From NCBI GenBank assembly GCA_013815465.1, contig JACDGE010000007.1:3001-67000 (forward strand): a stretch of 64,000 bases of DNA, written 5' to 3'. The translations under genes and the position numbers were made by a program. Origin of the DNA: Alphaproteobacteria bacterium (GTDB taxonomy: Bacteria; Pseudomonadota; Alphaproteobacteria; UBA9655). How positions within the stretch are numbered: position 1 is the first letter of the stretch; every line of letters starts with the position of its first letter. Of the stretch, positions 1-64,000 are shown piece after piece. The notes under the pieces are model-generated. The model worked only from the letters and a program-made list of their open reading frames with translations, did no database searches and was not told where the DNA came from.

Positions 1-451
1 TTTTCTTTTCACTATAGAGTGATACATAAATTAAAGGTACTTGATCGGAATCTGCCTTTTTAATGAGAGGCTTTGAAGCATCTTCCGGATATTTACCCGC
101 ACCCTCAACTTTTTGAATGCGATCGCGCACATCAGCTGCTGCAAGATCAATATCCCGGTCAGGTCTAAAGTATAACTTAACTACGCTGGTGTCTGTTTCA
201 CTGCGTGACGTCATATAATCAAGGCCTTCAATCCCCCCGAGAGCTTCTTCCATGAGACGCGTGAGCTGCTGTTCAATAATTTGAGGACTCGCCCCCTCGA
301 GAGAGGTCTCTACACTGATAACCGGCTTGTCCACTTGGGGGAACTGGCGAAGGGAAAGCCGCGAATAGGAAACAGCACCCACCATTAAAATGATGAGGGT
401 CATGACAATGGACAAGACGGGCCGACGGATTAAAAGCTCTGTAAAATTCAT
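1..451 (-). CDS. RND (AcrB/HAE1-type) efflux permease, N-terminal part; the gene continues beyond the window start
   Basis: Open-ended minus-strand frame, so absent from the ORF track. ATG at 451-449, 2 nt after the adaptor stop. My translation MNFTELLIRRPVLSIVMTLIILMVGAVSYSRLSLRQFPQVDKPVISVETSLEGASPQIIEQQLTRLMEEALGGIEGLDYMTSRSE... is a canonical RND pump N-terminus (TM1 plus start of the porter domain). Confidence 0.8.
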   Translation of the reverse strand, partial: MNFTELLIRRPVLSIVMTLIILMVGAVSYSRLSLRQFPQVDKPVISVETSLEGASPQIIEQQLTRLMEEALGGIEGLDYMTSRSETDTSVVKLYFRPDRDIDLAAADVRDRIQKVEGAGKYPEDASKPLIKKADSDQVPLIYVSLYSEKK

Positions 452-453
452 CT

Positions 454-1656
454 TTATACCCTTCGACTTTCAAGCTTCAGAGGCATTGCCCTGCGGGTCT
501 CTCCCTCGGCCACGTATAAGAATACGCTCCTCTGGTTCGCCGCTTGGGCGCCTACCTGAATTCTTGAAATCCTTTGGGTATGTTTTTCTTGTGCTTGTTC
601 TTGAGGTTTATTGACAACGGTTACTTCTGTACCATCCTGTGCTCTGAATCCTCCAGCCGTGATCACCAGATCTCCTGGTTTGACACCATGGGTGATTTCT
701 ATTTCATTTCCTTCCTGCATCCCCGTACTCACCACAGTCTTTACGGAAACATTATCGACAACAAGCAGGACGTACTCTTCCTCGCCCTCTCTTTCAATTG
801 CTGTGGTAGGCACAAGCACCGCATTTTCAATGGTTCCTGCAAGGACAAGGACACGCGCAAAAAAGCCGGGACGGTAGATAAGTTCCTTATTTGGCATTTC
901 GGCGCGGATAACGACCTGAAGGGTGTCTGCGCTAATTTCAGGGCTAATGGCTTTGATTGTGGCTTCAACAGGTAAAATATCAATGTCTTCAACCGTCACA
1001 TCAACGATATCGCCCTCTTTAATATGGGGGAAAAATGACTCAGGAATGCTAAAATCCACATTAATTGGGTCTAAATCCACAACAGTAGCAAGCTCATTAG
1101 ATGGCGAAATTGCAGCGCCTACACTCACTTCACTTAACCCTATCACCCCTGAAAAAGGCGCTTTTATAATCGTATTCTCGAGGTCGATTTTAGCCAGCGC
1201 CAACTCAGCTTCTTTAACTTGCATATCAGCGAGGGTTTTATCCCGCTGGGCAACGGTCCCAAAGTTTTTTTCTAACAACTTAACCGCCCGACTATGCTCT
1301 TCCTTCGCTTGAGCAAGAGCGGCTTCCGCGCCCATAACTTTTGCTTTGTAAACAGCATCATCTATTTTAAAAAGAGGTGACCCCTCTTTGACTTTTTGTC
1401 CTTCTTTAAAGTATATTTTTGCAATCTTACCTTGCACCTCAGGGTGAAGGATAACAGATTGAATCGGAGAAAGCTTTCCAACCGCGCTGACCCGTCTTAA
1501 CATCGTTCCTGTCTTTGCAGCGACGGCTTCAACAGGAATGGCCTCCCTCGTGTGCACAACAGGAGCGATCTCTTTTCCTTTTTTTAGCCAGAGGATGCCC
1601 GCAACTCCCACCGAGCATAAAACCAAAGCGATTATAACTTTTTGATATGTCTTCAT
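454..1656 (-). CDS. Efflux RND periplasmic adaptor (membrane fusion protein, HlyD/AcrA family); the last 41 codons are encoded by a MITE-like repeat
   Basis: 400-aa ORF with an N-terminal membrane anchor, coiled-coil hairpin segments (AEAALAQAKEEH..., VKEAELALAKIDLENT), and barrel/lipoyl motifs typical of MFPs. It lies directly upstream of the RND permease. Confidence 0.85.
   Translation of the reverse strand: MKTYQKVIIALVLCSVGVAGILWLKKGKEIAPVVHTREAIPVEAVAAKTGTMLRRVSAVGKLSPIQSVILHPEVQGKIAKIYFKEGQKVKEGSPLFKIDDAVYKAKVMGAEAALAQAKEEHSRAVKLLEKNFGTVAQRDKTLADMQVKEAELALAKIDLENTIIKAPFSGVIGLSEVSVGAAISPSNELATVVDLDPINVDFSIPESFFPHIKEGDIVDVTVEDIDILPVEATIKAISPEISADTLQVVIRAEMPNKELIYRPGFFARVLVLAGTIENAVLVPTTAIEREGEEEYVLLVVDNVSVKTVVSTGMQEGNEIEITHGVKPGDLVITAGGFRAQDGTEVTVVNKPQEQAQEKHTQRISRIQVGAQAANQRSVFLYVAEGETRRAMPLKLESRRV
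457..580 (-). mobile_element. MITE-like repeat, copy a (type I core), TA-flanked, embedded in the 3' end of the adaptor ORF
   Basis: Read on the minus strand: TA-CCCAAAGGATTTCAAGAATTCAGGTAGGCGCCCAAGCGG...GAGCGTATTCTTATACGTGG...CTTGAAAGTCGAAGGG-TA. Nearly collinear with the copy at 37393-37516. Confidence 0.7.
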
Positions 1657-1770
1657 TTTTTTGTTCTCTGTTCAAAATAATCTAAAAATTGTATAAATAT
1701 GTTTCATACATAATACCCTATCAGGCAATAGATTAACATATGATAAAGAAAATTTAAGGAAATAAAAAAT

Positions 1771-2415
1771 ATGGCAGGAGCTTTTCCCCTTCATTTTGCA
1801 GAAATTTTGACCTCTCGTTTATGTCACGACTTGATTTCACCCATCAGTGCAATTAATACGGGTCTAGAACTATTTCAAGAAACTTCACCGAACCATCGTA
1901 CAGAATCTGATGAAATTTTAAAGCTTATCTTAAACAGTGCTCACACAGCTTCTGCTCGTGTGAGTTTTTATAGAGTAGCTTTTGGGCGTAGTGGAGGCAG
2001 TATCTCTCTTGGTATGGCCAGGGAATTGATAGAAAAATACTTTCTGCGGAGTAAATTGAAAATCCAATGGAACGATCCTTTTCAAAAAGATTTTGTCTTA
2101 GATGCGGGGGGACGTATTCTATTAAACGCTGTTTTGTGGATGAGTGAGTGTGCCCCACGAGGAGGGCTTCTGCACATAACCACACCTCGAGAGGATGTCC
2201 CCGTTCTTTCTCTTCGCCTCGAAACAGACTCTATTATTTTACACCAAGGTACGGTCGAAGCCTTAGAGGGGAAAGCCCCCCTCCAAGAGATTACACCGCG
2301 AACTGTGCCATGTTATTTAATTCACTGCATTGTTAAAGAAGAACAGGGAAACCTGATGATTAACAAAACATCTTCTCCGTCAGAGCTTGTTTTAGAGGTC
2401 ACAATGAACGAGTGA
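1771..2415 (+). CDS. chpT: Histidine phosphotransferase ChpT-like protein
   Basis: 214 aa. The N-terminal LTSRLCHDLISPISAINTGLELFQE matches the conserved H-box-like helix of alphaproteobacterial ChpT (CckA-ChpT-CtrA phosphorelay), and the size is appropriate. Confidence 0.65.
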   Translation: MAGAFPLHFAEILTSRLCHDLISPISAINTGLELFQETSPNHRTESDEILKLILNSAHTASARVSFYRVAFGRSGGSISLGMARELIEKYFLRSKLKIQWNDPFQKDFVLDAGGRILLNAVLWMSECAPRGGLLHITTPREDVPVLSLRLETDSIILHQGTVEALEGKAPLQEITPRTVPCYLIHCIVKEEQGNLMINKTSSPSELVLEVTMNE

Positions 2416-2577
2416 TAGGGGACCGAGGATGGATTCCTGCGTCTTATTTGTTTTTTGTAACAAAAAATAAAGATTTTTTAAATTCCGGGCTCGCTCCGAG
2501 ATCTAAAAATTATTTAGACATCGCCCGAACTATCATAGGGAGGAAGTTCAAACATATCGTCTCAGGTGTTTCTTATA

Positions 2578-2994
2578 TTACTCTCCAATAACTTCCGGAT
2601 ACTTATCTGGCTGGGAAAGACAATATTCAATAACGGGTTGGGATTCATCATTTTCCTCAACTTCTATAAAATCTACGAATAGACCCTTCGCAAATCCACC
2701 GCGTTCTGCTTGCTTTTGAAGTCGTTTTTTTTCAATATGTTCTACTTGTAAACCATAATATTTAGAAATTGCGTACAAAACCTCGATAACGTCTGAAATT
2801 TCTTCTTTGATGTCTTTTGCAGTGGTCGCACTTAAAACTTCTGCAATTTCTTCTTCGAGCTTTATCTTTAAATGATCGATAAGGTCCCGTGATGTGAGAG
2901 GATAGGCTTCTACGTGAACGCCCATTTTATTCATTCTTTTTGGCATTTTATCCCGAACAAGTGTCTCCATTTTAAAACGTCGTTTAGCTATCAT
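2578..2994 (-). CDS. MazG-like nucleoside triphosphate pyrophosphohydrolase family protein
   Basis: 138 aa. The LVRDKMP start and the EExxExxxxxxxEExxDVIEVL acidic helix pattern are typical of small all-alpha NTP pyrophosphohydrolases. AAGGAG lies upstream of the ATG. Confidence 0.5.
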   Translation of the reverse strand: MIAKRRFKMETLVRDKMPKRMNKMGVHVEAYPLTSRDLIDHLKIKLEEEIAEVLSATTAKDIKEEISDVIEVLYAISKYYGLQVEHIEKKRLQKQAERGGFAKGLFVDFIEVEENDESQPVIEYCLSQPDKYPEVIGE

Positions 2995-3144
2995 CTCACT
3001 GAGCTCCTTTCTTTCTTCTTCTCTCTTCTTTTTACAAATTCATTCTCATAAAAGCAAGGAAGCAATGGGAGGACGCTAGAGAATTCGTTTGCAATGTTAT
3101 TAATATAGATCTATAAATTTTTTTAAATAAAATGGAGGGGCCGG

Positions 3145-3996
3145 ATGTATGTAAAAGTTATTAATTATACTGCCCCACAAGCAGCTCAAGAATTTGCGAG
3201 ATCTTTAAGAGATACAGGGTTTGCTGTGCTTATCAATCACCCAATTTCTCAAAGCCTTGTGAACGCCGTCTACGAGGACTGGAAAAATTTTTTTGCAAAC
3301 GATGCAAAATTTAACTACCTTTTTCTTCCAGATGAAATTCCCCAAAGGGGTTACTTCCCTTTTAAAAGTGAAAGTGCAAAATATCACTCTATAAAGGATC
3401 TTAAAGAATACTATCATTATAGAGATGAAAATGATTTGCCAAGAGAGATGGGAAACAGTACCGAATTCTTCCTTCAAGACATGACCAAGCTTGGAACTGA
3501 AGTCTTACAATGGATTGAAACCAACTTACCCAAAGACATATTTAATGCTCTTTCTATGCCCCTTAGTCAAATGATTCACAAAAGTGACACCAGTGTCATC
3601 CGGTGTCTCCATTATCCTCCCCTTACGGAAGGGGGAACAGAAAATTCTGTTAGAGCTGCTGCACATGAGGATATCGATTTGTTAACAATTTTGCCGGCTG
3701 CAACGGCGCCTGGTCTTCAAGTTCTTGATAGAGAAGGAAATTGGCACGAGGTTCCCTGCGATTCTGGAATGTTAATATTTAATGGCGGAGATATGTTGCA
3801 AGAAGCAACCAAAGGGTACTATAAATCAACAACACATAAAGTTGTTAATCCCGCAGGTGAATTCGCGCACAAACCTCGTTATTCCTTAACCTTGTTTTTG
3901 CAACCTCGAAAGGATGTACGACTTTCAGAAGCCCATACGGCAGAGAGTTATTTTGCAGAACGTTTTAGAGAAAATGGACTCAAGCCAGCAGCTTAA
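3145..3996 (+). CDS. 2-oxoglutarate/Fe(II)-dependent oxygenase (isopenicillin N synthase-like family)
   Basis: 283 aa. Contains AAHEDIDLLTILP (HxD iron ligands), a distal STTHKV His and a downstream R-x-S (PRYSL) motif. GGAGG RBS. Confidence 0.75.
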   Translation: MYVKVINYTAPQAAQEFARSLRDTGFAVLINHPISQSLVNAVYEDWKNFFANDAKFNYLFLPDEIPQRGYFPFKSESAKYHSIKDLKEYYHYRDENDLPREMGNSTEFFLQDMTKLGTEVLQWIETNLPKDIFNALSMPLSQMIHKSDTSVIRCLHYPPLTEGGTENSVRAAAHEDIDLLTILPAATAPGLQVLDREGNWHEVPCDSGMLIFNGGDMLQEATKGYYKSTTHKVVNPAGEFAHKPRYSLTLFLQPRKDVRLSEAHTAESYFAERFRENGLKPAA

Positions 3997-4014
3997 ATTT
4001 TAAAGGAGAATGGT

Positions 4015-4350
4015 ATGACTAAGATGACGTTTATTAAACCAGACGGTGAGCAGATCGAGATTGAGGCGCCGAACGGACTCTCTATCCTCGAAATTGCTCA
4101 TCAAAATAGTGAGAGGCTCTATTTAGAAGGAGCCTGTGAGGGGTCTCTGGCTTGCTCAACCTGCCATGTGGTTATTGATCAGAAGTGGTATGATCTTTTA
4201 ACCCCTGCAACAGAAGATGAAGAAGACATGTTGGATTTGGCTTTTGGCTTGACCCAAACGTCTCGCTTGGGGTGTCAAATTATCATGCGCCCGGAGCTTG
4301 AAGGAATCGTGGTGCGTCTCCCTGCTGCCACACGTAATATGATGGTGTAA
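4015..4350 (+). CDS. 2Fe-2S ferredoxin, adrenodoxin/putidaredoxin type
   Basis: 111 aa. The cluster motif [15 protein letters not shown] plus a distal GCQI cysteine is the characteristic vertebrate-type ferredoxin layout. AAGGAG RBS. Confidence 0.85.
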
Positions 4351-4479
4351 GAGAAAAGGTACATGGGGCAAGACCCCTCAACTTTAACGCTAAGGTATTA
4401 TAACTTCCTGATTACCTACAATACTCAGTAGGGCTTTACAGGAATAATAGCATCCAAAATAAGATTTATTATCCGTAGG

Positions 4480-5428
4480 ATGGTTATCAAGAAAAATACC
4501 GCTCAGTTTCAAAAGGAATTGAGAATTCCGGAGTTTTTGAAGGAATATGAGGATGAGTCCCAATGCTTTAAAGCCTTAGTGGAGATGAGGTGGCACGCAG
4601 GATTTCGGTGTCCTAGATGTGAGTCCCACTCTCCTTGCCGTCTAAAACACGACATACCCTTTTCTAGGGCAATGACTGCCACACTCAGACCCCCGTAATG
4701 GTAGCAACAATTTTCTATTCAGCAAAACTCCCTCTGACCACATGGTTCTTGGCTATCTACTTGATGAGTCAGAGTAAAAATGGTATTTCCCAATTGGAAG
4801 TTGCACGATAGGTTGGCATTTTCCCCCGCACATGAGCGGCGCTTTATCACCAGCTGGCTCAGGTCATGCTGGAGCGCGATATGGATAAGCCATTGTCTCA
4901 TAAGATAGAACTGCACGATGTCTACTAGGGAGGCAAGAAAAAAGGCAAGCGAGGTCGGGGTTCAGAAAATACCCCCCCCTTTAATGCGGTTATTAAGAAT
5001 GATGAGTCAAATCATTCCCAGCCAATCAAGCTACACGCGGTGTACATCTTTAAAAAAAGAGTTTAAAATGGGCGGTCAAGCATTTGCAGACAGGGCTAGT
5101 GCTGACTGCTGATGGTCTCGCCTGTTTTAAGGACATTAAAGATGCAGGGTATGGGCATGAAGTTACTGTTGTAGGAAATGGCCGTGATCCTCAGAAAACC
5201 GCACCATTTAATTGGGTGAATACAGTTCTTGGAAATCCGAAAACTGCCTTGGCGGGGACGTTTCATAAGCTTTCAAAGCCCCTTCTGCCTCGCCATTTGG
5301 CTACTTTTCAATACCGTTTTAATCGACAATTTATACTCGAAGACATGGTTCCAAGGCTGGCCTATGTCTCTTTTAGGATGCCTCCTATGCCAAAAAGGCT
5401 ACTTGTTTTGGCTGAAAATCGTTGGTAA
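4480..5428 (+). pseudogene. Decayed IS1595-family (ISXO2-like) transposase gene
   Basis: The N-terminal zinc-ribbon part (QFQKELRIPEFLKEYEDESQCFKALVEMRWHAGFRCPRCES) and the C-terminal part (ADGLACFKDIKDAGYGHEVTV...FNWVNTVLGNPKTALAGTFHKLSKPLLPRHLATFQYRFNRQFILEDMVPRLAYV) are in different frames. The middle part (AKLPLTTWFLAIYLMSQSKNGIS) is broken by stops. Confidence 0.75.
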
Positions 5429-5563
5429 TGGCCACTGCTGTCGTGTACTTTTACAATTGAAAAAATCAGCACATAGCTCTTGATATTATATTTTAAGTAC
5501 TTACATGTTGTTCATCATCTCTTTTTTGATGTTTTTATTAATTGTTTTTATTTTAAGGATTTT

Positions 5564-6475
5564 ATGATGAGAAAAAAACTTTTTGCTTTAATGCTGAGTT
5601 TAGCTATTTTGACAACCAGCCCCCTATTTGCAATGGATGCGCCCGAAGACGAGCGGCCGGGATTAGGAACCGTACCTAAGTGTGTGTTCACAAATCATCT
5701 CATGAAAGAGCTTGCTCTGCCAGATGTAACCTCAGTCTTTCAGGTTTCAAAAGCATTTTACACACTAAGCGTTGACGAAACTGTTTGGGAGTCTGTTGTT
5801 GCAAAACTAGGACTTAGCTTTGATCCCCATGTAAATTTCAGTATACGAAATCAGCTTCGATCTTTTTGCGAGAATTCCGTGAGTAATCTAACTCAAAAAT
5901 GCAGTATGTCGATGGAAACCCTTCAATCCTTTAGGAAAAATCTTATCCCTGGCTCTAATCCTGTTTCATATGATATTAAAATAGGGAACATCCCTCTCTG
6001 CATGACCTATATACAAGCAAATGATATAGGAACGGGTGCCCATGAGGTACACTTAAATATTGACTTTAGTAAAATTGATAATACCCAAAGGGTAATTTTT
6101 TCTAAGGCCCCTGATCAACATCTCTTCAAGAGTAGGTTTATACTATTGACAAAGGATGATGGCATTGGTGGGATAGTAGACCAGCACGGAATTACTCTTT
6201 CGAGCCCTGAATTTATGAAAAGACTAAACGAAGTTAGTACTAAATTTTCTACAACGATGATACAGGCGTGCACTTTTACAATTACACCAGGTCAACGCGT
6301 TAAACCAATTCAGAAAAAGGTAGCAGAAACGAGAGAGGAAGGACTCGCGCGATTACGACCACAAGCGCTGGCTCTTTTTGATGCTGCTCAAAGTATAGAA
6401 TCTATCGCTCAGGCTCTTTTTCTTCCTGAAGAAACAATTATGGAAATGCTAGGGTTAAATTCTGAAAAGAAGTAA
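5564..6475 (+). CDS. Secreted F-box-like motif protein, paralog A
   Basis: Start chosen at ATGATG 5564 with AAGGA upstream; the track ORF extends further upstream. Leader MMRKKLFALMLSLAILTTSPLFA, then MDAPEDE. F-box-like segment LPDVTSVFQVSKAFYTLSVDETVWESV. Confidence 0.6.
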   Translation: MMRKKLFALMLSLAILTTSPLFAMDAPEDERPGLGTVPKCVFTNHLMKELALPDVTSVFQVSKAFYTLSVDETVWESVVAKLGLSFDPHVNFSIRNQLRSFCENSVSNLTQKCSMSMETLQSFRKNLIPGSNPVSYDIKIGNIPLCMTYIQANDIGTGAHEVHLNIDFSKIDNTQRVIFSKAPDQHLFKSRFILLTKDDGIGGIVDQHGITLSSPEFMKRLNEVSTKFSTTMIQACTFTITPGQRVKPIQKKVAETREEGLARLRPQALALFDAAQSIESIAQALFLPEETIMEMLGLNSEKK

Positions 6476-6853
6476 AAAACCTTAAGGTTATCCAACCCCG
6501 CGAAAGTGGGTCCATTTTTAGCCCCTCGTTTAGGGTGGATGGACCCACAGCACGCCTCTCCATAGGCCCTTGTAGACCAAAAGGGCTCATAAAGGTTGCA
6601 TCTACGAACAATCCCAGGACTGTCATTCTCGAGTCAATGATTCAAAGCATTGAGATCTATGTATGCGCGGATTTTTTGTGTTTATTTTTCTTTGTAAGAG
6701 CTTACGACAGCCACGGAACAGCCGGATGAATTTGATGAGCGCCCAGTTTCTGTTTATCTTTTCTTGCAGAAAAGAAAGAGATAAGCTCTATTAGAGAACT
6801 CAGGTTTCTCTGCAGGTTTAGATGGTTCCATTTCCCACTATCTTATCTTCGTT

Positions 6854-8137
6854 CTACCTAAAGGCGATTAAATCCCCATTGTCCGTCAAAATATAGAGTG
6901 TTTCTTGTGCCACAAAAGGAGCTAATGAGACGGGCGCCCCCACCTCGGTTGTTGAAAGAATTGTTCCATTCGTAGGGTCAAGAGCGACCAGGGCTCCGCT
7001 CGCCTTGACGATATAAAGCTTGTTATTGGCGACGAGTGGTCCATCCCAAATCACTTTATAGGGATGTTCGATATCAGATTCCAACTTCTTTATCCACACA
7101 ACTTGACCATAGTCCCGCGTAAGGCACATGATTTCATTCTGGGAGTTAACCATGAATATAAAGTCGCCGATCACAGCGGGGGTGCGTAATCCCCCAATAC
7201 TTCTCTCCCAAAGCTTTTCCCCGCGTCTTAAATCATAAGCCGCCATTTTTTGATTATAACCGATAATAATCACCGTGTTTTGGTCAATTACAGGGAGAGC
7301 TTTGATGTGTGAAAGAGAGGAAAGGGAATCAGGGCGCTTGGTCGCGCTGAGGGTTTCAGTCCACAGCTGGTGCCCATTTTCTGCTTTAAGAGCATAAATT
7401 TCGCCGGAAGAATAGGTCACAATCACAACCCCCTTAGACACAGCGGGAGAAGCTGTTCCTAGAAGGCCAGCAAATTCCGTGATGCCGGCGTGATCCCATA
7501 GACGTTTTCCGGTTGCCGCATCAAGAACTTCTAGTTGATTGCTGATGGTTAAAACATAAAGCCGCCCATCGGAATATGTAGGGGCTGCGCGAACAGGGCT
7601 TTGGGTTGGAACCCGCCAAAGAATTTTCCCTGATTTTGCATCGAGAGCAAGAACTTCTGCATGGGGTGATGTTACAAAAACTTTTTCTTCTCCAAAAGCA
7701 AGGCCTCCTCCGATAATTGATCCCCCTCGTTCTTCAGGTGAAATGTCGGCTTTCCAGAGAGTTTTGCCGGATGATGCAGACAAGGACCTAACATGCCCCT
7801 CTGTATCAAGGGCATAGATAATTGCTTCCTTAACGATAGGAGAAGACAAAAGTCTCCCATCCCCATTTCCGGCTCCTATAGAGGCCGTCCACTGAGGAGT
7901 GATTGTTTCTTGAAGAGAGAAGTGGGGCATGACGTGTCCTGCGCTGCCCCCCTGCTGCGGCCAATCTCTCCCAAGTTCTGAAAGAGGAAGCATGACGCTC
8001 TTATCTTTCGTATCGAGGTCGACCTTAACGGAGCTTTCATAAGTTACCACAGGAATACGTGTTCCCGTAATGGGAATTTTTGGTGTATCACAGGCCCCCA
8101 AGGCGAGAAGAGGAAAAAGTCCTATAAACTTCCTCAT
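6854..8137 (-). CDS. bamB: Outer membrane protein assembly factor BamB (PQQ-like beta-propeller lipoprotein)
   Basis: Start chosen at MRKFIGLFPLLALGAC (lipobox LALGAC), which overlaps the upstream stop as ATGA. Repeated G-K-xLW / beta-propeller blades (GKTLWKAD, GKILWRVP, GKRLWDHA, GHQLWTET, GEKLWERS). Confidence 0.8.
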   Translation of the reverse strand: MRKFIGLFPLLALGACDTPKIPITGTRIPVVTYESSVKVDLDTKDKSVMLPLSELGRDWPQQGGSAGHVMPHFSLQETITPQWTASIGAGNGDGRLLSSPIVKEAIIYALDTEGHVRSLSASSGKTLWKADISPEERGGSIIGGGLAFGEEKVFVTSPHAEVLALDAKSGKILWRVPTQSPVRAAPTYSDGRLYVLTISNQLEVLDAATGKRLWDHAGITEFAGLLGTASPAVSKGVVIVTYSSGEIYALKAENGHQLWTETLSATKRPDSLSSLSHIKALPVIDQNTVIIIGYNQKMAAYDLRRGEKLWERSIGGLRTPAVIGDFIFMVNSQNEIMCLTRDYGQVVWIKKLESDIEHPYKVIWDGPLVANNKLYIVKASGALVALDPTNGTILSTTEVGAPVSLAPFVAQETLYILTDNGDLIAFR

Positions 8138-8793
8138 TGTTGAACCCCGGTACTGTTTGCTTCTTCCCATAGTAAGGGGGGGATATCAATTTGAGATAGC
8201 ATCATTCCTGCCCGTAATGTTTCATCAGGTGTGAGGGAGGTCTCCTTTAAAATCCTAATATAGAGCTTGGCTGCGCTTACGGAATCTCCTCTTTTTAAAT
8301 CGGCTAAAGCCAGCAATTCGAGAGAGAGAGGCGCCCAAGCATTATTAGGAGCTGTTAAAGGTTCTAGAGGTGTCAAAACTTCGGGCTTATCAAGAGCACG
8401 AGCGGCCATTAAGATCTTTGGTAATTTACCCAATGCAGGATCGGCAACATTTTCTTGAGAAATTTTTGTGTATAGAGCTTCTGGGTCAGGTAGAAGAGAC
8501 GCTTCATAAAGCTGTGCAATCTTACCGTATCCCCCCCCTTCTACCGCCAAGTCATGAAAGGCTTTGAGAGCTTCCTCTTTTTTTCCTAGCTTAATAAGCT
8601 CAACGGCTTGAAAGAAAGAAACATGCTTCCTAACTTGGGCTTTATTTTTCAGATATTGCCAAAGCACGTAAGCGGATGTTGCAATCACAATGGCTACTGC
8701 TAGCCCAATTATATAGTTTCCATACTTATGCCAAAAATTAAGGATTCGTTCTTCACGAATATCTTCTTCCAGCTCTTTAAAAAAATCAGACAT
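8134..8793 (-). CDS. YfgM-like membrane-anchored TPR protein
   Basis: 219 aa with one TM helix near the N-terminus (NYIIGLAVAIVIATSAYVLW) followed by a helical repeat region. The conserved position directly upstream of bamB matches the E. coli order yfgM-bamB. Confidence 0.55.
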   Translation of the reverse strand: MSDFFKELEEDIREERILNFWHKYGNYIIGLAVAIVIATSAYVLWQYLKNKAQVRKHVSFFQAVELIKLGKKEEALKAFHDLAVEGGGYGKIAQLYEASLLPDPEALYTKISQENVADPALGKLPKILMAARALDKPEVLTPLEPLTAPNNAWAPLSLELLALADLKRGDSVSAAKLYIRILKETSLTPDETLRAGMMLSQIDIPPLLWEEANSTGVQQ

Positions 8794-8988
8794 GATTCAG
8801 GCTCCATTTTTCTAGACCACCATAATTTAAGATGCACCGTTGGTAAAGGTTAATTCAACATGCCCCAAACGGGTGCGGCATATTTGCATAAAAAATTTAC
8901 AGGGATGCTCCACAAAAATAAACCATAGAAAATTCCTTCCAGGAAATGTATGTTAAGAAAAAGAGAAGGCGAGGAGCATAACATACCC

Positions 8989-9303
8989 ATGGACATCATT
9001 CTTATCCCCCTACTTGCTGTCATGAGAGCAGTCCTTGGCATTTATTCTTGGATTGTCATTGTAAGTGTTATCATGAGTTGGCTTATTAACTTTAATGTTA
9101 TTAATTCACATAATAACTTTGTGCTCATGCTCATTGAATTTCTTTACAGGATGACTGAGCCTGTTCTCATGAAAATTCGCCGCGTCGTTCCTATTATCAG
9201 TGGGTTTGATCTATCGCCCATTATTTTGATTATAATATTATGGTTTTTACAAGCTGTTATTGCCCGACTCATGATGAGAGTTTTAGTGGGGGGTAGTGTC
9301 TAA
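8989..9303 (+). CDS. yggT: YggT family membrane protein
   Basis: VIMSWL...LYRMTEPVLMKIRRVVPIISGFDLSPIIL matches the YggT signature. Start set at the internal MDIILIPLL; the upstream extension of the track ORF is uncertain. Confidence 0.7.
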   Translation: MDIILIPLLAVMRAVLGIYSWIVIVSVIMSWLINFNVINSHNNFVLMLIEFLYRMTEPVLMKIRRVVPIISGFDLSPIILIIILWFLQAVIARLMMRVLVGGSV

Positions 9304-10165
9304 AATTATCGATGGCCGTATAGTTGCGGCAGAAAAAAAAGAACAACTCTCTGCGTTAGCCAAGACTCTTGAAGAAAAGACAGGGATTAAACCAGGCCTT
9401 GCTGTTTTGAGAGTGGGAGACGATCCCGCAAGTCAACTCTATGTTAACATGAAGGGAATTCACTCTAGAGAGCTAGGCTATCATTTTGAAGAGCATGTTT
9501 TTCCAGCGTGGACTCCGTCAGAAGTGTTGGAGCAGAGAATCAAAGAACTTAACGAAGCGAATCATGTCCATGGGATCATCCTTCAGCTTCCTCTGCCTCT
9601 TGGTTTAGATAAGTTTTATTTTCTCTCTCTTATTGATCCCGCTAAAGATGTCGATGGTTTACATCCCCTCAATGCGGGAAAATTTTTTCAAGGAATAGGG
9701 GGAGGATTTGTTCCTTGTACGCCTCTCGGGTGTCTTGAGCTCATCAAAACTGTTCACAATGACTTGGAAGGGCTGAATGCATGCGTTGTTGGACGTTCTC
9801 TCCTTGTCGGACTACCCATGGCGGCTTTGTTGCTGCAGCAAAATTGTACTCTATCGATTGCTCATTCGAAAACCCAAAACTTGCCGGCTCTCTGTAAGGC
9901 GGCGAATATCCTTGTTGTTGCCATTGGAAGTCCTCGTTTTATCCCAGGAGAATGGATTCAAAAGGGAGCAACAGTAATTGATGTCGGAATCAATCGGCTT
10001 CCTACAGGGGAGCTTGCGGGAGATGTTGATTTTGCGAGTGCTCGATTAAGAGCGGGGGCTATTACACCCGTTCCCGGTGGGGTAGGTCCCATGACGGTTG
10101 TTTCCCTTCTCCGCAACACCTTAGAGGCAGCTTTTCATTATGCAGGCGAACCTTTCCCTCTTTAA
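9296..10165 (+). CDS. folD: Bifunctional methylenetetrahydrofolate dehydrogenase/methenyl-THF cyclohydrolase
   Basis: 289 aa with a GTG start. LAVLRVGDDPASQLYVNMK, DVDGLHPLNAGK, VVGRSLLVGLPMAALL and PVPGGVGPMTV are classic FolD blocks. Confidence 0.92.
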   Translation: MSKIIDGRIVAAEKKEQLSALAKTLEEKTGIKPGLAVLRVGDDPASQLYVNMKGIHSRELGYHFEEHVFPAWTPSEVLEQRIKELNEANHVHGIILQLPLPLGLDKFYFLSLIDPAKDVDGLHPLNAGKFFQGIGGGFVPCTPLGCLELIKTVHNDLEGLNACVVGRSLLVGLPMAALLLQQNCTLSIAHSKTQNLPALCKAANILVVAIGSPRFIPGEWIQKGATVIDVGINRLPTGELAGDVDFASARLRAGAITPVPGGVGPMTVVSLLRNTLEAAFHYAGEPFPL

Positions 10166-10864
10166 AAAATTCGTAGATCTTTTAATCCCTTTCAGGTGCG
10201 CGAAGTGCGGAACCATTTTGGAAAATCGTCATGGGCTCTGTGCAGATTGTTGGACACTCATTCCTTTTATCACAGAGCCTATTTGCGATTGTTGTGGACT
10301 TCCCTTTGATTTTGAAATTGAAGATGGGGCCCTTTGTGGGAGGTGTAGTCATGTCCATCCGCCTTACACAACAGCCCGTTCTGTCTTTGTTTATACGCCT
10401 CAAAGTAAAGACCTTATCTTGAAGTTTAAACATACGGATAGTGTTCATTCTGCTCCTCTTTTTGCGGAGTGGATGGCGCGGCTGGTGAAGGGCGCTGAAA
10501 ATCCCCTTTGTATCCCTGTTCCTCTCCATTGGACGCGCCTTTTTATGAGAACCTACAACCAAGCTGGCCTTCTAGCGCGAAACATTGCGAAATACAACGA
10601 TTGGACTTATGCGCCTTCTCTTTTGATTCGAAAGCGACGGACCCCTTCTCAAGGACATTTTTCAAAAGCCGAGCGGGTCAAAAATATTAAGGGGGCATTT
10701 ATTGTCCGCGAGGGAAAAAAAACGAACTTTTGGGGAGGTCCGTGGTTCTGGTGGATGACGTTTTTACAACAGGCGCAACCCTGAATGCCTGTTCTAAAAC
10801 GTTGTTGAAGGCGGGTGCGAAAGAGGTGCATGCCTTAACCCTAGGAAGGGTTGTGAAGGGGTAA
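10140..10864 (+). pseudogene. comF: ComF-family phosphoribosyltransferase-like gene, interrupted by a frameshift in an A8 run
   Basis: The N-terminal double zinc-finger (CAKCGT...CADCW...CDCCGLPF...CGRC) is in the track frame. The conserved PRT C-terminus [42 protein letters not shown] is in the -1 frame after A8 at 10715-10722. Confidence 0.7.
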
Positions 10865-10867
10865 TGA

Positions 10868-11012
10868 TACCCTGGGGCTTTTAGGTTTCGGGAGCGTGCC
10901 ATTCGGATCCCGCCCTCAGGCCCGTAGAAGAATACGCTCATGGGGCTCACTACTCGAGCGCCTACCCAGTTCCCCGCCTTCGCGAGGACAAGCCTTGAAA
11001 TTCTTTAAGTAT
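10868..11012 (-). mobile_element. MITE-like repeat, copy b (composite of type I core plus type II module), TA-flanked
   Basis: Minus-strand reading: TA-CTTAAAGAATTTCAAGGCTTGTCCTCGCGAAGGCGGGGAACTGGGTAGGCGC...GAGCGTATTCTTCTACGG...AGCCCCAGGG-TA. Starts 4 nt after the comF stop. Confidence 0.6.
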
Positions 11013-11062
11013 AATAGAGCTCTTTCGAAACATAGCATGATATAGAGTGGGTCCATAAAATT

Positions 11063-11197
11063 AGATCTCGGCTCAAGGCCTGGATGACAGCGTCGGAGTT
11101 TTTACCCGTATAATCAATAGATTGTGCAATGTAAAACAATGTTTATTGTTGAGCTTTTACACTCTCAATCTGTCATCCCGACCTTGAGCCGGGATCT
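11063..11197. repeat. Long imperfect inverted repeat (28-nt arms, AT-rich spacer about 79 nt)
   Basis: AGATCTCGGCTCAAGGCCTGGATGACAG (11063-11090) against CTGTCATCCCGACCTTGAGCCGGGATCT (11170-11197). 25 of 28 positions are complementary by my count. Confidence 0.6.
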
Positions 11198-11286
11198 AAT
11201 CCTCATTTTGAAAGAAGTCTAATGTCCATTTGATCAAAGGCCCTTTTTCTGGCATAATAAAAACATCATAGAAGAAAGGATTTAAC

Positions 11287-12465
11287 ATGGCAAAAGAGGT
11301 GGTCATTCTAGGCGCAAAAAGGACTCCCATGGGTGTCTTTCAAGGCGAGCTTTCGGCTGTGAAAGCAACCCAGCTGGGTTCCATCGCTATTCAAGGGGCG
11401 ATTGAAGCGTCCCATGTTTCCCCATCCGAAGTGGAAGAAGTTTTGATGGGATGCGTCCTTTCGGCTGGCCTCGGTCAGGCTCCTGCTCGTCAAGCTTCCC
11501 TTGGTGCTGGAGTTCCCAACAGCGTTCCGTGTATGACCATTAACAAGGTCTGTGGATCAGGCATGAAAGCCGTGATGATTGCGGCCTCTAACATTCGCCT
11601 GGGGGATGTTAACGTGGCGGTTGCAGGAGGCATGGAAAGCATGAGTAATGCGCCTTACCTCCTCGAAAAAGCTCGCAGTGGCTATCGGATGGGCCATGGA
11701 CGCTTGAGCGATTCTATGTTGATGGATGGTCTGGAAAATGCATATGACCATCTTGCTATGGGGGTGTTTGCAGAACGAACGGCTCAAAAGTATCATTTTA
11801 CGCGTGAGGCTCAAGACGCCTTTGCCATTTCCTCCGATGAGAAAGCTATTGCGGCGACGAAGGGTGGCACATTCGCAGCTGAAATTACCCCTGTCCATTT
11901 AGAAGTGGGGAGAATCAGCATCAACATGACCCAAGATGAAGCGCCCTTCCGGGTTAAAATCGAGAAAATACCAACCTTAAGGCCGGCTTTTGAAAAGGAT
12001 GGAACAGTCACAGCCGCTAATTCGAGCAGCATCAGTGATGGAGCTGCAGCCCTTGTTCTCGCAAGCCGTACGTACACGGACCAGCACAACCTTAAGCCCA
12101 GGGCGGTGATTCGAGGGTATGCGACCCACGCCCAAGAGCCCGAGTGGTTTACGACAGCCCCCGTTAAAGCGATCCAGAAACTTCTTGATTCTTTGGGGTG
12201 GACCATAGGGGAGGTGGATTTGTTTGAAATTAATGAGGCTTTTGCCGTCGTGACCATGGCGGCGATGGCTGAGTTGAAGATTCCCCCAGAAAAAGTAAAT
12301 GTTCATGGAGGAGCCTGCGCCCTGGGTCATCCCATTGGAGCCTCAGGCGCTCGTATCCTTGTAACATTGCTAAATGCCCTCGAACGGAAAGGATTAAAAC
12401 GCGGCATTGCTAGCCTCTGCATTGGCGGCGGAGAATCCACCGCCATGGCAATTGAGGTGGTTTAG
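11287..12465 (+). CDS. Acetyl-CoA C-acetyltransferase (thiolase II)
   Basis: 392 aa. NKVCGSGMKAV (active-site Cys), NVHGGACALGHPIGASGARI and LCIGGGES are thiolase signatures. Confidence 0.92.
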   Translation: MAKEVVILGAKRTPMGVFQGELSAVKATQLGSIAIQGAIEASHVSPSEVEEVLMGCVLSAGLGQAPARQASLGAGVPNSVPCMTINKVCGSGMKAVMIAASNIRLGDVNVAVAGGMESMSNAPYLLEKARSGYRMGHGRLSDSMLMDGLENAYDHLAMGVFAERTAQKYHFTREAQDAFAISSDEKAIAATKGGTFAAEITPVHLEVGRISINMTQDEAPFRVKIEKIPTLRPAFEKDGTVTAANSSSISDGAAALVLASRTYTDQHNLKPRAVIRGYATHAQEPEWFTTAPVKAIQKLLDSLGWTIGEVDLFEINEAFAVVTMAAMAELKIPPEKVNVHGGACALGHPIGASGARILVTLLNALERKGLKRGIASLCIGGGESTAMAIEVV

Positions 12466-12474
12466 GAGGGTTTT

Positions 12475-13440
12475 CTAAAGATCCTGCTCAGGTTGCTCTA
12501 TGTCTTGTTCATGCATATCGTCTTCAGGTGGCCATTGTATTGTGCTTAATTCTATAACGTGAATGGAACTACCGAAAGAAAACCCGCAGTCTATAAAATC
12601 TCCTTTGTGACGGTTAAAAAGCTCAGGATTAAACTCTCGTAACCAACTCGCTGAATGATTTTTTAAACGATCCAGCGTATTGGATCCCCATGTGTTTTCT
12701 AAAAATACTTCAAACTTCCTTTTGCCTAATGAGAATGAATATGATTGAAAGTCGTTAGTATGTTTCTTTAATGACCGTCCTAAAGATTTTTGATCGTCTT
12801 TATAAGTGCTAGCTTGGCTGTAAGGATACCAGGTCATCTCACACGGTTCATTTAAAAAATATAATACCTGCGAGGCACTTAATGTGTAATTCATGGTGGC
12901 TAGATATTTCTTATACTCTTTATTTTGAACAGAGCAGTGCTTTCCTTCTAGTCCTTGCTCCTTGTAGAAATCTTTAGGCCTTAAATATTTCTTAAAAAGA
13001 TTAGAATAATAATGTATAAGTTTTTCTTTTGCGCATACTCCTTCGTCAATTGTAATGCCTGCTCTATTAGCCATGGCCGTCCAAATGAGTGGATGTTGGA
13101 AATAAGTATACATTGCTTTTGAAGTACTAGAACACGCCAGTATATCAGTTGCGGTGAATGTCCCCAACAGAGCGGCCGGTTCATGAAGCGCATCGATGTA
13201 AAAACTTCCTTTGCCTGTGATGGGATCTGTATCTAGAAACAACAAGGCCGGGACACACGAAGCGCATTTATGGGAAGGACTTTCAGATATAATCATTTTG
13301 CATTCATCCGCATTAGCCTGCTTCTGACTCATGCTGATGTTATGCTTGGGGTCCTTATCAAGGCTGGGCTCCATCGCAAAGAGGGGATTGGTTGTCAAAA
13401 TAACAGCACTTACCATTAAATTAAACAATTGCTTTTTCAT
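12475..13440 (-). CDS. Secreted F-box-like motif protein, paralog B
   Basis: Start chosen at MKKQLFNLMVSAVILTTNPLFA, followed by MEPSLDKD. The leader is nearly identical to paralog A. F-box-like segment FTATDILACSSTSKAMYTYFQHPLIWTAM. GGAG RBS. Confidence 0.55.
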   Translation of the reverse strand: MKKQLFNLMVSAVILTTNPLFAMEPSLDKDPKHNISMSQKQANADECKMIISESPSHKCASCVPALLFLDTDPITGKGSFYIDALHEPAALLGTFTATDILACSSTSKAMYTYFQHPLIWTAMANRAGITIDEGVCAKEKLIHYYSNLFKKYLRPKDFYKEQGLEGKHCSVQNKEYKKYLATMNYTLSASQVLYFLNEPCEMTWYPYSQASTYKDDQKSLGRSLKKHTNDFQSYSFSLGKRKFEVFLENTWGSNTLDRLKNHSASWLREFNPELFNRHKGDFIDCGFSFGSSIHVIELSTIQWPPEDDMHEQDIEQPEQDL

Positions 13441-13486
13441 AAAAAAACTCCTTAATAACAACAAAACAAATGTTAAACATACTCAA

Positions 13487-13515
13487 TTAATAGAACTATA
13501 TAACAATATTGTCAA
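13487..13515 (-). promoter_or_regulatory. Sigma70-like promoter for paralog B
   Basis: On the minus strand, TTGACA, a 17-nt spacer, then TATTAA, about 45 nt upstream of the ATG at 13440. Confidence 0.45.
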
Positions 13516-13824
13516 GTAAGTTACTAGATAATTATTTTATGGGACTTTTCGGGAAAAGCAATTGCTGCGTCGCCTTTGGCTCCGCGCAATGACGATAATT
13601 TATTGTTCTTTAACAAAGAAGCACATGCCTTATTCCACGCTCGAGTTAAATTTATAAAAATTTTTTTCATTTAATTTGTTTAATTAAATGAAATATCTGT
13701 CTAAAATTTTTTTAAATTTTTAGTTGATTTGACATATCAATATGCTAAGATAATCGGCATGACGAATAGGGACTGCCCCCCTATTCGTCACTAAACATAA
13801 CAACCCTTAACGAGAGGATTTATC

Positions 13825-14061
13825 ATGTCTGATCAAACCATAACGCACTTACACGCCACTTTAAAAGCACTAAATACACGCCTTAATAAATTGGACCGCA
13901 CCATTGACGAATTCCAAAAACTGGCCTACCGCTATCACCGGCTTTCCTATGAAATTAACCAAATAGACGTTATGGCTTTTCAGGTGAGGCAAGAATTTGA
14001 TCTGGTGAGGGACGCGTATCGAAAGATTGGAGGCATTGGATATATTTTTAACTTTTTGTGA
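13825..14061 (+). CDS. Small hypothetical coiled-coil protein
   Basis: 78-aa ORF with GAGAGGA 7 nt upstream of the ATG and a heptad-like composition. No family recognised. Confidence 0.35.
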   Translation: MSDQTITHLHATLKALNTRLNKLDRTIDEFQKLAYRYHRLSYEINQIDVMAFQVRQEFDLVRDAYRKIGGIGYIFNFL

Positions 14062-14088
14062 GGGGGTATAAACGCGACCCCTCCTCGG

Positions 14089-14181
14089 GCGTCATCCCCG
14101 AGAGCGCGAAACGCGAGTCGGGGACCCAGAAAGCTTGTATATTAAATGTTTCCTGGGTTCCCGCCTACGTGGGAATGACGC
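14089..14181. repeat. Nested palindromic intergenic repeat between convergent genes
   Basis: GCGTCATCCCC...GGGGACCCAG // CCTGGGTTCCC...GGGAATGACGC; the outer and inner arms are complementary with single mismatches. Confidence 0.55.
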
Positions 14182-14210
14182 TGAAAGGTAACTGGACTAA
14201 TAAGTACTTC

Positions 14211-15215
14211 CTATAGCTTCGCCATCGCTAGAGCCGTATCAGCCATACGATTGGAAAAACCCCACTCATTATCGTACCAGGATAAAATCCGACAGAATGT
14301 CCCGTTCACCACGTGAGTCTCACTTAAATCAAAGATTGAGCTCGCTGAATTGTGGTTGAAATCGATAGAAACCAGGGGCTCATTATTAACGGCGAGCACA
14401 CCCTGTAGCTCACCTTCTGCAGCTTCTGCCATCAGATTGTTAATTTCCGCTTGAGAGGTTGCACGCTTCGCTTCAAAGGTTAAATCCACTAAAGAAACGT
14501 TGGCTGTGGGCACACGAACGGCTGTGCCATCCAGTTTTCCCTTTAATTCAGGGAGAACTAACCCGACGGCTTTTGCCGCACCTGTTGAGGCAGGAATTAG
14601 GGAAAGGCCAGCAGCCCGCGCGCGCCGCAAATCCGTGTGGAGTGTATCAACAATGTTTTGATCTCCCGTATAGGAATGGATAGTTGTCATAAATCCGTGC
14701 TGAATGCCGATGGTCTTGTTCAGAATATAAGCTACAGGTGCTAAACAGTTTGTCGTGCAGGATGCATTGGAAACAATTTTGTGTTCAGGCTTTAATTCCT
14801 TGTGGTTCACGCCCCAGACGACTGTTAAGTCAGCCCCTTCTGCTGGAGCGGAAATAAGAACTTTTTTAGCCCCAGCTGTCAGATGCTTTGCCGCAGCGTC
14901 CCGTTTGGTAAACCGTCCTGAACACTCCATCACGACATCAATGCCAAGATCTGACCAGGGCAGGGTGGCCGGATCGGGATTAGCAAAAACTTTTATGGAG
15001 TGACCATTAATTTTGAGGCCATCAGATAAGGTTTCCACCGTTCCAGGGAAAGGCCCATGAACGGAATCATATTTGAAAAGGTGGGCATTATCTGCGATAG
15101 AGCCTAAGTCATTGATCGCAACAACCTCGATGTCAGAACGACGGTTTTCCATAATGGCCCGTAAGACCAAACGTCCAATGCGCCCAAATCCGTTAATAGC
15201 AACTTTACATGTCAT
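14211..15215 (-). CDS. gap: Type I glyceraldehyde-3-phosphate dehydrogenase
   Basis: 334 aa. INGFGRIGR, the SNASCTTNCLAP active site, and WYDNEWGFSNR. Confidence 0.95.
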   Translation of the reverse strand: MTCKVAINGFGRIGRLVLRAIMENRRSDIEVVAINDLGSIADNAHLFKYDSVHGPFPGTVETLSDGLKINGHSIKVFANPDPATLPWSDLGIDVVMECSGRFTKRDAAAKHLTAGAKKVLISAPAEGADLTVVWGVNHKELKPEHKIVSNASCTTNCLAPVAYILNKTIGIQHGFMTTIHSYTGDQNIVDTLHTDLRRARAAGLSLIPASTGAAKAVGLVLPELKGKLDGTAVRVPTANVSLVDLTFEAKRATSQAEINNLMAEAAEGELQGVLAVNNEPLVSIDFNHNSASSIFDLSETHVVNGTFCRILSWYDNEWGFSNRMADTALAMAKL

Positions 15216-17209
15216 CGTTTTTCTCCTTTAACAATGTTTACAATATGGTTAGGCGTGAAGCCAAATTTTTCATAGAGGATTTCAGCGGGGGCTGACGTGC
15301 CGAATCGTTCTATACCGATCATGACGCCCTTTTCTCCGATATATTTATCCCATCCCATGGAGGTAGCGGCTTCAATGCCAACACGGAAAGTATCCTTGCC
15401 TAAGACTGAGTCCTTATAGGCTTGGTCTTGCTTCTCAAAGAGCTCCCAGCACGGCATAGAGACAACAGCAGTAGGAGTGCCCCTGTCCTCTAAAATCTTT
15501 TGAGCCTTGACCGCAATTTCAACTTCCGAGCCGGTTGCAAGCAAAGTCACCTCTCGTTTACTTGTAGCGTCTTTGAGAATATAGGCACCCTTAGCGGATA
15601 AATTCTGAGAAATATCAGTCCGTAAAAGCGTAAGTTTTTGACGTGTCAGAGCAAGAAGGGAAGGGCAGTTTTGGGATGCAAGTGCAAGGGCCCAACATTC
15701 CGCTACCTCAACCGCATCTGCGGGGCGGAAAACCTGAAGGTTGGGAATGGCCCGGAGGGATGCAAGATGCTCAATAGGTTGATGGGTAGGACCATCTTCC
15801 CCCAGACCAATGGAATCATGGGTCATCACGTAAATCACCTGAATCCCCATCAAAGCCGAGAGACGAATGGCAGGCCTGCAATAATCACTGAAAGTTAAAA
15901 ACGTGCCCCCATAGGGGAGAAAACCACCATGGAGTGCGATGCCATTCATGGCAGCAGCCATGCCATGCTCACGTACGCCGTAACGGATATATTTTCCCTT
16001 ATAATCACCAGGCTCTATATCGCTCATGTCTTTAGCTTTTGTATTATTAGATGGGGTAAGATCAGCTGAACCGCCGACCAATCCAAGAAGATGGGGCGAA
16101 ACGGCATCTAATACCATTTGGGAAGACTGACGCGTTGCCACACTCGTTTTTTCCGCCACAAATTTTTCAAGCAAAATGGTAAGAGGTTCCTGCCAGTTGA
16201 GAGGCAAATCCCCCTTCAGGCGTCGTTCAAATTCCCCTTTTTTAGGGTGCTTTGACAGCCGTCCTTCCCACGCCTTCCGAGCTTCAAGATGTCGTTTACC
16301 TGCATTGCGCCAAGGGACAAGAATCGGTTCAGGAATCACAAAGGGTTCTGAACTCCAATGAATGTGTTCCCTTGTCGCCTTTATTTCTTCCGCACCCAAT
16401 GGAGATCCATGGGTCGCCGCGGTTCCCCCTTTGTTGGGAGCACCTTTGCCGATCGTGGTTTTGCACGCAATCATCACGGGCTGTGTGGCGTGTTGAGCTT
16501 GTCGAAGGGCCGTTTCAATGTCATCAAAGTTATGTCCATCAATGGCCATGACCTCCCAATGGGAAGCTTTAAATCGCTCGAGTTGGTTATCAGAAACAGA
16601 CAAATCAGTCGGCCCATCAATGGAAATCTGATTGTCATCAAAAAGCACCACAAGATTGTTAAGTTTTAAGTGCCCTGCCAATGAAATCGCTTCGTGGGAT
16701 AAACCTTCCATAAGGCATCCATCACCCACAATCACATAGGTTTTGTGATCAACAAGGTCAGCTCCAAACTGAGTTTTCAGCATTTTTTCGGCGATCGCCA
16801 TACCGACTGCATTCCCGAGCCCCTGTGCTAGTGGCCCAGTGGTGGTTTCAATGCCAGGAGCATCTCCGTATTCAGGATGCCCCGCCGTGCGACTCCCCCA
16901 TTGACGGAAGTTTTTGATTTCCTCAATTGTCATGTCCTCATAGCCGGTCAAATAAAGAAGGGCATAAAGGAGCATGGAGCCATGGCCGGCTGATAGAACA
17001 AATCGATCCCGGTCGGGCCAATGGGGAGCCGTTGGATCAAACTTCAAGAACTTCGAGAATAAGACGGTTGCTACATCAGCCATCCCCATGGGCATGCCTG
17101 GGTGTCCAGAGTTGGCCTTTTCAACCCCATCCATCGCCAGAGCCCGAATGGCGTTGGCCATGCCCTGGAGTTGGGGTTGTAGGCAAGGTTGATGAAGAGC
17201 TGTGGTCAT
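15212..17209 (-). CDS. tkt: Transketolase
   Basis: 665 aa. The SGHPGMPMGMADV, GDGCLMEGLSHEA (ThDP motif) and HDSIGLGEDGPTHQP blocks. ATGA overlap with gap. Confidence 0.95.
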   Translation of the reverse strand: MTTALHQPCLQPQLQGMANAIRALAMDGVEKANSGHPGMPMGMADVATVLFSKFLKFDPTAPHWPDRDRFVLSAGHGSMLLYALLYLTGYEDMTIEEIKNFRQWGSRTAGHPEYGDAPGIETTTGPLAQGLGNAVGMAIAEKMLKTQFGADLVDHKTYVIVGDGCLMEGLSHEAISLAGHLKLNNLVVLFDDNQISIDGPTDLSVSDNQLERFKASHWEVMAIDGHNFDDIETALRQAQHATQPVMIACKTTIGKGAPNKGGTAATHGSPLGAEEIKATREHIHWSSEPFVIPEPILVPWRNAGKRHLEARKAWEGRLSKHPKKGEFERRLKGDLPLNWQEPLTILLEKFVAEKTSVATRQSSQMVLDAVSPHLLGLVGGSADLTPSNNTKAKDMSDIEPGDYKGKYIRYGVREHGMAAAMNGIALHGGFLPYGGTFLTFSDYCRPAIRLSALMGIQVIYVMTHDSIGLGEDGPTHQPIEHLASLRAIPNLQVFRPADAVEVAECWALALASQNCPSLLALTRQKLTLLRTDISQNLSAKGAYILKDATSKREVTLLATGSEVEIAVKAQKILEDRGTPTAVVSMPCWELFEKQDQAYKDSVLGKDTFRVGIEAATSMGWDKYIGEKGVMIGIERFGTSAPAEILYEKFGFTPNHIVNIVKGEKR

Positions 17210-17295
17210 ATTTTATTTCCGATTTTTGGATTATGGTAAATAAGATGCCTCTCTAGGTTGCTCCCGTCAATAGGGATAAAAGACACCTCTATGAG

Positions 17296-17324
17296 TTGAC
17301 AAAATTAAAAAAATTTTCTATACA
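17296..17324 (+). promoter_or_regulatory. Sigma70-like promoter for paralog C
   Basis: TTGACA (17296-17301), a 17-nt spacer, then TATACA (17319-17324). The track ORF start at 17296 is the -35 hexamer itself, which supports the downstream ATG at 17362. Confidence 0.45.
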
Positions 17325-17361
17325 AAAGAATTATTTATTATTTTATTACGGAATTGTTTTT

Positions 17362-18273
17362 ATGAAGAAACAAATTTTCTCCTTCATTTTGGCGGCGGCT
17401 ATTTTTTCAACGAGTTCTGCTTTTTGTATGGAGAGGGAACAAGAATATGAATTAGGTATTCTTTGCCGGCTCTCTTCTATTCCGGGTATCCATTCGGAGA
17501 TGTTCAAAAACCTATCTGACCCGGCCATTCGATCCTTGTTCCTTGTATCAAAACTTTACAACAAGCTCGTTACCACTAAGATAGGGATAGGAACACTCTA
17601 CTTAAATGTCTTCTTACTTAATGCTACGTCAAGTCGCCTGCACGATTTTGAGGAGGTTGCATTTTCTTTGTATTTCACGAATGAAGGTAAAGACAGACAT
17701 TTTATAAAAAATATTCCTCTCTATACTGAATATTATCTACCCCGTATTCGAAACTGCGTTAGACCTAAAACATTAAAAATTTCTTTCCCCAAGACAGGCA
17801 GATTAAGTTTTTTGATAGAGAGCGCCTCAGAAAATCTTGAGGATATTCCCTTATACAATAAAGGCTATAAACATTTTGATGACCTCAAAAACACCATAGA
17901 GCCTGAAAGATCAAAAATTGCAAAAAGCTCAGTCTTCAATCTCGAGCTACGTGTTATTGAGTCCACCTTAATGTCTGGTTGTGTTTATGGTGTCTATACC
18001 ATCTACAATGCTAATGATGAGAAAGACAATATTATACAAGAGAGCTTTGAATGGAATCAAAATCAAATTGTGAATAGCGCAGACGCGGCTTGGCGTGCGC
18101 TGGATAATGATTGGCAAAAGAAAGCATTAAAGCAGGCCGAGTTAGCATTAAAGAAATCCCAATATGAATCGGACTCACGTAGTCCGGACGAAGACAGGGA
18201 GGTTGCTCCATGGAAAAAATTAATAATAAAAAATATCCAACATCCAGTAGAATGGATCAAGAATAAATTATAA
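17362..18273 (+). CDS. Secreted F-box-like motif protein, paralog C
   Basis: Start chosen at MKKQIFSFILAAAIFSTSSAFC, followed by MEREQEYE. Weaker F-box-like segment LSDPAIRSLFLVSKLYNKLV. Confidence 0.5.
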   Translation: MKKQIFSFILAAAIFSTSSAFCMEREQEYELGILCRLSSIPGIHSEMFKNLSDPAIRSLFLVSKLYNKLVTTKIGIGTLYLNVFLLNATSSRLHDFEEVAFSLYFTNEGKDRHFIKNIPLYTEYYLPRIRNCVRPKTLKISFPKTGRLSFLIESASENLEDIPLYNKGYKHFDDLKNTIEPERSKIAKSSVFNLELRVIESTLMSGCVYGVYTIYNANDEKDNIIQESFEWNQNQIVNSADAAWRALDNDWQKKALKQAELALKKSQYESDSRSPDEDREVAPWKKLIIKNIQHPVEWIKNKL

Positions 18274-18512
18274 ATAACTCAGCCCGATATAAGAACGATT
18301 GAAAGGGAGCTAAGGCCTTACCCACCCAAGGATATCGTCCTTAACTTGTTTCCAGGATCTAAACTATAGGGATGATGTTCCCTATCGTTATGCTCATCTT
18401 GGTTCAGCAAGCTAGCGGGGAGGATGGTTAAAGTGTGGGACTATGCATAGCCAAGCTCAAGTGCTTTAAGAGGTACAGATTAAGACTTAAGCAGTCCTTG
18501 ATTGGGGCAGGA

Positions 18513-21215
18513 TTAGTTCCCCCCCTCTCCATCTAACCGACCATGGCACTGTTTGTACCGCTTCCCAGAACCACAAGGGCAGGGGGCATTGCGCGGTGTA
18601 TTCGCCCAATTTTCTGCCCCAACAAGTTGTTGTTCTTCGATCTGCTCTCCTGGATCGAAAGGATCTTCATGGAAGTGGAGGGTCATTTCCTGATCTGATT
18701 CTTGGTTAAAAACGTCTGCAGTGAATTGTTCAGGCGAAGCGCCCCCCAATTGAAGATGACACAAGACACCTGTAACACTCTCCCGTAAACGACCAAGCAT
18801 GCCTTGAAACATTTCAAAGGCTTCATTTTTATATTCATTGAGAGGATCACGTTGACCGTAGGCCCTGAGATTAATCCCTTGCCGCAAGTGATCGAGGGAA
18901 AGCAAATGGTCTTTCCATTGTTGATCTAGCATTCGCAGAAGGAAGGATTTTTCAGCCATACGCATCATTTCAGCGCCATACGCATTTTCTTTGCTGTCCA
19001 TAAGCTCTTCAATAGCCTGGTGAATACGAAGTTTAATTTCCGCATCTGCAATGCCTTCCTCATCGGCCCAATCTTTAATAGGCAAGTTAAGACCAAAGAT
19101 TCGTAAACACTCTTCATGGAGGGCACCTGTCTCCCACTGGTCGGCATAGGCATTTTCTGGAATAAAGCGTAAGACGAGTTCGTCAGTCAGCTCTTCCCGC
19201 ATGCCACTCACGAATTCATAGACATCCGCAACTTCCATGATTTCACGCCTTTGTTCATAAATAACCTTGCGTTGATCATTCATAACGTCATCATATTTTA
19301 AGAGCTGTTTCCGAATATCGAAGTTGCGCGCTTCAACTTTTTGTTGGGCTTTTTCAAGGGCTCGATTAATCCATGGATGGATGATGGCTTCACCTTCCTG
19401 GAGTCCCAATTTCTGCAGCCAACTATCAAGACGCTCTGTGCCAAAAATACGCATGAGATCATCTTCAAGAGACAAGAAAAATTTGGAGCCCCCCGGATCG
19501 CCTTGACGCCCGGATCTGCCGCGCAGCTGATTATCTATACGGCGGCTTTCATGGCGTTCAGTTCCAATAACCAAAAGGCCGCCCGCAAGTTTCGCAATTT
19601 CTGCATTTTTTTCAACTTCCTCACCAATTTCCTTTGTCCGCTTTTCAAGCAGTTTCGGATCCGTTATGTCGGCTGTTTCTTCCGCAATGCGCATCTCCAG
19701 GTTACCACCCAACTTAATATCCGTTCCACGACCAGCCATATTTGTCGCAATCGTGACAGCACCAGGAACGCCGGCTTCAGCGATAATTTTGGCTTCTTTT
19801 TCGTGAAACTTTGCATTGAGAACGTTATGGGGAACATTTTTCTTCTTCAAAAGATCTGCAAGGACTTCAGATTTTTCAATACTAACTGTTCCGACGAGAA
19901 CAGGTTGTTGCCGTTCTCTTGCTTCTTCGATTAACTTAAGGATGGCTTTATATTTTTCCGTTTCTGTCCGATAAACTTCATCATCCATGTCTTTCCGAAT
20001 GACGGGTCTATTTGTTGGAACCTCAAGAACTTCGAGCTTGTAAATATCTGAAAATTCAGCGGCTTCTGTCATCGCTGTTCCGGTCATGCCTGCAAGCTTG
20101 GGATAAAGTCGGAAATAATTCTGAAAGGTGATTGAGGCAAGAGTTTGGTTTTCATTTTCGATCTCCACCCCTTCCTTGGCTTCCAGGGCTTGATGCAATC
20201 CTTCTGAGTATCGCCGGCCTTCCATAGCACGTCCCGTAAACTCGTCAATGATCATGACTTTGCCTTCCTTGATCATATAATCTTTATCTCGGGAAAACAG
20301 TTGGTGGGCCTTTAGGGCTTGGTTCACATGGTGAACAACGGCTGTGTTTTGAATATCATAAAGCGCATTTCCACCCAGAAGATTGGCGTCCTTTAAAATC
20401 TGCTCCATATGCTCCGTACCTTGCTCTGTGAGCGTTACAGCACGGGCCTTTTCATCTTTTTCATAATCTTCCGGAAGAAGTTGCGGAATGAGTGCGTCAA
20501 TGCTTGTATAAAGCTCGGAAGAATCCTCTGCAGGACCGGAGATAATCAATGGCGTGCGGGCTTCGTCAATGAGGATGCTGTCTACCTCATCCACAATTCC
20601 ATAGTTAAAGGGTCGTTGAACCATTTCATCTAAACGGAACTTCATATTATCCCGCAAATAATCAAAACCCAGCTCGTTATTCGTGGCATAAGTTATGTCA
20701 GCTTTATAAGCTGCTTGTCGCTCATGATCATCAAGCTCATGAACGATGCAGTCTACGGTGAGACCTAAAAATCTATAAATCTTGCCCATCCATTCGGAGT
20801 CACGCTTTGCGAGGTAGTCATTAACCGTTACCACATGAACGCCTTTGCCTTCCAACGCATTGAGATAAACAGGAAGGGTTGCGACAAGGGTTTTACCTTC
20901 ACCCGTTTTCATTTCCGTAATCATTCCCCGGTGGAGGATGATCCCGCCCTTTAACTGGACATCAAAGTGACGCATGCCAAGGGAGCGTTTTGCAGCTTCT
21001 CTTACAACGGCGAAGGCTTCAACAAGCAAGTCATCAAGGGGCGTACCACTTTGAAGACGACCGCGAAATTCTTCCGTTTTATTGCGTAGCTGTTCATCTG
21101 TTAACGCTGAAATTTGCTCTTCATAAGCATTAATTTGCGTAACAGTATGCTCCAACCCCTTGATATACCGATCATTGGCTGAACCAAAAACTTTCCGAAA
21201 AAGCGTTGTAAACAT
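18513..21215 (-). CDS. secA: Preprotein translocase ATPase SecA
   Basis: 900 aa. [10 protein letters not shown] Walker A, the [23 protein letters not shown]-like motif, and the C-terminal zinc motif [14 protein letters not shown]. Confidence 0.97.
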
Positions 21216-21379
21216 GGATCCTCTTTCAATATATATATGTATCTAGAATAGCATACACCCAATGAGGGTAAAATGACCAGAGTTTCCTCAAAATACGGAT
21301 TCGGAGACAAAACTTCCAAGACTATGTTTAAAAAACTCAGGACTTGCAGCGCCATAAATTAAGGTTTATATATAGAGTG

Positions 21380-21469
21380 TGCCCAAAGGATTTCAAGAAT
21401 TCGGGCTGGCGCCCAAGCGGCTAGCCCGCAAGGCAACGCCGCCGACCCCTGAAAGCCGAAGTGCAGGTA
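21380..21469 (+). mobile_element. MITE-like repeat, copy c (short type I variant)
   Basis: TGCCCAAAGGATTTCAAGAATTCGGGCTGGCGCCCAAGCGGC...CCCGCAAGGCAACGCC...CCTGAAAGCCGAAGTGCAGG-TA. It lacks the central GAGCGTATTCTTATACGTG block. Confidence 0.55.
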
Positions 21470-21488
21470 GAAAAAGGAGTAACCTTCT

Positions 21489-22199
21489 ATGAATGATCGT
21501 TCGAAAAATAAAACAATTTTAGGTGTGGAAAGAAAAGCACTTGCTTACAGTGAAGGTCTTCGCACCTATATGCTGAGTGTTTACAACTATATGGCTCTTG
21601 GGTTGGGATTGACCGGTGGGGTGGCCCTACTCGTTGTTTCATCTCCCGCATTGTTGAATGCCATCATGCCGATGATGATACTGTTTATCATTGCGCCTGT
21701 CGCGCTGGTGTTCTTTATGAGCTTTAAAATTAACACGATGAAATATTCCACAGCTCAAGCTGTCTTTTGGCTCTATGCGTCGTTGAATGGTGTGGCTTTT
21801 TCTGTCATTTTCCTTCAATACACGTATGAAAGCATTGGCCGGGTCTTTTTCATCACCGCCGGTATGTTTGCTGCGATGAGCCTCTATGGATATATGACGA
21901 AGCGGGATTTAACCGCTATGGGATCCTTCCTCTTTATGGGGCTTATCGGGCTTATTACTGCTTCTATTGTGGGTATTTTTTGGCATAGCACCATGCTTCA
22001 ATTTCTCATTTCTGTTGCGGGTGTGCTAATTTTCACAGGCCTCACAGCCTATGATACTCAATCCATTAAGGAAGCTTACACCGAGGGTAGCTCGTCAGAA
22101 GTTGCTGGCAAACGCGCCATCTTTGGTGCGTTGCAGCTGTACTTAGACTTCATCAACCTGTTCTTGATGATGTTGCGCCTGATGGGTGACAGAAGGTAG
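21489..22199 (+). CDS. Bax inhibitor-1/YccA family membrane protein
   Basis: 236 aa with about 7 TM segments. The N-terminal GLRTYMLSVYNYMALGLGLTG and the C-terminal LQLYLDFINLFLMMLRLMG are typical of the family. Confidence 0.8.
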   Translation: MNDRSKNKTILGVERKALAYSEGLRTYMLSVYNYMALGLGLTGGVALLVVSSPALLNAIMPMMILFIIAPVALVFFMSFKINTMKYSTAQAVFWLYASLNGVAFSVIFLQYTYESIGRVFFITAGMFAAMSLYGYMTKRDLTAMGSFLFMGLIGLITASIVGIFWHSTMLQFLISVAGVLIFTGLTAYDTQSIKEAYTEGSSSEVAGKRAIFGALQLYLDFINLFLMMLRLMGDRR

Positions 22200-22214
22200 G
22201 CTCTCAAAAAGGAT

Positions 22215-22296
22215 CGTCATTGCGAAGGGCTTTGGCTCCGAAGTAATCCACAAAGCTACAAAAAGACTGGATGGCTTTATTCCGCGCGTAATGACG
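22215..22296. repeat. Palindrome-ended intergenic repeat (CGTCATTGCG...CGTAATGACG)
   Basis: The termini CGTCATTGCG (22215-22224) and CGTAATGACG (22287-22296) are complementary at 9 of 10 positions. The internal CTTTGGCTCCG block recurs next to CGCAATGACG at 13573-13594. Confidence 0.5.
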
Positions 22297-22314
22297 CACT
22301 TGAAAAGGTATAAG

Positions 22315-22345
22315 AAAAAAGCCCCCGAGCTGGGGGCTTTTTTTA
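22315..22345. terminator. Bidirectional rho-independent terminator between convergent genes
   Basis: AAAAAA-GCCCCC-GAGCT-GGGGGC-TTTTTTT: a GC stem flanked by an A-run and a T-run. Confidence 0.65.
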
Positions 22346-22410
22346 TTTGCGCCAAAATAGCGGCTTTGTCACGGGCCGTTATTTCTATTCAACCACCATC
22401 ACCCGCAAAC

Positions 22411-23700
22411 CTAAACAATCACCTTCTTCTTGGCCGACTTAGCCCGCTCCCGCAATTCGATATCGATATAGCGGTCAGTAATGGCACTCGAACTATGCCC
22501 CGCATCGTCCCGTACGTGCTCCCGAGGGCGATGTTTCACATCTTCCGATATGCCAGTGTGCCTCAACCAGTGTACGGTGGCTACGCGCAGGGCAACGGCT
22601 TCCTCGTGGTTCCCTTGTTTTTCCAAATGACTTGCTGCCTGATCGAAACACTCTTGCACAAGCACACGAATGGGTCTGACGCTCGTCATCGGTTTATGAG
22701 GGTTTTTCAAATGGGAGATCAGAGGGGTTTGTTCATTGGGCATGGGTGTTGGCGGAAGCCTCAGATGGGTTTCTCGGTAATGCCTTAAAGCTGATAACAT
22801 GGCGTCGCTGACAGCAATTTGACGCTCTTTGTTGCCCTTGCCAACTGTCTTAAACCACCAATTATTTTCAGAATCTTTAAAGAAATCCCCCATGGTGGGC
22901 ATCCAACGGGAATTTTCCACGAGTTCAGAAATACGCAAGTACATCCCATAGAGGCAAGAGAGGATAAAGACGGTGCGCTCATGGTGACGATCGCGCTGCG
23001 CCTGCTCTTTGGCAAGATGAATAACCGTTTCCCATTGTTGGTTGGAAAGTCGGCGCACGATTTGTGTTTTCGTTTGCTTGCGAATAAATTTGCTTTTTTG
23101 ACGAATAAGAACAATGGGATTCGCCTGGACATTCCCTTCTTGGAGCAGAAAATTATAAAAGCTGCTCAAAATTCCAAACATAACTTTCAGGGCGGGTTGA
23201 GAGAACTGATAGGTTGCTTTATTGAGTTCTAATCCGTCTTTGTGATCCTTTTTTGTGAGATGGGCCTCAAACGGGCGCCACTCAGGGTTGGGATAGGACA
23301 CACCATCCAATTTCTTGAATCGAGTGGCCTTTTTTAAACCAATCCAACTTTTAGGCGGCTTAAGGCAAAATTCGATGAAGGATTCAATGTCCTCTCGTTT
23401 ATGGTCTAAGATGGATTTTTTTTGTACAAACCAGCTCCACTGGAGGAAACGTTCCATTTCTCGCCGGTAGGCCGAAAACGTATCTGCACTACCACGGTAG
23501 CTATAGAGAAAGTTCAAAGCCATCTTATAGTCGGGAACAGCAAATAGGGGAGGTGAAATTTTTTTAGGTGGAAAACACCGCGTCAGCCATTGTTCAATAA
23601 CCAGATGGGGATTTGCATGGGCATACACGGCTTTATATTGCGCCATAACTTCGTCAAGGGTATTAAAGATAGGGGTGGGGACATAAAATTTATTGGTCAT
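22411..23700 (-). CDS. Tyrosine-type site-specific recombinase/integrase (not XerC/XerD-like in length)
   Basis: 429 aa. GMYLRISELV (catalytic Arg region), GKGNKERQIAV, HWLRHTG (H-x-x-R), and GHSSSAITDRYI (His and the Tyr nucleophile). Confidence 0.8.
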   Translation of the reverse strand: MTNKFYVPTPIFNTLDEVMAQYKAVYAHANPHLVIEQWLTRCFPPKKISPPLFAVPDYKMALNFLYSYRGSADTFSAYRREMERFLQWSWFVQKKSILDHKREDIESFIEFCLKPPKSWIGLKKATRFKKLDGVSYPNPEWRPFEAHLTKKDHKDGLELNKATYQFSQPALKVMFGILSSFYNFLLQEGNVQANPIVLIRQKSKFIRKQTKTQIVRRLSNQQWETVIHLAKEQAQRDRHHERTVFILSCLYGMYLRISELVENSRWMPTMGDFFKDSENNWWFKTVGKGNKERQIAVSDAMLSALRHYRETHLRLPPTPMPNEQTPLISHLKNPHKPMTSVRPIRVLVQECFDQAASHLEKQGNHEEAVALRVATVHWLRHTGISEDVKHRPREHVRDDAGHSSSAITDRYIDIELRERAKSAKKKVIV

Positions 23701-23823
23701 ATCTGAGAGGATTTCCTGCGAAGTTATGAAGGGATTTTATCTAGCTTTAGAAAGGTAAGCAATGGGGTGTGGTTTTGTCTCCCCCTTGACACTCCCTAAA
23801 GATCCTCTTACCCTCTAAGAACC

Positions 23824-24135
23824 ATGTCCGATGATCCTAAACTCGACAAATTAAAGCGTCAGATTGAAAAAGCCCAAGCAGAGGCTGAACCCATTCGCGT
23901 AAAAGAAAATGAACCTCTCAACAAGCTGGGGAAGTTCTTTAATGTGGGTGTGGAGCTTGTGTCAGGGGTTTTTGTGGGAGTGGGCTGCGGTCTTCTGATT
24001 GATTGGGCCTGTGGCACATCCCCGTGGGGGCTGATTTCCCTGTTTATCCTTGGGTCAATTGCTGGTATGCTGAATGTCTATCGGGCATTAACAACCAAGG
24101 GCCAGCCGGGCACAAAAAAGGATACTCATGTCTGA
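23824..24135 (+). CDS. atpI: AtpI/AtpZ-like F0 assembly protein
   Basis: 103 aa with two TM helices (VELVSGVFVGVGCGLLIDW, LISLFILGSIAGMLNVY), at the head of the F0 operon. Confidence 0.6.
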   Translation: MSDDPKLDKLKRQIEKAQAEAEPIRVKENEPLNKLGKFFNVGVELVSGVFVGVGCGLLIDWACGTSPWGLISLFILGSIAGMLNVYRALTTKGQPGTKKDTHV

Positions 24136-24850
24136 CCCCCTCCATCAATTTGAAATTCATACCCTTTTCCCTTTAACGATTAAGGGTATCGATATTTCAT
24201 TTACCAATGCCTCTCTGTTTATGGTTATCGCTGTTGTAGCCACAACCGTTTTTTTAGGGGGGGGGTTAAGCCGCTCTCGAATGATTCCAGGGCCCTGGCA
24301 GTCTATGGTTGAACTAGTTTACAGTTTTGTTTCGAATATTTTAGATGAGACCATGGGAGAGAAGGGGCGAAAATACTTTCCATTTATTTTTACAATTTTT
24401 ATGTTTATTTTCATGGGAAATGTTATTGGAATGATACCGTATACGTATACTTTTACAAGTCAAATTATTGTAACCTTTGGTCTTGCCATGATCGTTTTTG
24501 GAATGGCAACCGTGGTAGGGTTTATACATCATGGTTTCCATTATTTTACTCTTTTTGTTCCGAAAGGCGCCCCTATTTATATGCTGCCGCTTATCGTTCC
24601 CATTGAAATTTTATCCTACCTTTCGCGCCCGGTTAGCTTGTCTGTGCGACTTTTTGCGAATATGATGGCAGGGCATACGATGTTAAAGGTTTTTGCGGGG
24701 TTTACGGTTACTTTAGGCCTATTTGGAATCGCCCCCCTTTCCGTGAATGTCATGCTTATTGCCTTCGAAATACTAGTTGCAGTTTTGCAGGCCTATGTGT
24801 TTACAATACTCACTTGTATTTATTTTCAAGATTCCATCCACTTACATTAA
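24128..24850 (+). CDS. atpB: ATP synthase F0 subunit a
   Basis: 240 aa. LSVRLFANMMAGH (essential Arg motif), polytopic. Confidence 0.92.
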   Translation: MSDPLHQFEIHTLFPLTIKGIDISFTNASLFMVIAVVATTVFLGGGLSRSRMIPGPWQSMVELVYSFVSNILDETMGEKGRKYFPFIFTIFMFIFMGNVIGMIPYTYTFTSQIIVTFGLAMIVFGMATVVGFIHHGFHYFTLFVPKGAPIYMLPLIVPIEILSYLSRPVSLSVRLFANMMAGHTMLKVFAGFTVTLGLFGIAPLSVNVMLIAFEILVAVLQAYVFTILTCIYFQDSIHLH

Positions 24851-24865
24851 AAAAAGGAGAATATT

Positions 24866-25090
24866 ATGGACGTTGAAGCAGCACGAATGATTGGAGCAGG
24901 TCTTGCAGTTTTCGCCCTGGCTGGGGTTGGGTTAGGTATCGGGCTCATTTTTTCCTCCCTGATTAGCGCTATTGCCCGCAACCCCTCAGCTCAGGAGAAA
25001 ATTTTTCCGATCGGTATTTTGGGGTTTGCGCTCACAGAAGCGGTTGCGCTTTTTGCTCTGCTGATTGCCTTTTTGATTTTATTCAAATAA
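24866..25090 (+). CDS. atpE: ATP synthase F0 subunit c
   Basis: 74 aa hairpin. ARNP loop and the carboxylate in [13 protein letters not shown]. Confidence 0.92.
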
Positions 25091-25112
25091 ATAGGATAAG
25101 GGGTTATTTCCC

Positions 25113-25589
25113 ATGCCTCAACTCGATACCACCACCTTTCCCTCCCAGCTTTTTTGGCTGGGAGTCTGTTTTCTTGTTCTGTATTGGATTCTATCCTACT
25201 TTCTAATCCCAAAAATGGTGGGTGTTTTAGAAAAGCGTGAAACGATGCGTGAAGAAAAAATCAATCTTGCGAGTGCATACCGGGAACAAGCTGAGGGTCT
25301 TCTTATGGCCTATGAAAAAACCCTTGTTCAAGCCCGCAAAGACGCTCACTTAAACTATCAACTTATTGTCAATGAAACGGTTCAACAAATGGCAGAGAAA
25401 AAAAAGGAGATGCTTGAGAAGTTCCAGGACCGGCTCCACATTGCAGAGCAGGCTCTTTATCGAGAACGGGCGAAAGTGAGTTCTGAGATGCCGGCTGTCG
25501 CTCAAGATATAGCAGGAGATATTTTACAGAAATTAACCCACCATACTTATCCTGCTGATCAGCTGGTTGTGAAAAAGGATAGAGAATAA
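25113..25589 (+). CDS. atpF2: ATP synthase F0 subunit b'
   Basis: 158 aa with an N-terminal TM helix and a long charged helix. It is the first of two b-type genes, as in alphaproteobacterial F0 operons. Confidence 0.75.
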   Translation: MPQLDTTTFPSQLFWLGVCFLVLYWILSYFLIPKMVGVLEKRETMREEKINLASAYREQAEGLLMAYEKTLVQARKDAHLNYQLIVNETVQQMAEKKKEMLEKFQDRLHIAEQALYRERAKVSSEMPAVAQDIAGDILQKLTHHTYPADQLVVKKDRE

Positions 25590-26086
25590 TGTTTTCAACG
25601 CCTGATTTCTGGGTCTTTGTCGCTTTTGTTCTGTTCCTCGGCTTCTTTGGAAAAAGGGCTATGGTTTTTTTGGCCCAACACCTGGACCAACACCGTCAAA
25701 AAATAGCTCAACAATTAGAAGAAGCCCAACATTTACACGATGAAGCTTTAAGTCTCTTAAATTCATACAAAAAAAAACATGAAGACGCTGTCGAGCAAGC
25801 AAACCAGATTATGGCCCGTGCTGAAAGGGAAGCTTTAGCATTTCAAAAATCGAGTGAAATCGAGTTTCAAAAATTACTAGCACAAAAAGAAAAGGCCCTT
25901 TTAGACCGTATCGCTATGGATACAGAAGCCACAACAACGAAGTTAAGAAATCAAGTGGTTGATGAGGCGTTTGCCATTGTAGAAAACCTTCTCTCCAAAG
26001 ATCTGAAAGAAAGGGGAATATTGACGAAAACGTCTTTGAGGGAAATTTCCGGTCTGGTCCTTAAGGCGAAGACGGAGAGAAATTAG
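25589..26086 (+). CDS. atpF: ATP synthase F0 subunit b
   Basis: 165 aa with an N-terminal TM helix (FWVFVAFVLFLGFF) and a long charged helix. Confidence 0.8.
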   Translation: MFSTPDFWVFVAFVLFLGFFGKRAMVFLAQHLDQHRQKIAQQLEEAQHLHDEALSLLNSYKKKHEDAVEQANQIMARAEREALAFQKSSEIEFQKLLAQKEKALLDRIAMDTEATTTKLRNQVVDEAFAIVENLLSKDLKERGILTKTSLREISGLVLKAKTERN

Positions 26087-26169
26087 AAGCAATTTGGTGG
26101 GCTCCCCCTAAATAAACCATTTGCTGGAAACACCCTCTGCTTATATGATACCTTCCTAAACAATGGAGG

Positions 26170-27423
26170 ATGGGTGTGTTTTCAAGCTTTGAAAGATGGG
26201 TGGCCTTTCGGTATTTAAGAGCGCGGCGGCAAGAAGGATTTATCTCTGTGACGGCCTGGTTTTCTTTTCTGGGGATTGGCTTAGGCGTGGCAGCCCTTAT
26301 TATTGTCATGTCCGTCATGAATGGCTTCCGCCATGATTTGATTGAGCGCATCATTGGGATGAATGGCCATATGGCGATTTATAGCAATACAAACTCTCTC
26401 ACCAATTTTGACCCGCTCACTGAAGAAATCAAAAAGCTTCCTGGAATGACGGGAGCTAATCCCATTGTGGAAGGTCAAGCTATGGCTATGGCGGGAGGAA
26501 ATACGACAGGCGTTATGGTGCACGGCATGCGTGCACAGGACCTGGAGGCTCGGAAAAGCCTCACCGATCATTTTATTGCTGGGAGTATGCGTTTGTTTGA
26601 TCGCCCCAATGGGGCCATTATCGGCAAGCGTTTGGCAGAAAAGTTGGGTCTGATTTTGGGGGATAAAATCACGCTTGTGGCCCCTGAGGGGAATGCAACC
26701 GCCTTTGGGACCATGCCTCGCACCCGGACCTTTGAGATCGCTGCTATTTTTGATGCAGGCATGATTCAGTATGATTCTACCTTTATCTTTCTCCCCCTGA
26801 GCTCTGCTCAAAAGTTTTTTCAATTAGGGGAGGGGGTTACAGGCATTGAAATCTTTACAGAACATCCTGAAAAACTTGATATGTATAAGGATGAGATTCT
26901 TCCCCTTATGGCGGGCAAGAACTGTCGCCTTTTTGACTGGCAGCAAGCCAATAAAGAATTCTTTAGCACGATCAAAGTTGAACGCAATGTGATGTTTGTT
27001 ATCTTGACCCTTATTATTTTGGTGGCGTCCTTTAATGTGATTTCAACCCTCATTATGATGGTAAAAGATAAGGGGCGGGATATTGCCATTTTACGAACCA
27101 TGGGAGCTACCCAAGGCATGATTATGCGGATCTTTTTTATTGCGGGTTCTTCTATTGGGGCTTGTGGGGCTCTTGTAGGAACGGTGGGGGGGCTTTTGTT
27201 TTCCTGGAATATTGATAGCATCCGCAAGTGGATTGAATCTTTTTCAGGGACTGAACTCTTTCGGGCTGAAGTCTATTTCCTCTCAAAACTTCCTGCTCTC
27301 GTTGACCCCAATGAAGTCTTCCTTGTGGTGACCATTTCCCTTGTCCTCACTTTTCTGGCATCATTGTATCCGGCATGGCGGGCGTCCCGCCTAGACCCGG
27401 TGGAGGCTCTTCGCTATGAATAA
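26170..27423 (+). CDS. lolC: Lipoprotein-releasing ABC transporter permease (LolC/LolE family)
   Basis: 417 aa. FERWVAFRYLRARR N-terminus, MacB-like periplasmic domain, and FtsX-type C-terminal TMs. The start could be GTG at 26176. Confidence 0.85.
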   Translation: MGVFSSFERWVAFRYLRARRQEGFISVTAWFSFLGIGLGVAALIIVMSVMNGFRHDLIERIIGMNGHMAIYSNTNSLTNFDPLTEEIKKLPGMTGANPIVEGQAMAMAGGNTTGVMVHGMRAQDLEARKSLTDHFIAGSMRLFDRPNGAIIGKRLAEKLGLILGDKITLVAPEGNATAFGTMPRTRTFEIAAIFDAGMIQYDSTFIFLPLSSAQKFFQLGEGVTGIEIFTEHPEKLDMYKDEILPLMAGKNCRLFDWQQANKEFFSTIKVERNVMFVILTLIILVASFNVISTLIMMVKDKGRDIAILRTMGATQGMIMRIFFIAGSSIGACGALVGTVGGLLFSWNIDSIRKWIESFSGTELFRAEVYFLSKLPALVDPNEVFLVVTISLVLTFLASLYPAWRASRLDPVEALRYE

Positions 27424-28096
27424 TCCTGTTCTTTCCTTAAAAAATCTGAAACGAACCTTCCATCAAGGCCCCGCTACCCTACAGGTTTTGCGGGGAATTA
27501 CCTTGGATCTTTATCCCGGTGAGATCGTGGCTCTTGTGGGGCCGTCTGGATCGGGTAAATCCACGTTGCTCCAGACCGCAGGCCTTCTTGAAAAAGCGGA
27601 TGGAGGAGAGGTTGTTATTGATGGAAAAGTGTGTTCCTCTCTTAACGATGCTACCCGCACCAAAATCCGTCGAGATGTTTTGGGCTTCGTTTACCAATTC
27701 CATCATCTCTTGCCCGAGTTCGATGCGGAAGAAAATATTATTTTGCCCCAAATGATCGGAGGAAAATCTTTTCATGAGGCCCGCATTCGAGCGCGAGATT
27801 TGTTAAAGGAAGTGGGAATTTTGGAGAGAGCGACTCACCGCCCTGCACGCCTCTCTGGAGGAGAGCAACAGCGGGTTGCGATTGTCAGAGCCCTTGCCAA
27901 TCGTCCTAAAATTCTTCTTGCGGACGAGCCAACGGGTAATCTTGATGAGCATACGGCAGCAAGCGTTTTTGAAAAGCTGACCCAACTGGTGCGCAAAGAA
28001 AATCTCTCCGCTCTCATTGCGACCCATAATATGGACCTCGCCAAACAGATGGATCGCATCTTTACGCTCCATGAGGGGCAGCTTTTAATTCAGTAG
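27416..28096 (+). CDS. lolD: Lipoprotein-releasing ABC transporter ATP-binding protein
   Basis: 226 aa. GPSGSGKST Walker A, LSGGEQQRVAIVRAL signature, and ILLADEPTGNLD Walker B. Confidence 0.9.
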   Translation: MNNPVLSLKNLKRTFHQGPATLQVLRGITLDLYPGEIVALVGPSGSGKSTLLQTAGLLEKADGGEVVIDGKVCSSLNDATRTKIRRDVLGFVYQFHHLLPEFDAEENIILPQMIGGKSFHEARIRARDLLKEVGILERATHRPARLSGGEQQRVAIVRALANRPKILLADEPTGNLDEHTAASVFEKLTQLVRKENLSALIATHNMDLAKQMDRIFTLHEGQLLIQ

Positions 28097-28190
28097 GGAA
28101 AGGCGTGTGACAGGGGGCTAATTTCAAACAAACACAATTTCTGATTGACAACTTGCTCTAGATCTCTTATTTCCTGAATAGTGTTTGTAT

Positions 28191-28276
28191 GGAGGGATGG
28201 CCGAGCGGTCAAAGGCAGCAGACTGTAAATCTGCCGACGAACGTCTACGCAGGTTCGAATCCTGCTCCCTCCACCA
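28191..28276 (+). tRNA. tRNA-Tyr (GTA), class II with long variable arm, CCA encoded
   Basis: Acceptor GGAGGGA/TCCCTCC, anticodon arm GCAGA-CTGTAAA-TCTGC, T arm GCAGG-TTCGAAT-CCTGC, folded by hand. Confidence 0.9.
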
Positions 28277-28287
28277 CAGCACACGTA

Positions 28288-28392
28288 TACCCAAAGGATT
28301 TCAAGGCTTGTTCCCGTCCTCGCAAAAGCGGGGAACACGGTGAACAGGGCGGGCGCTACCGCAACGCCTCTCACACTTGAAAGACTCAGGGG
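28288..28392 (+). mobile_element. MITE-like repeat, copy d (type II core)
   Basis: TA-CCCAAAGGATTTCAAGGCTTGTTCCCGTCCTCGCAAAAGCGGGGAAC...CTTGAAAGACTCAGGGG. It fills almost the whole tRNA-Tyr/tRNA-Gly spacer. Confidence 0.65.
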
Positions 28393-28399
28393 ATTTTGA

Positions 28400-28473
<74 letters not shown>

Positions 28474-28495
28474 TGAATTTGATGAGGATAGAATT

Positions 28496-29686
28496 ATGGC
28501 AAAAGAAAAGTTTGAGCGGAAGAAGCCGCATTGTAACATTGGAACGATTGGTCATGTGGACCATGGGAAGACGACCTTAACGGCGGCGATAACAAAAGTG
28601 TTATCGTTGACGGGTGGCGCGGTGTTTACAGGTTATGACATGATTGACAAGGCGCCGGAAGAAAGAGCGCGGGGGATCACCATCTCGACAGCCCACGTTG
28701 AGTATGAAACGCCCGATCGTCACTATGCGCACGTTGATTGTCCCGGACACGCGGACTACGTGAAGAACATGATCACGGGTGCAGCTCAAATGGATGGTGC
28801 GATTCTGGTTGTGAATGCGGCCGATGGTCCGATGCCTCAGACTCGCGAACACATTTTGCTTGCGCGCCAAGTTGGTGTTCCCGCTCTTGTTGTCTTTATG
28901 AACAAAGTGGATCAGGTTGATGATCCTGAGCTGATAGAATTGGTTGAGATGGAAATTCGTGAATTGCTGACTTCTTATGGTTTTCCAGGGGATGATATTC
29001 CGATTGTGAAAGGATCCGCCTTGTGTGCCTTAGAAGGCCGTGAGGATCCCATTGGAAAAGATGCGATTATGGAGTTGATGACGGCTGTTGATACGTATAT
29101 TCCCCAGCCCGAGAGAGCGCTGGACAAACCCTTTTTGATGCCGATTGAAGACGTGTTTTCTATCTCTGGCCGTGGTACGGTTGTGACGGGGCGTGTTGAG
29201 AACGGAATTGTCAAAGTTGGAGAAGAAGTAGAAATTATTGGTTTGAAGGCGACGGTGAAGACGACAGTGACGGGCGTTGAAATGTTCCGTAAGCTGTTGG
29301 ATCAAGGTCAAGCGGGCGATAACGTTGGTGCGCTTCTTCGAGGAACCAAGAGAGAAGACGTGGAGCGTGGGCAAGTTTTGGCAAAGCCAGGAAGTATCAC
29401 GCCGCACACGAACTTCAATTGTGAAGCTTATATTTTGAAGAAAGAAGAAGGTGGTCGTCATACGCCCTTTTTTGGGAACTATCGTCCTCAGTTTTACTTC
29501 CGTACGACGGATGTGACAGGGACGGTGAAGTTACCGGATGGGGTAGAGATGGTGATGCCTGGAGACAATGTAACGATGGAAGTTGAGCTGATTGCTCCAA
29601 TTGCCATGGATGAAGGTCTTCGTTTTGCGATCCGCGAGGGTGGCCGTACAGTTGGTGCGGGCGTCGTCGCTTCCATCAAGAAGTAA
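28496..29686 (+). CDS. tuf: Elongation factor Tu (copy 1, tufB-type context)
   Basis: 396 aa. [22 protein letters not shown]. The protein is identical to the copy at 51232-52422. Confidence 0.98.
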
Positions 29687-29760
29687 GGAATTCACGGGTC
29701 AGGATTCAGAGGTTGGGGGTCAGAAGAGATCCTATCTCTGATTCCTGATTCCTGTTATGT

Positions 29761-29837
29761 AGGAGTGTAGCTCAACTGGCTAGAGTACCGGTCTCCAAAA
29801 CCGGGGGTTGTGGGTTCGAGTCCCACCACTCCTGCCA
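29761..29837 (+). tRNA. tRNA-Trp (CCA), CCA end encoded
   Basis: Acceptor AGGAGTG/CACTCCT, anticodon arm CCGGT-CTCCAAA-ACCGG, T arm GTGGG-TTCGAGT-CCCAC. Confidence 0.9.
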
Positions 29838-30363
29838 AGGTTTACCTTGGTTTGTCTAACGTCACTTTTCCTTCGGGGACCTGCTTAGGTCGTTAAGACG
29901 CAACAATATAGCGTAATACGTGATGCGCAACAATAAACTCTTACCCCAAATTACCAGGCCTTCCTCCCGAAAATTTCTTCAAAGTGTCCCGCTATTATCC
30001 TCCGGATATAAGCGCTCCTCGTATTAAAGTGTGATTTTAAAATTCTTAAAGAGGGATGCGATAAAAAGTAATAACCAGGAGGCAGGGGGGACGCAAGAAC
30101 TGCCTATTGCATTTTTATCCGACCCCGGTTTGAGTACGAATATGTCAGTATTGTCCGTTTCTCCTCAATGGTTTTTGGGAAGACTATTTTGCGGTTGCAT
30201 GTTTCACGTATTAGGCTTGAAAAGTGAAACACTCACTTCTTTTGTGAAATACGCGTGAAATATGGGTCCAAAAAAAGTGTTTCCTGATGGAACACTCCAC
30301 CGGCTCTCCTCCACACCATTTTTAGGGATTCCTCATGCGCCTTAGAGAAAACCGTGACGTTGC

Positions 30364-31497
30364 TTAAGAGCTTACCGCAGAATTCAAACGATAAAATCTA
30401 ATATAATTCCCATATCGGGTATCTACATAAAAAAGAGGATGTTTATAAACCGGCTCATTGCCCCACTTGGATTCAACAAAACCGAGGGAATCATAAACAC
30501 CATAATGTGCGGGCCACCCTAACTGCTTATAATAACAAACAAGGTCTCCTTTTTTGGGCTCTCTTGTTGCTGTAAAATACTCCTCAATCCTTTCGTTATT
30601 CGGGCATTCTACTCCTTGAAGATTCGGATAGTGGTCCTTGTAGTCGGAGGTCTTAAAGATTGCACCAAATGCATACATATAACACTTTCCAAAGAATTTA
30701 ATATAGTTCATACGCTGTATTTCAGCAGGATATTTAGATTCAGGATGGTCACAGTTATCTAACTCTTCTCTAATTCGCTTATTTTCTTCCGATGCATCAA
30801 ATTCTACGTATAAATCATCGCGCATCGTGAAAGTAAAAATATCTTCTTTTACTGTGTCTATGGTATATGGCTGCGGTTTAAGACGATAAAACTGGGCCAA
30901 ATCTCCATAATAATCAGGAGAGAAAAAGACATCATGTTGATAAACAAAGGGATTGTTCCATCCCCATTTAGACTCTACCCTTCCTCCAAGCTTAGCCTCT
31001 CTATAAATCCCCGTATGAGGAACATACTGTGCTTTTGGGTAGACTGCCAGGTCCCCCTCTTCTGGCCGTGTTGTGCAGTCAAAATAGTGATTGACGATAT
31101 AGCCTATTCCGTAAGCCTTCGCTTGATAGAGGATTGCATGAAAGGGAACTCCAGAACTTTGTTCTAATGGTTCCCTTAATGTCTTTAGGGTATACTCATA
31201 AGCATGGAGGGCTGACTCCTTATCTTCTAATTCTTTGAGTTCAAGGAAAAAACCCCCGCCTTCTTTGATTTCTTCTGTATAAGTCATTTTTTGCCATGAG
31301 GTTGCTCTGTTAGAGTTAGGCTTCCCGGCTATAAACGACCTTGAATAGGTTTCTACCCCATCCTTTTCATTACTTTTTTGAAGACTTGGGGTTCCCGCCA
31401 CCGGCCCTAAATTCTCAGGCTCAACGCTCATGGCCTGGCAAAAATGAGAATTAAGGAAAGAAAAACTAAAAATAAAGATAGTTAAACAATTAATCAT
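30364..31497 (-). CDS. Secreted protein with two tandem papain-like (NlpC/P60-type motif order) repeats
   Basis: 377 aa. Leader MINCLTIFIFSFSFLNSHFCQA, then MSVEPE. There is an internal duplication: ...EEGDLAVYPK..PHTGIYREAKLGGRVESKWGWNNPFVYQHDVFF..YYGDLAQFYRLK versus GKCYMYAFG...KKGDLVCYYK..AHYGVYDSLGFVESKWGNEPVYKHPLFY..RYGNYIRFYRLN. Confidence 0.5.
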   Translation of the reverse strand: MINCLTIFIFSFSFLNSHFCQAMSVEPENLGPVAGTPSLQKSNEKDGVETYSRSFIAGKPNSNRATSWQKMTYTEEIKEGGGFFLELKELEDKESALHAYEYTLKTLREPLEQSSGVPFHAILYQAKAYGIGYIVNHYFDCTTRPEEGDLAVYPKAQYVPHTGIYREAKLGGRVESKWGWNNPFVYQHDVFFSPDYYGDLAQFYRLKPQPYTIDTVKEDIFTFTMRDDLYVEFDASEENKRIREELDNCDHPESKYPAEIQRMNYIKFFGKCYMYAFGAIFKTSDYKDHYPNLQGVECPNNERIEEYFTATREPKKGDLVCYYKQLGWPAHYGVYDSLGFVESKWGNEPVYKHPLFYVDTRYGNYIRFYRLNSAVSS

Positions 31498-31887
31498 TTA
31501 TGTCGTTTTATCGTAAACAGTGTTGTGTACATAAATATTAATTAGTAATTAAAGTAAATATTTAAAGGGGCGAGCCTATTAATTGTACATTTTTAGACCT
31601 TCAGCCCCTCGCCTTCAGCCGGTCAATCGAAGTTTTTCTAATAATCTGTGGATGTTTTTTGGGTTGTGTAAAGGTTCTCTTGCGTAAAATACAGCGGCTG
31701 CTTCTCATTATTATTATTAATAATTAACCAAAAACATTGCTGGACACGCTCATTATAATTTACTTCTTTATTATATATTTGCCAGCTCACTACCCCATGA
31801 TTTTTTTGAGGTAGGAAAGAAGGGCTCGAAAAGTTTCATAAAATTCTAGATCTTTAGTTTGACAAAAAACAAAAAGAAAGAAAAACT

Positions 31888-32100
31888 ATGGATCTCGCGG
31901 CCCTTCTCGAAAGATATCAAACCCTATTACCCTGAAATTTGGCAAGAACAAAATGCTTTGTGAGCATGATTTTAGGAATGATTGCCTCAGGATCAGTCCA
32001 ACAACACAAGACCGCCCTTGGATTTACAGGAACTGCCAAACAAAAATCTGTTTGTACCCGAATCTCTAATTTCTTAAAAACATTCGACTTCATCTATTAA
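31888..32100 (+). pseudogene. IS4-family-like transposase N-terminal remnant (in-frame TGA at 31933-31935)
   Basis: MDLAALLERYQTLLP*NLARTKCFVSMILGMIASGSVQQHKTALGFTGTAKQKSVCTRISNFLKTF resembles the N-terminal W-N-x-A-R...V-x-L...A-x-x-F-x-G-x-A-K-x-x-S...R-x-x-x-F pattern of IS4-type transposases. The inverted copy reads TGG (Trp) at the stop position. Confidence 0.5.
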
Positions 32101-32152
32101 TCATGTTATACGTGGATTAAATTATGTTGTATTTAATAAATTAAATTTTACG

Positions 32153-32593
32153 ATGATGAAAAATTTCTTATTATGCATTTGCTTAAGTTTAACTATAAGC
32201 ACCGCCAAAGCGATGGAGGAGGAACATAGTCCTCTCTCACCGACCTATAGACCCGTTTTCAGACAAGGCTTTTCGATGCAAGACCTTGGACGATGCGCGC
32301 AAGTAAGCCGTCAGTGGAATGAGCATTCAGCCGATAATTTTTTTTGGGATCCAATCGCCCAAGATTATGGAAACTTTCATGGGTTTCCAACCACATTGGA
32401 TTTCAGTAGGATACCTAAGAAATGGAAAGACATGATGCACCGCACGCTAACTCATAGGATAGCTCCACACAGTCTAGTCACTCCCACCTTAACGTATAAA
32501 AGGGTAGAAAATTTTAAGAAGCGTCAAGAAATTGATCCAAAGTTCAAACCGACTGCTTTGGACATAATCTCTAATAGTAGAATTGTGTTGTAA
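32153..32593 (+). CDS. Secreted F-box-like motif protein, paralog D (short)
   Basis: 146 aa. Leader MMKNFLLCICLSLTISTAKA, then MEEEHS. It has the clearest F-box-like segment: FSMQDLGRCAQVSRQWNEHSADNFFWDPI. Confidence 0.6.
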   Translation: MMKNFLLCICLSLTISTAKAMEEEHSPLSPTYRPVFRQGFSMQDLGRCAQVSRQWNEHSADNFFWDPIAQDYGNFHGFPTTLDFSRIPKKWKDMMHRTLTHRIAPHSLVTPTLTYKRVENFKKRQEIDPKFKPTALDIISNSRIVL

Positions 32594-33005
32594 CTTACGT
32601 CCGCATTGGCATCAAAACATAAAGAGCTGATGTATCCGCCCCGTCTTTCGCAATAATGGCTTGGGTTTCATCCCCAATGAGCAGCTGTAATGAAGGGCTG
32701 GAAATTTGCTGTGTCACGTCAAGAAACATTTTATTCTTGCCAAATTCCAGGGTAATAGGGTGCGATATCTTTCGAGAAGGGCCGCGAGATCCATAGTATT
32801 TCTTTCTTTTTGTTTATTGCTAAACTAAAGATCTAAAATTTTATAAATCTTTTCAATCCCTTCTTTCCTGCCTCAAAAAATCATGGGGTAGTGAGATTTG
32901 CCAGTATAGAGACCCTCTGCTTATTATAGAGGGCATTATCGCTCGATTACATACGAATAATTTTGCGGACACTTAAAAGAGGTCAGAGTTTCCTTAGATA
33001 TTCCT

Positions 33006-33641
33006 TTACATTTTTTCTTTTGCTTTATCCTGATTATCAAGATCTATTGGTTTTGCATTTTTAGCATTTTGAAATTTTTCAATGTCTTCTTTAGGAGTAA
33101 GATCTTTGTGGGGAGGGATATCGTTATAAATGTGACTAAAAAACACTAATCCATCCACGAGCCTTGCAAAATGCTTATACGTCGTTGGGATCCCGGTAAG
33201 AGGATTATGATTGGTAACTTTTTGTGTTGTTAAAGCCCCTTCAGGATTTTTTTCAACTTCTTCTAACAGTTCTTGGTTTACAAACTTACCATCCGGATTT
33301 TGCCAAGACAATGCATTATGTCCTACTAGCCCGGGATACTTACAAGAAGCTAAAATAACTCCATCTTCTGTCATAACATTAACTCCCATAGAGCCAAATT
33401 CATAGTTCTTGCAAAAAGGATTATTAGAATCACTAAATAATTTAATAGATTCTTTAAGCCCATTTTTTTGATAAAAACAAACAGCATTATTAACAAGTTC
33501 TATGGTTTTTTGTTGTTTTATAGCACTTGAATCTGTGGATTCAGAAAAATGGTCATATTTTCCAGTTTTACAATCTGCATAAAGGTTAGATGTCAGCAAG
33601 GCTGAAATCAGCATAATAGCTTTATAATGAATTATTTTCAT
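33006..33641 (-). CDS. Secreted single-Cache (sCache_2-like) domain protein
   Basis: 211 aa with a signal peptide. The core AVCFYQKNGLKESIKLFSDSNNPF...GVNVMTEDGVILAS.KYPGLVGHNALSWQNPDGKFVNQELLEEV follows the standalone Cache domain pattern (helix, then a strand with 'G.vla...P.lvG.n......D.dG'). Confidence 0.55.
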   Translation of the reverse strand: MKIIHYKAIMLISALLTSNLYADCKTGKYDHFSESTDSSAIKQQKTIELVNNAVCFYQKNGLKESIKLFSDSNNPFCKNYEFGSMGVNVMTEDGVILASCKYPGLVGHNALSWQNPDGKFVNQELLEEVEKNPEGALTTQKVTNHNPLTGIPTTYKHFARLVDGLVFFSHIYNDIPPHKDLTPKEDIEKFQNAKNAKPIDLDNQDKAKEKM

Positions 33642-33929
33642 AATTTGTTCTCCATTTTATAATAGCCTACTCATATTTGATTAAAAATTAGTTACCTTTT
33701 TTATTGTACAAAATTTTTTGATGGAGGCGATAATGGCATGAGGCTTTGGTGGTGGCCCAGATTTCACCCATTAAGATCCTTGGCACAGGTAGTTGAACAC
33801 TCTCCGGTTCAATACATGGGACTGCAAAGATTATAAGCCCAATTTTAGTCTTCTTCACATAGATTGTATCTCTGTCTTTAATCGCGGAAAAATTGTAGAG
33901 AATGCTACTCAACAGGAACTTCTCCAGAG

Positions 33930-34254
33930 CTAGCATTTACACACCTTTCCGGAATATCCGGGTGGGAGGCCCCTTGTCGGAGAGGAAGGATGAGCAATTT
34001 TGAGGCTCTTGAGGATCGTTCTTCCACAAGTCTTATCTCTTTTCTGAGACGAAATTATACACTCTTGTCCCAAAACACACATCCGGTCAAAGTACCCCCG
34101 ATGAATTTTGGAGATTCGTAAACTCCACCTAACCCCTTGAAACTTTGGTGCCGGAGAAGTGAGTCGAACTCGAGGTAATAAACGTACCTGTAAGGGCTTT
34201 TCTTTTTGCCGCTGGCTTATGCCCCTCTTCTTGCGTGATGACAAAAGCTGACAT
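33930..34254 (-). pseudogene. Possible remnant of a P4-type (DUF4102-type N-terminus) integrase gene, frameshifted
   Basis: Minus-strand fragments ..GHKPAAKRKAL..SGTKVSRG and ..VLGQECIISSQKRDKTCGRTILKSLKIAHPS loosely follow the integrase N-terminal pattern AKP..K.YKL...G.K.WR.KYR...LG.YP..SL..AR..R.....L..GIDPS. The similarity is weak. Confidence 0.25.
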
Positions 34255-34446
34255 AAAACATATTAAAAGCACATATCTTTCTAGACTAAAGAGCCTGAGC
34301 CATGGGACGCTCCTCGGATATTTGGCGACAAAAAACAGTAACAAATCTGTACAAACAACAACAAAGAATCAGAGGCAAGCAATTGATTTGATTGACATCA
34401 TTTGTTAACGTTTGTTGTCAGTTAAACACTTTAACTGTCGTCAAAG

Positions 34447-34482
34447 GGAGGGGCGCGGGTTCGAGCCCTGCCCCTCCTGCCA
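34447..34482 (+). other. Orphan tRNA-Trp-like 3' fragment (T arm, acceptor 3' strand and CCA); candidate att remnant
   Basis: GGAGGGGCGCGGGTTCGAGCCCTGCCCCTCCTGCCA parallels the 3' part of tRNA-Trp (GGGGGTTGTGGGTTCGAGTCCCACCACTCCTGCCA). No matching 5' acceptor strand (AGGAGGG) lies at the required distance upstream. Confidence 0.6.
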
Positions 34483-34545
34483 AAAACATTTGTAATTTAG
34501 ATTAAACCCTGCTAAGAAAGGGTGGAGTTAACCCGGAAAAGGACT

Positions 34546-34743
34546 ATGGCAAAGATATCTCCCCTTGAATTTATGCGCCAAGTGCGTCAAGAAGTGTCGA
34601 AGGTCACGTGGCCAACACGCAAAGAAACAATTATAACGTCTATTATGGTGTTTCTGATGGTGTTCATCTGCGCCGTGTTTTTTTTAATTGTGGATCGCCT
34701 CCTCGCGTGGGGAGTCTCTTTCATTTTAGGAATGGGAGCTTAG
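34546..34743 (+). CDS. secE: Preprotein translocase subunit SecE
   Basis: Start chosen at MAKISPLEFMRQVRQEVSKVTWPTRKE (conserved SecE N-terminus) with a single TM. It precedes nusG. Confidence 0.88.
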   Translation: MAKISPLEFMRQVRQEVSKVTWPTRKETIITSIMVFLMVFICAVFFLIVDRLLAWGVSFILGMGA

Positions 34744-34748
34744 GACAA

Positions 34749-35288
34749 ATGTTGCCACAAAATTTTCATTGGTACGTTGTGAATGTTTATTCAGGATACG
34801 AAAAAAAAGTTGTTGAATATATTCAAGAGCAGGCCTCAAAAAAAGGTTTTTCTCATCAGATCGAAACAATTTTTGTTCCTACCGAAGAGGTTGTTGAAGT
34901 AAAAAAGGGTGCAAAGGTTACATCTGAGCGTCAATTTTTTCCCGGCTATGTGTTGATAAAAATGCAATTAACCGATGAACTCTGGCACTTGATTCGACAT
35001 ACCCCAAAGGTTTCTGGCTTTTTAGGAGCTAAAGGAAAGCCCACTCCTGTTAACCAAGTTGAGGTTGATCGAATCTTGGTGCAGGTTGCAGAAGGTGTTC
35101 AAAAGCCCAAATCAACAGTTACTTTTGAAGTGGGTGAACAAGTGCGTGTTTCAGAAGGGCCCTTTACATCGTTTAATGGGCTTGTGGAAGAAGTGGATGA
35201 AGAAAAACAGCGCGTTAAGGTGGCTGTTTCCATCTTTGGTCGGTCAACGCCCATTGATTTGGATTTTGTTCAGGTGGAAAAAATTTAA
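34749..35288 (+). CDS. nusG: Transcription termination/antitermination factor NusG
   Basis: Start at ATG 34749 (MLPQNFHWYVVNVYSGYEKKV). NGN domain plus the KOW motif (FEVGEQVRVSEGPFTSFNGLVEEVD). Confidence 0.93.
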   Translation: MLPQNFHWYVVNVYSGYEKKVVEYIQEQASKKGFSHQIETIFVPTEEVVEVKKGAKVTSERQFFPGYVLIKMQLTDELWHLIRHTPKVSGFLGAKGKPTPVNQVEVDRILVQVAEGVQKPKSTVTFEVGEQVRVSEGPFTSFNGLVEEVDEEKQRVKVAVSIFGRSTPIDLDFVQVEKI

Positions 35289-35358
35289 CCCTGTATAAGG
35301 GCTACTGCGGGAGGCGTGCCATCGCCGTACCGCAAACTCAAAGAAGAAGGAGTAAAAA

Positions 35359-35787
35359 ATGGCAAAGAAAATTGAAGGCTATATTAAGCTGCAGATTCCT
35401 GCAGGAAAAGCAAATCCATCGCCCCCCGTTGGGCCAGCTCTTGGGCAGCGTGGACTCAATATTATGGAATTCTGTAAGGCATTTAATGCCCAAACACAGA
35501 GTATGGAGCCAGGCATACCTATCCCCGTAGTTATTACAGCGTATGGTGATAGGACGTTTAGCTTTGTTACGAAAACCCCCCCTGTGAGCTACTTCTTAAA
35601 AAAAGCGGCAGGACTTACAAAAGGATCTGCCACTGCAGGAGCAGGAACTATAGGAAAAGTAACAATGGAACAAGTTCGTGAGATTGCAAAGACGAAGATG
35701 CAAGATCTCAATGCAAATGACATTGAGGGAGCATCCCAGATGATCGTAGGGTCTGCCCGTTCTATGGGCATTGAGGTAGTGGAGTAA
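35359..35787 (+). CDS. rplK: 50S ribosomal protein L11
   Basis: 142 aa. [35 protein letters not shown]. Confidence 0.97.
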
Positions 35788-35792
35788 AGAAA

Positions 35793-36479
35793 ATGGCAGG
35801 AAAACGGATTCGTAATGCTTATGAAGGACTTGATTCTTTATCCCATTATAGTGTAAAAGAGGCTATTCGCGTCGTAAAGAAGCGGGCAACAGCAAAATTT
35901 GATGAAACAATTGAATTGGCTATGAATTTAAATGTTGATCCTCGAAAGTCGGAACAAAATATACGTGGTGTCACCCAATTGCCAGCAGGAACGGGTAAAA
36001 CCCTCCGTGTTGCTGTTTTTGCTAAAGGAGCAAAGGCAGAAGAGGCAAAAAAAGCTGGTGCAGATATTGTGGGAGACGAAGATTTAGCTGAAAAAATTCA
36101 AGGAGGCGAAATTAATTTTGATCGCTGCATTGCAACGCCGGATATGATGGGTCTTTTAGGAAAGCTTGCTCGCATATTAGGGCCCCGAGGGCTTATGCCG
36201 AATCCAAAACTGGGCACAGTTACGATGGATGTGGGTGAAGCTGTAAAGGCTGCAAAAGGCGGTCAGGTGGAGTATCGTGCAGAAAAAGCAGGAATCGTTC
36301 ATGCGGGAATCGGAAAAGTTAGTTTTTCAGAGGAAGATATTGAGAGAAACTTGCGTTCTTTCGTGGATGCGATTATGAAGGCTAAACCTACTGGTGTAAA
36401 AGGGGCATATGTAAAAAATATTTCTCTTTCATCAACCATGGGGCCATCCGTAAGGATTGAGATTGCTGATTTAACATAA
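35793..36479 (+). CDS. rplA: 50S ribosomal protein L1
   Basis: 228 aa. [24 protein letters not shown] and [10 protein letters not shown]. Confidence 0.97.
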
Positions 36480-36733
36480 TTACCGCGTGAGCGGTGATGA
36501 GGGAATACCATTTCCCTCAACCTGTCCAAGACTGTGGGGATCATATATCCGCAGCTTAAAAGCTGAAGGGCAACGCCCCTGAAGCTCGAAAGCCAAAGGA
36601 TAGAGGTTTAAGGCGAAAGCCCCTACATAGACGGGAGAGTCGAAATGAGAGTGCGGCAGCCTCAAAATGACGATTTTCGCGGACGGGACGACCCAGTGAG
36701 AACTGGTTTTTAGTGTAACCTAATCTTTGGTTA

Positions 36734-36841
36734 TGCCCAAAGGATTTCAAGGCTTGTCCCTTAGCTCATGGCGGGGGGCTCCTAGATCCCCATGTTCCCC
36801 GCTTTTGCGAGGACGGGGACAGACTTGAAAGGCTGAAGGTT
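36734..36841 (+). mobile_element. MITE-like repeat, copy e (type II core with the internal module inverted relative to copy d)
   Basis: TGCCCAAAGGATTTCAAGGCTTGTCCC...GTTCCCCGCTTTTGCGAGGACGGGGACAGACTTGAAAGGCTGAAGG. The GTTCCCCGCTTTTGCGAGGACGGG block is the reverse complement of the block in copy d. Confidence 0.65.
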
Positions 36842-36859
36842 TATTCCAAGGATTAACAA

Positions 36860-37381
36860 ATGGAGACGTACATGGACCGTAGCGAAAAAGAACAGCTGGT
36901 CTCGTCTTTGCGTCAAGACCTTTCAGAGTCGAGTTTGGTCATTGTTGCCCAACAAACAGGGTTGACAGTGGCACAAGTCTCCGACTTGAGGCGTCAGATG
37001 CGTGAAGCGGGTGCACAGTACAAGGTTGCCAAAAATACATTGGCGCGCTTGGCTATTGCAGGTACAGAAAATGAACTTATGACAAGTTTCCTTTCTGGGC
37101 CAACAGCATTGGCTTATTCTAAAGATCCTGTTGCGGCTGCAAAGGTAACGATAAAATTTGCTAACACCAATGACAAATTCAAGGTAGTTGGAGGCTCACT
37201 CAACGGTAGGATTTTAAATGCTAAAGAAATTGAAAACCTATCCAAGCTTCCTCCGTTGAACGAATTGAGAGCAAAAATTATTGGTATTATTTCAACGCCT
37301 GCCACACGTGTGGCTGGTGTTTTGCAGGCGCCTGCAGGCCAATTGGCCCGGGTGTTTTCTGCTTATGGAAAAAAAGCTTAA
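36860..37381 (+). CDS. rplJ: 50S ribosomal protein L10
   Basis: 173 aa, with the typical L10 N-terminus (DRSEKEQLVSSLRQDLSES) and position before rplL. The start may be the second ATG at 36872. Confidence 0.93.
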   Translation: METYMDRSEKEQLVSSLRQDLSESSLVIVAQQTGLTVAQVSDLRRQMREAGAQYKVAKNTLARLAIAGTENELMTSFLSGPTALAYSKDPVAAAKVTIKFANTNDKFKVVGGSLNGRILNAKEIENLSKLPPLNELRAKIIGIISTPATRVAGVLQAPAGQLARVFSAYGKKA

Positions 37382-37392
37382 ATGACCCAATA

Positions 37393-37516
37393 TACCCAAA
37401 GAATTTCAAGAACTAGGGTAGGCGCCCCAAGGGGGAGTGAGAGGAACGTATCCTTATACGTGATCAAGCATGACTCGCGACGAGCAACGACCCGGATACT
37501 TGAAAGGCTAAGGGTA
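37393..37516 (+). mobile_element. MITE-like repeat, copy f (type I core), TA-flanked
   Basis: TA-CCCAAAGAATTTCAAGAACTAGGGTAGGCGCCCCAAGGGGG...GGAACGTATCCTTATACGTG...CTTGAAAGGCTAAGGG-TA. It fills most of the rplJ-rplL spacer. Confidence 0.7.
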
Positions 37517-37540
37517 AATCTAACAAAGGAGTATTAAACT

Positions 37541-37921
37541 ATGGCTGCACAACTTGAAAAGATTGTAGACCAACTATCTGAATTAACTGTTATCGAAGCT
37601 GCAGAGCTTTCTAAAATGCTGGAAGAAAAGTGGGGCGTAAGCGCCGCTGCTCCAGTTGCAATGGCTGCTGTTGCTGGAATGGGCGCAGAGGCTGCACCCG
37701 CCGAAGAACAAACTGAGTTTGAAGTGATTTTGGCAGCTGCTGGTGATAAAAAGATTGAAGTCATCAAAGAAGTTCGCGCAATTACAGGCCTTGGCTTAAA
37801 AGAGGCCAAAGATCTTGTGGAAGGCGCGCCTAAGACGGTGAAAGAAGCTGTTTCAAAGTCAGAAGCTGAAGAAATCAAGAAGAAACTTGAAGCGGTTGGC
37901 GCAAAAGTAGACCTAAAATAA
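37541..37921 (+). CDS. rplL: 50S ribosomal protein L7/L12
   Basis: 126 aa. Ala-rich hinge and C-terminal [32 protein letters not shown]. Confidence 0.97.
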
Positions 37922-37923
37922 AC

Positions 37924-37984
37924 GAATTTGGGGTTATTTTCCCCGAATTTTTAAAAACCGACGGGGAAGAAATTCCCTCGTCGG
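37924..37984 (+). terminator. Two stem-loops in the rplL-rpoB spacer (candidate attenuator)
   Basis: GAATTTGGGG-TTATTTT-CCCCGAATTT followed by a few T residues, then CCGACGGGGAA-GAAA-TTCCCTCGTCGG. A partial terminator is known at this position in E. coli. Confidence 0.4.
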
Positions 37985-38042
37985 TACACCTATTAAAGGT
38001 GTAACCATATCCTAAATTTATTGATTTATGTAAGAGGCATCA

Positions 38043-41000
38043 ATGGCGAGAACTTATACGGAGCGCAAAAAGATTCGGAAAAGCTTTGCACGGATACCTG
38101 AAATAGCTCCTTTGCCCAATCTGATCGAGCTACAAACCACATCCTATAGTAATTTCCTGCAAATGGATGTGCCGGCAGAAAATAGAGTTTCAATGGGTTT
38201 GCAAGAAGTTTTCAAATCTGTTTTTCCAATTAGTGATTTTTCTGGAAAGTCTCAACTTGAGTTCTATCGGTATGACTTCGATGGACCGAAATATGATGTA
38301 GACGAATGTAAACAAAGGGGTGTGACCTTTTCAGCACCTTTAAGAGTGACCTTTCGATTAATTGTATGGGACATTGATGAAGAAACGGGCGCGAAATCCG
38401 TGCATGATATCAAAGAACAAGAAGTTTACATGGGTGATATTCCCCTCATGACTGAAAATGGAACCTTTGTTGTCAATGGAATTGAGCGTGTTGTGGTGTC
38501 TCAAATGCATCGTTCGCCTGGGGTCTTTTTTGACCATGACAGTGGAAAATCCCATTCGTCGGGGAAGTATCTTTTTTCAGCGCGCGTAATTCCTTATCGG
38601 GGATCTTGGTTAGATTTTGAGTTCGACGCAAAAGATATCGTTTTTGCGCGTATAGATCGAAAAAGAAAGCTTCTCATCTCTACCTTTCTCATGGCTATGG
38701 ATAGCGCTGAGACAGAAGAAAAGCGCAAAATTGCTGCCGAAAAGGGAGAAAAGCTCGACCCTATTGACGCTCAAGGCATGTCTCGTGAAGAAATTTTGAA
38801 TGTCTTTTATGGCACGGTTGAATACCAAAAATGTGGAGAACATTGGAAAACAGCTTTCAGGCCGGAATTGGTTAAACCTGGGAAGCTGGCCCATGATTTA
38901 ATTGATGCGGCTACGGGGAAAGTCGTGGCAGCCGAAGGTGCTAAGGTCAATATGCGTTTTGCGCGTAAACTTCAGACAGAAGGTCTTAATGAAATTCTTG
39001 TTTATGAAAATGATGTGCTCGGTTGTTATGTTGCAAGTGATTTAATTAATGAAAGCACCGGTGAAGTTTATGCTGAAGCAGGTGATGAAATAACGCCTGC
39101 GTTTCTAGAAGTCATTGCAAAGGCGGACGTGCAAAGTATTCCTACTTTGGACATCGACCACGTTAACGTGGGAGCTTATTTGCGAAATACTTTAATGGCA
39201 GATAAAAATTTGACGCGTGAAGATGCACTTGTCGATATCTATAGAATCTTACGTCCCGGGGAGCCTCCAACGATCGAGGGAGCCGAAGCTCTATTTCACG
39301 GACTTTTCTTTGACACAGAGCGCTATGACTTGTCATCTGTTGGTCGCGTGAAAATGAACTCACGCCTTGGATTAGACGTGCCCGATACGATGCGTGTTCT
39401 TAACAAGCAAGATGTTCTCGCTATTATTAAAGTGCTGCTTAATTTGAAAGATGGCAGAGGCGTAATTGATGATATTGATAACCTAGGCAATAGACGTGTG
39501 CGTTCTGTAGGCGAACTTTTAGAAAACCAATACCGTGTTGGTCTTTCCCGTATGGAACGGGCAATACGAGAAAGAATGAGCTCTGTTGAAATCGAGATGG
39601 TTATGCCTCACGATTTGATAAATGCGAAGCCTGCTGCGGCAGTTGTGAGAGAGTTCTTCGGTACGTCTCAGTTGTCTCAGTTTATGGATCAAACCAATCC
39701 TCTTTCAGAGATCAATCATAAACGTCGTTTGTCGGCTTTAGGCCCAGGCGGTTTGACACGTGATCGTGCAACCTTTGAAGTCCGAGATGTGCATCCCACC
39801 CATTATGGGCGTATTTGTCCTATTGAAACCCCGGAAGGTCCAAACATTGGGCTTATCAACTCTTTGGCAACCTATGCCCGCGTGAATAAGTACGGATTCA
39901 TCGAAACTCCCTATCGTAAAGTTATTGATGGAAAAGTAACAAGCGAAATTACCTATCTTACGGCTATGGATGAAAGCAAACATACGATTGCCCAGGCAAA
40001 TGCTGAATTAGATAAGAATAATCAGTTTACGGCAGACTTTGTTAACTGTCGACAAAATGGCGACTTTGTCGTGGCGCCTGCAGCTGAAATCGATCTCATG
40101 GATGTTTCTCCAAAGCAAATTGTATCCGTTGCAGCTTCATTGATTCCCTTTATCGAAAATGATGATGCAAACCGTGCTTTGATGGGGTCCAACATGCAAC
40201 GCCAAGCCGTCCCTCTATTGCGTTCGGAAGCGCCGTTCGTTGGAACGGGAATGGAAGGGCCTGTGGCTCGTGACTCAGGCGTTGCCATTATTGCAAAGAG
40301 AACAGGCATTGTAGATCAAGTTGATGCCTCTCGTATTGTGATTCGCGTTACGGACGTGAGTGCAATGACCACAAGCAATGTCGATATCTATAATCTCTTG
40401 AAGTTTCAACGATCTAATGACAAAACCTGCGTCAACCAGAAGCCTCTTGTAAAAGTTGGGGATAAAATTGAAAAGGGTGATATCATTGCCGATGGGCCTT
40501 GTATGAATATGGGGGAACTTGCTCTTGGTTCCAATGCGCTTGTCGCATTCGTTTCTTGGAATGGGTACAATTTTGAAGACTCTATTATTATTTCAGAACG
40601 CATTGTTAAAAATGATATTTTTACGTCAATCCACATTGAAGAATTTGAACTTTCAGCACGAGATACCAAGCTAGGTAATGAGGAAATTACGCGCGATATC
40701 CCGAATGTCGGTGACGAAGCCTTGCGTCATTTGGATGAGGCAGGGATCGTTTATATCGGTGCCGATGTGAAGCCTGGAGATATCCTCGTTGGTAAAGTTA
40801 CGCCCAAAGGGGAAGCTCCTTCTACGCCCGAAGAAAAGCTCTTGCGGGCCATTTTTGGAGAGAAAGCATCAGATGTGCGAGACACGTCTTTAAGGCTTCC
40901 TCCTGGAGTCCAAGGAACGATTGTTGAAGTTCGTGTTTTCTCTCGCCGAGGCGTGGAAAAGGATGAGCGTTCTTTAGCCATTGAACGCGCAGAAATCGAA

Positions 41001-42215
41001 AGACTTGCGAAAGATCGTGATGCAGAAAGGTCAATTTTAGATAGAAACTTTTATGCATCTCTAGAGGAATTGCTGCTCAAGCAAAAAATTGTGAGTGCCC
41101 CCGCAGGTGTAAAGAAGGGAACAACGGTTACAAAGAGCGTGCTTGATTCTTTGTCTAAAGGCCAGTGGCGTCAAATTGTTGTGGAAGACGATGCTATAAT
41201 GTCAGCTCTAGAGTCGGCAAAGCAGAATCATGATAATCGAACGACTGTTCTTCAGACCCGTTTTGAAGATAAGGTTGATAAGTTAAGACGTGGTGATGAG
41301 CTGCCCACAGGTGTTTTAAAGCAAGTCAAAGTTTTTGTTGCGGTGAAACGCAAACTTCAACCAGGAGATAAAATGGCAGGACGCCATGGGAACAAGGGAG
41401 TCGTTTCTCGTATTGTTCCTATAGAAGATATGCCTCATCTGGAAGACGGAACACCCGTAGATATCGTTTTGAATCCTTTGGGCCTCCCTTCCCGTATGAA
41501 TGTGGGTCAAATCCTTGAAACCCACTTAGGTTGGGCTGCAGCAGGATTGGGGCGCCAAATTAATGATGCGCTTGCCAAAATGGCTCTCGAAGAGCACAAA
41601 GATACGACCCATTTACGGACCGCTCTTGATTACGTCTATGAAGATGATCAGATCATAAAAGATATTAAGGGCTTATCTGATGATGAGGTTGTCGAACTTG
41701 CAACGAACTTGACGGGTGCCATTCCCATGGCAACTTCGGTCTTTGATGGAGCTCATGAGGCTGATATCAATCACCAGCTTAAAAAAGCCAACCTTGATAC
41801 CAGTGGACAAGTGACATTGATTGATGGGAGGTCCGGCGAGCCGTTTGATCGGAAGGTAACTGTGGGATATATGTATATGCTTAAACTTCACCACTTGGTG
41901 GATGATAAGATTCATGCTCGATCCGTTGGACCCTACAGTCTTGTTACCCAGCAGCCCCTGGGAGGAAAGGCTCAGTTTGGTGGACAACGGTTTGGAGAAA
42001 TGGAAGTATGGGCTCTCGAAGCTTATGGAGCCTCCTATACTCTCCAAGAAATGTTGACAGTTAAATCGGATGACGTTTCCGGACGAACAAAGGTTTATGA
42101 ATCGATTGTGCGTGGAGATGATAACTTTGAGTCTGGTATCCCTGAATCTTTTAACGTTTTGATTAAGGAATTGCGTTCCTTAGGATTGAACGTGGAATTG
42201 GGTGTAAATGAATAG
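38043..42215 (+). CDS. rpoB: DNA-directed RNA polymerase subunit beta
   Basis: 1390 aa with conserved blocks throughout, for example [18 protein letters not shown] and [10 protein letters not shown]. Confidence 0.99.
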
Positions 42216-42259
42216 AAATAAAAAGATAATAAAACTTTTTAACTTATTATTTCTGAAAG

Positions 42260-43213
42260 GTGGATATTAACGTGAGTGATATAACTCTTAAATATTATTT
42301 AGTTGCTTCAGCGATGGCTTTTGCAAGTATTAATCCAGCGTTAAGAGCAATGATTCAAGATGAACTAGAGGTTGATAAAAAAACTATCGTGAGTGAAAAT
42401 TTCAGAGACCGTAACGGTAAGAAATCTGGAGTTTTGATCTTACATTGCGTAGGGCTTGATGATGCTTGGGTTTCTAAAAATTATGGTTTAAACAATACCA
42501 ACGGGGGGCTCGGGGTAAGTGCACACTACTATGTCTCTCAAGAAAGCAAAAAAGTCTACCAGCTCGTGTCTGAAGAATTGAGTGCTTTTCATGCGGGTCC
42601 AAGTGAATGGCGTTCTTTGGCAAAGGAAAATAACCTTCAAGGATTAAATGATATATCTATAGGCATTGAGTTTCAATCTCCCGGATATGCCCAAATTAAG
42701 AGGGAAGCATATTATCCTTATAGCTTCGCGTCCTATAGTGAAGAACAAATAAACTCTGGCATCCTATTGAGCAAACAAATAATCAAAAAACACAATATTA
42801 CTCCAGAAAATGTTGTCTGGCATTCAGATGTGTCCCCTTTGCGTAAAACTGATCCGGGAGCTTTATTTGATGGGAGAAGATTTGCGCAAAATGGTATAGG
42901 TGTTTGGCCTTCTGCAGATCGTCTAGAAGATAATCAATTAGAAACATCGTTATCTACTATTCAAGCGGGTTTAAAGAGTTGGGGTTATCCTCATGTTGAA
43001 ACAACGGATGTTTTTGATAATGCAACTAAGTATGTTTTAACAGCCCATTATATGCATTATTTACCTCAAGAAGTGCAGTGGGAAGACTTCAAAAATCAAG
43101 CGTCAGGCTCGATTTTTGATACTGTACAAGAGTGGAGTGATTTCCCCTACCAAAAGGATGTTCTTGCTATTTCTTTGGAAAATTTGAATAGGAAAAATTT
43201 TGAAAAATTTTAA
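42260..43213 (+). CDS. Periplasmic N-acetylmuramoyl-L-alanine amidase (amidase_2, AmpD/AmiD/PGRP fold) with a PG-binding-like C-terminal region
   Basis: Hydrophobic leader (YYLVASAMAFASINPA). LILHCVG (Zn His), SAHYYV, SAFHAGPSEW, LNDISIGIEFQ, VVWHSDVSPLRKTDPG (Zn His/Asp). C-terminal IQAGLKSWGYP...DNATKYVLTAHYMHYLP. There is no ATG near the start; candidates are GTG 42260 or, better spaced from AAAGGTGG, GTG 42272. Confidence 0.8.
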   Translation: MDINVSDITLKYYLVASAMAFASINPALRAMIQDELEVDKKTIVSENFRDRNGKKSGVLILHCVGLDDAWVSKNYGLNNTNGGLGVSAHYYVSQESKKVYQLVSEELSAFHAGPSEWRSLAKENNLQGLNDISIGIEFQSPGYAQIKREAYYPYSFASYSEEQINSGILLSKQIIKKHNITPENVVWHSDVSPLRKTDPGALFDGRRFAQNGIGVWPSADRLEDNQLETSLSTIQAGLKSWGYPHVETTDVFDNATKYVLTAHYMHYLPQEVQWEDFKNQASGSIFDTVQEWSDFPYQKDVLAISLENLNRKNFEKF

Positions 43214-43252
43214 ATTTAAGCGTAATAACGATAACGAAGCATTAGGAATTAG

Positions 43253-47446
<4,194 letters not shown>

Positions 47447-47538
47447 TTAAGTAATTCCTAACAGTAGGTGTTACTGATTGCTGATCAACCTAATAGCGTT
47501 ATATAGGGGGCATAGCCATTGTCAACTAAAAGGACTTT

Positions 47539-47674
47539 TGGACATCCCCCAGGCGTCATCCTGGAGTTTAGAAAAGCTTAAGCTTACCTAAGGTGAGCAT
47601 TAGCTTTTCTTAACATCTGCGATCCAGCGTTGCGAGGCGCAAGGTAAAAATTCCTGGGTCTCGGGTGATGTCCA
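47539..47674. repeat. Palindromic intergenic repeat downstream of rpoC
   Basis: TGGACATCCCCC (47539-47550) pairs with GGGTGATGTCCA (47663-47674), with an inner GAAAAGCT/AGCTTTTC pair. The right arm CCTGGGTCTCGGGTGATGTCC resembles the right arm at 14150-14181. Confidence 0.45.
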
Positions 47675-48074
47675 TATAAAAAAAATGGTTGAGCGCTTTG
47701 TTAAAAGTCCACACCTTTAATCGCCCTAGATGTTATCCACAATTTAAAAAATTTTAATTCTTTTCAGTTATTTAAAAATTAATTTTTGAAATGGCCAATT
47801 GAAAAATTTGACAGAGAAAAAATATTCTGTAGAGTAATAAAGGTAAGATTAGATAAGGCTGGCTATCCCTTAATCAGTGTTCAGTCGTGGGTCTTCAGAA
47901 AATCTTTTGGAAGACTGGAAGGGGGTGAGAGGGCTTTTTTTGTTCCATATCACTTGCTCCATGCATAGAGTGATAGGCCGTTGGTTATGAAACCCGGCGG
48001 ACTGGCAGGCAAAATTAATAAAAACAATGACCTAAAATATTTGCCTAAAAATTTCATGTGACCGCATAGAAAGC

Positions 48075-48104
48075 TTGACAACATTATTCTCTTCCGCTTA
48101 TGAT
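48075..48104 (+). promoter_or_regulatory. Candidate sigma70 promoter of the rpsL-rpsG-fusA-tuf operon
   Basis: TTGACA (48075-48080), an 18-nt spacer, then TATGAT (48099-48104), about 165 nt upstream of rpsL. Confidence 0.4.
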
Positions 48105-48268
48105 CCCCCATCATTATAGAGCTGGTGGTAGACAAACTGTCTAGACGCTGCTCGAAAGATTGGCGAGAAAGAACAGCTTGTATTTTTGAATGAAGGGAGA
48201 TATGCTCCCTTTTGATTAAGTATTACACGCTTTAAGTACGAAGTAAAATTTGAAAGGAAACGGTTTTA

Positions 48269-48640
48269 ATGCCGACGATTAACCAGTTGATTAGGAAGCC
48301 ACGTCAGGATCGCGAGGTGCGTAATAAAGCGCCTGCTCTGCAAGGCAATCCTCAAAAAAGGGGCGTTTGTACGAGGGTCTTTACAAAAACACCGAAAAAA
48401 CCAAACTCGGCGTTAAGAAAAGTTGCCCGTATTCGTTTGACCAATGGCCATGAAATAACAGGCTATATTGGTGGTGAAGGGCACAATCTCCAAGAACACT
48501 CCGTCGTGCTGATTCGCGGAGGAAGGGTCCCCGACCTGCCTGGTGTGGGTTATCATGTTATCCGCGGTACTCTTGACACCCAGGGCGTTCAAAAACGACG
48601 CCAGGGACGGTCTAAGTATGGCGCAAAGCGTCCGAAGTAG
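48269..48640 (+). CDS. rpsL: 30S ribosomal protein S12
   Basis: 123 aa. [12 protein letters not shown]... and [20 protein letters not shown]. Confidence 0.98.
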
Positions 48641-48652
48641 GAGAAGAGAGAA

Positions 48653-49123
48653 ATGTCAAGAAGACACGCAGCTGAAAAAAGACCCGTCATGCCAGACGCT
48701 AAGTATGGCGATACGGTATTGTCAAAATTCATGAGCTGCTTGATGTATCAAGGAAAAAGATCTATTGCAGAAACCATTGTATATGGTGCGTTGGATCAGG
48801 TAAAAACTAAATCCTCTTTAGATTCATTGCAAGTTTTTCATGATGCCCTTGAGAATGTAAAACCTTCAGTTGAGGTTCGCTCCCGTCGGGTTGGTGGGGC
48901 AACTTACCAAGTTCCTGTTGAAGTTCGCACCGAGCGTGCGCAAGCCCTAGGGATTCGATGGATTATTAAAAGTGCGCGGAGTCGGTCAGAAACAACAATG
49001 ACGGATAGACTTGCAGCAGAGCTAATGGATGCAGCAAATAATCGTGGATCTGCAGTAAAAAAGCGGGAAGATACCCATAAGATGGCAGATGCAAACAAAG
49101 CTTTCTCTCATTTTAGATGGTAA
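48653..49123 (+). CDS. rpsG: 30S ribosomal protein S7
   Basis: 156 aa. [13 protein letters not shown] and [19 protein letters not shown]. Confidence 0.98.
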
Positions 49124-49138
49124 GGATAGATAGTTAGA

Positions 49139-51214
49139 ATGGCACGGACAACACCCCTTGAAAAATACCGTAATATTGGAATTATGGCCCACATCGATGC
49201 TGGGAAAACGACGACAACAGAGCGTGTGCTTTATTATACCGGAAAGTCCCACAAGATTGGCGAAGTCCATGAAGGTGCGGCAACCATGGACTGGATGGAG
49301 CAAGAACAAGAGCGTGGTATTACGATAACGTCTGCTGCAACAACTTGTTTTTGGAATGACTACCGTATTAACATTATTGATACACCCGGGCATGTGGACT
49401 TCACCATTGAAGTTGAGCGCTCTTTGCGTGTGTTGGATGGTGCAGTTGCTGTTTTTGATAGCGTTGCCGGTGTTGAGCCACAATCTGAAACGGTTTGGCG
49501 TCAAGCGGACAAATATCATGTCCCGCGTATCTGTTTTGTTAACAAAATGGATCGGACAGGGGCGAATTTTTTCCGCACCGTTGATATGATTATTGACCGT
49601 CTGGGGGCTCTCCCCCTTGTGATTCATCTTCCTATTGGATTAGAAGCTGATTTTACGGGTCTTGTTGATCTTATCCAAATGAAGGCGATTCGCTGGAAAG
49701 ATGAGACTATGGGTGCGGAATTTGTTATGGAAGAGATTCCTGAAAATTTAAAAGAGCAAGCTGTAGAATACCGGAAAAAACTAGTTGAAACGGCAGTCGA
49801 GCAAGATGACGATATTCTTGAAGCTTATCTTGCGGGACAAGAGCCGGATGTTGCTGCTCTAAAAAAGTGTATTCGTAAGGGTACAGTGGGCGCAAAGTTT
49901 GTCCCGATTTTATGCGGATCAGCTTTTAAAAATAAGGGTGTCCAGCCGCTCCTTGATGCGGTGGTCGACTTTTTGCCTTCCCCTTTAGATATTGGACCCG
50001 TACAAGGGGAATCGATCGAGGGTGACAAAGAAATGATGCGTAGCCCGTCAGACGATGAGCCCTTCTGTGGACTCGCTTTTAAGGTTATGACGGATCCATT
50101 TGTGGGGTCTTTGACTTTCGTACGTGTTTACTCCGGGGTTTTGAACGCAGGGTCTTACATTCTCAATTCCGTAAAGGATAAGAAAGAGCGCGCAGGCCGT
50201 ATGCTTCAAATGCATGCAAACGAACGCGTGGATGTAAAGGAAGCAGTGGCTGGCGATATTATTGCTCTAGCTGGACTGAAAGATACCACAACAGGTGATA
50301 CGATATGCGATCCCAGCAAGCCGGTCGTCCTTGAGCGTATGATTTTTCCTGAACCTGTTATCGAAGTTGCTGTTGAACCGAAGACAAAAGCTGACCAGGA
50401 AAAAATGGGTCTTGCATTGGCTCGGTTAGCCGCAGAAGATCCTTCCTTTCGAGTTGCAACAGACTTTGAGTCGGGTCAAACAATTATTAAGGGAATGGGT
50501 GAACTCCATCTTGATATTATTGTGGACCGCATGCGCCGCGAATTTAAAGTTGAAGCGAATGTGGGTGCACCTCAAGTTGCATACAGAGAAACAATTACGA
50601 AAAAAGCAGAAGTTGATTATACACATAAAAAACAAACAGGTGGAGCGGGCCAATTTGCGCGTATTAAGCTTCGTTTTGAACCTCAAGAGCCAGGAATGGG
50701 TTACACTTTTGTGAATTCCATTGTGGGCGGATCTGTGCCAAAGGAATATATTCCAGGTGTAGAAAAGGGTTTATTGCAAGCGAGTGCGACGGGGGTCATT
50801 GCGGGATTCCCTATGATTGATTATAAAGTAACATTATATGATGGTGCTTATCATGATGTAGACTCTAGCGTTCTTGCTTTTGAAATTGCTTCTAGAGCGG
50901 CCTTCCGCGAGGGGATTCCAAAAGCAGATCCGCGGCTCCTTGAGCCGATTATGAAGGTTGAAGTCGTGACGCCTGAGGATTATATGGGCGATATCATTGG
51001 TGATTTGAACAGTAGACGTGGACAAGTTTCTGGAATGGACCAGAGAGGAAATGCACGGGTTATCGAGGGTTTCGTACCTTTGGCGCAAATGTTTGGGTAT
51101 GTGAATACCTTGCGCTCGATGAGTCAGGGGCGTGCGCAATTCACCATGCAGTTTGATCATTATGAACCCGTGCCTCAGCATATTGCTGATGAAGTAAAGT
51201 CGAAATACGCATAG
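49139..51214 (+). CDS. fusA: Elongation factor G
   Basis: 691 aa. [32 protein letters not shown]. Confidence 0.98.
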
Positions 51215-51231
51215 ATAAATGGAGATAAAAG

Positions 51232-52422
51232 ATGGCAAAAGAAAAGTTTGAGCGGAAGAAGCCGCATTGTAACATTGGAACGATTGGTCATGTGGACCAT
51301 GGGAAGACGACCTTAACGGCGGCGATAACAAAAGTGTTATCGTTGACGGGTGGCGCGGTGTTTACAGGTTATGACATGATTGACAAGGCGCCGGAAGAAA
51401 GAGCGCGGGGGATCACCATCTCGACAGCCCACGTTGAGTATGAAACGCCCGATCGTCACTATGCGCACGTTGATTGTCCCGGACACGCGGACTACGTGAA
51501 GAACATGATCACGGGTGCAGCTCAAATGGATGGTGCGATTCTGGTTGTGAATGCGGCCGATGGTCCGATGCCTCAGACTCGCGAACACATTTTGCTTGCG
51601 CGCCAAGTTGGTGTTCCCGCTCTTGTTGTCTTTATGAACAAAGTGGATCAGGTTGATGATCCTGAGCTGATAGAATTGGTTGAGATGGAAATTCGTGAAT
51701 TGCTGACTTCTTATGGTTTTCCAGGGGATGATATTCCGATTGTGAAAGGATCCGCCTTGTGTGCCTTAGAAGGCCGTGAGGATCCCATTGGAAAAGATGC
51801 GATTATGGAGTTGATGACGGCTGTTGATACGTATATTCCCCAGCCCGAGAGAGCGCTGGACAAACCCTTTTTGATGCCGATTGAAGACGTGTTTTCTATC
51901 TCTGGCCGTGGTACGGTTGTGACGGGGCGTGTTGAGAACGGAATTGTCAAAGTTGGAGAAGAAGTAGAAATTATTGGTTTGAAGGCGACGGTGAAGACGA
52001 CAGTGACGGGCGTTGAAATGTTCCGTAAGCTGTTGGATCAAGGTCAAGCGGGCGATAACGTTGGTGCGCTTCTTCGAGGAACCAAGAGAGAAGACGTGGA
52101 GCGTGGGCAAGTTTTGGCAAAGCCAGGAAGTATCACGCCGCACACGAACTTCAATTGTGAAGCTTATATTTTGAAGAAAGAAGAAGGTGGTCGTCATACG
52201 CCCTTTTTTGGGAACTATCGTCCTCAGTTTTACTTCCGTACGACGGATGTGACAGGGACGGTGAAGTTACCGGATGGGGTAGAGATGGTGATGCCTGGAG
52301 ACAATGTAACGATGGAAGTTGAGCTGATTGCTCCAATTGCCATGGATGAAGGTCTTCGTTTTGCGATCCGCGAGGGTGGCCGTACAGTTGGTGCGGGCGT
52401 CGTCGCTTCCATCAAGAAGTAG
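51232..52422 (+). CDS. tuf: Elongation factor Tu (copy 2, str-operon context)
   Basis: The 396-aa translation is identical to copy 1, and the overlapping spurious ORFs also translate identically, which implies nucleotide identity. The stop codon differs (TAG here, TAA in copy 1). Confidence 0.98.
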
Positions 52423-52470
52423 TTGATGTTATCTGTGCTCAATTAGGGGTGCACAAAAAGGAAGTTATAA

Positions 52471-52782
52471 ATGAGTGAAAATCAGAGTATACGTATACGG
52501 CTTCGAGCATATGACTATCGTGTTTTAGATCAATCTACGAGCGAAATCGTCAATACGGCTAAGAGAACAGGTGCAAAAATTCGAGGGCCTATTCCTCTTC
52601 CGACGGATATTGAAAAGTATACGGTTTTACGTTCGCCCCATATTGATAAAAAATCTCGTGAACAGTTCGAAATACGGACACACAAGAGGCTTTTAGATAT
52701 CGTCGAATGGTCGCCTCAGACAGTTGATGCTTTGATGAAGCTTGACTTGCCTGCTGGTGTTGATGTTGAAATTAAACTCTAG
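52471..52782 (+). CDS. rpsJ: 30S ribosomal protein S10
   Basis: 103 aa. [16 protein letters not shown]... and the conserved operon position. Confidence 0.97.
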
Positions 52783-52794
52783 GAGTTTTGAGAA

Positions 52795-53538
52795 ATGCGA
52801 ACAGGCTTGATCGCTGAGAAGTTAGGAATGAGTCGTCTCTTAACAGAGAAAGGTGAACATATTCCGATCACCCTTCTTAAGGTAGATAACTGTCAAGTTA
52901 TCTCTACAAAGACGACTGAAAAGGACGGATATTCGGCTGTTCAACTGGGTGTTGGTACAGCAAAGATAAAACGTATCTCACAAGGTTTGCGGGGTCACTT
53001 TGCTAAGGCAAAGGTGGAACCTAAAAAGAAAATTGCTGAGTTTCGAGTTGCAGAAGATGCGCTCTTGAATGTGGGCGACCACTTGTCTGTTGAACACTTT
53101 TTAAATGGCCAGTACGTAGATGTAACGGCAACCTCCATTGGTAAAGGGTTTGCGGGCGCCATGAAAAGACATAACTTTGGCGGCTTACGAGCAAGTCATG
53201 GTGTGTCTGTTTCTCACCGGAGTCACGGATCAACAGGTCAGTGTCAAGATCCTGGAAAAGTGTTTAAAGGCAAAAAAATGGCTGGACACTTGGGAGATGA
53301 AAGAGTAACTATTTTGAACCTAGAGGTTGTGCTAACAGATCTCACCAATGGTTTGATCGGCGTTCGAGGAGCAGTTCCAGGGAATCCTGGAGGTTATGTG
53401 CTTATTCGAGATGCTGTAAAAAAGAAGTCTCCGAAGAATTTGCCTTATCCTGCAGGGCTTTTAAAATCGACAACACCGGAAACCGTTTCCCATGAAACAT
53501 TACCGGAAACGCAGCCAACAAATGTTGAGGCAGAGTAA
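52795..53538 (+). CDS. rplC: 50S ribosomal protein L3
   Basis: 247 aa. [27 protein letters not shown]. It has an extended C-terminal tail. Confidence 0.96.
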
Positions 53539-53539
53539 C

Positions 53540-54160
53540 ATGAAGTATGAAGTTCGTGATTTTGATAATCAAAAGGTAGGAGAAGTTCAGTTGAATGCTG
53601 AAATTTTCTCAATGCCTATTCGTCAAGATATTTTAGCCCGCATGGTTCATTGGCAACTGGCAAAGCGGAGGTCTGGAACCCATGCCACAAAAGGTGTGAG
53701 TCAGATTAGTGGAACGACAAGGAAGCCGTGGAAACAGAAGGGCACCGGTCGGGCGCGGCAAGGAAGTTTGCGGTCTCCTCAGTTTAGAGGAGGAGCCGTT
53801 ATATTTGGACCTCATCCGAGAGATCATGGTTACGACCTTCCCAAAAAGGTACGCAAGTTGGCTTTAAAAACAGCTCTTTCCTCAAAGGCTGCGAGCGGGG
53901 AACTTCTTATTGTTGAAAATTTAAATATGGGTATAACCAAAACAAAAGATCTTTTGAAAAAATTTATGACCCTTGGCTTACGTTCGGCCTTGATTATTGA
54001 TGGAGAAGAGGTTAATAAGGACTTTGCACGTACGGCAGCTAACCTTCCCGGTGTTGACGTTCTTCCACAGCAAGGGATTAACGTCTATGATATCCTTCGT
54101 CATGAACATTTAGTGTTGACAAAAGCGGCCATTCAAAATCTAGAAAGCAGATTAAAATGA
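53540..54160 (+). CDS. rplD: 50S ribosomal protein L4
   Basis: Start taken at ATG 53540, 1 nt after the rplC stop. [29 protein letters not shown]. Confidence 0.95.
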
Positions 54161-54480
54161 GTAAAATAGAAGCAAAAAATATACGACTTGGAAGAGAGCG
54201 ACTTTATACTCTTATTAAGTCACCTGTTCTTACTGAGAAATCGAATGCTGGAAGTGCGTTGAACAAGGTTACTCTAAACGTACAGCTAGATGCGAGCAAA
54301 GTTGAAATTAAGAAGGCGGTTGAAGAACTCTTTAAGGTAAAAGTTAAAGCAGTCAATACGCTTAGGGTAAAGGGCAAAATAAAGCGCTTCAAAGGAATTT
54401 TGGGTCAGCGGAATGAGCGGAAAAAAGCGATTGTTACTTTGGAAACAGGCAGCTCAATTGATATTGCGTCAGGATTATAA
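54157..54480 (+). CDS. rplW: 50S ribosomal protein L23
   Basis: 107 aa. [10 protein letters not shown]... and KKAIVTL. Confidence 0.95.
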
Positions 54481-54482
54481 AA

Positions 54483-55307
54483 ATGAGTCTAAAACATTAT
54501 AAACCAGTCACTTCATCCCAAAGAGGTCTTATCCTTATAGACCGTAGTGAATTGTGGAAAGGTGACCCTGTAAAGACATTAACCGAAGGGTTAAAGAAAA
54601 CAGGTGGAAGAAACAACCTTGGGCGGATTACCACCCGCCACATTGGTGGACGGCATAAGCGGCGGTATCGTTTAATTGATTTTAAGCGGACAAAGAGAGA
54701 CGTGCCTGCTATCGTTGAAAGATTAGAGTATGACCCGAATAGGACGGCCTTTATTGCTCTCGTTAAGTATACAGATGGTGAGCAATCTTATATTCTTGCT
54801 CCCCAACGATTGGCTGCAGGTGATCAAATCCTATCTTCTGAAAAGGCCGATATTAAGCCTGGTAACGCCATGCCTTTGAAGAGCATGCCTGTTGGTACGA
54901 TTGTTCACAATGTCGAAATGAAGCCTGGTAAAGGTGGGCAGCTTGCGCGCTCTGCAGGGACATATATTCAACTTGTGGGTCGAGATGGTGCTTTTGCAAT
55001 TTTAAAGCTAACATCAGGTGAAGTGCGGAAGGTAAGTGGGGATTGCATGGCAACGGTCGGCGCGCTTTCAAATGCTGATCAAAAAAATATAAACTTAGCA
55101 AAAGCCGGAAGGAATCGCTGGTTAGGGATACGCCCATCAGTGCGCGGAGTTGCTATGAATCCTATTGACCATCCTCATGGTGGTGGAGAAGGCCGAACCT
55201 CTGGTGGACGTCACCCGTGCACTCCTTGGGGCAAGCCTACAAAAGGAAAGAAAACACGTAATCGAAAAAAAGCTTCGAACAGCCTGATTGTTAGGCGTCG
55301 TAAGTAA
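54483..55307 (+). CDS. rplB: 50S ribosomal protein L2
   Basis: 274 aa. [20 protein letters not shown] and [18 protein letters not shown]. Confidence 0.98.
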
Positions 55308-55322
55308 AAAGGAGAAGAGTTA

Positions 55323-55601
55323 GTGGCGCGTTCAGTTTGGAAAGGGCCTTTTGTTGATAGTTATCTTCTAAGTAAGTCAGAAGTTAGCCGTGAATCAGGT
55401 CGTAAAGAAGTCATAAAAACATGGTCTCGAAGGTCAACTATTTTGCCACAATTTGTTGGTTTGACTTTTGGTGTGCACAACGGGCAGAAATTCATTCCTG
55501 TTCTTGTGACAGAAAATATGATTGGTCATAAATTTGGTGAGTTTTCCCCCACCCGAACATATTATGGTCATTCAGCGGATAAAAAGGCGAAGAGAGGATA
55601 A
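55323..55601 (+). CDS. rpsS: 30S ribosomal protein S19
   Basis: 92 aa with a GTG start. [11 protein letters not shown]... and [13 protein letters not shown]. Confidence 0.97.
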
Positions 55602-55603
55602 TT

Positions 55604-55984
55604 ATGTCAAAGCCTAAAACTCCTAGACAGCTGCCGGATTACTCAGCAATTGCTAACCTACGCATGTTACGCGTAAGTCCCCGCAAATTGAATCTCGTGG
55701 CACAAATGATCAGAGGAAAAAAAGTTGAAAGAGCTTTAAATGAGCTTGCTTTTTCTCCCAAAAGAATTGCACTTGATGTGAAGAAAACATTAATGTCAGC
55801 CATTGCGAATGCTGAAAATAACCATGGCTTAGATATTGATAAGCTCTATGTTTCAGAAGCGACCGTAGGGAAAGCCCTAGTTATGAAAAGATTGGATGTT
55901 CGCGGGCGAAGTAAATCAGGCCGTATTAAAAAGCCTTTTAGCCACCTTCGAATTATTGTTAGTGAAATTGGAGAAATTGTGTAA
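55604..55984 (+). CDS. rplV: 50S ribosomal protein L22
   Basis: 126 aa. [26 protein letters not shown]. Confidence 0.96.
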
Positions 55985-56670
55985 TGGGTCAAAAAGTTAA
56001 TCCGATAGGTCTGCGGCTTGGAATTAACCGGACATGGGATTCCCGTTGGTATGCTCGTCATGACTATTCAACTCTCCTTCACCAAGATTTAAAACTTAGA
56101 AAATATATCAAGGATCGTCTCGCGCAAGCTGGTGTATCTAAGATTGTCATAGAACGACCTGCAAAAAAAGCACTTGTGACAATTCATACAGCACGTCCCG
56201 GAATCGTTATTGGAAAGAAGGGTGCTGATATTGAAAAATTAAAGGCTGAGCTTTCCAAGATCGCTGGAACAGAAATCAGTTTGAATATTTTAGAAATCCG
56301 CAAGCCAGAACTAGATGCAAAACTTGCAGCCGATTCGATAGCCCAACAGCTAGAGCGACGGGTGACCTTTCGCCGGGCAATGAAGCGGGCGATGCAAGCT
56401 GCAATGAAGCTTGGAGCAAAAGGTATCCGTGTTAATGTGAGTGGACGACTGGGTGGTTCGGAAATTGCGCGTATGGAATGGTATAGAGATGGGCAGGTGC
56501 CCTTGCACACTTTCCGCGCAGATATCGATTACGGAGAAGGGGTTGCAAAGACAACCTATGGGACAATTGGGATTAAGGTTTGGATTTATAAGGGCGATAT
56601 CATGGAGCATGACCCCATGGCTCTAGATAAACGAGGCGCCCTTCACACAGTTAATCGTACGACGAATTAA
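55984..56670 (+). CDS. rpsC: 30S ribosomal protein S3
   Basis: 228 aa. [24 protein letters not shown] with KH and S3-C domains. Confidence 0.98.
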
Positions 56671-56683
56671 GGGATTTTGGCAA

Positions 56684-57106
56684 ATGTTGACACCAAAAAA
56701 AACAAAGTATAGAAAGGCCTTTAAAGGCCGAATCCATGGAAATGCTAAAGGTGGGTTTAGCCTAAACTTCGGGGCTTATGGCCTCAAGGCTATAGCCCCT
56801 GAACGTGTAACAGCACGTCAGATTGAAGCAGCAAGAAGAGCCATTACGAGGCACATCAAGCGTGCAGGGCGTGTATGGATTCGAATTTTCCCTGATGTTC
56901 CTGTCTCAGCTAAACCAGCTGAAGTTCGAATGGGGAGTGGAAAAGGCAGCGTTGAATATTGGGCATGCAGAGTCCATCCGGGACGAATCATGTTTGAGCT
57001 TGATGGCGTGTCAGAAGAATTGGCGAGAGAAGCTTTTGTATTAGCTGCAGCAAAGTTACCATTGGCAACAAAGTTCATCTCCCGCGAGACAAGAGGAATT
57101 AAATAA
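56684..57106 (+). CDS. rplP: 50S ribosomal protein L16
   Basis: 140 aa. [16 protein letters not shown]... and [12 protein letters not shown]. Confidence 0.98.
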
Positions 57107-57300
57107 TGAAGTGGCAAGATATGAAGCAATTTGATGAAGCAAGCCTTAAAGCAAAACTCATTGAATTTAGAAAAGAGTTGATGGGACTACGTTTTCAACG
57201 TGTCACTGGTGAAGTTGAGAAAACACATCAATTTAGAATCGCGCGCCGATCCATTGCACGCATTAAAACCTTGTTAACCCAACGTACAAAGACAGTTTAA
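57106..57300 (+). CDS. rpmC: 50S ribosomal protein L29
   Basis: 64 aa. LKAKLIEFRKELMGLRFQ. Confidence 0.93.
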   Translation: MKWQDMKQFDEASLKAKLIEFRKELMGLRFQRVTGEVEKTHQFRIARRSIARIKTLLTQRTKTV

Positions 57301-57309
57301 GGAGTTTAC

Positions 57310-57558
57310 ATGCCCAAGCGTATTTTAAAAGGAACTGTTGTCAGTGCAAAGTGTGATAAGACTATATCCGTTAAGGTAGAACGTCGCGTTAAGCACCCAC
57401 TCTATCATAAGTTCATTCGACGTTCAAAAAAATTTGCGGCCCATGATGAGTTGAATCAATTTAAAGAAGGTGACCAGGTTAGTATTCAAGAGTGCAAGCC
57501 TTTTTCTAAATCGAAAACCTGGGAAGTGATTGTTGAAGCAAATGCTGCGACTGCATAG
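57310..57558 (+). CDS. rpsQ: 30S ribosomal protein S17
   Basis: 82 aa. [39 protein letters not shown]. Confidence 0.96.
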
Positions 57559-57729
57559 TTTTTCTCATTAATTAGAGGCATCTCCCAGTTTCAGGGGTTC
57601 GAAATTGTTTAAGAAACCAAAAGATGTTGAAACGAATTTGAGCTATGCTCATAAGTGAATAGACAAAATTATAGAGTTGCTATACAAGTGAGTGATACAG
57701 ATATGTATGAGAAGGAAAGGAAGTAAAAA

Positions 57730-58098
57730 ATGATTCAGATGCAAACCAACCTGAAGGTTGCCGATAATTCTGGTGCCCGTCGGGTGCAGTGCATCAAAGT
57801 TCTGGGTGGTTCAAAACGTAAAACCGCCTCAGTTGGAGATGTTATTGTTGTTTCAGTCAAAGACGCAATCCCAAGAGGTCGCGTTAAGAAAGGCGATGTT
57901 CGTCGTGCTGTAATTGTACGGACCGCAAAAGAAATTCGTCGACCAGATGGTACAGCTATTCGCTTCGATGACAATGCAGCCGTACTCCTCAATCCTCAAG
58001 GTGAGCCTATTGGCACCCGTATTTTTGGTCCAGTCACGCGAGAACTGCGTGGAAAGGATTTTATGAAAATCATTTCTCTTGCGCCGGAGGTTCTTTAA
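57730..58098 (+). CDS. rplN: 50S ribosomal protein L14
   Basis: 122 aa. [28 protein letters not shown]. Confidence 0.98.
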
Positions 58099-58421
58099 TG
58101 GCACAGCAATTTAAAATTAAAAAGGGTGACACGGTCTGTGTTATAACCGGAAAGGATAAAGGCAAATCTGGCCAAGTCTTGAAAGTGAATCGTCAAGATA
58201 GTCGCTTGCTTGTCCAAGGCATTAATCTTGTAAAAAAACACCAGAAGCAAACTGTTGCGCAAAGTGGCGGGATTATCCAAAAGGAATCTTCTATTCATAT
58301 TTCAAACGTGGCTCATATGGATCCCACGTCTAAAAAACCAACACGTATTGGGATGAAATTTCTTGAGGATGGTCGAAAGGTCAGAGTATCTAAACGCTCT
58401 GGCGAATCGATAGAAAGTTAG
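58098..58421 (+). CDS. rplX: 50S ribosomal protein L24
   Basis: 107 aa. [25 protein letters not shown] (KOW). Confidence 0.96.
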
Positions 58422-58431
58422 GGGTAAAAAT

Positions 58432-58977
58432 ATGGCACGATTGAAAGACCATTATCAGAAGGAGCTTAAGCCAGCTCTTATGAAAGAATTGAATTATAAG
58501 AATCCATTTCAAGTCCCACGTATCGAAAAGATCGTCATTAATATGGGCCTGGGGGAAGCTGCGCAAGATAATAGAAAGGCCCAAGTGGCCCTTGATGAAC
58601 TTGCTTTGATTTCTGGTCAAAAGCCAGTGTTGACAAAAGCTAAGAACTCAATCGCGGGTTTTAAGCTTCGTGAGGGAATGAATATTGGAGCAAAGGTAAC
58701 CTTAAGAAGCGTAAGAATGTATGAATTCTTGGATCGTTTGATTAACATAGCTATGCCCCGTATACGAGATTTTAGAGGAATTTCACCAAAAAGTTTTGAT
58801 GGAAGGGGGAATTACTCTTTAGGAATTCGTGAACATATTGTTTTCCCAGAAATCAACTATGATAAGGTTGATCAAATGCGCGGCATGGATATTACGATTG
58901 TAACGACTGCGAACACAGATGCTGAAGCTCTTGCGCTATTAAAGGGTTTTAATTTTCCCTTTATCGTACAGAAATAG
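58432..58977 (+). CDS. rplE: 50S ribosomal protein L5
   Basis: 181 aa. [17 protein letters not shown]... and [30 protein letters not shown]. Confidence 0.98.
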
Positions 58978-58988
58978 GAAGAATATAA

Positions 58989-59294
58989 ATGGCTAAAACA
59001 AGTTCAATAGAAAAAAATCTTCGACGCGAAAGGATGGTGAAGCAATATGCCAACCGCCGGCAGCGTTTGAAAGACGAGGCTAACAACGAGGCGTTGCCAT
59101 CTGAAGAAAGATTTAAAGCACGTTTGAAGCTGGCGGAGCTTCCCAGAAATAGCTCACCAAACCGAGTCAGATCTCGCTGTTTGCTGACGGGGCGGCCACG
59201 TGCAGTTTATCGCAAATTTAAACTTTCAAGAATCGCATTGCGCGAGCTTGCCTCAGCCGGGCTTATACCTGGCATGACGAAATCAAGTTGGTAG
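58989..59294 (+). CDS. rpsN: 30S ribosomal protein S14 (long form)
   Basis: 101 aa. [39 protein letters not shown]. Confidence 0.97.
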
Positions 59295-59304
59295 GAGGAA
59301 CAGA

Positions 59305-59703
59305 ATGTCATTTTCAGATCCGTTAGGCGATATGTTGACCAGAATTCGGAATGGTCAAAAAGCAAGGAAATCGTCTGTTGTATCTCCTGCTTCAAGGCTA
59401 CGTGCAAATGTACTTGAAGTCTTAAAGCAAGAGGGGTACATTAGGGACTATTCAAGCAAAAAAATATCTGAGGGTATTGAGCAGCTTACGATTGAACTTA
59501 AATATTATGAAAATCAACCTGTGATTCGAAACCTCGATCGTGTTTCCAAGCCAGGGCGCCGGGTTTACGCAAAGATTAAAGATCTTAAACCGGTAAATAA
59601 TGGACTAGGAACTATCGTTCTTTCAACTCCAAAAGGGATTCTTTCTGATGGAAAGGCCCGGGAGCTGAATGTTGGTGGTGAGATTCTGTGCAATATATTC
59701 TAA
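59305..59703 (+). CDS. rpsH: 30S ribosomal protein S8
   Basis: 132 aa. SDPLGDMLTRIRNGQKA. Confidence 0.97.
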   Translation: MSFSDPLGDMLTRIRNGQKARKSSVVSPASRLRANVLEVLKQEGYIRDYSSKKISEGIEQLTIELKYYENQPVIRNLDRVSKPGRRVYAKIKDLKPVNNGLGTIVLSTPKGILSDGKARELNVGGEILCNIF

Positions 59704-59719
59704 TTTGAAGGATTAAGAG

Positions 59720-60253
59720 ATGTCACGTGTTGGAAAAAACCCAGTTCTTCTTCCTCAAGGAGTAACCTGTCAAATTGAAGGTCAGGAAGTTAAAGTTAAG
59801 GGAAAAAATGGTGAGCTTGTCGCTCTTGCAAGCAAAGAAGTTGTTCTTACTTTTGAGAATAACTCTATTCTTGTAAGACCACGAGATGAGTCAAAGCAGG
59901 CCCGCATGTTGTGGGGGACCTGGAAGAATCAAATTAAAAACATGGTTACGGGCGTCCATGAAGGATTTACGGTTCGTATGGATATTAACGGTGTGGGATA
60001 TCGTGCAGCGGTTGAAGGATCAACGTTGAAATTACAGCTTGGCTATAGCCATGATGTTTTGTATCCAATTCCTGAAGGGATTATGATTGTTTGCGAGAAG
60101 CCAACAGCAATTGCTGTTTCGGGCGCAAATCGTCAACAAGTTGGACAAGTCGCAGCAGAGATTCGTTCTTATCGTAAGCCTGAACCCTATAAAGGGAAGG
60201 GCATTAAGTATGAGAATGAAAAAATTGTACGTAAAGAGGGTAAGAAGAAATAG
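59720..60253 (+). CDS. rplF: 50S ribosomal protein L6
   Basis: 177 aa. [15 protein letters not shown]... and [14 protein letters not shown]. Confidence 0.97.
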
Positions 60254-60255
60254 TC

Positions 60256-60618
60256 ATGATTGAATCAAAACAACTTTTTGAGCGACGTAGGCGTCGAGTG
60301 CGCCACAAGCTTGCTCAGGTATCAACAGGACGGCTGAGGCTTTCTATCTTCCGTTCAAAAAACCATATGTATGCACAAATTATTGATGATAATGCGCGTC
60401 AAACCTTAGCGATGGCCTCAACTCTTGACAAAGAATTGAAAGAAAAGCTCAAAGCTACTTCTAATAAGGCCGCTGCTGAAGAGGTAGGAAAATTAGTTGC
60501 AGAGCGTGCTATAAAAGCAGGCGTTAAACAAGTCGTATTTGACCGTGGTGGTTATATCTATCATGGTCGTGTTAAGGCTCTAGCAGATGCAGCACGCACT
60601 GCTGGTCTTTCATTTTGA
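60256..60618 (+). CDS. rplR: 50S ribosomal protein L18
   Basis: 120 aa. [18 protein letters not shown] and [26 protein letters not shown]. Confidence 0.97.
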
Positions 60619-60630
60619 GGGCATAGGAAA

Positions 60631-61182
60631 ATGGCACGAGACGGAAAAAATAATAGACCTTCACGATCTGATCGCGATGAAGTCGAATTAATCGAAAAAT
60701 TAGTGGCAATTAACCGTGTCGCGAAAGTTGTGAAGGGTGGTAAGCGCTTTGGCTTTTCGGCTATTGTTGTTGTCGGTGATGGAAAAGGCCGCGTTGGTCA
60801 AGGAACAGGCAAAGCACGAGAAGTGCCAGAAGCTATCCAAAAGGCAACAGAGCGGGCCAAGCGATATATGATACGCATCCCTCTCCGTGAAGGAAGAACC
60901 TTGCATCATGATGTAACGGCTTCTCATGGAGCCGGGCTCGTTCATCTGCGCGCAGCCGTTCCAGGAACCGGTATTATCGCGGGTGGACCTATGCGCGCCG
61001 TATTTGAAGCTCTTGGCGTTCAAGATGTGGTGAGTAAATCTATTGGTTCATCAAACCCACACAACATGGTGAGAGCGACTCTACAAGCCCTCCAGGACAT
61101 TAGTTCACCACGTCAGGTGGCAGCCAGACGCGGGAAAAAAGTAGGTGATTTGGTGGGTAGACGAGCCCATGGTGAGGTATAA
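60631..61182 (+). CDS. rpsE: 30S ribosomal protein S5
   Basis: 183 aa. [46 protein letters not shown]. Confidence 0.98.
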
Positions 61183-61185
61183 AAG

Positions 61186-61383
61186 ATGTCGAAGAATATA
61201 GAAAAAACTGTGATTGTGACGCAAACAAAAAGTCCTATTCGCAGAGAAGCGAAGCAAAGAGCGACTTTATGTGGTCTCGGCTTGAATAAGATTGGTCGCA
61301 CACGTGAGCTTGAAGATACGCCTTCCGTTCGTGGGATGATTGAAAAAGTCAGGCATATGGTTAAAATTGAAGAAAGAGCGTAA
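61186..61383 (+). CDS. rpmD: 50S ribosomal protein L30
   Basis: 65 aa. [27 protein letters not shown]. Confidence 0.93.
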
Positions 61384-61408
61384 GCTTTTTTCAACATGTA
61401 GGAAACAA

Positions 61409-61891
61409 ATGATGAAGTTAAATGAGATAAAAGACAACCCTGGTGCCCGTCGAGCAAAAATGCGTATTAGTCGAGGTATTGGCTCGGGTAAAGGAAAAAC
61501 TGGTGGTCGCGGTGGAAAGGGACAAACTGCGCGCACTGGCGTTGCCATTAATGGATTTGAGGGCGGCCAAATGCCCTTATACAGACGTTTACCAAAGCGC
61601 GGATTTACAAATATTTTTGCAAAAAAGTTTGCAGAACTTAATTTGGGTCGCCTTCAAGCAGCCATTGAGAACGGTAAATTTGATCTTCAAAAGGTAATTG
61701 ATGGAGAAGCGCTGGTGAAAGCCGGTCTTATCAGAAGGAAATGGGACGGTATTCGCCTTTTAGGAAAAGGTGAAATTAAAACTAAGATTTCTCTTGAAGT
61801 AGCAGGCGCCTCCAAGGCAGCAATTGATGCTGTACAAAAGGCAGGGGGATCTGTAAAAATTACGGCTCCTCAACCTCTCGCAACAGACTAG
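61409..61891 (+). CDS. rplO: 50S ribosomal protein L15
   Basis: Start taken at ATGATG 61409/61412 after [44 protein letters not shown]. Confidence 0.95.
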
Positions 61892-61910
61892 TAACAATCG
61901 AAGGACTATC

Positions 61911-63254
61911 ATGGCATCAGCCGCAGAACAACTTGCAGCAAACATAAACTTTAAAGCTTTTTCTAAGGCAGAAGACCTTAAAAAAAGAATATGGTTTACC
62001 ATAGGCGTGCTTATTGTCTATCGCTTAGGCACCTACATTCCTTTGCCAGGGATTAACACTGCCGTAATGGCAGAGTTTGCACATTCTCATGGCGGCGGGA
62101 TTTTTGGTATGGTGGATATGTTCTCTGGTGGAGCCTTGAGCCGTATGTCTATTATGGCTCTTAACATTATGCCCTATATCTCTGCGAGTATTATTGTCCA
62201 ACTTATGACGGCCATCGCTCCTCAGTTTGAAGCTTTAAAAAAGGAAGGAGAATCAGGCCGTCGGAAACTTAACCAATATACCCGTTATTTAACCGTATTG
62301 ATTGCCGTTCTTCAGTCTTATGGTGTGGCGGTCGGATTAGAATCTATGCAAGAAGCAGCTGGATCGGCTGTCATGGATCCCGGCCTTTTCTTTAGATTCT
62401 CGACTGTGATTACGATTGTCGGATCGACTCTCTTTTTGATGTGGCTTGGAGAGCAAATTACAAGCCGTGGTATCGGTAACGGTATTTCACTTGTTATTTT
62501 TGCAGGGATTGTAGCTAATCTTCCCTCATCAATTATCAATGCTTTGGAATTGGGAAGAACGGGGGCATTATCATATGTCTTTATCCTTTTCATTTTGATT
62601 TTTTCTGTAGCTATGATTGCTTTCATTGTTTTTATGGAGCGGGCCCAGCGCCGCATTTTTATTCAATACCCCAAGCGACAAGTTGGAAACAAAATGTTTG
62701 GAGGTGAAAGCTCTCACCTACCAATTAAGCTGAATAGCACCGGTGTAATCCCACCAATCTTTGCCAGCTCACTTCTATTGTTGCCCATCTCCATTGCTCA
62801 ACTTTCAGGGGGGCAAGGTCCTGAATGGGTGCAATGGATTCTCTCTGGTTTTCATCATGGGGGCATTCCTTATATAATACTTTATCTGTTTTTAATCGTA
62901 TTTTTTGCCTTCTTCTATACGTCCATTGTGTTTAACCCGCAGGAAACAGCGGAAAATTTAAAGAAAAATGGCGGGTTTATACCAGGTGTCAGGCCGGGCA
63001 AGAATACGGCCGACCATTTAGATAAAGTGGTGACAAGATTAACAGTTATGGGGGCAGCCTACTTAGCCTTTGTTTGCGCAGTTCCTGAACTATTTCAAAC
63101 AGCTTATGCATTACCCTTTTATTTAGGGGGAACTACCTTTTTGATCGCCGTCAGTGTTCCGATGGATACGGTTGCTCAAATTCATTCGCACCTCCTTGCC
63201 CATCAATATGAAGGGCTTCTTAAAAATACCCGTTTAGGGAGAAGTCGGAAATGA
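61911..63254 (+). CDS. secY: Preprotein translocase subunit SecY
   Basis: 447 aa, 10-TM pattern. LGTYIPLPGIN, ALNIMPYISASIIVQLM and WLGEQITSRGIGNGISL. Confidence 0.98.
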   Translation: MASAAEQLAANINFKAFSKAEDLKKRIWFTIGVLIVYRLGTYIPLPGINTAVMAEFAHSHGGGIFGMVDMFSGGALSRMSIMALNIMPYISASIIVQLMTAIAPQFEALKKEGESGRRKLNQYTRYLTVLIAVLQSYGVAVGLESMQEAAGSAVMDPGLFFRFSTVITIVGSTLFLMWLGEQITSRGIGNGISLVIFAGIVANLPSSIINALELGRTGALSYVFILFILIFSVAMIAFIVFMERAQRRIFIQYPKRQVGNKMFGGESSHLPIKLNSTGVIPPIFASSLLLLPISIAQLSGGQGPEWVQWILSGFHHGGIPYIILYLFLIVFFAFFYTSIVFNPQETAENLKKNGGFIPGVRPGKNTADHLDKVVTRLTVMGAAYLAFVCAVPELFQTAYALPFYLGGTTFLIAVSVPMDTVAQIHSHLLAHQYEGLLKNTRLGRSRK

Positions 63255-63940
63255 ACATTGTTCTTTTAGGACCTCCAGGCGCGGGTAAAGGAACTCAAGC
63301 CCGGAAGCTTCAAGGCTCTCATCAATTCGATATTATCTCTACGGGAGATATCTTAAGAGAGGAAATAAAAAACGGAAGTCCCATTGGACTTCAAGTAAAA
63401 AAAACGATGGAAGCTGGGCTTTATCCTTCTGATGAACCGATTATTCAAGTTTTTGAAAACCGTTTAAAGCAAATAAAAGAAAAAAATCTTGTCCTCGATG
63501 GGATACCACGGACCTTGAATCAAGCTCAAAAGGTTGATGAAGTCTTTGAGAGATTAGGAACATGTCTAGATATTGTTATACAAATTTCCGTCGATGATAA
63601 AGAACTTATCCAGCGTCTTTCAAATCGTGTTATTTGTAAAACGTGTAGTGCTCCTTACACCGCGGAATTATCACCTCTTGTGTCTGGGGTTTGTGATAAA
63701 TGTAACGGGACCGAGTTCATTCGCCGTCCTGATGATGAACCAGAGGCTATAAAAACGCGTTTAAATGTTTATAATGAGCAAACAAAACCCCTTCTGCAAT
63801 ACTATTCCCAGACGAATCGCTTAAGAGTCGTGGATGGTATGCAGTCCGTTAAAGAAGTGACGAAACAAATTGAATCTCTTGTGGGTGATATACCCCAAGG
63901 GCTGCAAGATGTGTCCTCGAGAAATCGGGAAAGAGGTTAG
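63251..63940 (+). CDS. adk: Adenylate kinase (long form with Cys4 lid)
   Basis: 229 aa. GPPGAGKGTQA P-loop and lid CKTCSAPY...CDKCNG. ATGA overlap with secY. Confidence 0.95.
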   Translation: MNIVLLGPPGAGKGTQARKLQGSHQFDIISTGDILREEIKNGSPIGLQVKKTMEAGLYPSDEPIIQVFENRLKQIKEKNLVLDGIPRTLNQAQKVDEVFERLGTCLDIVIQISVDDKELIQRLSNRVICKTCSAPYTAELSPLVSGVCDKCNGTEFIRRPDDEPEAIKTRLNVYNEQTKPLLQYYSQTNRLRVVDGMQSVKEVTKQIESLVGDIPQGLQDVSSRNRERG

Positions 63941-64000
63941 GCACCCGTAAACTAAGGTGCCGAAATCTGCCCCCGCTGGGGTGGGAAAAGAAATGCCGCT

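Follow-up and report, generated by a model that had tools for sequence, protein, structure and literature searches.

[quoted passage not shown] The copies are short (86–145 nt) and non-coding, they have terminal inverted repeats and there are empty sites in relatives, supporting the non-autonomous element family proposed earlier in a sequence-only reading of this DNA. Re-examination of the window recovered all six copies of that reading with their positions and strands. Two further degenerate copies that it had overlooked, 36544 and 63891 (copies are named by their first coordinate), bring the number to eight (Table 1). Copy 63891 runs about 24 nt beyond the window, as seen in contig JAITZQ010115495.1. 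Pairwise identity among the copies of this genome is 61–72%, and they are old and decaying.

Table 1. Element copies in the 64 kb window
Position	Strand	Description	nhmmer E	Fold	Location
457..580	-	canonical 124-nt copy, TACCC...GGGTA	1.5e-36		
10868..11011	-	long-type copy, module 2 hairpin after 5' end	1.1e-18		
21380..21465	+	decayed, internally deleted copy	1.9e-09		
28288..28393	+	short copy: 5' end, module 2, small hairpin, 3' end		dG -44.4, z -4.6	
36544..36606	+	remnant copy, internal deletion	1.9e-04		rplJ leader loop
36734..36841	+	copy with module 2 adjoining right end			rplJ leader hairpin loop
37393..37516	+	canonical but diverged 124-nt copy	2.7e-32		
63891..64000	+	degenerate long-type copy with module 2, cut by window end			adk 3' end

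The 5' motif CCAAAGGATTTCAAG has four exact occurrences, one with a single mismatch (37393) and one with three (10868); the calculated chance expectation for an exact 15-mer in 128 kb is about 1e-4. The 3' motif CTTGAAAGNCNAAGGG, with up to three mismatches allowed, gave 25 matches against 8.2 expected, a count reached in none of 100 shuffles. The element ends, CCCAAAGGATTTCAAG and CTTGAAAGNCGAAGGG, are terminal inverted repeats common to all copies. They are imperfect, as had been noticed earlier: the canonical copy pairs at 10 of 16 positions. In copy L027 from a metagenome-assembled genome (MAG) they are perfect.

TA directly abuts CCC...GGG on both sides of copies 457, 10868 and 37393, in agreement with the sequence-only reading. 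In copy 28288 TA abuts the left end only; 36734 is flanked by TG and TT, and its TA lies one position beyond these; copy 21380 is flanked by TG and CA. Tabulated over 15 copies, as that reading had suggested, the flanks are strongly enriched in TA/TATA: TA is the dinucleotide next to the core in 11 copies at the left end and in 10 at the right end, against a TA dinucleotide frequency of 5.5% in the window, and the second dinucleotide outward is also TA in 9/15 copies on the left and 7/15 on the right. Five more copies were found as peptides, in which Y-TQRISRI...RRRV-Y or stop corresponds to TATA flanks, and four of them have TA outside the terminal TA. Of two divergent copies, L037 has T...A flanks and L049 is bracketed by ATGAC...ATGAC.

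The reconstructed unit, TACCCAAAGGATTTCAAG...CTTGAAAGGCGAAGGGTA, is about 124 nt long, lacks coding capacity and has terminal inverted repeats of 16–25 nt. The best reconstruction suggests a 124-nt TACCC...GGGTA element plus a duplicated TA, so that TATA would flank both ends and the insertion would measure 126 nt (42 codons); the TA abutting CCC...GGG would be the element's own, and the duplicated TA the next one outward. Excised lengths were compared with the relatives' sites at the rplJ–rplL spacer, the leader hairpin loop and the adaptor stop. The 124-nt element with TA duplication deviated by +1, 0 and -1 nt, and an alternative 120-nt core plus TA by +5, +4 and +3, in relatives whose L10 proteins are only 88–92% identical and whose flanks do not align base for base. 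Under the 124-nt model with duplication, a TAA stop also reappears where the relatives' adaptor gene has its stop. TA and TATA are palindromic and could belong to the inverted repeat rather than to a duplication; the length bookkeeping, at four sites, favours the 124-nt plus TA model, with a probable duplication. No clean polymorphic empty site was found around a recent MAG copy, the nearest flanking HisC-like homologue being only 76% identical.

The earlier reading had allowed that the copies might instead be parts of conserved leader or terminator structures shared with relatives at orthologous sites. Three window sites (the rplJ–rplL spacer, the rplJ leader loop and the RND adaptor stop) are empty in relatives; these three copies are therefore insertions, and the reading as conserved leaders or terminators was rejected. 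Copy 457 sits inside ORF 454..1656(-), which encodes an RND efflux adaptor, and lengthens the C-terminus in frame by 42 codons, up to a regenerated TAA; the protein is 400 aa long, compared with 352–357 aa in homologues, and the relatives' stop codon lies directly after GAAAAA, the exact left junction of the copy. The rplJ–rplL spacer holding copy 37393 measures 159 nt here and 32–33 nt in seven relatives' loci. Copy 36734 occupies the loop of a conserved CCTTGG-loop-CCAAGG hairpin just 5' of the rplJ ribosome-binding site, a loop that is empty in 7/7 relatives. The remnant 36544 is shared with some relatives, and metagenome contig L032 has a full-length degenerate copy at the same leader site.

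The other copies also lie between or at the ends of genes. Copy 28288 fills the spacer between tRNA-Tyr (28191–28276) and tRNA-Gly (28400–28473), copy 10868 separates a ComF-like gene from a thiolase gene and runs antisense to the two, and copy 21380 lies in the divergent secA/Bax1-I intergenic region, ending ~20 nt before the Bax1-I start codon. The last 16 codons of adk come from copy 63891, which overlaps the gene's 3' end, and among database proteins the element was found, for example, at the C-terminus of the membrane protein P0126. The window copies are mostly in sense orientation, and of eight copies in other genomes six run antisense to the neighbouring genes; an orientation bias, which would have pointed to RNA function, was dropped, there being no overall bias once the copies from other genomes were counted.

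The interiors are modular, as proposed earlier: module 1 is present in copies 457, 37393 and 10868 and partially in 21380, and module 2 at 28309–28343 is 91% reverse-complementary over 35 nt to that at 36787–36821. Module 2 is a subterminal hairpin that lies by the left end in 28288, 10868, 63891 and L004 and by the right end in 36734, with constant polarity relative to whichever end adjoins. The modules had been attributed to recombination or nesting; because module 2 keeps its polarity relative to the nearest end, nested insertion was dropped as unsupported, and the arrangement probably arose by recombination or inversion across the inverted ends.

The interior is built of hairpins, and the entire element folds as one long imperfect rod. 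Folding, another check proposed at the outset, gave -52.8 kcal/mol for the consensus (z = -4.8), and 95% of the cells pair. Eleven pairs were changed on both sides, compared with 2.3 in shuffles, none of 500 of which reached 11, and with at most 2 in slid controls. The rod hairpin is thus kept by compensatory changes. Such upkeep of the whole rod, which an enzyme recognising just the two ends would not need, counts against the explanation preferred below and hints that the folded single strand has a role; the top strand folds 5–9 kcal/mol better than the bottom strand in 14/15 copies. Three of the six consensus frames are open, a number equalled by about 11% of shuffles and not significant, and the copies have open frames only where host genes read through into them. 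Promoter-like and terminator-like sites were looked for within the copies, and none was found. With Rfam 15, only tRNAs reached the gathering score in the window, and the copies gave nothing at E ≤ 1 save one chance-level match (16 bits, E 0.38).

The element was found in at least five other uncultured alphaproteobacterial assemblies. MAG CAZSAH01 carries five full-length copies that are 92–99% identical to each other; full-length copies are also present in MAGs JABDDK01 and CAZQWE01 and in metagenome contigs L032, L037, L042 and L049. The family is rare in public data: among 1.84 billion representative proteins, a peptide census gave only five real matches. When genomes totalling 596 Gb, a metagenome collection and viral contigs were scanned for the exact termini, the matches were only MITE copies and chance matches in coding DNA. 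A plasmid, phage or viral origin was rejected, with no match in the plasmid collection and only chance coding-DNA matches in the viral scans, and a literature search for the element's sequence strings found nothing. The hosts appear to be eukaryote-associated alphaproteobacteria, as indicated by an F-box-like protein, and the nearest named relatives of one element-bearing MAG are Holosporales.

The explanation that we consider likely is a non-autonomous MITE moved in trans by a transposase of the IS630/Tc1-mariner type, with duplication of TA. A DDE transposase of this type, supplied in trans, would bind only the inverted ends, and the element would insert at TA, preferably in TATA-like runs, duplicating the TA. 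Variable interiors would be tolerated because only the ends are bound, giving the canonical form and variants with an extra subterminal hairpin (module 2), with internal deletions or with the hairpin at the other end. Copies would persist where a self-folding element with an open frame does little harm, namely in rplJ leader loops, a tRNA spacer, intercistronic spacers and the TA of stop codons, where an insertion of 126 nt would extend the protein by 42 residues in frame.

The sequence-only reading had found no transposase in the window, and a family scan of 20 window ORFs bears this out. It had proposed searching the genome for an IS630-family transposase with matching terminal repeats; a gene of that family does lie on this contig, roughly 3.0 kb to the left of the window, although its visible end does not match the element. 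In L063, a contig of the same assembly that is 99.99% identical over the overlap, ORF 14609–14950 matches HTH_Tnp_IS630 and a second ORF follows. By tblastn the transposase is 36–40% identical to elements of the IS630 family from Neochlamydia and Synechocystis. Neither a CCCAAAGGATTTCAAG-like repeat nor a match to either MITE end occurs in the 300 nt upstream of the gene, and the neighbouring IS630 was rejected as the parent on this visible end, in a comparison with a single IS copy whose other end is lost at the contig end. The exact-terminus scans found no autonomous element with matching ends. The 49 ORFs beside copies elsewhere matched, among the 25 of 84 families listed, mostly housekeeping families and one PD-(D/E)XK 'transposase' family. 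The link to IS630 thus draws on the TA flanks and on the IS630-family gene outside the window, and the partner transposase is putative.

A palindromic selfish element resembling Rickettsia palindromic elements (RPEs) or ERIC and unrelated to IS630, with a terminal TA of its own and no target duplication, copied for example by a recombination- or gene-conversion-like process, appears unlikely to us. It would fit the missing partner with matching ends, the in-frame protein extensions, which RPEs also produce, and the apparently eukaryote-associated hosts, one of them nearest to Holosporales; at the L032 leader site a 124-nt model without duplication is off by +1 nt and the duplication model by -1. 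The outer TA counts among the 15 tabulated and five peptide copies depart from what insertion at random sites predicts, the ancestral adaptor stop position is regained only under the duplication model, and the other two sites are also better fitted by it.

The compensated rod, the better folding of the top strand and a GTAG tetranucleotide visible inside the left arm would suit a REPIN-like or IS200/IS605-type element, mobilised as a folded single strand by a tyrosine (Y1/RAYT) transposase that would recognise the hairpin, not the duplex ends, and insert it next to a TATA-like target without duplication. We hold this to be quite improbable: a symmetric GTAG/CTAC pair is absent, no Y1 transposase family matched among the 20 window ORFs scanned, the TATA flanks are symmetric whereas IS200/IS605 target and cleavage sites are asymmetric, the length bookkeeping favours a 2-nt duplication, and the nearby transposase gene is IS630, not Y1. 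Functional structured RNAs (leaders, processing signals or small RNAs) at orthologous sites, rather than mobile DNA, would account for the strong covarying fold and for the sense orientation of most window copies in transcribed non-coding regions (rplJ leader, tRNA, operon spacers), but the relatives' empty orthologous sites largely refute them. The closest relative's copy lies at a different point within the same spacer, most copies elsewhere are antisense to their neighbours, the genomic contexts are unrelated and there is no Rfam match, leaving this reading with hardly any probability.

The likely IS630-type MITE has counterparts in several known families. Correia/NEMIS elements of Neisseria and RUP of Streptococcus pneumoniae are non-coding, TA-flanked sequences of 100–200 nt with terminal inverted repeats. 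The element resembles them in these features and in being mostly intergenic, often co-transcribed and able to form RNA hairpins; inversion of the Correia interior has been reported (PMC10969869). It differs in its hosts, uncultured alphaproteobacteria, in its multi-hairpin rod interior kept by compensatory changes, in copies without promoter-like or terminator-like sites, and in showing no sequence similarity to the plasmid collection, Rfam or paper text. ERIC/IRU of enterobacteria is an imperfect palindrome of ~127 nt that is co-transcribed with its neighbours and varies so as to preserve its stem. The element shares these traits and differs in sequence and hosts; effects of RNase E on ERIC are cited in PMC10969869.

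RPEs are likewise palindromic repeats of about 100–150 nt in intracellular Alphaproteobacteria. Genes tolerate them as in-frame additions (PMC10969869). The element here extends the RND adaptor, replaces the adk C-terminus and occurs at database-protein termini, but its insertions are at gene ends (stop-codon TA), whereas RPEs lie mid-gene, and it has clear terminal inverted repeats and TA/TATA flanks. We describe it as a likely IS630-type MITE with some RPE-like behaviour. Submariner MITEs of Pandoravirus salinus and Acanthamoeba (Tc1/mariner) are TA-flanked and nearly palindromic, and in 8/30 copies a predicted ORF is lengthened by the element, at either the 5' or the 3' side (PMC4495683); at 243 bp, eukaryotic or viral and apparently unrelated in sequence, they serve as an analogy only. 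RAYT-mobilised REPINs, hairpins of ~100 nt built from two inverted halves and abundant between genes, are similar in form, but they lack TA flanks and target duplication and need a RAYT gene, and neither their symmetric GTAG motif nor a RAYT (Y1) match among the scanned window ORFs was found here.

Overall, the element reveals no new kind of system. It accounts for the 400-aa RND adaptor, the altered adk C-terminus, the 159-nt rplJ–rplL spacer, the enlarged rplJ leader and the filled tRNA-Tyr/tRNA-Gly spacer, adding a further palindromic element outside Rickettsia that is tolerated in coding ends and structured RNA. At one copy per 8 kb in the window, the family may form a noticeable share of the genome, and it is usable as a strain-typing marker in this uncultured clade. 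The compensatory upkeep of the fold is relevant to whether the hairpins of MITEs are important in transposition or in RNA. A bolder proposal, which we put forward at low likelihood, is that the element may be shaped for harmless insertion in a compact symbiont genome, its fold and frame being selected in master copies. At 124 + 2 = 126 nt, the insertion unit divides evenly into codons; when the target TA belongs to a TAA or TAG stop codon, the element is read in a frame that is open in both consensus orientations, and the insertion regenerates a stop at the element's far end. A selected rod fold may let the element occupy structured-RNA loops, such as the rplJ leader and the tRNA spacer, and leave those structures intact. 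If true, the element would be a 'protein- and RNA-compatible' transposon resembling RPEs, through which such symbionts gain new protein tails.

All six copies that the sequence-only reading had placed in this short, largely TA-flanked inverted-repeat family (named by start: 457(−), 10868(−), 21380(+), 28288(+), 36734(+) and 37393(+)) were confirmed in position and strand, and two further copies bring the total to eight in 64 kb. The ends carry the sequence TACCCAAAGGATTTCAAG. The window has four exact occurrences of the 5′ motif CCAAAGGATTTCAAG, a fifth with a single mismatch and a sixth with three; the 3′ motif CTTGAAAGNCNAAGGG, allowing up to three mismatches, gives 25 matches against 8.2 expected. 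A repeat finder also recovered the family, relating copies 457 and 37393 over 128 nt and copies 457 and 10868 over 70 nt. The GC content of the copies is 51–63%, compared with 44% for the window.

Locations of element copies and associated features
Feature	Location	Remark
Remnant copy with internal deletion	window 36544-36606	in the rplJ leader; overlooked by the sequence-only reading
Degenerate long-type copy	window, from 63891	extends ~24 nt beyond the window end; overlooked by the sequence-only reading
Module 2 pair	window 28309-28343 / 36787-36821	91% reverse-complementary over 35 nt (repeat finder)
rplJ leader	window 36480-36871	conserved across relatives; predicted multi-hairpin fold
Terminator-like hairpin and T-run	window 36693-36711	within the rplJ leader
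ORF with F-box-like domain	window 32153-32593	146 aa
Low-GC stretch around the F-box ORF	window 31786-32895	37-39% GC
162-nt inverted repeats flanking the F-box ORF	window 31802-31963 / 32719-32880	90% complementary; perfect 21-nt inverted repeat outside them
N-acetylmuramoyl-L-alanine amidase (Amidase_2) gene	window 42260-43213	317 aa; between rpoB and rpoC
tuf, two copies	window 28496-29686 and 51232-52422	first 300 nt 100% identical
ORF with weak phage-integrase (tyrosine recombinase) domains	window 22411-23700 (−)	429 aa; overlaps opposite-strand ORFs
Copy in the closest relative	L049 565-702	bracketed by ATGAC...ATGAC
HisC-like aminotransferase gene	L006 1386-2732 (MAG CAZSAH01)	between two near-identical copies in direct orientation
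Divergent member	L037 4340-4444	between convergent genes; flanks T...A, not TA...TA
IS630-family transposase gene, two ORFs	L063 14609-15351	first ORF has an A8 run close to its end
GC-rich, palindrome-rich stretch	L063 14386-14490	just upstream of the transposase; loosely resembles the MITE 5′ part

Scanning one genome per species for exact termini revealed full-length copies in three MAGs of uncultured Alphaproteobacteria (five in CAZSAH01, one each in JABDDK01 and CAZQWE01); the remaining 20 loci were chance matches in coding DNA. A metagenome scan added copies at two loci, L042 and L037, the latter with a different interior and with the ends and central hairpin of the family, and contigs of relatives fetched through L10 supplied those at L032 and L049. 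The CAZSAH01 copies are 92–99% mutually identical and the window copies 61–72%, with copy 457 matching the CAZSAH01 type at 88% identity. With the 41-residue peptide encoded by copy 457 as query, a complete HMMER search of 1.84 billion representative proteins gave only five real matches, which makes the family a rare one in public data; Rfam, plasmids, viral contigs and paper text gave no match. The HisC-like gene of CAZSAH01, lying between two copies, looks like a composite-like arrangement. The L037 member is centred in a perfect 12+12-nt palindrome (AAAAAGCATATT / AATATGCTTTTT).

The window itself is alphaproteobacterial, carrying tRNA-Tyr, tRNA-Gly, tuf, tRNA-Trp and secE-nusG-rplKAJL-rpoBC together with the str, S10 and spc operons, and matches contigs of assembly GCA_020064125.1 at 99.99% identity. 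L10 homologues at 76–95% identity are numerous, all from metagenome bacteria. The HisC-like protein of CAZSAH01, the MAG whose copies are youngest, has its closest named relatives in Caedimonas and Nucleicultrix of the Holosporales (44–47% identity). An F-box-like protein encoded in the window suggests life with a eukaryote, and the region around its ORF may represent a mobile or invertible cassette with a eukaryote-like effector. The identity at the start of the two tuf genes suggests gene conversion. The amidase gene is found in the same arrangement at L033 and is absent from L028 and L032.

The alternative raised with the sequence-only reading was that the copies belong to longer conserved leader or terminator structures shared with relatives at orthologous sites. 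Two of them lie in the rplJ leader, whose terminator-like hairpin and T-run give it the look of a leader for L10 autoregulation or attenuation; no Rfam family matches it. The remnant 36544 does share its site with some relatives. A full-length degenerate copy at L032 occupies the same leader position with a common derived ...GCAG... 5′-end variant, and a trace, CCAAAGGATTT, is kept in L050 and L052; the site is empty in L028, L033 and L048. Copy 36734 lies within the loop of a hairpin (CCTTGG-loop-CCAAGG) 5′ of the rplJ ribosome-binding site, and this hairpin is present without the insertion in 7/7 relatives. In the consensus fold of the leaders, both insertions fall in hairpin loops. Likewise, the rplJ-rplL spacer measures 159 nt in the window versus 32–33 nt at seven relatives' loci. 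In L049, the closest relative (95% L10 identity), this spacer is occupied as well, by a copy inserted elsewhere: the box GACCC stands to the right of the L049 insertion but to the left of that in the window. The RND adaptor is 400 aa long in the window versus 352–357 aa in the top homologues (roughly 70–82% identity). Two relatives' adaptor genes have the stop TAG directly after GAAAAA, where the window reads GAAAAA-CA-TA-CCC..., and the ORF runs through the whole of copy 457 to a TAA formed at its far side, 2 nt before the ATG of the pump gene. Copy 63891 similarly supplies the final 16 codons of adk. The copies in the leader hairpin loop, the rplJ-rplL spacer and the adaptor gene are therefore insertions, not conserved structures.

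Of 15 copies, 11 have TA directly against the left side of the CCC...GGG core and 10 against its right side, strongly above the background frequency of 5.5%. The next dinucleotide out is again TA in 9/15 copies on the left and 7/15 on the right, and the five copies recovered as peptides have the form Tyr-element-Tyr or Tyr-element-stop and thus carry TATA flanks; taken together, these make TATA-core-TATA the usual form. Flanking sequence by itself does not tell a duplication from a longer inverted repeat, as both TA and TATA are palindromes. For each of three copies, from the window or a relative, we therefore excised the element under three models and set the resulting length against the relatives' empty sites. 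For the rplJ-rplL spacer, the leader loop and the L032 leader site, respectively, a 120-nt core with TA duplication left differences of +5, +4 and +3, and a 124-nt element without duplication +3, +2 and +1; a 124-nt element with TA duplication left +1, 0 and −1. Only this last model rebuilds ...GAA AAA TAA in the adaptor, with the stop where the relatives' stop is, and its insertion of 126 nt, or 42 codons, explains the in-frame extension. Excised lengths and the restored stop favour a 124-nt element, TACCC...GGGTA, with TA duplication, in which case the duplicated TA would be the outer one rather than that assumed earlier. Counter to this model, the five young CAZSAH01 copies include two in which the outer dinucleotide on one side is not TA. 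The apparent 5-nt direct repeat around the L049 copy also does not fit a TA duplication; it is possibly an assembly artefact, as the contig ends 9 nt past the element.

The consensus is computed to form one imperfect rod (−52.8 kcal/mol, z = −4.8), and 95.3% of cells pair across ten canonical copies drawn from five genomes. Both-side pair changes number 11, as opposed to 2.3 in shuffles (reached in 0/500) and at most 2 in slid controls. Compensatory change is exemplified by GCCC/GGGC to AACC/GGTT in two MAGs and by replacement of the central hairpin CGTAT/ATACG by GCGTAG/CTACGC. The module 2 hairpin covaries too (CGCGAAGGCG, CGAGAACTCG, CGCAAAAGCG). The rod has been kept in the lineages giving rise to the copies, where it may matter as DNA or as RNA. 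The top strand folds 5–9 kcal/mol better than the bottom strand in 14/15 copies, which, the copies being homologous, is one inherited property and not 15 observations. Copy orientation relative to neighbouring genes is mixed.

Long copies consist of the canonical form plus module 2, a 21–26-nt hairpin immediately inside the 5′ end. Module 2 lies immediately inward of the left end in 28288, 10868, 63891 and the L004 copy and of the right end in 36734, with constant polarity when read inward from the nearest end (...TTTCAAG-nCT-GTCCCCGTCCTCGCAAAAGCGGGGAAC). The outermost 9 nt of 36734 are still of the usual left and right types, and the L027 copy has two left-type ends. Of the two origins suggested earlier, recombination and nesting, these features are compatible with the inverted ends having mediated exchange or inversion, as reported for Correia elements (PMC10969869), and not with nesting of one element in another.

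As stated previously, the window holds no transposase: none was detected among 20 ORFs scanned, and the others are ribosomal and RNA polymerase genes. An IS630-family transposase gene does lie about 3.0–3.7 kb to the left of window position 1 on the same contig, as seen in the overlapping same-assembly contig L063, where it is cut by the contig end (JAITZQ010180506.1). By tblastn it shares 36–40% identity with IS630-family elements of Neochlamydia and Synechocystis. The sought terminal match was not seen at its visible end: the MITE end is absent from the 300 nt upstream of this one IS copy. The genome thus has an enzyme of the right kind, with the L063 copy at most a candidate partner.

Overall, the sequence-only reading of a mobile non-autonomous family is supported; what needs correcting is the number of copies, the choice of the TA taken as duplicated and the origin of the module arrangement. 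The elements form a new family of an established kind. They behave most like the TA-flanked bacterial MITEs (Correia, RUP, ERIC), and resemble Rickettsia palindromic elements in being tolerated within gene ends and within structured RNA.

Follow-up and report, generated by a model that had tools for sequence, protein, structure and literature searches.

The window, by which we mean the whole 64-kb stretch of alphaproteobacterial DNA that was analysed, contains an intact tRNA-Trp(CCA) gene at positions 29761-29837 of the forward strand (ARAGORN; Rfam tRNA, 68.1 bits) and, downstream on the same strand, secE (34546-34743, Pfam SecE match) and nusG, which starts at 34749. The end of the tRNA gene at 29837 and the secE ATG at 34546 agree, by ARAGORN, Rfam and the gene coordinates, with a preliminary description of this DNA. 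The host flank (34483-34743, forward strand) opens with a block, ATTTGTAATTT...CTG(C/T)TA, which is kept in relatives both with and without inserts (it is unreadable in L009, whose contig begins only ~30 nt 5' of secE) and which is the probable promoter or leader of secE. The 4.6 kb that separate the tRNA gene from this flank, at 29838-34482, have a GC content of 38.8% versus 44.3% elsewhere in the window, the lowest among all of its 4.6-kb stretches, and only ~48% of the island is coding; the GC profile suggested earlier thus supports a foreign island. The unitig depth of 14.2 is equal across the island and secE, and therefore the island is a single-copy chromosomal insert and not a misassembly. 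The island sequence is found only in contigs assembled from a single soil DNA run, and no excised form of it, or empty site in the same species, was found.

As described before, the island holds accessory content: long non-coding stretches, a secreted papain-like protein, an inverted-repeat element and a secreted Cache-like protein. The first cargo gene (30364-31497, reverse strand) encodes a secreted protein of 377 aa with two DUF7689/papain-like (CHAP, NlpC-P60-like) domains, for which the Pfam matches to CHAP/NlpC-P60 are weak and which form an internal repeat (residues 135-199 versus 304-364, 42% identity, E 2e-9). Only 11 homologues were found in a large protein database, at no more than 46% identity and with one in a Chlamydiales MAG, and the three homologue sites that were inspected all lie in other genomic contexts. 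The second (33006-33641, reverse strand) encodes a protein of 211 aa whose N-terminus resembles a signal peptide and which shows a weak likeness to single-Cache domains, its match to sCache_2 (E 1.6e-4, 22.1 bits) being under the Pfam cut-off of 25. Between them lies a non-autonomous transposable element of 1110 bp, delimited by inverted repeats of 173 nt (31786-31958 and 32724-32895, 90.8% identity) and by a 9-bp target-site duplication, ATTTGCCAG, at 31777-31785 and 32896-32904, so that the whole spans 31777-32904. It carries an F-box-like passenger ORF (32153-32593, forward strand; Pfam 29.6 bits) and no transposase. The preliminary description called this ORF one of several paralogues ("D"), a label that has to be dropped, as tblastn showed zero paralogues in the window. 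The terminal inverted repeats, the 9-bp duplication, and the passenger gene without a transposase are shared with mobile insertion cassettes and MITE-like IS derivatives; in contrast to these, the inverted repeats are very long, and the 64-kb window contains no further copy or parent IS. Assembly unitigs break at the inverted-repeat arms, where depth is doubled, and the depth of the interior (17.7 versus 14.2) is ambiguous.

Directly before the host flank, at 34437-34482 on the forward strand, lies a displaced 3' part of tRNA-Trp, which would represent the attR core and the old 3' end of the gene and which was delimited by a repeat match, a pattern count and an alignment with relatives. It contains a decayed anticodon loop, the variable region, the T arm, the 3' acceptor strand, G73 and CCA. 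Positions 34443-34483 match the tRNA-Trp 3' end in the same orientation with 76% identity over 41 nt (family D1), and the 18-base pattern GGGTTCGAG-N8-CTCCTGCCA has exactly two occurrences in the 64 kb (29812-29837 and 34457-34482) against none in 100 shuffles; an intact tRNA with a direct 3' fragment is far above chance expectation. The orphan piece of tRNA-Trp noted earlier is therefore real, and neither ARAGORN nor Rfam found a 5' half for it, but its extent is 46 nt rather than 36 nt, with a start, in the alignment with relatives, 2 nt 5' of the old anticodon loop. The GTCGTCAAAG at its start is a decayed form of GTCTCCAAAA, which comprises 2 nt of the anticodon stem plus the loop; in the intact gene the anticodon loop is at 29793-29799 and the segment duplicated at the other end begins at 29791. 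T-stem pair 2 of the intact gene is U-A, unlike the G-U of all five relatives that have an intact tRNA-Trp. Following the CCA of the fragment, AAAACATTTGTAATTT matches the sequence 3' of the intact tRNA-Trp in L007, and the fragment occupies the ancestral position of the tRNA-Trp 3' end, as in the uninterrupted junction of L007.

It had been assumed that tRNA-Trp is normally located directly upstream of secE-nusG, and this was borne out: of 80 alphaproteobacterial loci, 69 have the gene at a distance of 208-490 nt 5' of nusG, the junction is contiguous in L007, and L005 and L006 have just a 100-200-nt spacer. Exceptions were counted where at least 1 kb upstream was readable (n = 7), and five of the seven fall among the nine closest relatives of the window. 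None of the inserts in L001-L004 and L008 is related to another, and the 4.6-kb content of the window is not shared by relatives. Because the fragment is missing in L002, L005, L006 and L008, a conserved secE leader was ruled out as its identity. Shared content in relatives and a secE leader were the two findings that the preliminary description had set against its own reading, and neither was obtained.

Adjoining the displaced fragment is a new feature, a conserved non-coding module of ~150-190 nt (34260-34436, forward strand) that recurs before tRNA 3' halves in at least seven other uncultured genomes, in some cases in tandem, and that would correspond to a long P-like arm. It shows 78.6% identity over 224 nt to positions 7520-7741 of L003, and a profile built from nine module copies matches 34286-34437 with an E value of 1e-37; the window itself contains one copy. 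The module of the window carries a decayed form of the repeat GGGACA-N5-GGGACA (GGGACG-N5-CGGATA, 34294-34310), TTGGCGACAAAAAACAGTAAC at 34322-34342, and GTTAAC...CAGTTAAAC immediately 5' of the core. The nine copies come from at least seven genomes, and every one adjoins a tRNA 3' half beginning 2 nt 5' of the anticodon loop, which belongs to tRNA-Trp in the window, L003, L004, L001 (twice) and L197, to tRNA-Ser(GCU) in L167, and to tRNA-Ser(CGA) in L164 and L202. Searches of Rfam, phages, plasmids and viral contigs gave zero matches to the module. The module is as conserved as the coding DNA beside it, which might stem from a different role, for example as an oriT or a promoter.

The opposite end (29838-29897, forward strand), which begins AGGTTTACCTTGG... 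and resembles a short P'-like arm, was recognised by blastn to L001 and by the shared position of the repeat. Positions 29791-29870 match L001 5973-6046 with 79% identity over 81 nt, extending 33 nt beyond the tRNA, and the likeness of the left arm is short and modest (~60 nt at 65-70%). A decayed repeat, GGGACC-N5-AGGTCG, is located at 29876-29892, 38 nt 3' of the tRNA-Trp CCA. At 26-40 nt 3' of the tRNA, L207 and L220 have GGGACA-N5-GGGACA, of which the window and L001 retain decayed versions. Among 3.08 Mb of fetched loci, this repeat is confined to the modules and a left end. Its presence at both ends therefore makes them behave like two attP arms.

Broken ORFs near the fragment had been thought to resemble the N-terminus of a P4-type integrase, and a tblastn-type search over 33650-34300 had been proposed; this resemblance was not substantiated. 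A P4-type (DUF4102) pseudogene in this region was rejected, with no match to Arm-DNA-bind_3 or Phage_integrase and with tblastx against relatives returning the non-coding module alone. Six-frame translation of 33642-34446, part of which is the conserved arm, gave no Pfam match at E<=10; for the non-coding stretch with short overlapping ORFs at 33642-34259, NCBIfam was empty, Rfam gave noise, and tblastx against relatives was empty outside the module. For the small ORFs near the fragment, Pfam was empty and NCBIfam returned no relevant match. In the related elements L207 and L220, integrase remnants are located at the tRNA-proximal end, opposite the fragment. In the window, the corresponding non-coding stretch (29898-30363), where an integrase would be expected, has no recognisable remnant, only Rfam noise and no repeat elsewhere in the window, and six-frame translation of 29838-30363 gave no Pfam match at E<=10. 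Because this end is also without a trace, the integrase of the window seems to have been lost by deletion and not by decay on the spot. Over the island as a whole, Pfam searches of ORFs and six-frame flanks and NCBIfam searches gave no signal of an integrase, excisionase or other recombinase.

The related elements are richer in mobile-element genes, which include a DUF3987 primase-helicase, MobA/TraI relaxases, and AbiE and HipAB toxin-antitoxin pairs; an AlpA-like HTH was found only in L212, a DUF3987-homologue locus without a visible module. In L220, a P4-type integrase N-terminus (PF13356) truncated to 68 aa lies 140 nt 3' of a tRNA-Ser half, and the left end of L207 has only a stub of 26 aa, which we take to resemble an integrase N-terminus and for which HMM libraries gave no support. 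A P4/DUF4102 integrase is thus suggested by one relative only. No intact integrase was seen in any of the related copies, and the readable left ends without an integrase are those of the window, L001 element B, L197/L205 and L220 element 1. Many assemblies break just 5' of the DUF3987 genes, and therefore integrases may be absent merely from the contigs.

We consider it likely, with a probability of about 0.8, that 29838-34482 represents what is left of an integrative and probably mobilizable element, which entered tRNA-Trp by site-specific recombination at the anticodon-loop region. This element would have come with a tRNA segment of its own, running from the anticodon loop through the CCA, so that integration would have restored a functional tRNA-Trp on the left (attL) and displaced the original 3' part of ~46 nt to the right end beside secE (attR); the tRNA gene at 29761-29837 is then the regenerated target gene with the attL core. 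The short arm after the tRNA and the long arm of ~150-190 nt before the displaced fragment would be the surviving attachment pieces, and GGGACA-N5-GGGACA in both arms may have been an arm-type integrase binding site. Genes for recombination, replication and transfer would since have been lost, leaving between the arms three secreted, effector-like genes and long non-coding DNA, and the non-autonomous inverted-repeat element would have been inserted later. Judging from the divergence of the core (GTCTCCAAAA versus GTCGTCAAAG), the island has probably become fixed and lost the ability to excise. Of the old island, decayed integrase and later colonisation proposed in the preliminary description, the tRNA-bounded insertion and the later transposable element are retained, and an integrase decayed beside the fragment is not.

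Alternatively, the units of module and tRNA half might serve for recombination in a cassette system that has no integrase of its own and whose recombinase is encoded elsewhere in the genome, which we regard as unlikely. Such a system would be consistent with the lack of an intact integrase at every readable left end, with tandem stacking of elements in L001 (in which the secE-proximal tRNA half is the more decayed one), L197/L205 and L220, with the varied and often effector-like cargo (F-box, Sel1, patatin-LRR and lipase), and with the strong conservation of the module between genomes and tRNA targets. However, the integrase stubs of L207 and L220 together with the primase, relaxase and AlpA genes point to decayed autonomous ancestors, contig breaks could account for missing integrases, no trans-acting recombinase was identified, and decay with tandem accretion is a documented route to such arrays (PMC5704250).

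It is still less probable that selection in the host maintains the module together with the tRNA-like hairpin as a functional element (for example an sRNA, a leader, promoter or terminator region, or an oriT) with only a secondary likeness to att sites. Identity to L003 is 78.6% in the module versus ~75% in the adjacent coding DNA, the minihelix formed by the fragment is unusually stable (-26.6 kcal/mol, z -3.5), and its T-stem pairing is kept through a double change from G-U to C-G. Against this, RNAalifold found no conserved structure in the module, where folding was limited to the T arm and a single 5-bp helix (-6.5 kcal/mol), and Rfam had no match. Furthermore, the unit is missing upstream of secE in L002, L005, L006, L007 and L008 and is found beside unrelated genes at tRNA-Ser sites, and therefore it is not a secE element. 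Very improbable is a local duplication, rearrangement or assembly artefact with the intervening genes acquired through unrelated events, which might be proposed from the degenerate fragment (76%), from the duplicated tuf of this genome (depth 25.6 versus 14.2), because of which assemblies break nearby, and from the inserts without a tRNA repeat at the same junction in L002 and L008, but unitigs of uniform depth bridge tuf-tRNA-island and island-secE, a second public assembly shows the same arrangement, and random duplication does not explain a breakpoint 2 nt before the anticodon loop that recurs with the same module at three tRNA genes in several genomes.

The reading as a relic of a tRNA-targeting element places the island near known systems. 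In the anticodon-centred class of Islander, which has tyrosine integrases, a regenerated tRNA at one end and a direct displaced 3' fragment at the other are combined with a repeat from the anticodon stem-loop, foreign composition, an empty site in relatives and tandem arrays, all of which are shared here. The ends are also shared with independent copies, the right-end module with nine copies at three tRNA targets and the left end with L001. In contrast, the window lacks the integrase gene that Islander requires, its core repeat is degenerate, and the island is only 4.6 kb long and about half non-coding. For this class of islands in tRNA and tmRNA genes, Williams 2002 is cited in PMC4383910. 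P4-type integrases are reportedly tied, in Williams 2002, usually to the T-loop or the 3' end and not to the anticodon loop. P4-like satellites and IMEs (DUF3987/Toprim, AlpA and a DUF4102 integrase) resemble the related copies in their DUF3987, MobA/TraI and toxin-antitoxin genes and in the PF13356 stub of L220 directly after the tRNA half, whereas none of their genes is in the window. The anatomy seen here agrees with the published principle by which a regenerated tDNA and its displaced fragment delimit an island, and with the common occurrence of anticodon-centred attP sites (PMC4383910). CIMEs are decayed ICEs or IMEs that keep attL and attR (PMC5704250); the window likewise keeps both ends, with a diverged core and with the integration and transfer genes gone, and its relatives show the accretion of further elements at the same tRNA. 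Unlike in CIMEs, which are defined mainly in Firmicutes, no helper element turned up whose integrase would match (the relatives that might supply one have only the stubs of 26 aa in L207 and 68 aa in L220, on contigs that break 5' of DUF3987), and with the diverged core mobilisation today is doubtful.

The most fitting reading of the island is therefore that of a CIME-like relic, decayed and without an integrase, and as such it is nothing unusual among the genomic islands of bacteria. If the less likely cassette system were true instead, sets of genes would be picked up and accumulate in series at tRNA genes, and these loci would be an integron-like or trans-mobilised effector platform rather than the debris of autonomous elements.

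The intact tRNA-Trp(CCA) gene, which was identified by both ARAGORN and Rfam at 29761-29837 and is preceded by tRNA-Tyr, tRNA-Gly and tuf, is separated from secE (start 34546) and nusG (start 34749) by an island at 29838-34482. We consider it likely, with a probability of roughly 0.8, that this island is what remains of a decayed integrative element that targeted a tRNA gene through an attachment site centred on the anticodon and has lost its integrase. In published terms it is CIME-like, that is, similar to a cis-mobilizable element derived from a decayed ICE or IME (PMC4383910, PMC5704250), and it is probably immobile because the core repeat has diverged. The orphan tRNA-Trp-like 3' fragment noticed at its right end in the preliminary description is real: positions 34443-34483 are 76% identical to the 3' end of tRNA-Trp over 41 nt, the window contains exactly two occurrences of the two-block pattern GGGTTCGAG-N8-CTCCTGCCA, which none of 100 shuffles produced, and no 5' half was found for it by ARAGORN or Rfam. 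Alignment of the module copies described below showed that the fragment is better bounded as 34437-34482, with GTCGTCAAAG representing a decayed GTCTCCAAAA. The block AAACATTTGTAATTT directly follows the tRNA-Trp CCA in the relative L007, and an identical block follows the CCA of the fragment; the fragment therefore marks the ancestral position of the tRNA 3' end. At position 2 of the T stem, the intact tRNA-Trp (29812-29830) has a U-A pair, the fragment has C-G, and five of five relatives (L002 and L005-L008) have G-U, which is compatible with, but does not prove, an origin of the present 3' half of tRNA-Trp from the element. The displaced fragment (34447-34479) has also drifted to a minihelix of 13 bp that is almost perfect (-26.6 kcal/mol, z -3.5 versus shuffles), whereas the consensus tRNA-Trp half folds far less well (-17.9 kcal/mol, z -0.5); this may be due to chance or to selection, and no RNA runs containing the sequence were found.

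Of 80 loci retrieved from GTDB genomes by a NusG-based scan, 69 have tRNA-Trp at a distance of 208-490 nt (median 323 nt) upstream of nusG. The exceptions are concentrated in the nine nearest relatives, which are uncultured alphaproteobacterial MAGs with NusG identities of 78-84%. The junction is contiguous in L007, spacers of just 100-200 nt are present in L005 and L006, inserts of 2.4 kb and 9.6 kb are found in L002 and L008, respectively, and tRNA-Trp is absent within 10 kb upstream in L001, L003 and L004. When L004 was followed 10 kb further upstream, only metabolic genes and no tRNA-Trp were met, and either the insert exceeds 20 kb or the region has been rearranged. The contents of the inserts are unrelated, with mercury-resistance and metabolic genes in L004, genes for a photolyase, an MFS transporter, LysR and a deformylase in L001, large effector-like proteins in L003, primase, ATPase and NB-ARC-TPR genes in L008, and a pentapeptide-repeat protein in L002. 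Thus, the relatives do not share conserved content with the island, nor is the fragment part of a conserved secE leader, the two observations that would have spoken against an integrative island. A GC-rich block, TCCGCCGCCGCGC..GCGC..GGCGTGA, is alike after the CCA of tRNA-Trp in L006 (351-400) and after that of a tRNA-Ser half in another locus, L167 (7764-7810); it could be a terminator or a small repeat element that these regions behind tRNA genes have in common.

What some of the relatives do share is non-coding DNA directly upstream of the tRNA-Trp 3' half. Window positions 34260-34482 are 78.6% identical to L003 7520-7741 over 224 nt (blastn), and L004 and L001 also match. Pattern scans of genomes and metagenomes with a 21-mer, TTGGNGACAAAAAACAGTAAC, from this module (34260-34436) revealed further copies, located before a tRNA-Ser(GCU) 3' half in L167 (a different contig of the MAG that contains L003), before a tRNA-Ser(CGA) 3' half in L164 and L202, and before a further tRNA-Trp half in L197/L205. 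The tRNA-derived part starts 2 nt before the anticodon loop in all nine module copies, and no intact tRNA was present at the module junctions examined. A module profile matched the window with an E value of 1e-37 and, in 3.08 Mb of fetched DNA, detected only the known copies. Long contigs on which modules are present include JGI Ga0209915_1000067 (444 kb), Ga0209935_1000308 / MKUL01000048.1 (142 kb), MKUL01000071.1 and JAIEPE010000046.1. In L003 (7742-9740), a flank resembling the native one downstream of tRNA-Trp, as in L005, comes after the module-plus-half unit, and a secreted S8-peptidase-like gene (7883-9622) located before secE is a second, separate insertion between this flank and secE.

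The repeat GGGACA-N5-GGGACA is present in the module about 140 nt ahead of the core, and the same repeat is found after the tRNA CCA, at 37 nt in L207 and 26 nt in L220; a decayed version lies 38-40 nt after the CCA in the window (29876-29892) and in L001. This layout is that of an attP, in which a long arm and a short arm, each with a putative arm-type site, surround a tRNA-derived core. Furthermore, the 33 nt after the intact tRNA of the window (AGGTTTACCTTGG...) are homologous to the sequence after the inner tRNA-Trp half in L001, and L001 therefore contains two units in tandem, of which the half nearest to secE is more decayed. Further tandem units were found in L197/L205 and L220.

Three intact ORFs are located between tRNA-Trp and the fragment, encoding a 377-aa secreted protein with two DUF7689/papain-like domains and an internal repeat, a 146-aa F-box-like protein, and a 211-aa protein with a below-threshold match to sCache_2; non-coding DNA makes up approximately 52% of the interval. 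At 38.8%, the GC content of the interval is below that of every other 4.6-kb stretch of the window, the rest of which averages 44.3%. Homologues of the 377-aa protein are scarce, with 11 in a large protein database at no more than 46% identity, one of them from a Chlamydiales MAG, and the three places examined, for two homologous proteins, have unrelated genomic contexts, which fits a patchily distributed cargo gene. The F-box-like gene is carried by an inverted-repeat element (31786-32895) with 173-nt arms that are 90.8% identical and a perfect 9-bp duplication, ATTTGCCAG, on both sides. No transposase was found in it, and it is therefore a non-autonomous transposable element, one that arrived after the island had formed, as had been proposed. 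Neither paralogues of the island proteins nor further inverted-repeat arms were detected in the window. The unitig depth of the element's interior (31976-32711) is 17.7 versus 14.2 in the flanking island, which may hint at another copy or variant elsewhere in the community. Elsewhere in the window, a 317-aa ORF (42260-43213) occupies the usually tight junction of rpoB (38043-42215) with rpoC (43262-47446); the gene called there (313 aa) has a precomputed Amidase_2 match (N-acetylmuramoyl-L-alanine amidase-like), and the 2-kb bin at 42001-44000 is low in GC (39.3%).

The island itself gave no signal for an integrase, excisionase, primase or relaxase, either in its ORFs or in six-frame translations of 29838-30363, the expected tRNA-proximal end, and 33642-34446. 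Beside the fragment, six-frame Pfam searches of 33642-34446, small-ORF searches against Pfam and NCBIfam, and tblastx against the relatives were all negative. The "broken ORFs" that had been likened to a P4-type integrase N-terminus have no profile match, and the region is in part the conserved non-coding arm. The preliminary description is largely confirmed in what it observed, and its interpretation is supported in part, as an integrative island later colonised by a transposable element but not as one with a recognizable integrase remnant at this end.

Related elements provide more of the gene content: a DUF3987 primase-helicase, an AbiE toxin-antitoxin system and a MazE-like gene in L205, DUF3987, a MobA/TraI relaxase and NB-ARC-TPR in L207 and L216, and an AlpA-like HTH, Toprim-DUF3987 and Tra genes in L212, a locus with a DUF3987 homologue where a module was not observed. 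Proteins of the LuxR/GerE-NB-ARC-TPR type, about 1150 aa long, occur both in the L008 tRNA-Trp island (6010-9474), which has no module, and in the DUF3987/relaxase element L207 (8294-11641), which hints that island types at these hotspots share cargo. A complete unit is present on the 600-kb contig of L220, comprising an intact tRNA-Ser(CGA), the left repeat, 9.7 kb of cargo, the right repeat and a tRNA-Ser half. Located 140 nt beyond this half is a truncated P4-type integrase N-terminus of 68 aa (PF13356), which belongs to the next unit. At the equivalent place in L207 is a 26-aa ORF that may resemble an integrase N-terminus; Pfam and NCBIfam returned nothing for it, and it is too short for homology search. 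Integrase remnants, where present, are therefore located at the tRNA-proximal end.

An intact integrase was not seen in any copy. Module scans of genomes and metagenomes yielded more right ends and no integrase, a left-end pattern scan of GTDB genomes yielded L001 and chance matches only, and viral contigs, phages and plasmids matched nothing past the tRNA part. Walks from neighbouring genes (amine oxidase, DUF3987) met no intact family member and mostly reached contig ends just upstream of DUF3987, where many contigs stop, which restricts the conclusions that the missing integrases allow. Independent assemblies (L205, L207, L208, L212, L215 and L216) repeatedly stop no more than a few hundred bases upstream of DUF3987, which suggests that the integrase or regulatory end of such elements exists in several copies per genome and is collapsed during assembly. 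Alternatively, module-plus-tRNA-half units could be recombination sites of integrase-less gene cassettes, stacked at tRNA-Trp and tRNA-Ser by a recombinase encoded elsewhere. The tandem units are in keeping with such stacking, and the integrase stub in L220 speaks for an element-borne enzyme; we regard the cassettes as improbable. If true, they would constitute a tRNA-based, integron-like platform shuffling effector genes.

It is still less probable that the module or hairpin, for all its conservation, is kept for a function selected in the host, as RNAalifold found no conserved fold in the module and the unit adjoins unrelated genes at the tRNA-Ser sites. The module has no matches in Rfam, phages, plasmids or viral contigs, and a known RNA family or structured RNA was rejected, Rfam giving only noise on module and fragment. 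A group I intron or split tRNA was likewise rejected, with no tRNA 5' half upstream of any module and no intron match.

A duplication or artefact is very improbable: unitigs from the sole public run with this sequence, a soil metagenome, cover both tuf-tRNA-Trp-left island and right island-secE at a uniform depth of 14.2, with tuf doubled, so the arrangement is not an assembly artefact, and it recurs in a second public assembly. The depth over tuf (28496-29686) is 25.6 versus 14.2 around it and an alternative path departs at 29685; two tuf genes of almost the same sequence are therefore present in the genome, and because of this duplication the contigs of relatives often break inside tuf.

The probable relic of an integrative element described here leaves the general understanding of such islands unchanged. 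What is new is the signature: a tRNA 3' half preceded by a module of roughly 150 nt that carries the GGGACA-N5-GGGACA repeat. It marks where elements of one family end at three tRNA genes, linking islands at tRNA-Trp and two tRNA-Ser genes, and it allows islands to be delimited in fragmented metagenome bins in which an integrase is no longer present. The clade consists of uncultured soil alphaproteobacteria that are probably protist-associated, the sole named homologue being from Candidatus Paracaedibacteraceae, and the genes delivered at the junction resemble those for effectors of host interaction, with papain-like, F-box-like and Cache-like products. In this poorly known clade, the highly conserved tuf-tRNA-Trp-secE-nusG junction has turned into a lineage-specific hotspot for foreign DNA.

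Follow-up and report, generated by a model that had tools for sequence, protein, structure and literature searches.

Whether the inverted arms around an intact gene in this alphaproteobacterial DNA mark a unit that moved as a whole, and where such a unit would have acquired its passenger, are the questions raised by a 1,110-bp element at 31786-32895 of the window (the whole 64-kb stretch of DNA analysed here), which encloses an intact open reading frame (ORF) of 146 amino acids. The initial annotation proposed a non-autonomous element that transposed together with an F-box-like effector gene.

The two arms are reverse complements. BLAST of 31786-31959 against 32724-32895 gave a 174-nt alignment at 90.8% identity with 14 mismatches and 2 gap openings, and MAFFT counted 15 substitutions over 172 aligned columns and one T-run indel; both agree with the roughly 14 substitutions and T-run difference originally counted. 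The outermost 21 nt are identical between the arms. Both arms are 5' ends of an IS4-family insertion sequence (IS), as had been suspected. The left arm (31786..32090, + strand) corresponds to positions 1-304 of this IS, with 93.7% identity over positions 3-304 to the master copy at loci L023 and L024 and 89.6% identity to L003, and the right arm (32724..32895, - strand) corresponds, in inverted orientation, to positions 1-172 of this IS family, with 94.1% identity to master positions 3-172. These matches include an IRL terminus at 31786-31809 (+), which carries one extra T within the 23-bp inverted repeat, and an IRL-type terminus at 32873-32895 (-). The same inward-facing ORF start, MDLAALLERY..., had been noted in both arms, and it is there. 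Alignment to the intact transposase placed the left remnant at ATG 31888 (+), with a TGA at 31933-31935 and the frame ending at 32100; the right ATG lies at 32794-32792 (-) within the right-arm IS match. Codon 16 of the left remnant is TGA where the intact transposase has Trp, which bears out the TGG-to-TGA change read earlier. The first 71 transposase codons remain on the left and about 24 on the right, and over the first 56 residues the window remnant differs from the intact transposase solely in its stop at codon 16.

The two arms originate from distinct IS variants. The left arm is the variant common to L022 and L029 and the right arm the variant common to L003 and the master copy; the 15 arm substitutions comprise 6 polymorphisms common to other IS copies, 4 changes private to the left arm and 5 private to the right. 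Both arms are of the IRL type, the native right end having only about 23-28 nt in common with an arm (L003:153-180; master positions 1178-1200). Because the arms derive from two different IS variants, the arrangement is that of Tn5/Tn10 and not a fold-back. A fold-back or inverted duplication of one IS end was ruled out by the different pre-existing IS polymorphisms of the arms, and an IS with natural 170-bp terminal repeats was ruled out by the 23-bp terminal inverted repeats (TIRs) and unlike right end of the master.

The parent IS was found in metagenomes as identical 1,200-bp copies in L023 and L024; the search for an intact IS4-like master was thus successful, and since such a copy exists, the possibility that no related IS occurs anywhere falls away. 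Its TIRs are 23 bp long, match at 22 of 23 positions and read C(A/T)CACTACCCCATGATTTTTTGA; one end of the IS carries CTCACTACCCCATGATTTTT. A single intact ORF encodes a 364-aa DDE/YREK transposase (D92, D158 and E256), in which the YREK signature YKRRWTIELLFANCK occupies residues 249-263 (Y249-K263). This protein scored 180.9 bits against NF033591 (IS4 family; cutoff 152). Its closest full-length relative in the protein database, P0016, is about 68% identical to it (tblastn) and matches Pfam DDE_Tnp_1 with 54 bits. No plasmid-borne IS4 transposase in PLSDB reaches 40% identity to it, and a PDB sequence search with it returned no significant match. In the IS4 family, one ORF read without frameshifting codes for a DDE transposase that bears the Y-(2)-R-(3)-E-(6)-K signature, and the IS10 subgroup is tabulated with lengths of 1200-1350 bp, CT ends and 9-bp direct repeats (PMC2266710). 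Taking TIRs plus a target duplication of roughly 8-13 bp as further marks of the family, the parent IS has the signature, the TIRs and the duplication: five independent native insertions, one in L023 and four reconstructed from paired contig ends of the metagenome-assembled genome (MAG) JBEPVR01, are each flanked by perfect 9-bp duplications. One other IS copy from the window's own genome was retrieved, and it is degraded. The element in the window is not itself an IS4-family IS, as it has neither a transposase of its own nor one left and one right end.

Read directly from the window, ATTTGCCAG stands at 31777..31785 and again at 32896..32904, abutting both outer arm termini as the perfect 9-bp direct repeat that was first reported, and these are its only two occurrences in the 64 kb. 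A 9/9 match at fixed positions has a chance probability of about 7e-6. The parent IS makes perfect 9-bp duplications at its five native insertions, so that the repeat is confirmed as a target duplication, which supports the proposal that the unit moved whole, with its passenger gene. No intact transposase was found in the element interior by the ORF listing or by comparison with the parent IS, in line with the first reading, and comparison with the master IS found no IS sequence in the window other than the two arms. With transposase absent and the arms reduced to truncated IS 5' ends, the element is non-autonomous, as proposed. The structure is identical in the source MAG contig and in GCA_020064125.1, and both inner junctions are spanned by one contig of an independent Logan assembly. 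A promoter and terminator scan of the element gave no signal above shuffled expectation. Scans of metagenomes and GTDB for the terminus, the 42 loci fetched and the window itself yielded no second copy; this is weak evidence, because short-read contigs break at IS copies.

The DNA between the arms has a chromosomal source that can be named. The interior at 32081-32725 is one contiguous 645-bp chromosomal segment, 90.4% identical to loci L004-L007, whose native gene order is MFS, F-box-like gene, dnaN and dnaA, with no IS sequence; L008, from a more distant lineage, has the same native arrangement. The cargo originates from the dnaN locus. It includes the native upstream region of the cargo gene (32091..32152, +), 32081-32152 being 82% identical to the sequence upstream of the L004 homolog, and a dead 3' fragment of dnaN (32595..32725, -) comprising the last 43 codons and the stop. 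In this fragment 40 of 43 residues equal the L004 DnaN C-terminus (89.3% DNA identity), and the match to Pfam DNA_pol3_beta_3 is weak. The fragment ends in ...MRT, where real DnaN proteins end in ...MRV (20 of 20 listed). Its differences from L004 are mainly synonymous (10 synonymous, 5 non-synonymous; p = 2e-4), so the tail diverged within a working gene and was severed relatively recently. Three-way alignment of the window, the IS (L003) and the native locus (L004) placed the left IS/cargo junction at 32081..32090, where the homologies overlap by about 8-10 nt, CATT(C)GACTT, and the right cargo/IS junction at 32722..32727, with the short microhomology AAGAA (about 5 nt). Both fall at IS-internal points (IS positions 304 and 172). 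The window genome's own dnaN locus was not found among 120 DnaN matches listed (0 of 10 NCBI-sourced entries checked carried an MBA38... accession); P0162, P0163 and P0168, considered as its DnaN, belong to other lineages. No genome-wide identity baseline between the window and the L004 organism was obtained, as L003 and L041 have only the IS in common.

The cargo ORF (32153..32593, +) is intact and encodes a partial F-box-like domain at residues about 38-75. It matched Pfam PF12937 with 29.6 bits (cutoff 24.3) over only profile positions 17-41 of 47, and its homolog P0013 also matched above the cutoff; both proteins stay within positions 17-43 of the 47, a complete F-box domain being about 45 aa. 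A profile built from three sequences matched solved F-box domains at E = 1e-3 to 5e-3. The N-terminus is hydrophobic and signal-peptide-like. Relatives are rare: only two were found among 5.8e9 proteins, and a GTDB scan for the gene found none. The AlphaFold model was unusable (mean pLDDT 37.6). A dN/dS of about 0.6 (0.64, p = 0.10) indicates weak selective constraint; the native copy in L004 is decayed and the transposed copy intact. The F-box-like gene originally called at 32153-32593 thus exists, as a partial match above the Pfam cutoff, but its designation as 'paralog D' of a family was not confirmed: neither tblastn, nor a profile run against 714 ORF segments, nor Pfam searches of 10 candidate ORFs revealed a paralog or another F-box ORF among those tested in the window. 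The only two homologs known lie at the native dnaN locus and have no IS arms beside them. The idea of a MITE-like vehicle spreading an F-box family accordingly finds no support, given a single copy in the data searched, an arbitrary 645-bp cargo from the dnaN locus and the lack of paralogs in the window.

The element lies in a 4.6-kb, AT-rich, lineage-specific island (29839..34479) defined by GC profile and comparison with relatives. The island is bordered on the left by tRNA-Trp (29761-29837), with secE beyond the other side, and on the right by a tRNA-like repeat, a degenerate tRNA-Trp 3' half (about 34431-34483); an Rfam scan of the island detected tRNA-Trp only. In relatives L015-L017 tRNA-Trp lies about 46 bp from the secE upstream region, and L018 and L019 have different content between the two. 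The expected element-free site, one ATTTGCCAG between TTATTATAT and TATAGAGACC, was not found among relatives reached through NusG, which are without the whole island or have other content there. The 211-aa neighbour protein had no close relatives in metagenome contigs. The host is an uncultured, protist-symbiont-like, Holosporales-like alphaproteobacterium.

We consider 31786-32895 to be, probably, a degenerate compound transposon of the Tn5/Tn10 type, or equivalently a non-autonomous unit resembling a mobile insertion cassette (MIC), inserted once by IS transposase. The parent 1,200-bp IS4-family IS would have been active in this Holosporales-like lineage, and two different copies of it would have come to lie inverted, transposase 5' ends outward, around a dnaN/MFS stretch with the F-box-like gene. 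The IS transposase, acting in cis or in trans, would then have synapsed both outer IRL termini and inserted the whole unit into ATTTGCCAG inside the tRNA-Trp-linked island, duplicating the 9 bp. Before or after the move, one microhomology-mediated deletion may have joined IS position 304 to the upstream region of the gene by removing all DNA in between, and a second may likewise have joined the last-43-codon point of dnaN to IS position 172 of the other copy. The two IS would thus be reduced to 305 and 172 bp, around a cargo of 645 bp. We infer this order of events, and likewise that complete IS copies once flanked the cargo and were deleted later; any function or expression of the cargo gene is presumptive. 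Two separate IS copies with jointly used outer termini are present, as in a composite transposon, but a complete flanking IS (at least one) that supplies transposase is not. Because both IS are truncated at internal points 304 and 172, the element is at best a relic of a compound transposon. A complete composite, with full IS copies and inside ends around this cargo, was found nowhere searched. It also counts against this reading that two deletions, each with an endpoint near the sole intact gene, would have to be explained by coincidence or by selection for a gene under weak constraint. The unrecovered empty ATTTGCCAG site, the unrecovered dnaN locus of the window genome and the extra T of the left terminus weigh the same way. 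At present the element is probably unable to move, since it has no transposase, the left remnant carries a nonsense codon and the other IS copy of the same genome is degraded.

The same junctions would also be expected if a piece of the dnaN locus had been copied into a pre-existing element with two IRL ends by template switching or microhomology repair, in the manner of a Pack-MULE or Pack-MITE, and the product then mobilised in trans. We regard this as unlikely. In its favour, IS-internal junctions with about 8-10 nt and about 5 nt of microhomology are what template switching or microhomology-mediated end joining (MMEJ) would leave, a short cargo that cuts through an essential gene is more easily a copied fragment than the product of IS insertion in or beyond dnaN, and cut-and-paste transposition, as used by IS231 and others of the IS4 family (PMC2266710), leaves breaks to repair. 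Microhomology deletions account for these junctions equally well, however; arms from two distinct IS variants are more simply two separate IS copies, and neither an empty two-IRL backbone nor a second loaded element appeared in the 42 fetched loci and two collection scans.

A gene-capture cassette that can still be mobilised and carries an effector-like gene among related protist symbionts, formed by repair-mediated capture from an L004-like donor and then transferred horizontally, appears improbable to us. It would account for the 90% identity of the cargo to L004 compared with 77-87% for housekeeping DNA among the sampled relatives, and for an intact transposed copy alongside a decayed native copy in L004.

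That no unit transposed, and that independent IS insertions or local rearrangement met a coincidental or pre-existing 9-bp repeat, is very improbable. Relatives have IS debris in this region, an insertion hotspot, and the empty site was not recovered; but independent insertions would each bring their own duplication, a 9-mer matching at both outer termini is rare by chance and has this IS's duplication length, and the DNA between the arms is not resident, being a dnaN-locus fragment far from any dnaN. An invertible switch, in which arms of about 172 bp would serve as substrates for inverting the 31960-32723 interior with the cargo gene, is just as doubtful. Inverted repeats of about 170 nt at about 91% identity with a perfect block of 34 nt could allow occasional homologous inversion, yet the arms are fully accounted for as IS remnants, no invertase is nearby and the neighbouring ORFs that were scanned contain no recombinase domain, the orientation is the same in both full assemblies, and the gene's upstream region lies inside the invertible part, so that a change of expression is not obvious. 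A chimeric join of IS repeat, dnaN-locus fragment and island is scarcely credible despite the short-read MAG source and the contig breaks at IS copies in related MAGs, as the structure recurs in the assemblies named above, the arms are distinguishable by their 9% difference and a mis-join would not yield a perfect 9-bp duplication of the correct length.

In Tn5, two IS50 copies lie inverted to each other, and the transposase acts on their outside ends (PMC7664229). Like Tn5 and Tn10 (IS50, IS10), the element has inverted IS4-family units with transposase 5' ends outermost, cargo between them and a 9-bp duplication (PMC7664229; PMC2266710). It differs in that both IS units are cut down to 305 and 172 bp and lack inside ends and a transposase, that it carries 645 bp of chromosome (an accessory gene and a dnaN tail) instead of a resistance determinant, and that its host is an uncultured symbiont-like alphaproteobacterium. 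MIC231 elements have a left and a right IS231 end and form families with modular cassettes. The window element instead has two left ends from two IS variants, retains about 170-300 bp of transposase-gene 5' sequence and is known from one copy. It shares with MICs (concept in PMC3129680; references for MIC231, from IS231 of the IS4 family, are listed in PMC2266710) its non-autonomy, IS-type TIRs around an unrelated passenger gene with no transposase, and flanks duplicated as the cognate IS duplicates its targets; in principle it might be mobilised in trans. Bacterial MITEs are likewise IS-derived and transposase-less, with terminal inverted repeats and a target duplication, but they are short (to a few hundred bp), non-coding and multi-copy with one left and one right end, whereas this element is 1,110 bp long, holds a gene and a gene fragment between two left ends and is single-copy in the data searched. 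Plant Pack-MULEs and Pack-MITEs also carry host gene fragments between transposon termini with microhomology joins; those are eukaryotic and comprise many elements, and here there is one instance that two simple deletions fit equally well.

The element is a clear example of a known process and not a new kind of element, and it reveals no new mechanism and no dedicated vehicle for an effector family. For annotation, it adds an IS4-family IS of 1.2 kb that had no name before, together with its termini and 9-bp duplication. It provides a junction-level record of how a small accessory gene of eukaryote-like (F-box-like) type was moved or duplicated by an IS in an uncultured, Holosporales-like bacterium, the dead dnaN tail serving as a label naming the donor locus, and it supports the general view that host-interaction genes of intracellular symbionts are reshuffled through IS activity.

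The element at 31786-32895 of the window is bounded by two inverted arms, as the initial annotation had described. Comparison of 31786-31959 with the reverse complement of 32724-32895 by BLAST gave an alignment of 174 nt at 90.8% identity (14 mismatches and 2 gap openings), and MAFFT placed 15 substitutions in 172 columns together with one indel in a T run. The outer 21 nt are identical between the arms, and this 21-mer is absent elsewhere in the window. Both outer ends are adjoined by the directly repeated 9-mer ATTTGCCAG (31777-31785 and 32896-32904), which occurs in the 64-kb window at these two positions only; given this base composition, agreement of all nine bases by chance at positions fixed in advance has a probability of ~7e-6. 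It is unlikely that two IS copies inserted independently to give these ends. Each arm also holds the start of one and the same inward-reading ORF, and the left copy is 71 codons long with the previously noted stop, a TGA at codon 16 (31933-31935). That the arms form an invertible switch is likewise unlikely.

With the arm-encoded peptide as query, only fragments of 54-121 aa were initially retrieved; a profile built from these fragments led to full-length proteins of ~360 aa that meet the thresholds of both NCBIfam NF033591 (“IS4 family transposase”) and Pfam DDE_Tnp_1. A scan with the 20-nt terminus returned eight loci in metagenome contigs. Identical 1,200-bp IS copies with differing flanks were found in two metagenome loci (L023:2670-3869 and L024:124-1323) and were used as the master copy. 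It has 23-bp terminal inverted repeats (left, IRL, CACACTACCCCATGATTTTTTGA; right, IRR, CTCACTACCCCATGATTTTTTGA) and an intact ORF of 364 aa (N-terminus MDLAALLERYQTLLPWNLARTKCFVSMILGMIASGSVQQHKTALGFTGTAKQKSVC), which scores 180.9 bits against a cutoff of 152 on NF033591. Residues D92, D158 and E256 are present, as is, at residues 249-263, the Y-(2)-R-(3)-E-(6)-K signature that defines the IS4 family (PMC2266710), so that the earlier assignment of the arms to an IS4-type parent holds. The 9-bp duplication ATTGTAGAA stands on both sides of the L023 copy. Ten contig ends of the GTDB MAG JBEPVR01 terminate within the parent IS, and all four IRL-type ends (4/4) could be matched to IRR-type ends by identical 9-mers (AAAATTCTA, ATCTTGATC, CCGTAACGC and ACACTATAT), giving a perfect 9-bp duplication at five independent native insertions (L023 and four in JBEPVR01). 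The 1,200-bp length, CT/CA ends and 9-bp repeat correspond to what the IS4-family table gives for IS10 and IS4Sa (PMC2266710). Among plasmid-borne elements, the nearest relatives (Neochlamydia, Legionella and cyanobacteria) are <40% identical, so the plasmid collection contains no named element close to the parent IS.

The left arm (31786-32090) corresponds to master positions 3-304 (93.7%) and the right arm (32724-32895) to master positions 3-172, inverted (94.1%); no further match to the IS was found in the window. The native right end has only its terminal 23-28 nt in common with the arms (master 1178-1200; L003:153-180 in a comparison locus), so the right arm is a second left end, and its reading as a long natural inverted repeat was rejected. 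In the same locus (JGI 3300034800 Ga0377323_133), an 835-aa ORF without a Pfam match (L003:153-2690) exactly spans the gap from this IS right end (ending at 180) to another IS left end (starting at 2664), and its stop falls within the first IS terminus. Six of the 15 inter-arm substitutions are also polymorphic among other IS copies: TTTGACAAAAAAC is common to the left arm, L022 and L029, and AGCAATAAAC, GGGATTG and AATACT are common to the right arm, L003 and the master copy. Of the remaining nine, four occur in the left arm alone and five in the right arm alone. This pattern argues against a fold-back duplication of one IS end and for an origin of the arms from two independent IS copies. With the transposase 5' ends outermost and reading inward, the element is built like Tn5, and Tn10 has the same build. 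In Tn5, two inverted IS50 copies offer their outside ends to the transposase (PMC7664229).

The window genome contains a second IS copy (L041:9822 to ~11302), 89% identical to the master and with a degenerate right end; an intact transposase was not found in this genome. The second copy is degraded and interrupted at L041:10353-10651 (GCA_020064125.1 JAITZQ012110098.1) by a 299-bp MITE-like element with 26-bp perfect terminal inverted repeats (AATGCCTATCCGAACAGTGCCTGTGA), an 8-bp duplication (CAGATTTT) and, by eye, an apparent remnant of an IS1595-type zinc-ribbon N-terminus. An IS1595-family (ISXO2-like) transposase fragment lies in the window at 5084-5428 (+) (PF12762, 55.7 bits).

The 146-aa F-box-like cargo ORF (32153-32593, +) has two relatives among 5.8 billion proteins and none in GTDB genomes. 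These relatives lie in loci with the order MFS(-), homolog(+), dnaN(-), dnaA(-), rpsT (L004-L007) or MFS(-), homolog(+) (L008, in which the 376-aa neighbour is an MFS protein 75% identical to that of L004), and no IS sequence was found in L004-L008. Window 32081-32725 aligns with L004:9930-10572 as a single 645-bp block (90.4%), the limits of which coincide exactly with the starts of the IS fragments. The last 43 DnaN residues and stop are encoded at 32595-32725 (-), 40/43 being identical to L004, which explains a faint DNA_pol3_beta_3 match in the interior; the terminal residue is T, where 20/20 listed DnaN proteins have V. Differences from L004 in this tail are mostly synonymous (10 synonymous and 5 non-synonymous; dS 0.42, dN 0.05, p = 2e-4); the tail therefore diverged as part of a functional gene, with little decay after it was severed. 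What the element encloses was captured from the dnaN locus. The IS/cargo junctions are internal to the IS (positions 304 on the left and 172 on the right) and show short microhomology (left CATT(C)GACTT, right AAGAA), which marks them as illegitimate-recombination joints and not transposase-made ends.

The element is best read as the relic of a compound transposon, or equivalently as a mobile insertion cassette (MIC)-like element, which is an already known kind of element. Two IS copies with their left ends outward would have flanked part of the dnaN locus; the transposase, acting on the outer termini, would have inserted the unit at ATTTGCCAG with duplication of 9 bp; and two microhomology deletions, before or after the move, would have removed the inner IS parts and surplus chromosome. 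The data show insertion as a unit and the dnaN-locus source of the cargo, and we infer the order of events and the earlier complete IS copies. The core proposal of the initial annotation, unit transposition of a non-autonomous derivative of two IS4 5' ends with a passenger gene, is supported and anchored to a master copy and a donor locus. The main rival, capture of the dnaN fragment by template switching during repair into a two-stub element that already existed, accounts for these junctions as well, but neither a backbone-only nor a differently loaded copy turned up in the fetched loci or the metagenome and GTDB scans. The window is part of a 71.7-kb contig of an NCBI MAG with locus tags H0X26_. 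An assembly chimera is unlikely, since GCA_020064125.1 has the same sequence and both inner junctions are spanned by a Logan contig.

Between tRNA-Trp and secE the window has an AT-rich island of 4.6 kb (29839-34479), which contains the element and is closed by a degenerate tRNA-Trp 3' half (~34431-34483). Loci L015-L017 (82.5% DNA identity) are without the island and have ~46 bp at that position, and L018/L019 (86.6%) hold a different 286-aa ORF, a 39-bp tRNA-Trp 3' repeat and an IS4 “DREFIG” remnant. This position is a hotspot for repeated insertion. The genes flanking the element, 30364-31497 (-) and 33006-33641 (-), encode orphan proteins with signal-peptide-like N-termini, each the sole member of its own 90% cluster: a 377-aa protein with weak DUF7689, CHAP and NlpC/P60 matches, and a 211-aa protein with weak Cache-domain matches and no close metagenome relatives. 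Two tuf (EF-Tu) copies (28496-29686 and 51232-52422) are identical in at least their final 127 bp, and related contigs break just upstream of tRNA-Trp, probably because of this duplication. An Amidase_2 (PF01510) gene of ~313 aa (42260-43213, +) between rpoB (38043-42215) and rpoC (43262-47446) appears to be a lineage-specific insertion into the rpoBC operon, as L015/L016 have only a 61-aa ORF in this gap. DnaN of the related L004 lineage, taken as a proxy for the lineage of the window, shares 56% identity with its counterpart in Candidatus Bealeia paramacronuclearis, which suggests a Holosporales-like lineage.

The initial annotation had also proposed a vehicle spreading a family of secreted F-box-like paralogs. 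On current evidence this part is not supported: no cargo paralog was found in the window, the element is present in one copy in the data searched, both known homologs lie at the native locus, where IS arms are absent, and a useless dnaN tail is included. The F-box match itself covers profile positions 17-43 of 47 only, although it recurs in the homolog and in comparison with solved F-box domains, so the assignment is partial; the structure model of the protein was unusable. Identity of the cargo to L004 (90%) exceeds the 77-87% among housekeeping regions of sampled relatives, and synonymous divergence is 0.12 in the cargo ORF versus 0.42 in the dnaN tail (p = 0.013); the L004 organism may simply be the closest relative, or these differences may hint that part of the history was horizontal. 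The ORF is under weak constraint (dN/dS 0.64, p = 0.10). It is intact in the window, yet carries no annotation in the NCBI MAG, and the native homolog in the closest relative (L004-L007; L004:10001-10445) is a pseudogene, disrupted by a 1-nt deletion and an in-frame stop. In other relatives the dnaN-MFS slot holds an unrelated small secreted ORF (L011-L013) or no gene (L039), and the cargo ORF is an unstable accessory gene.
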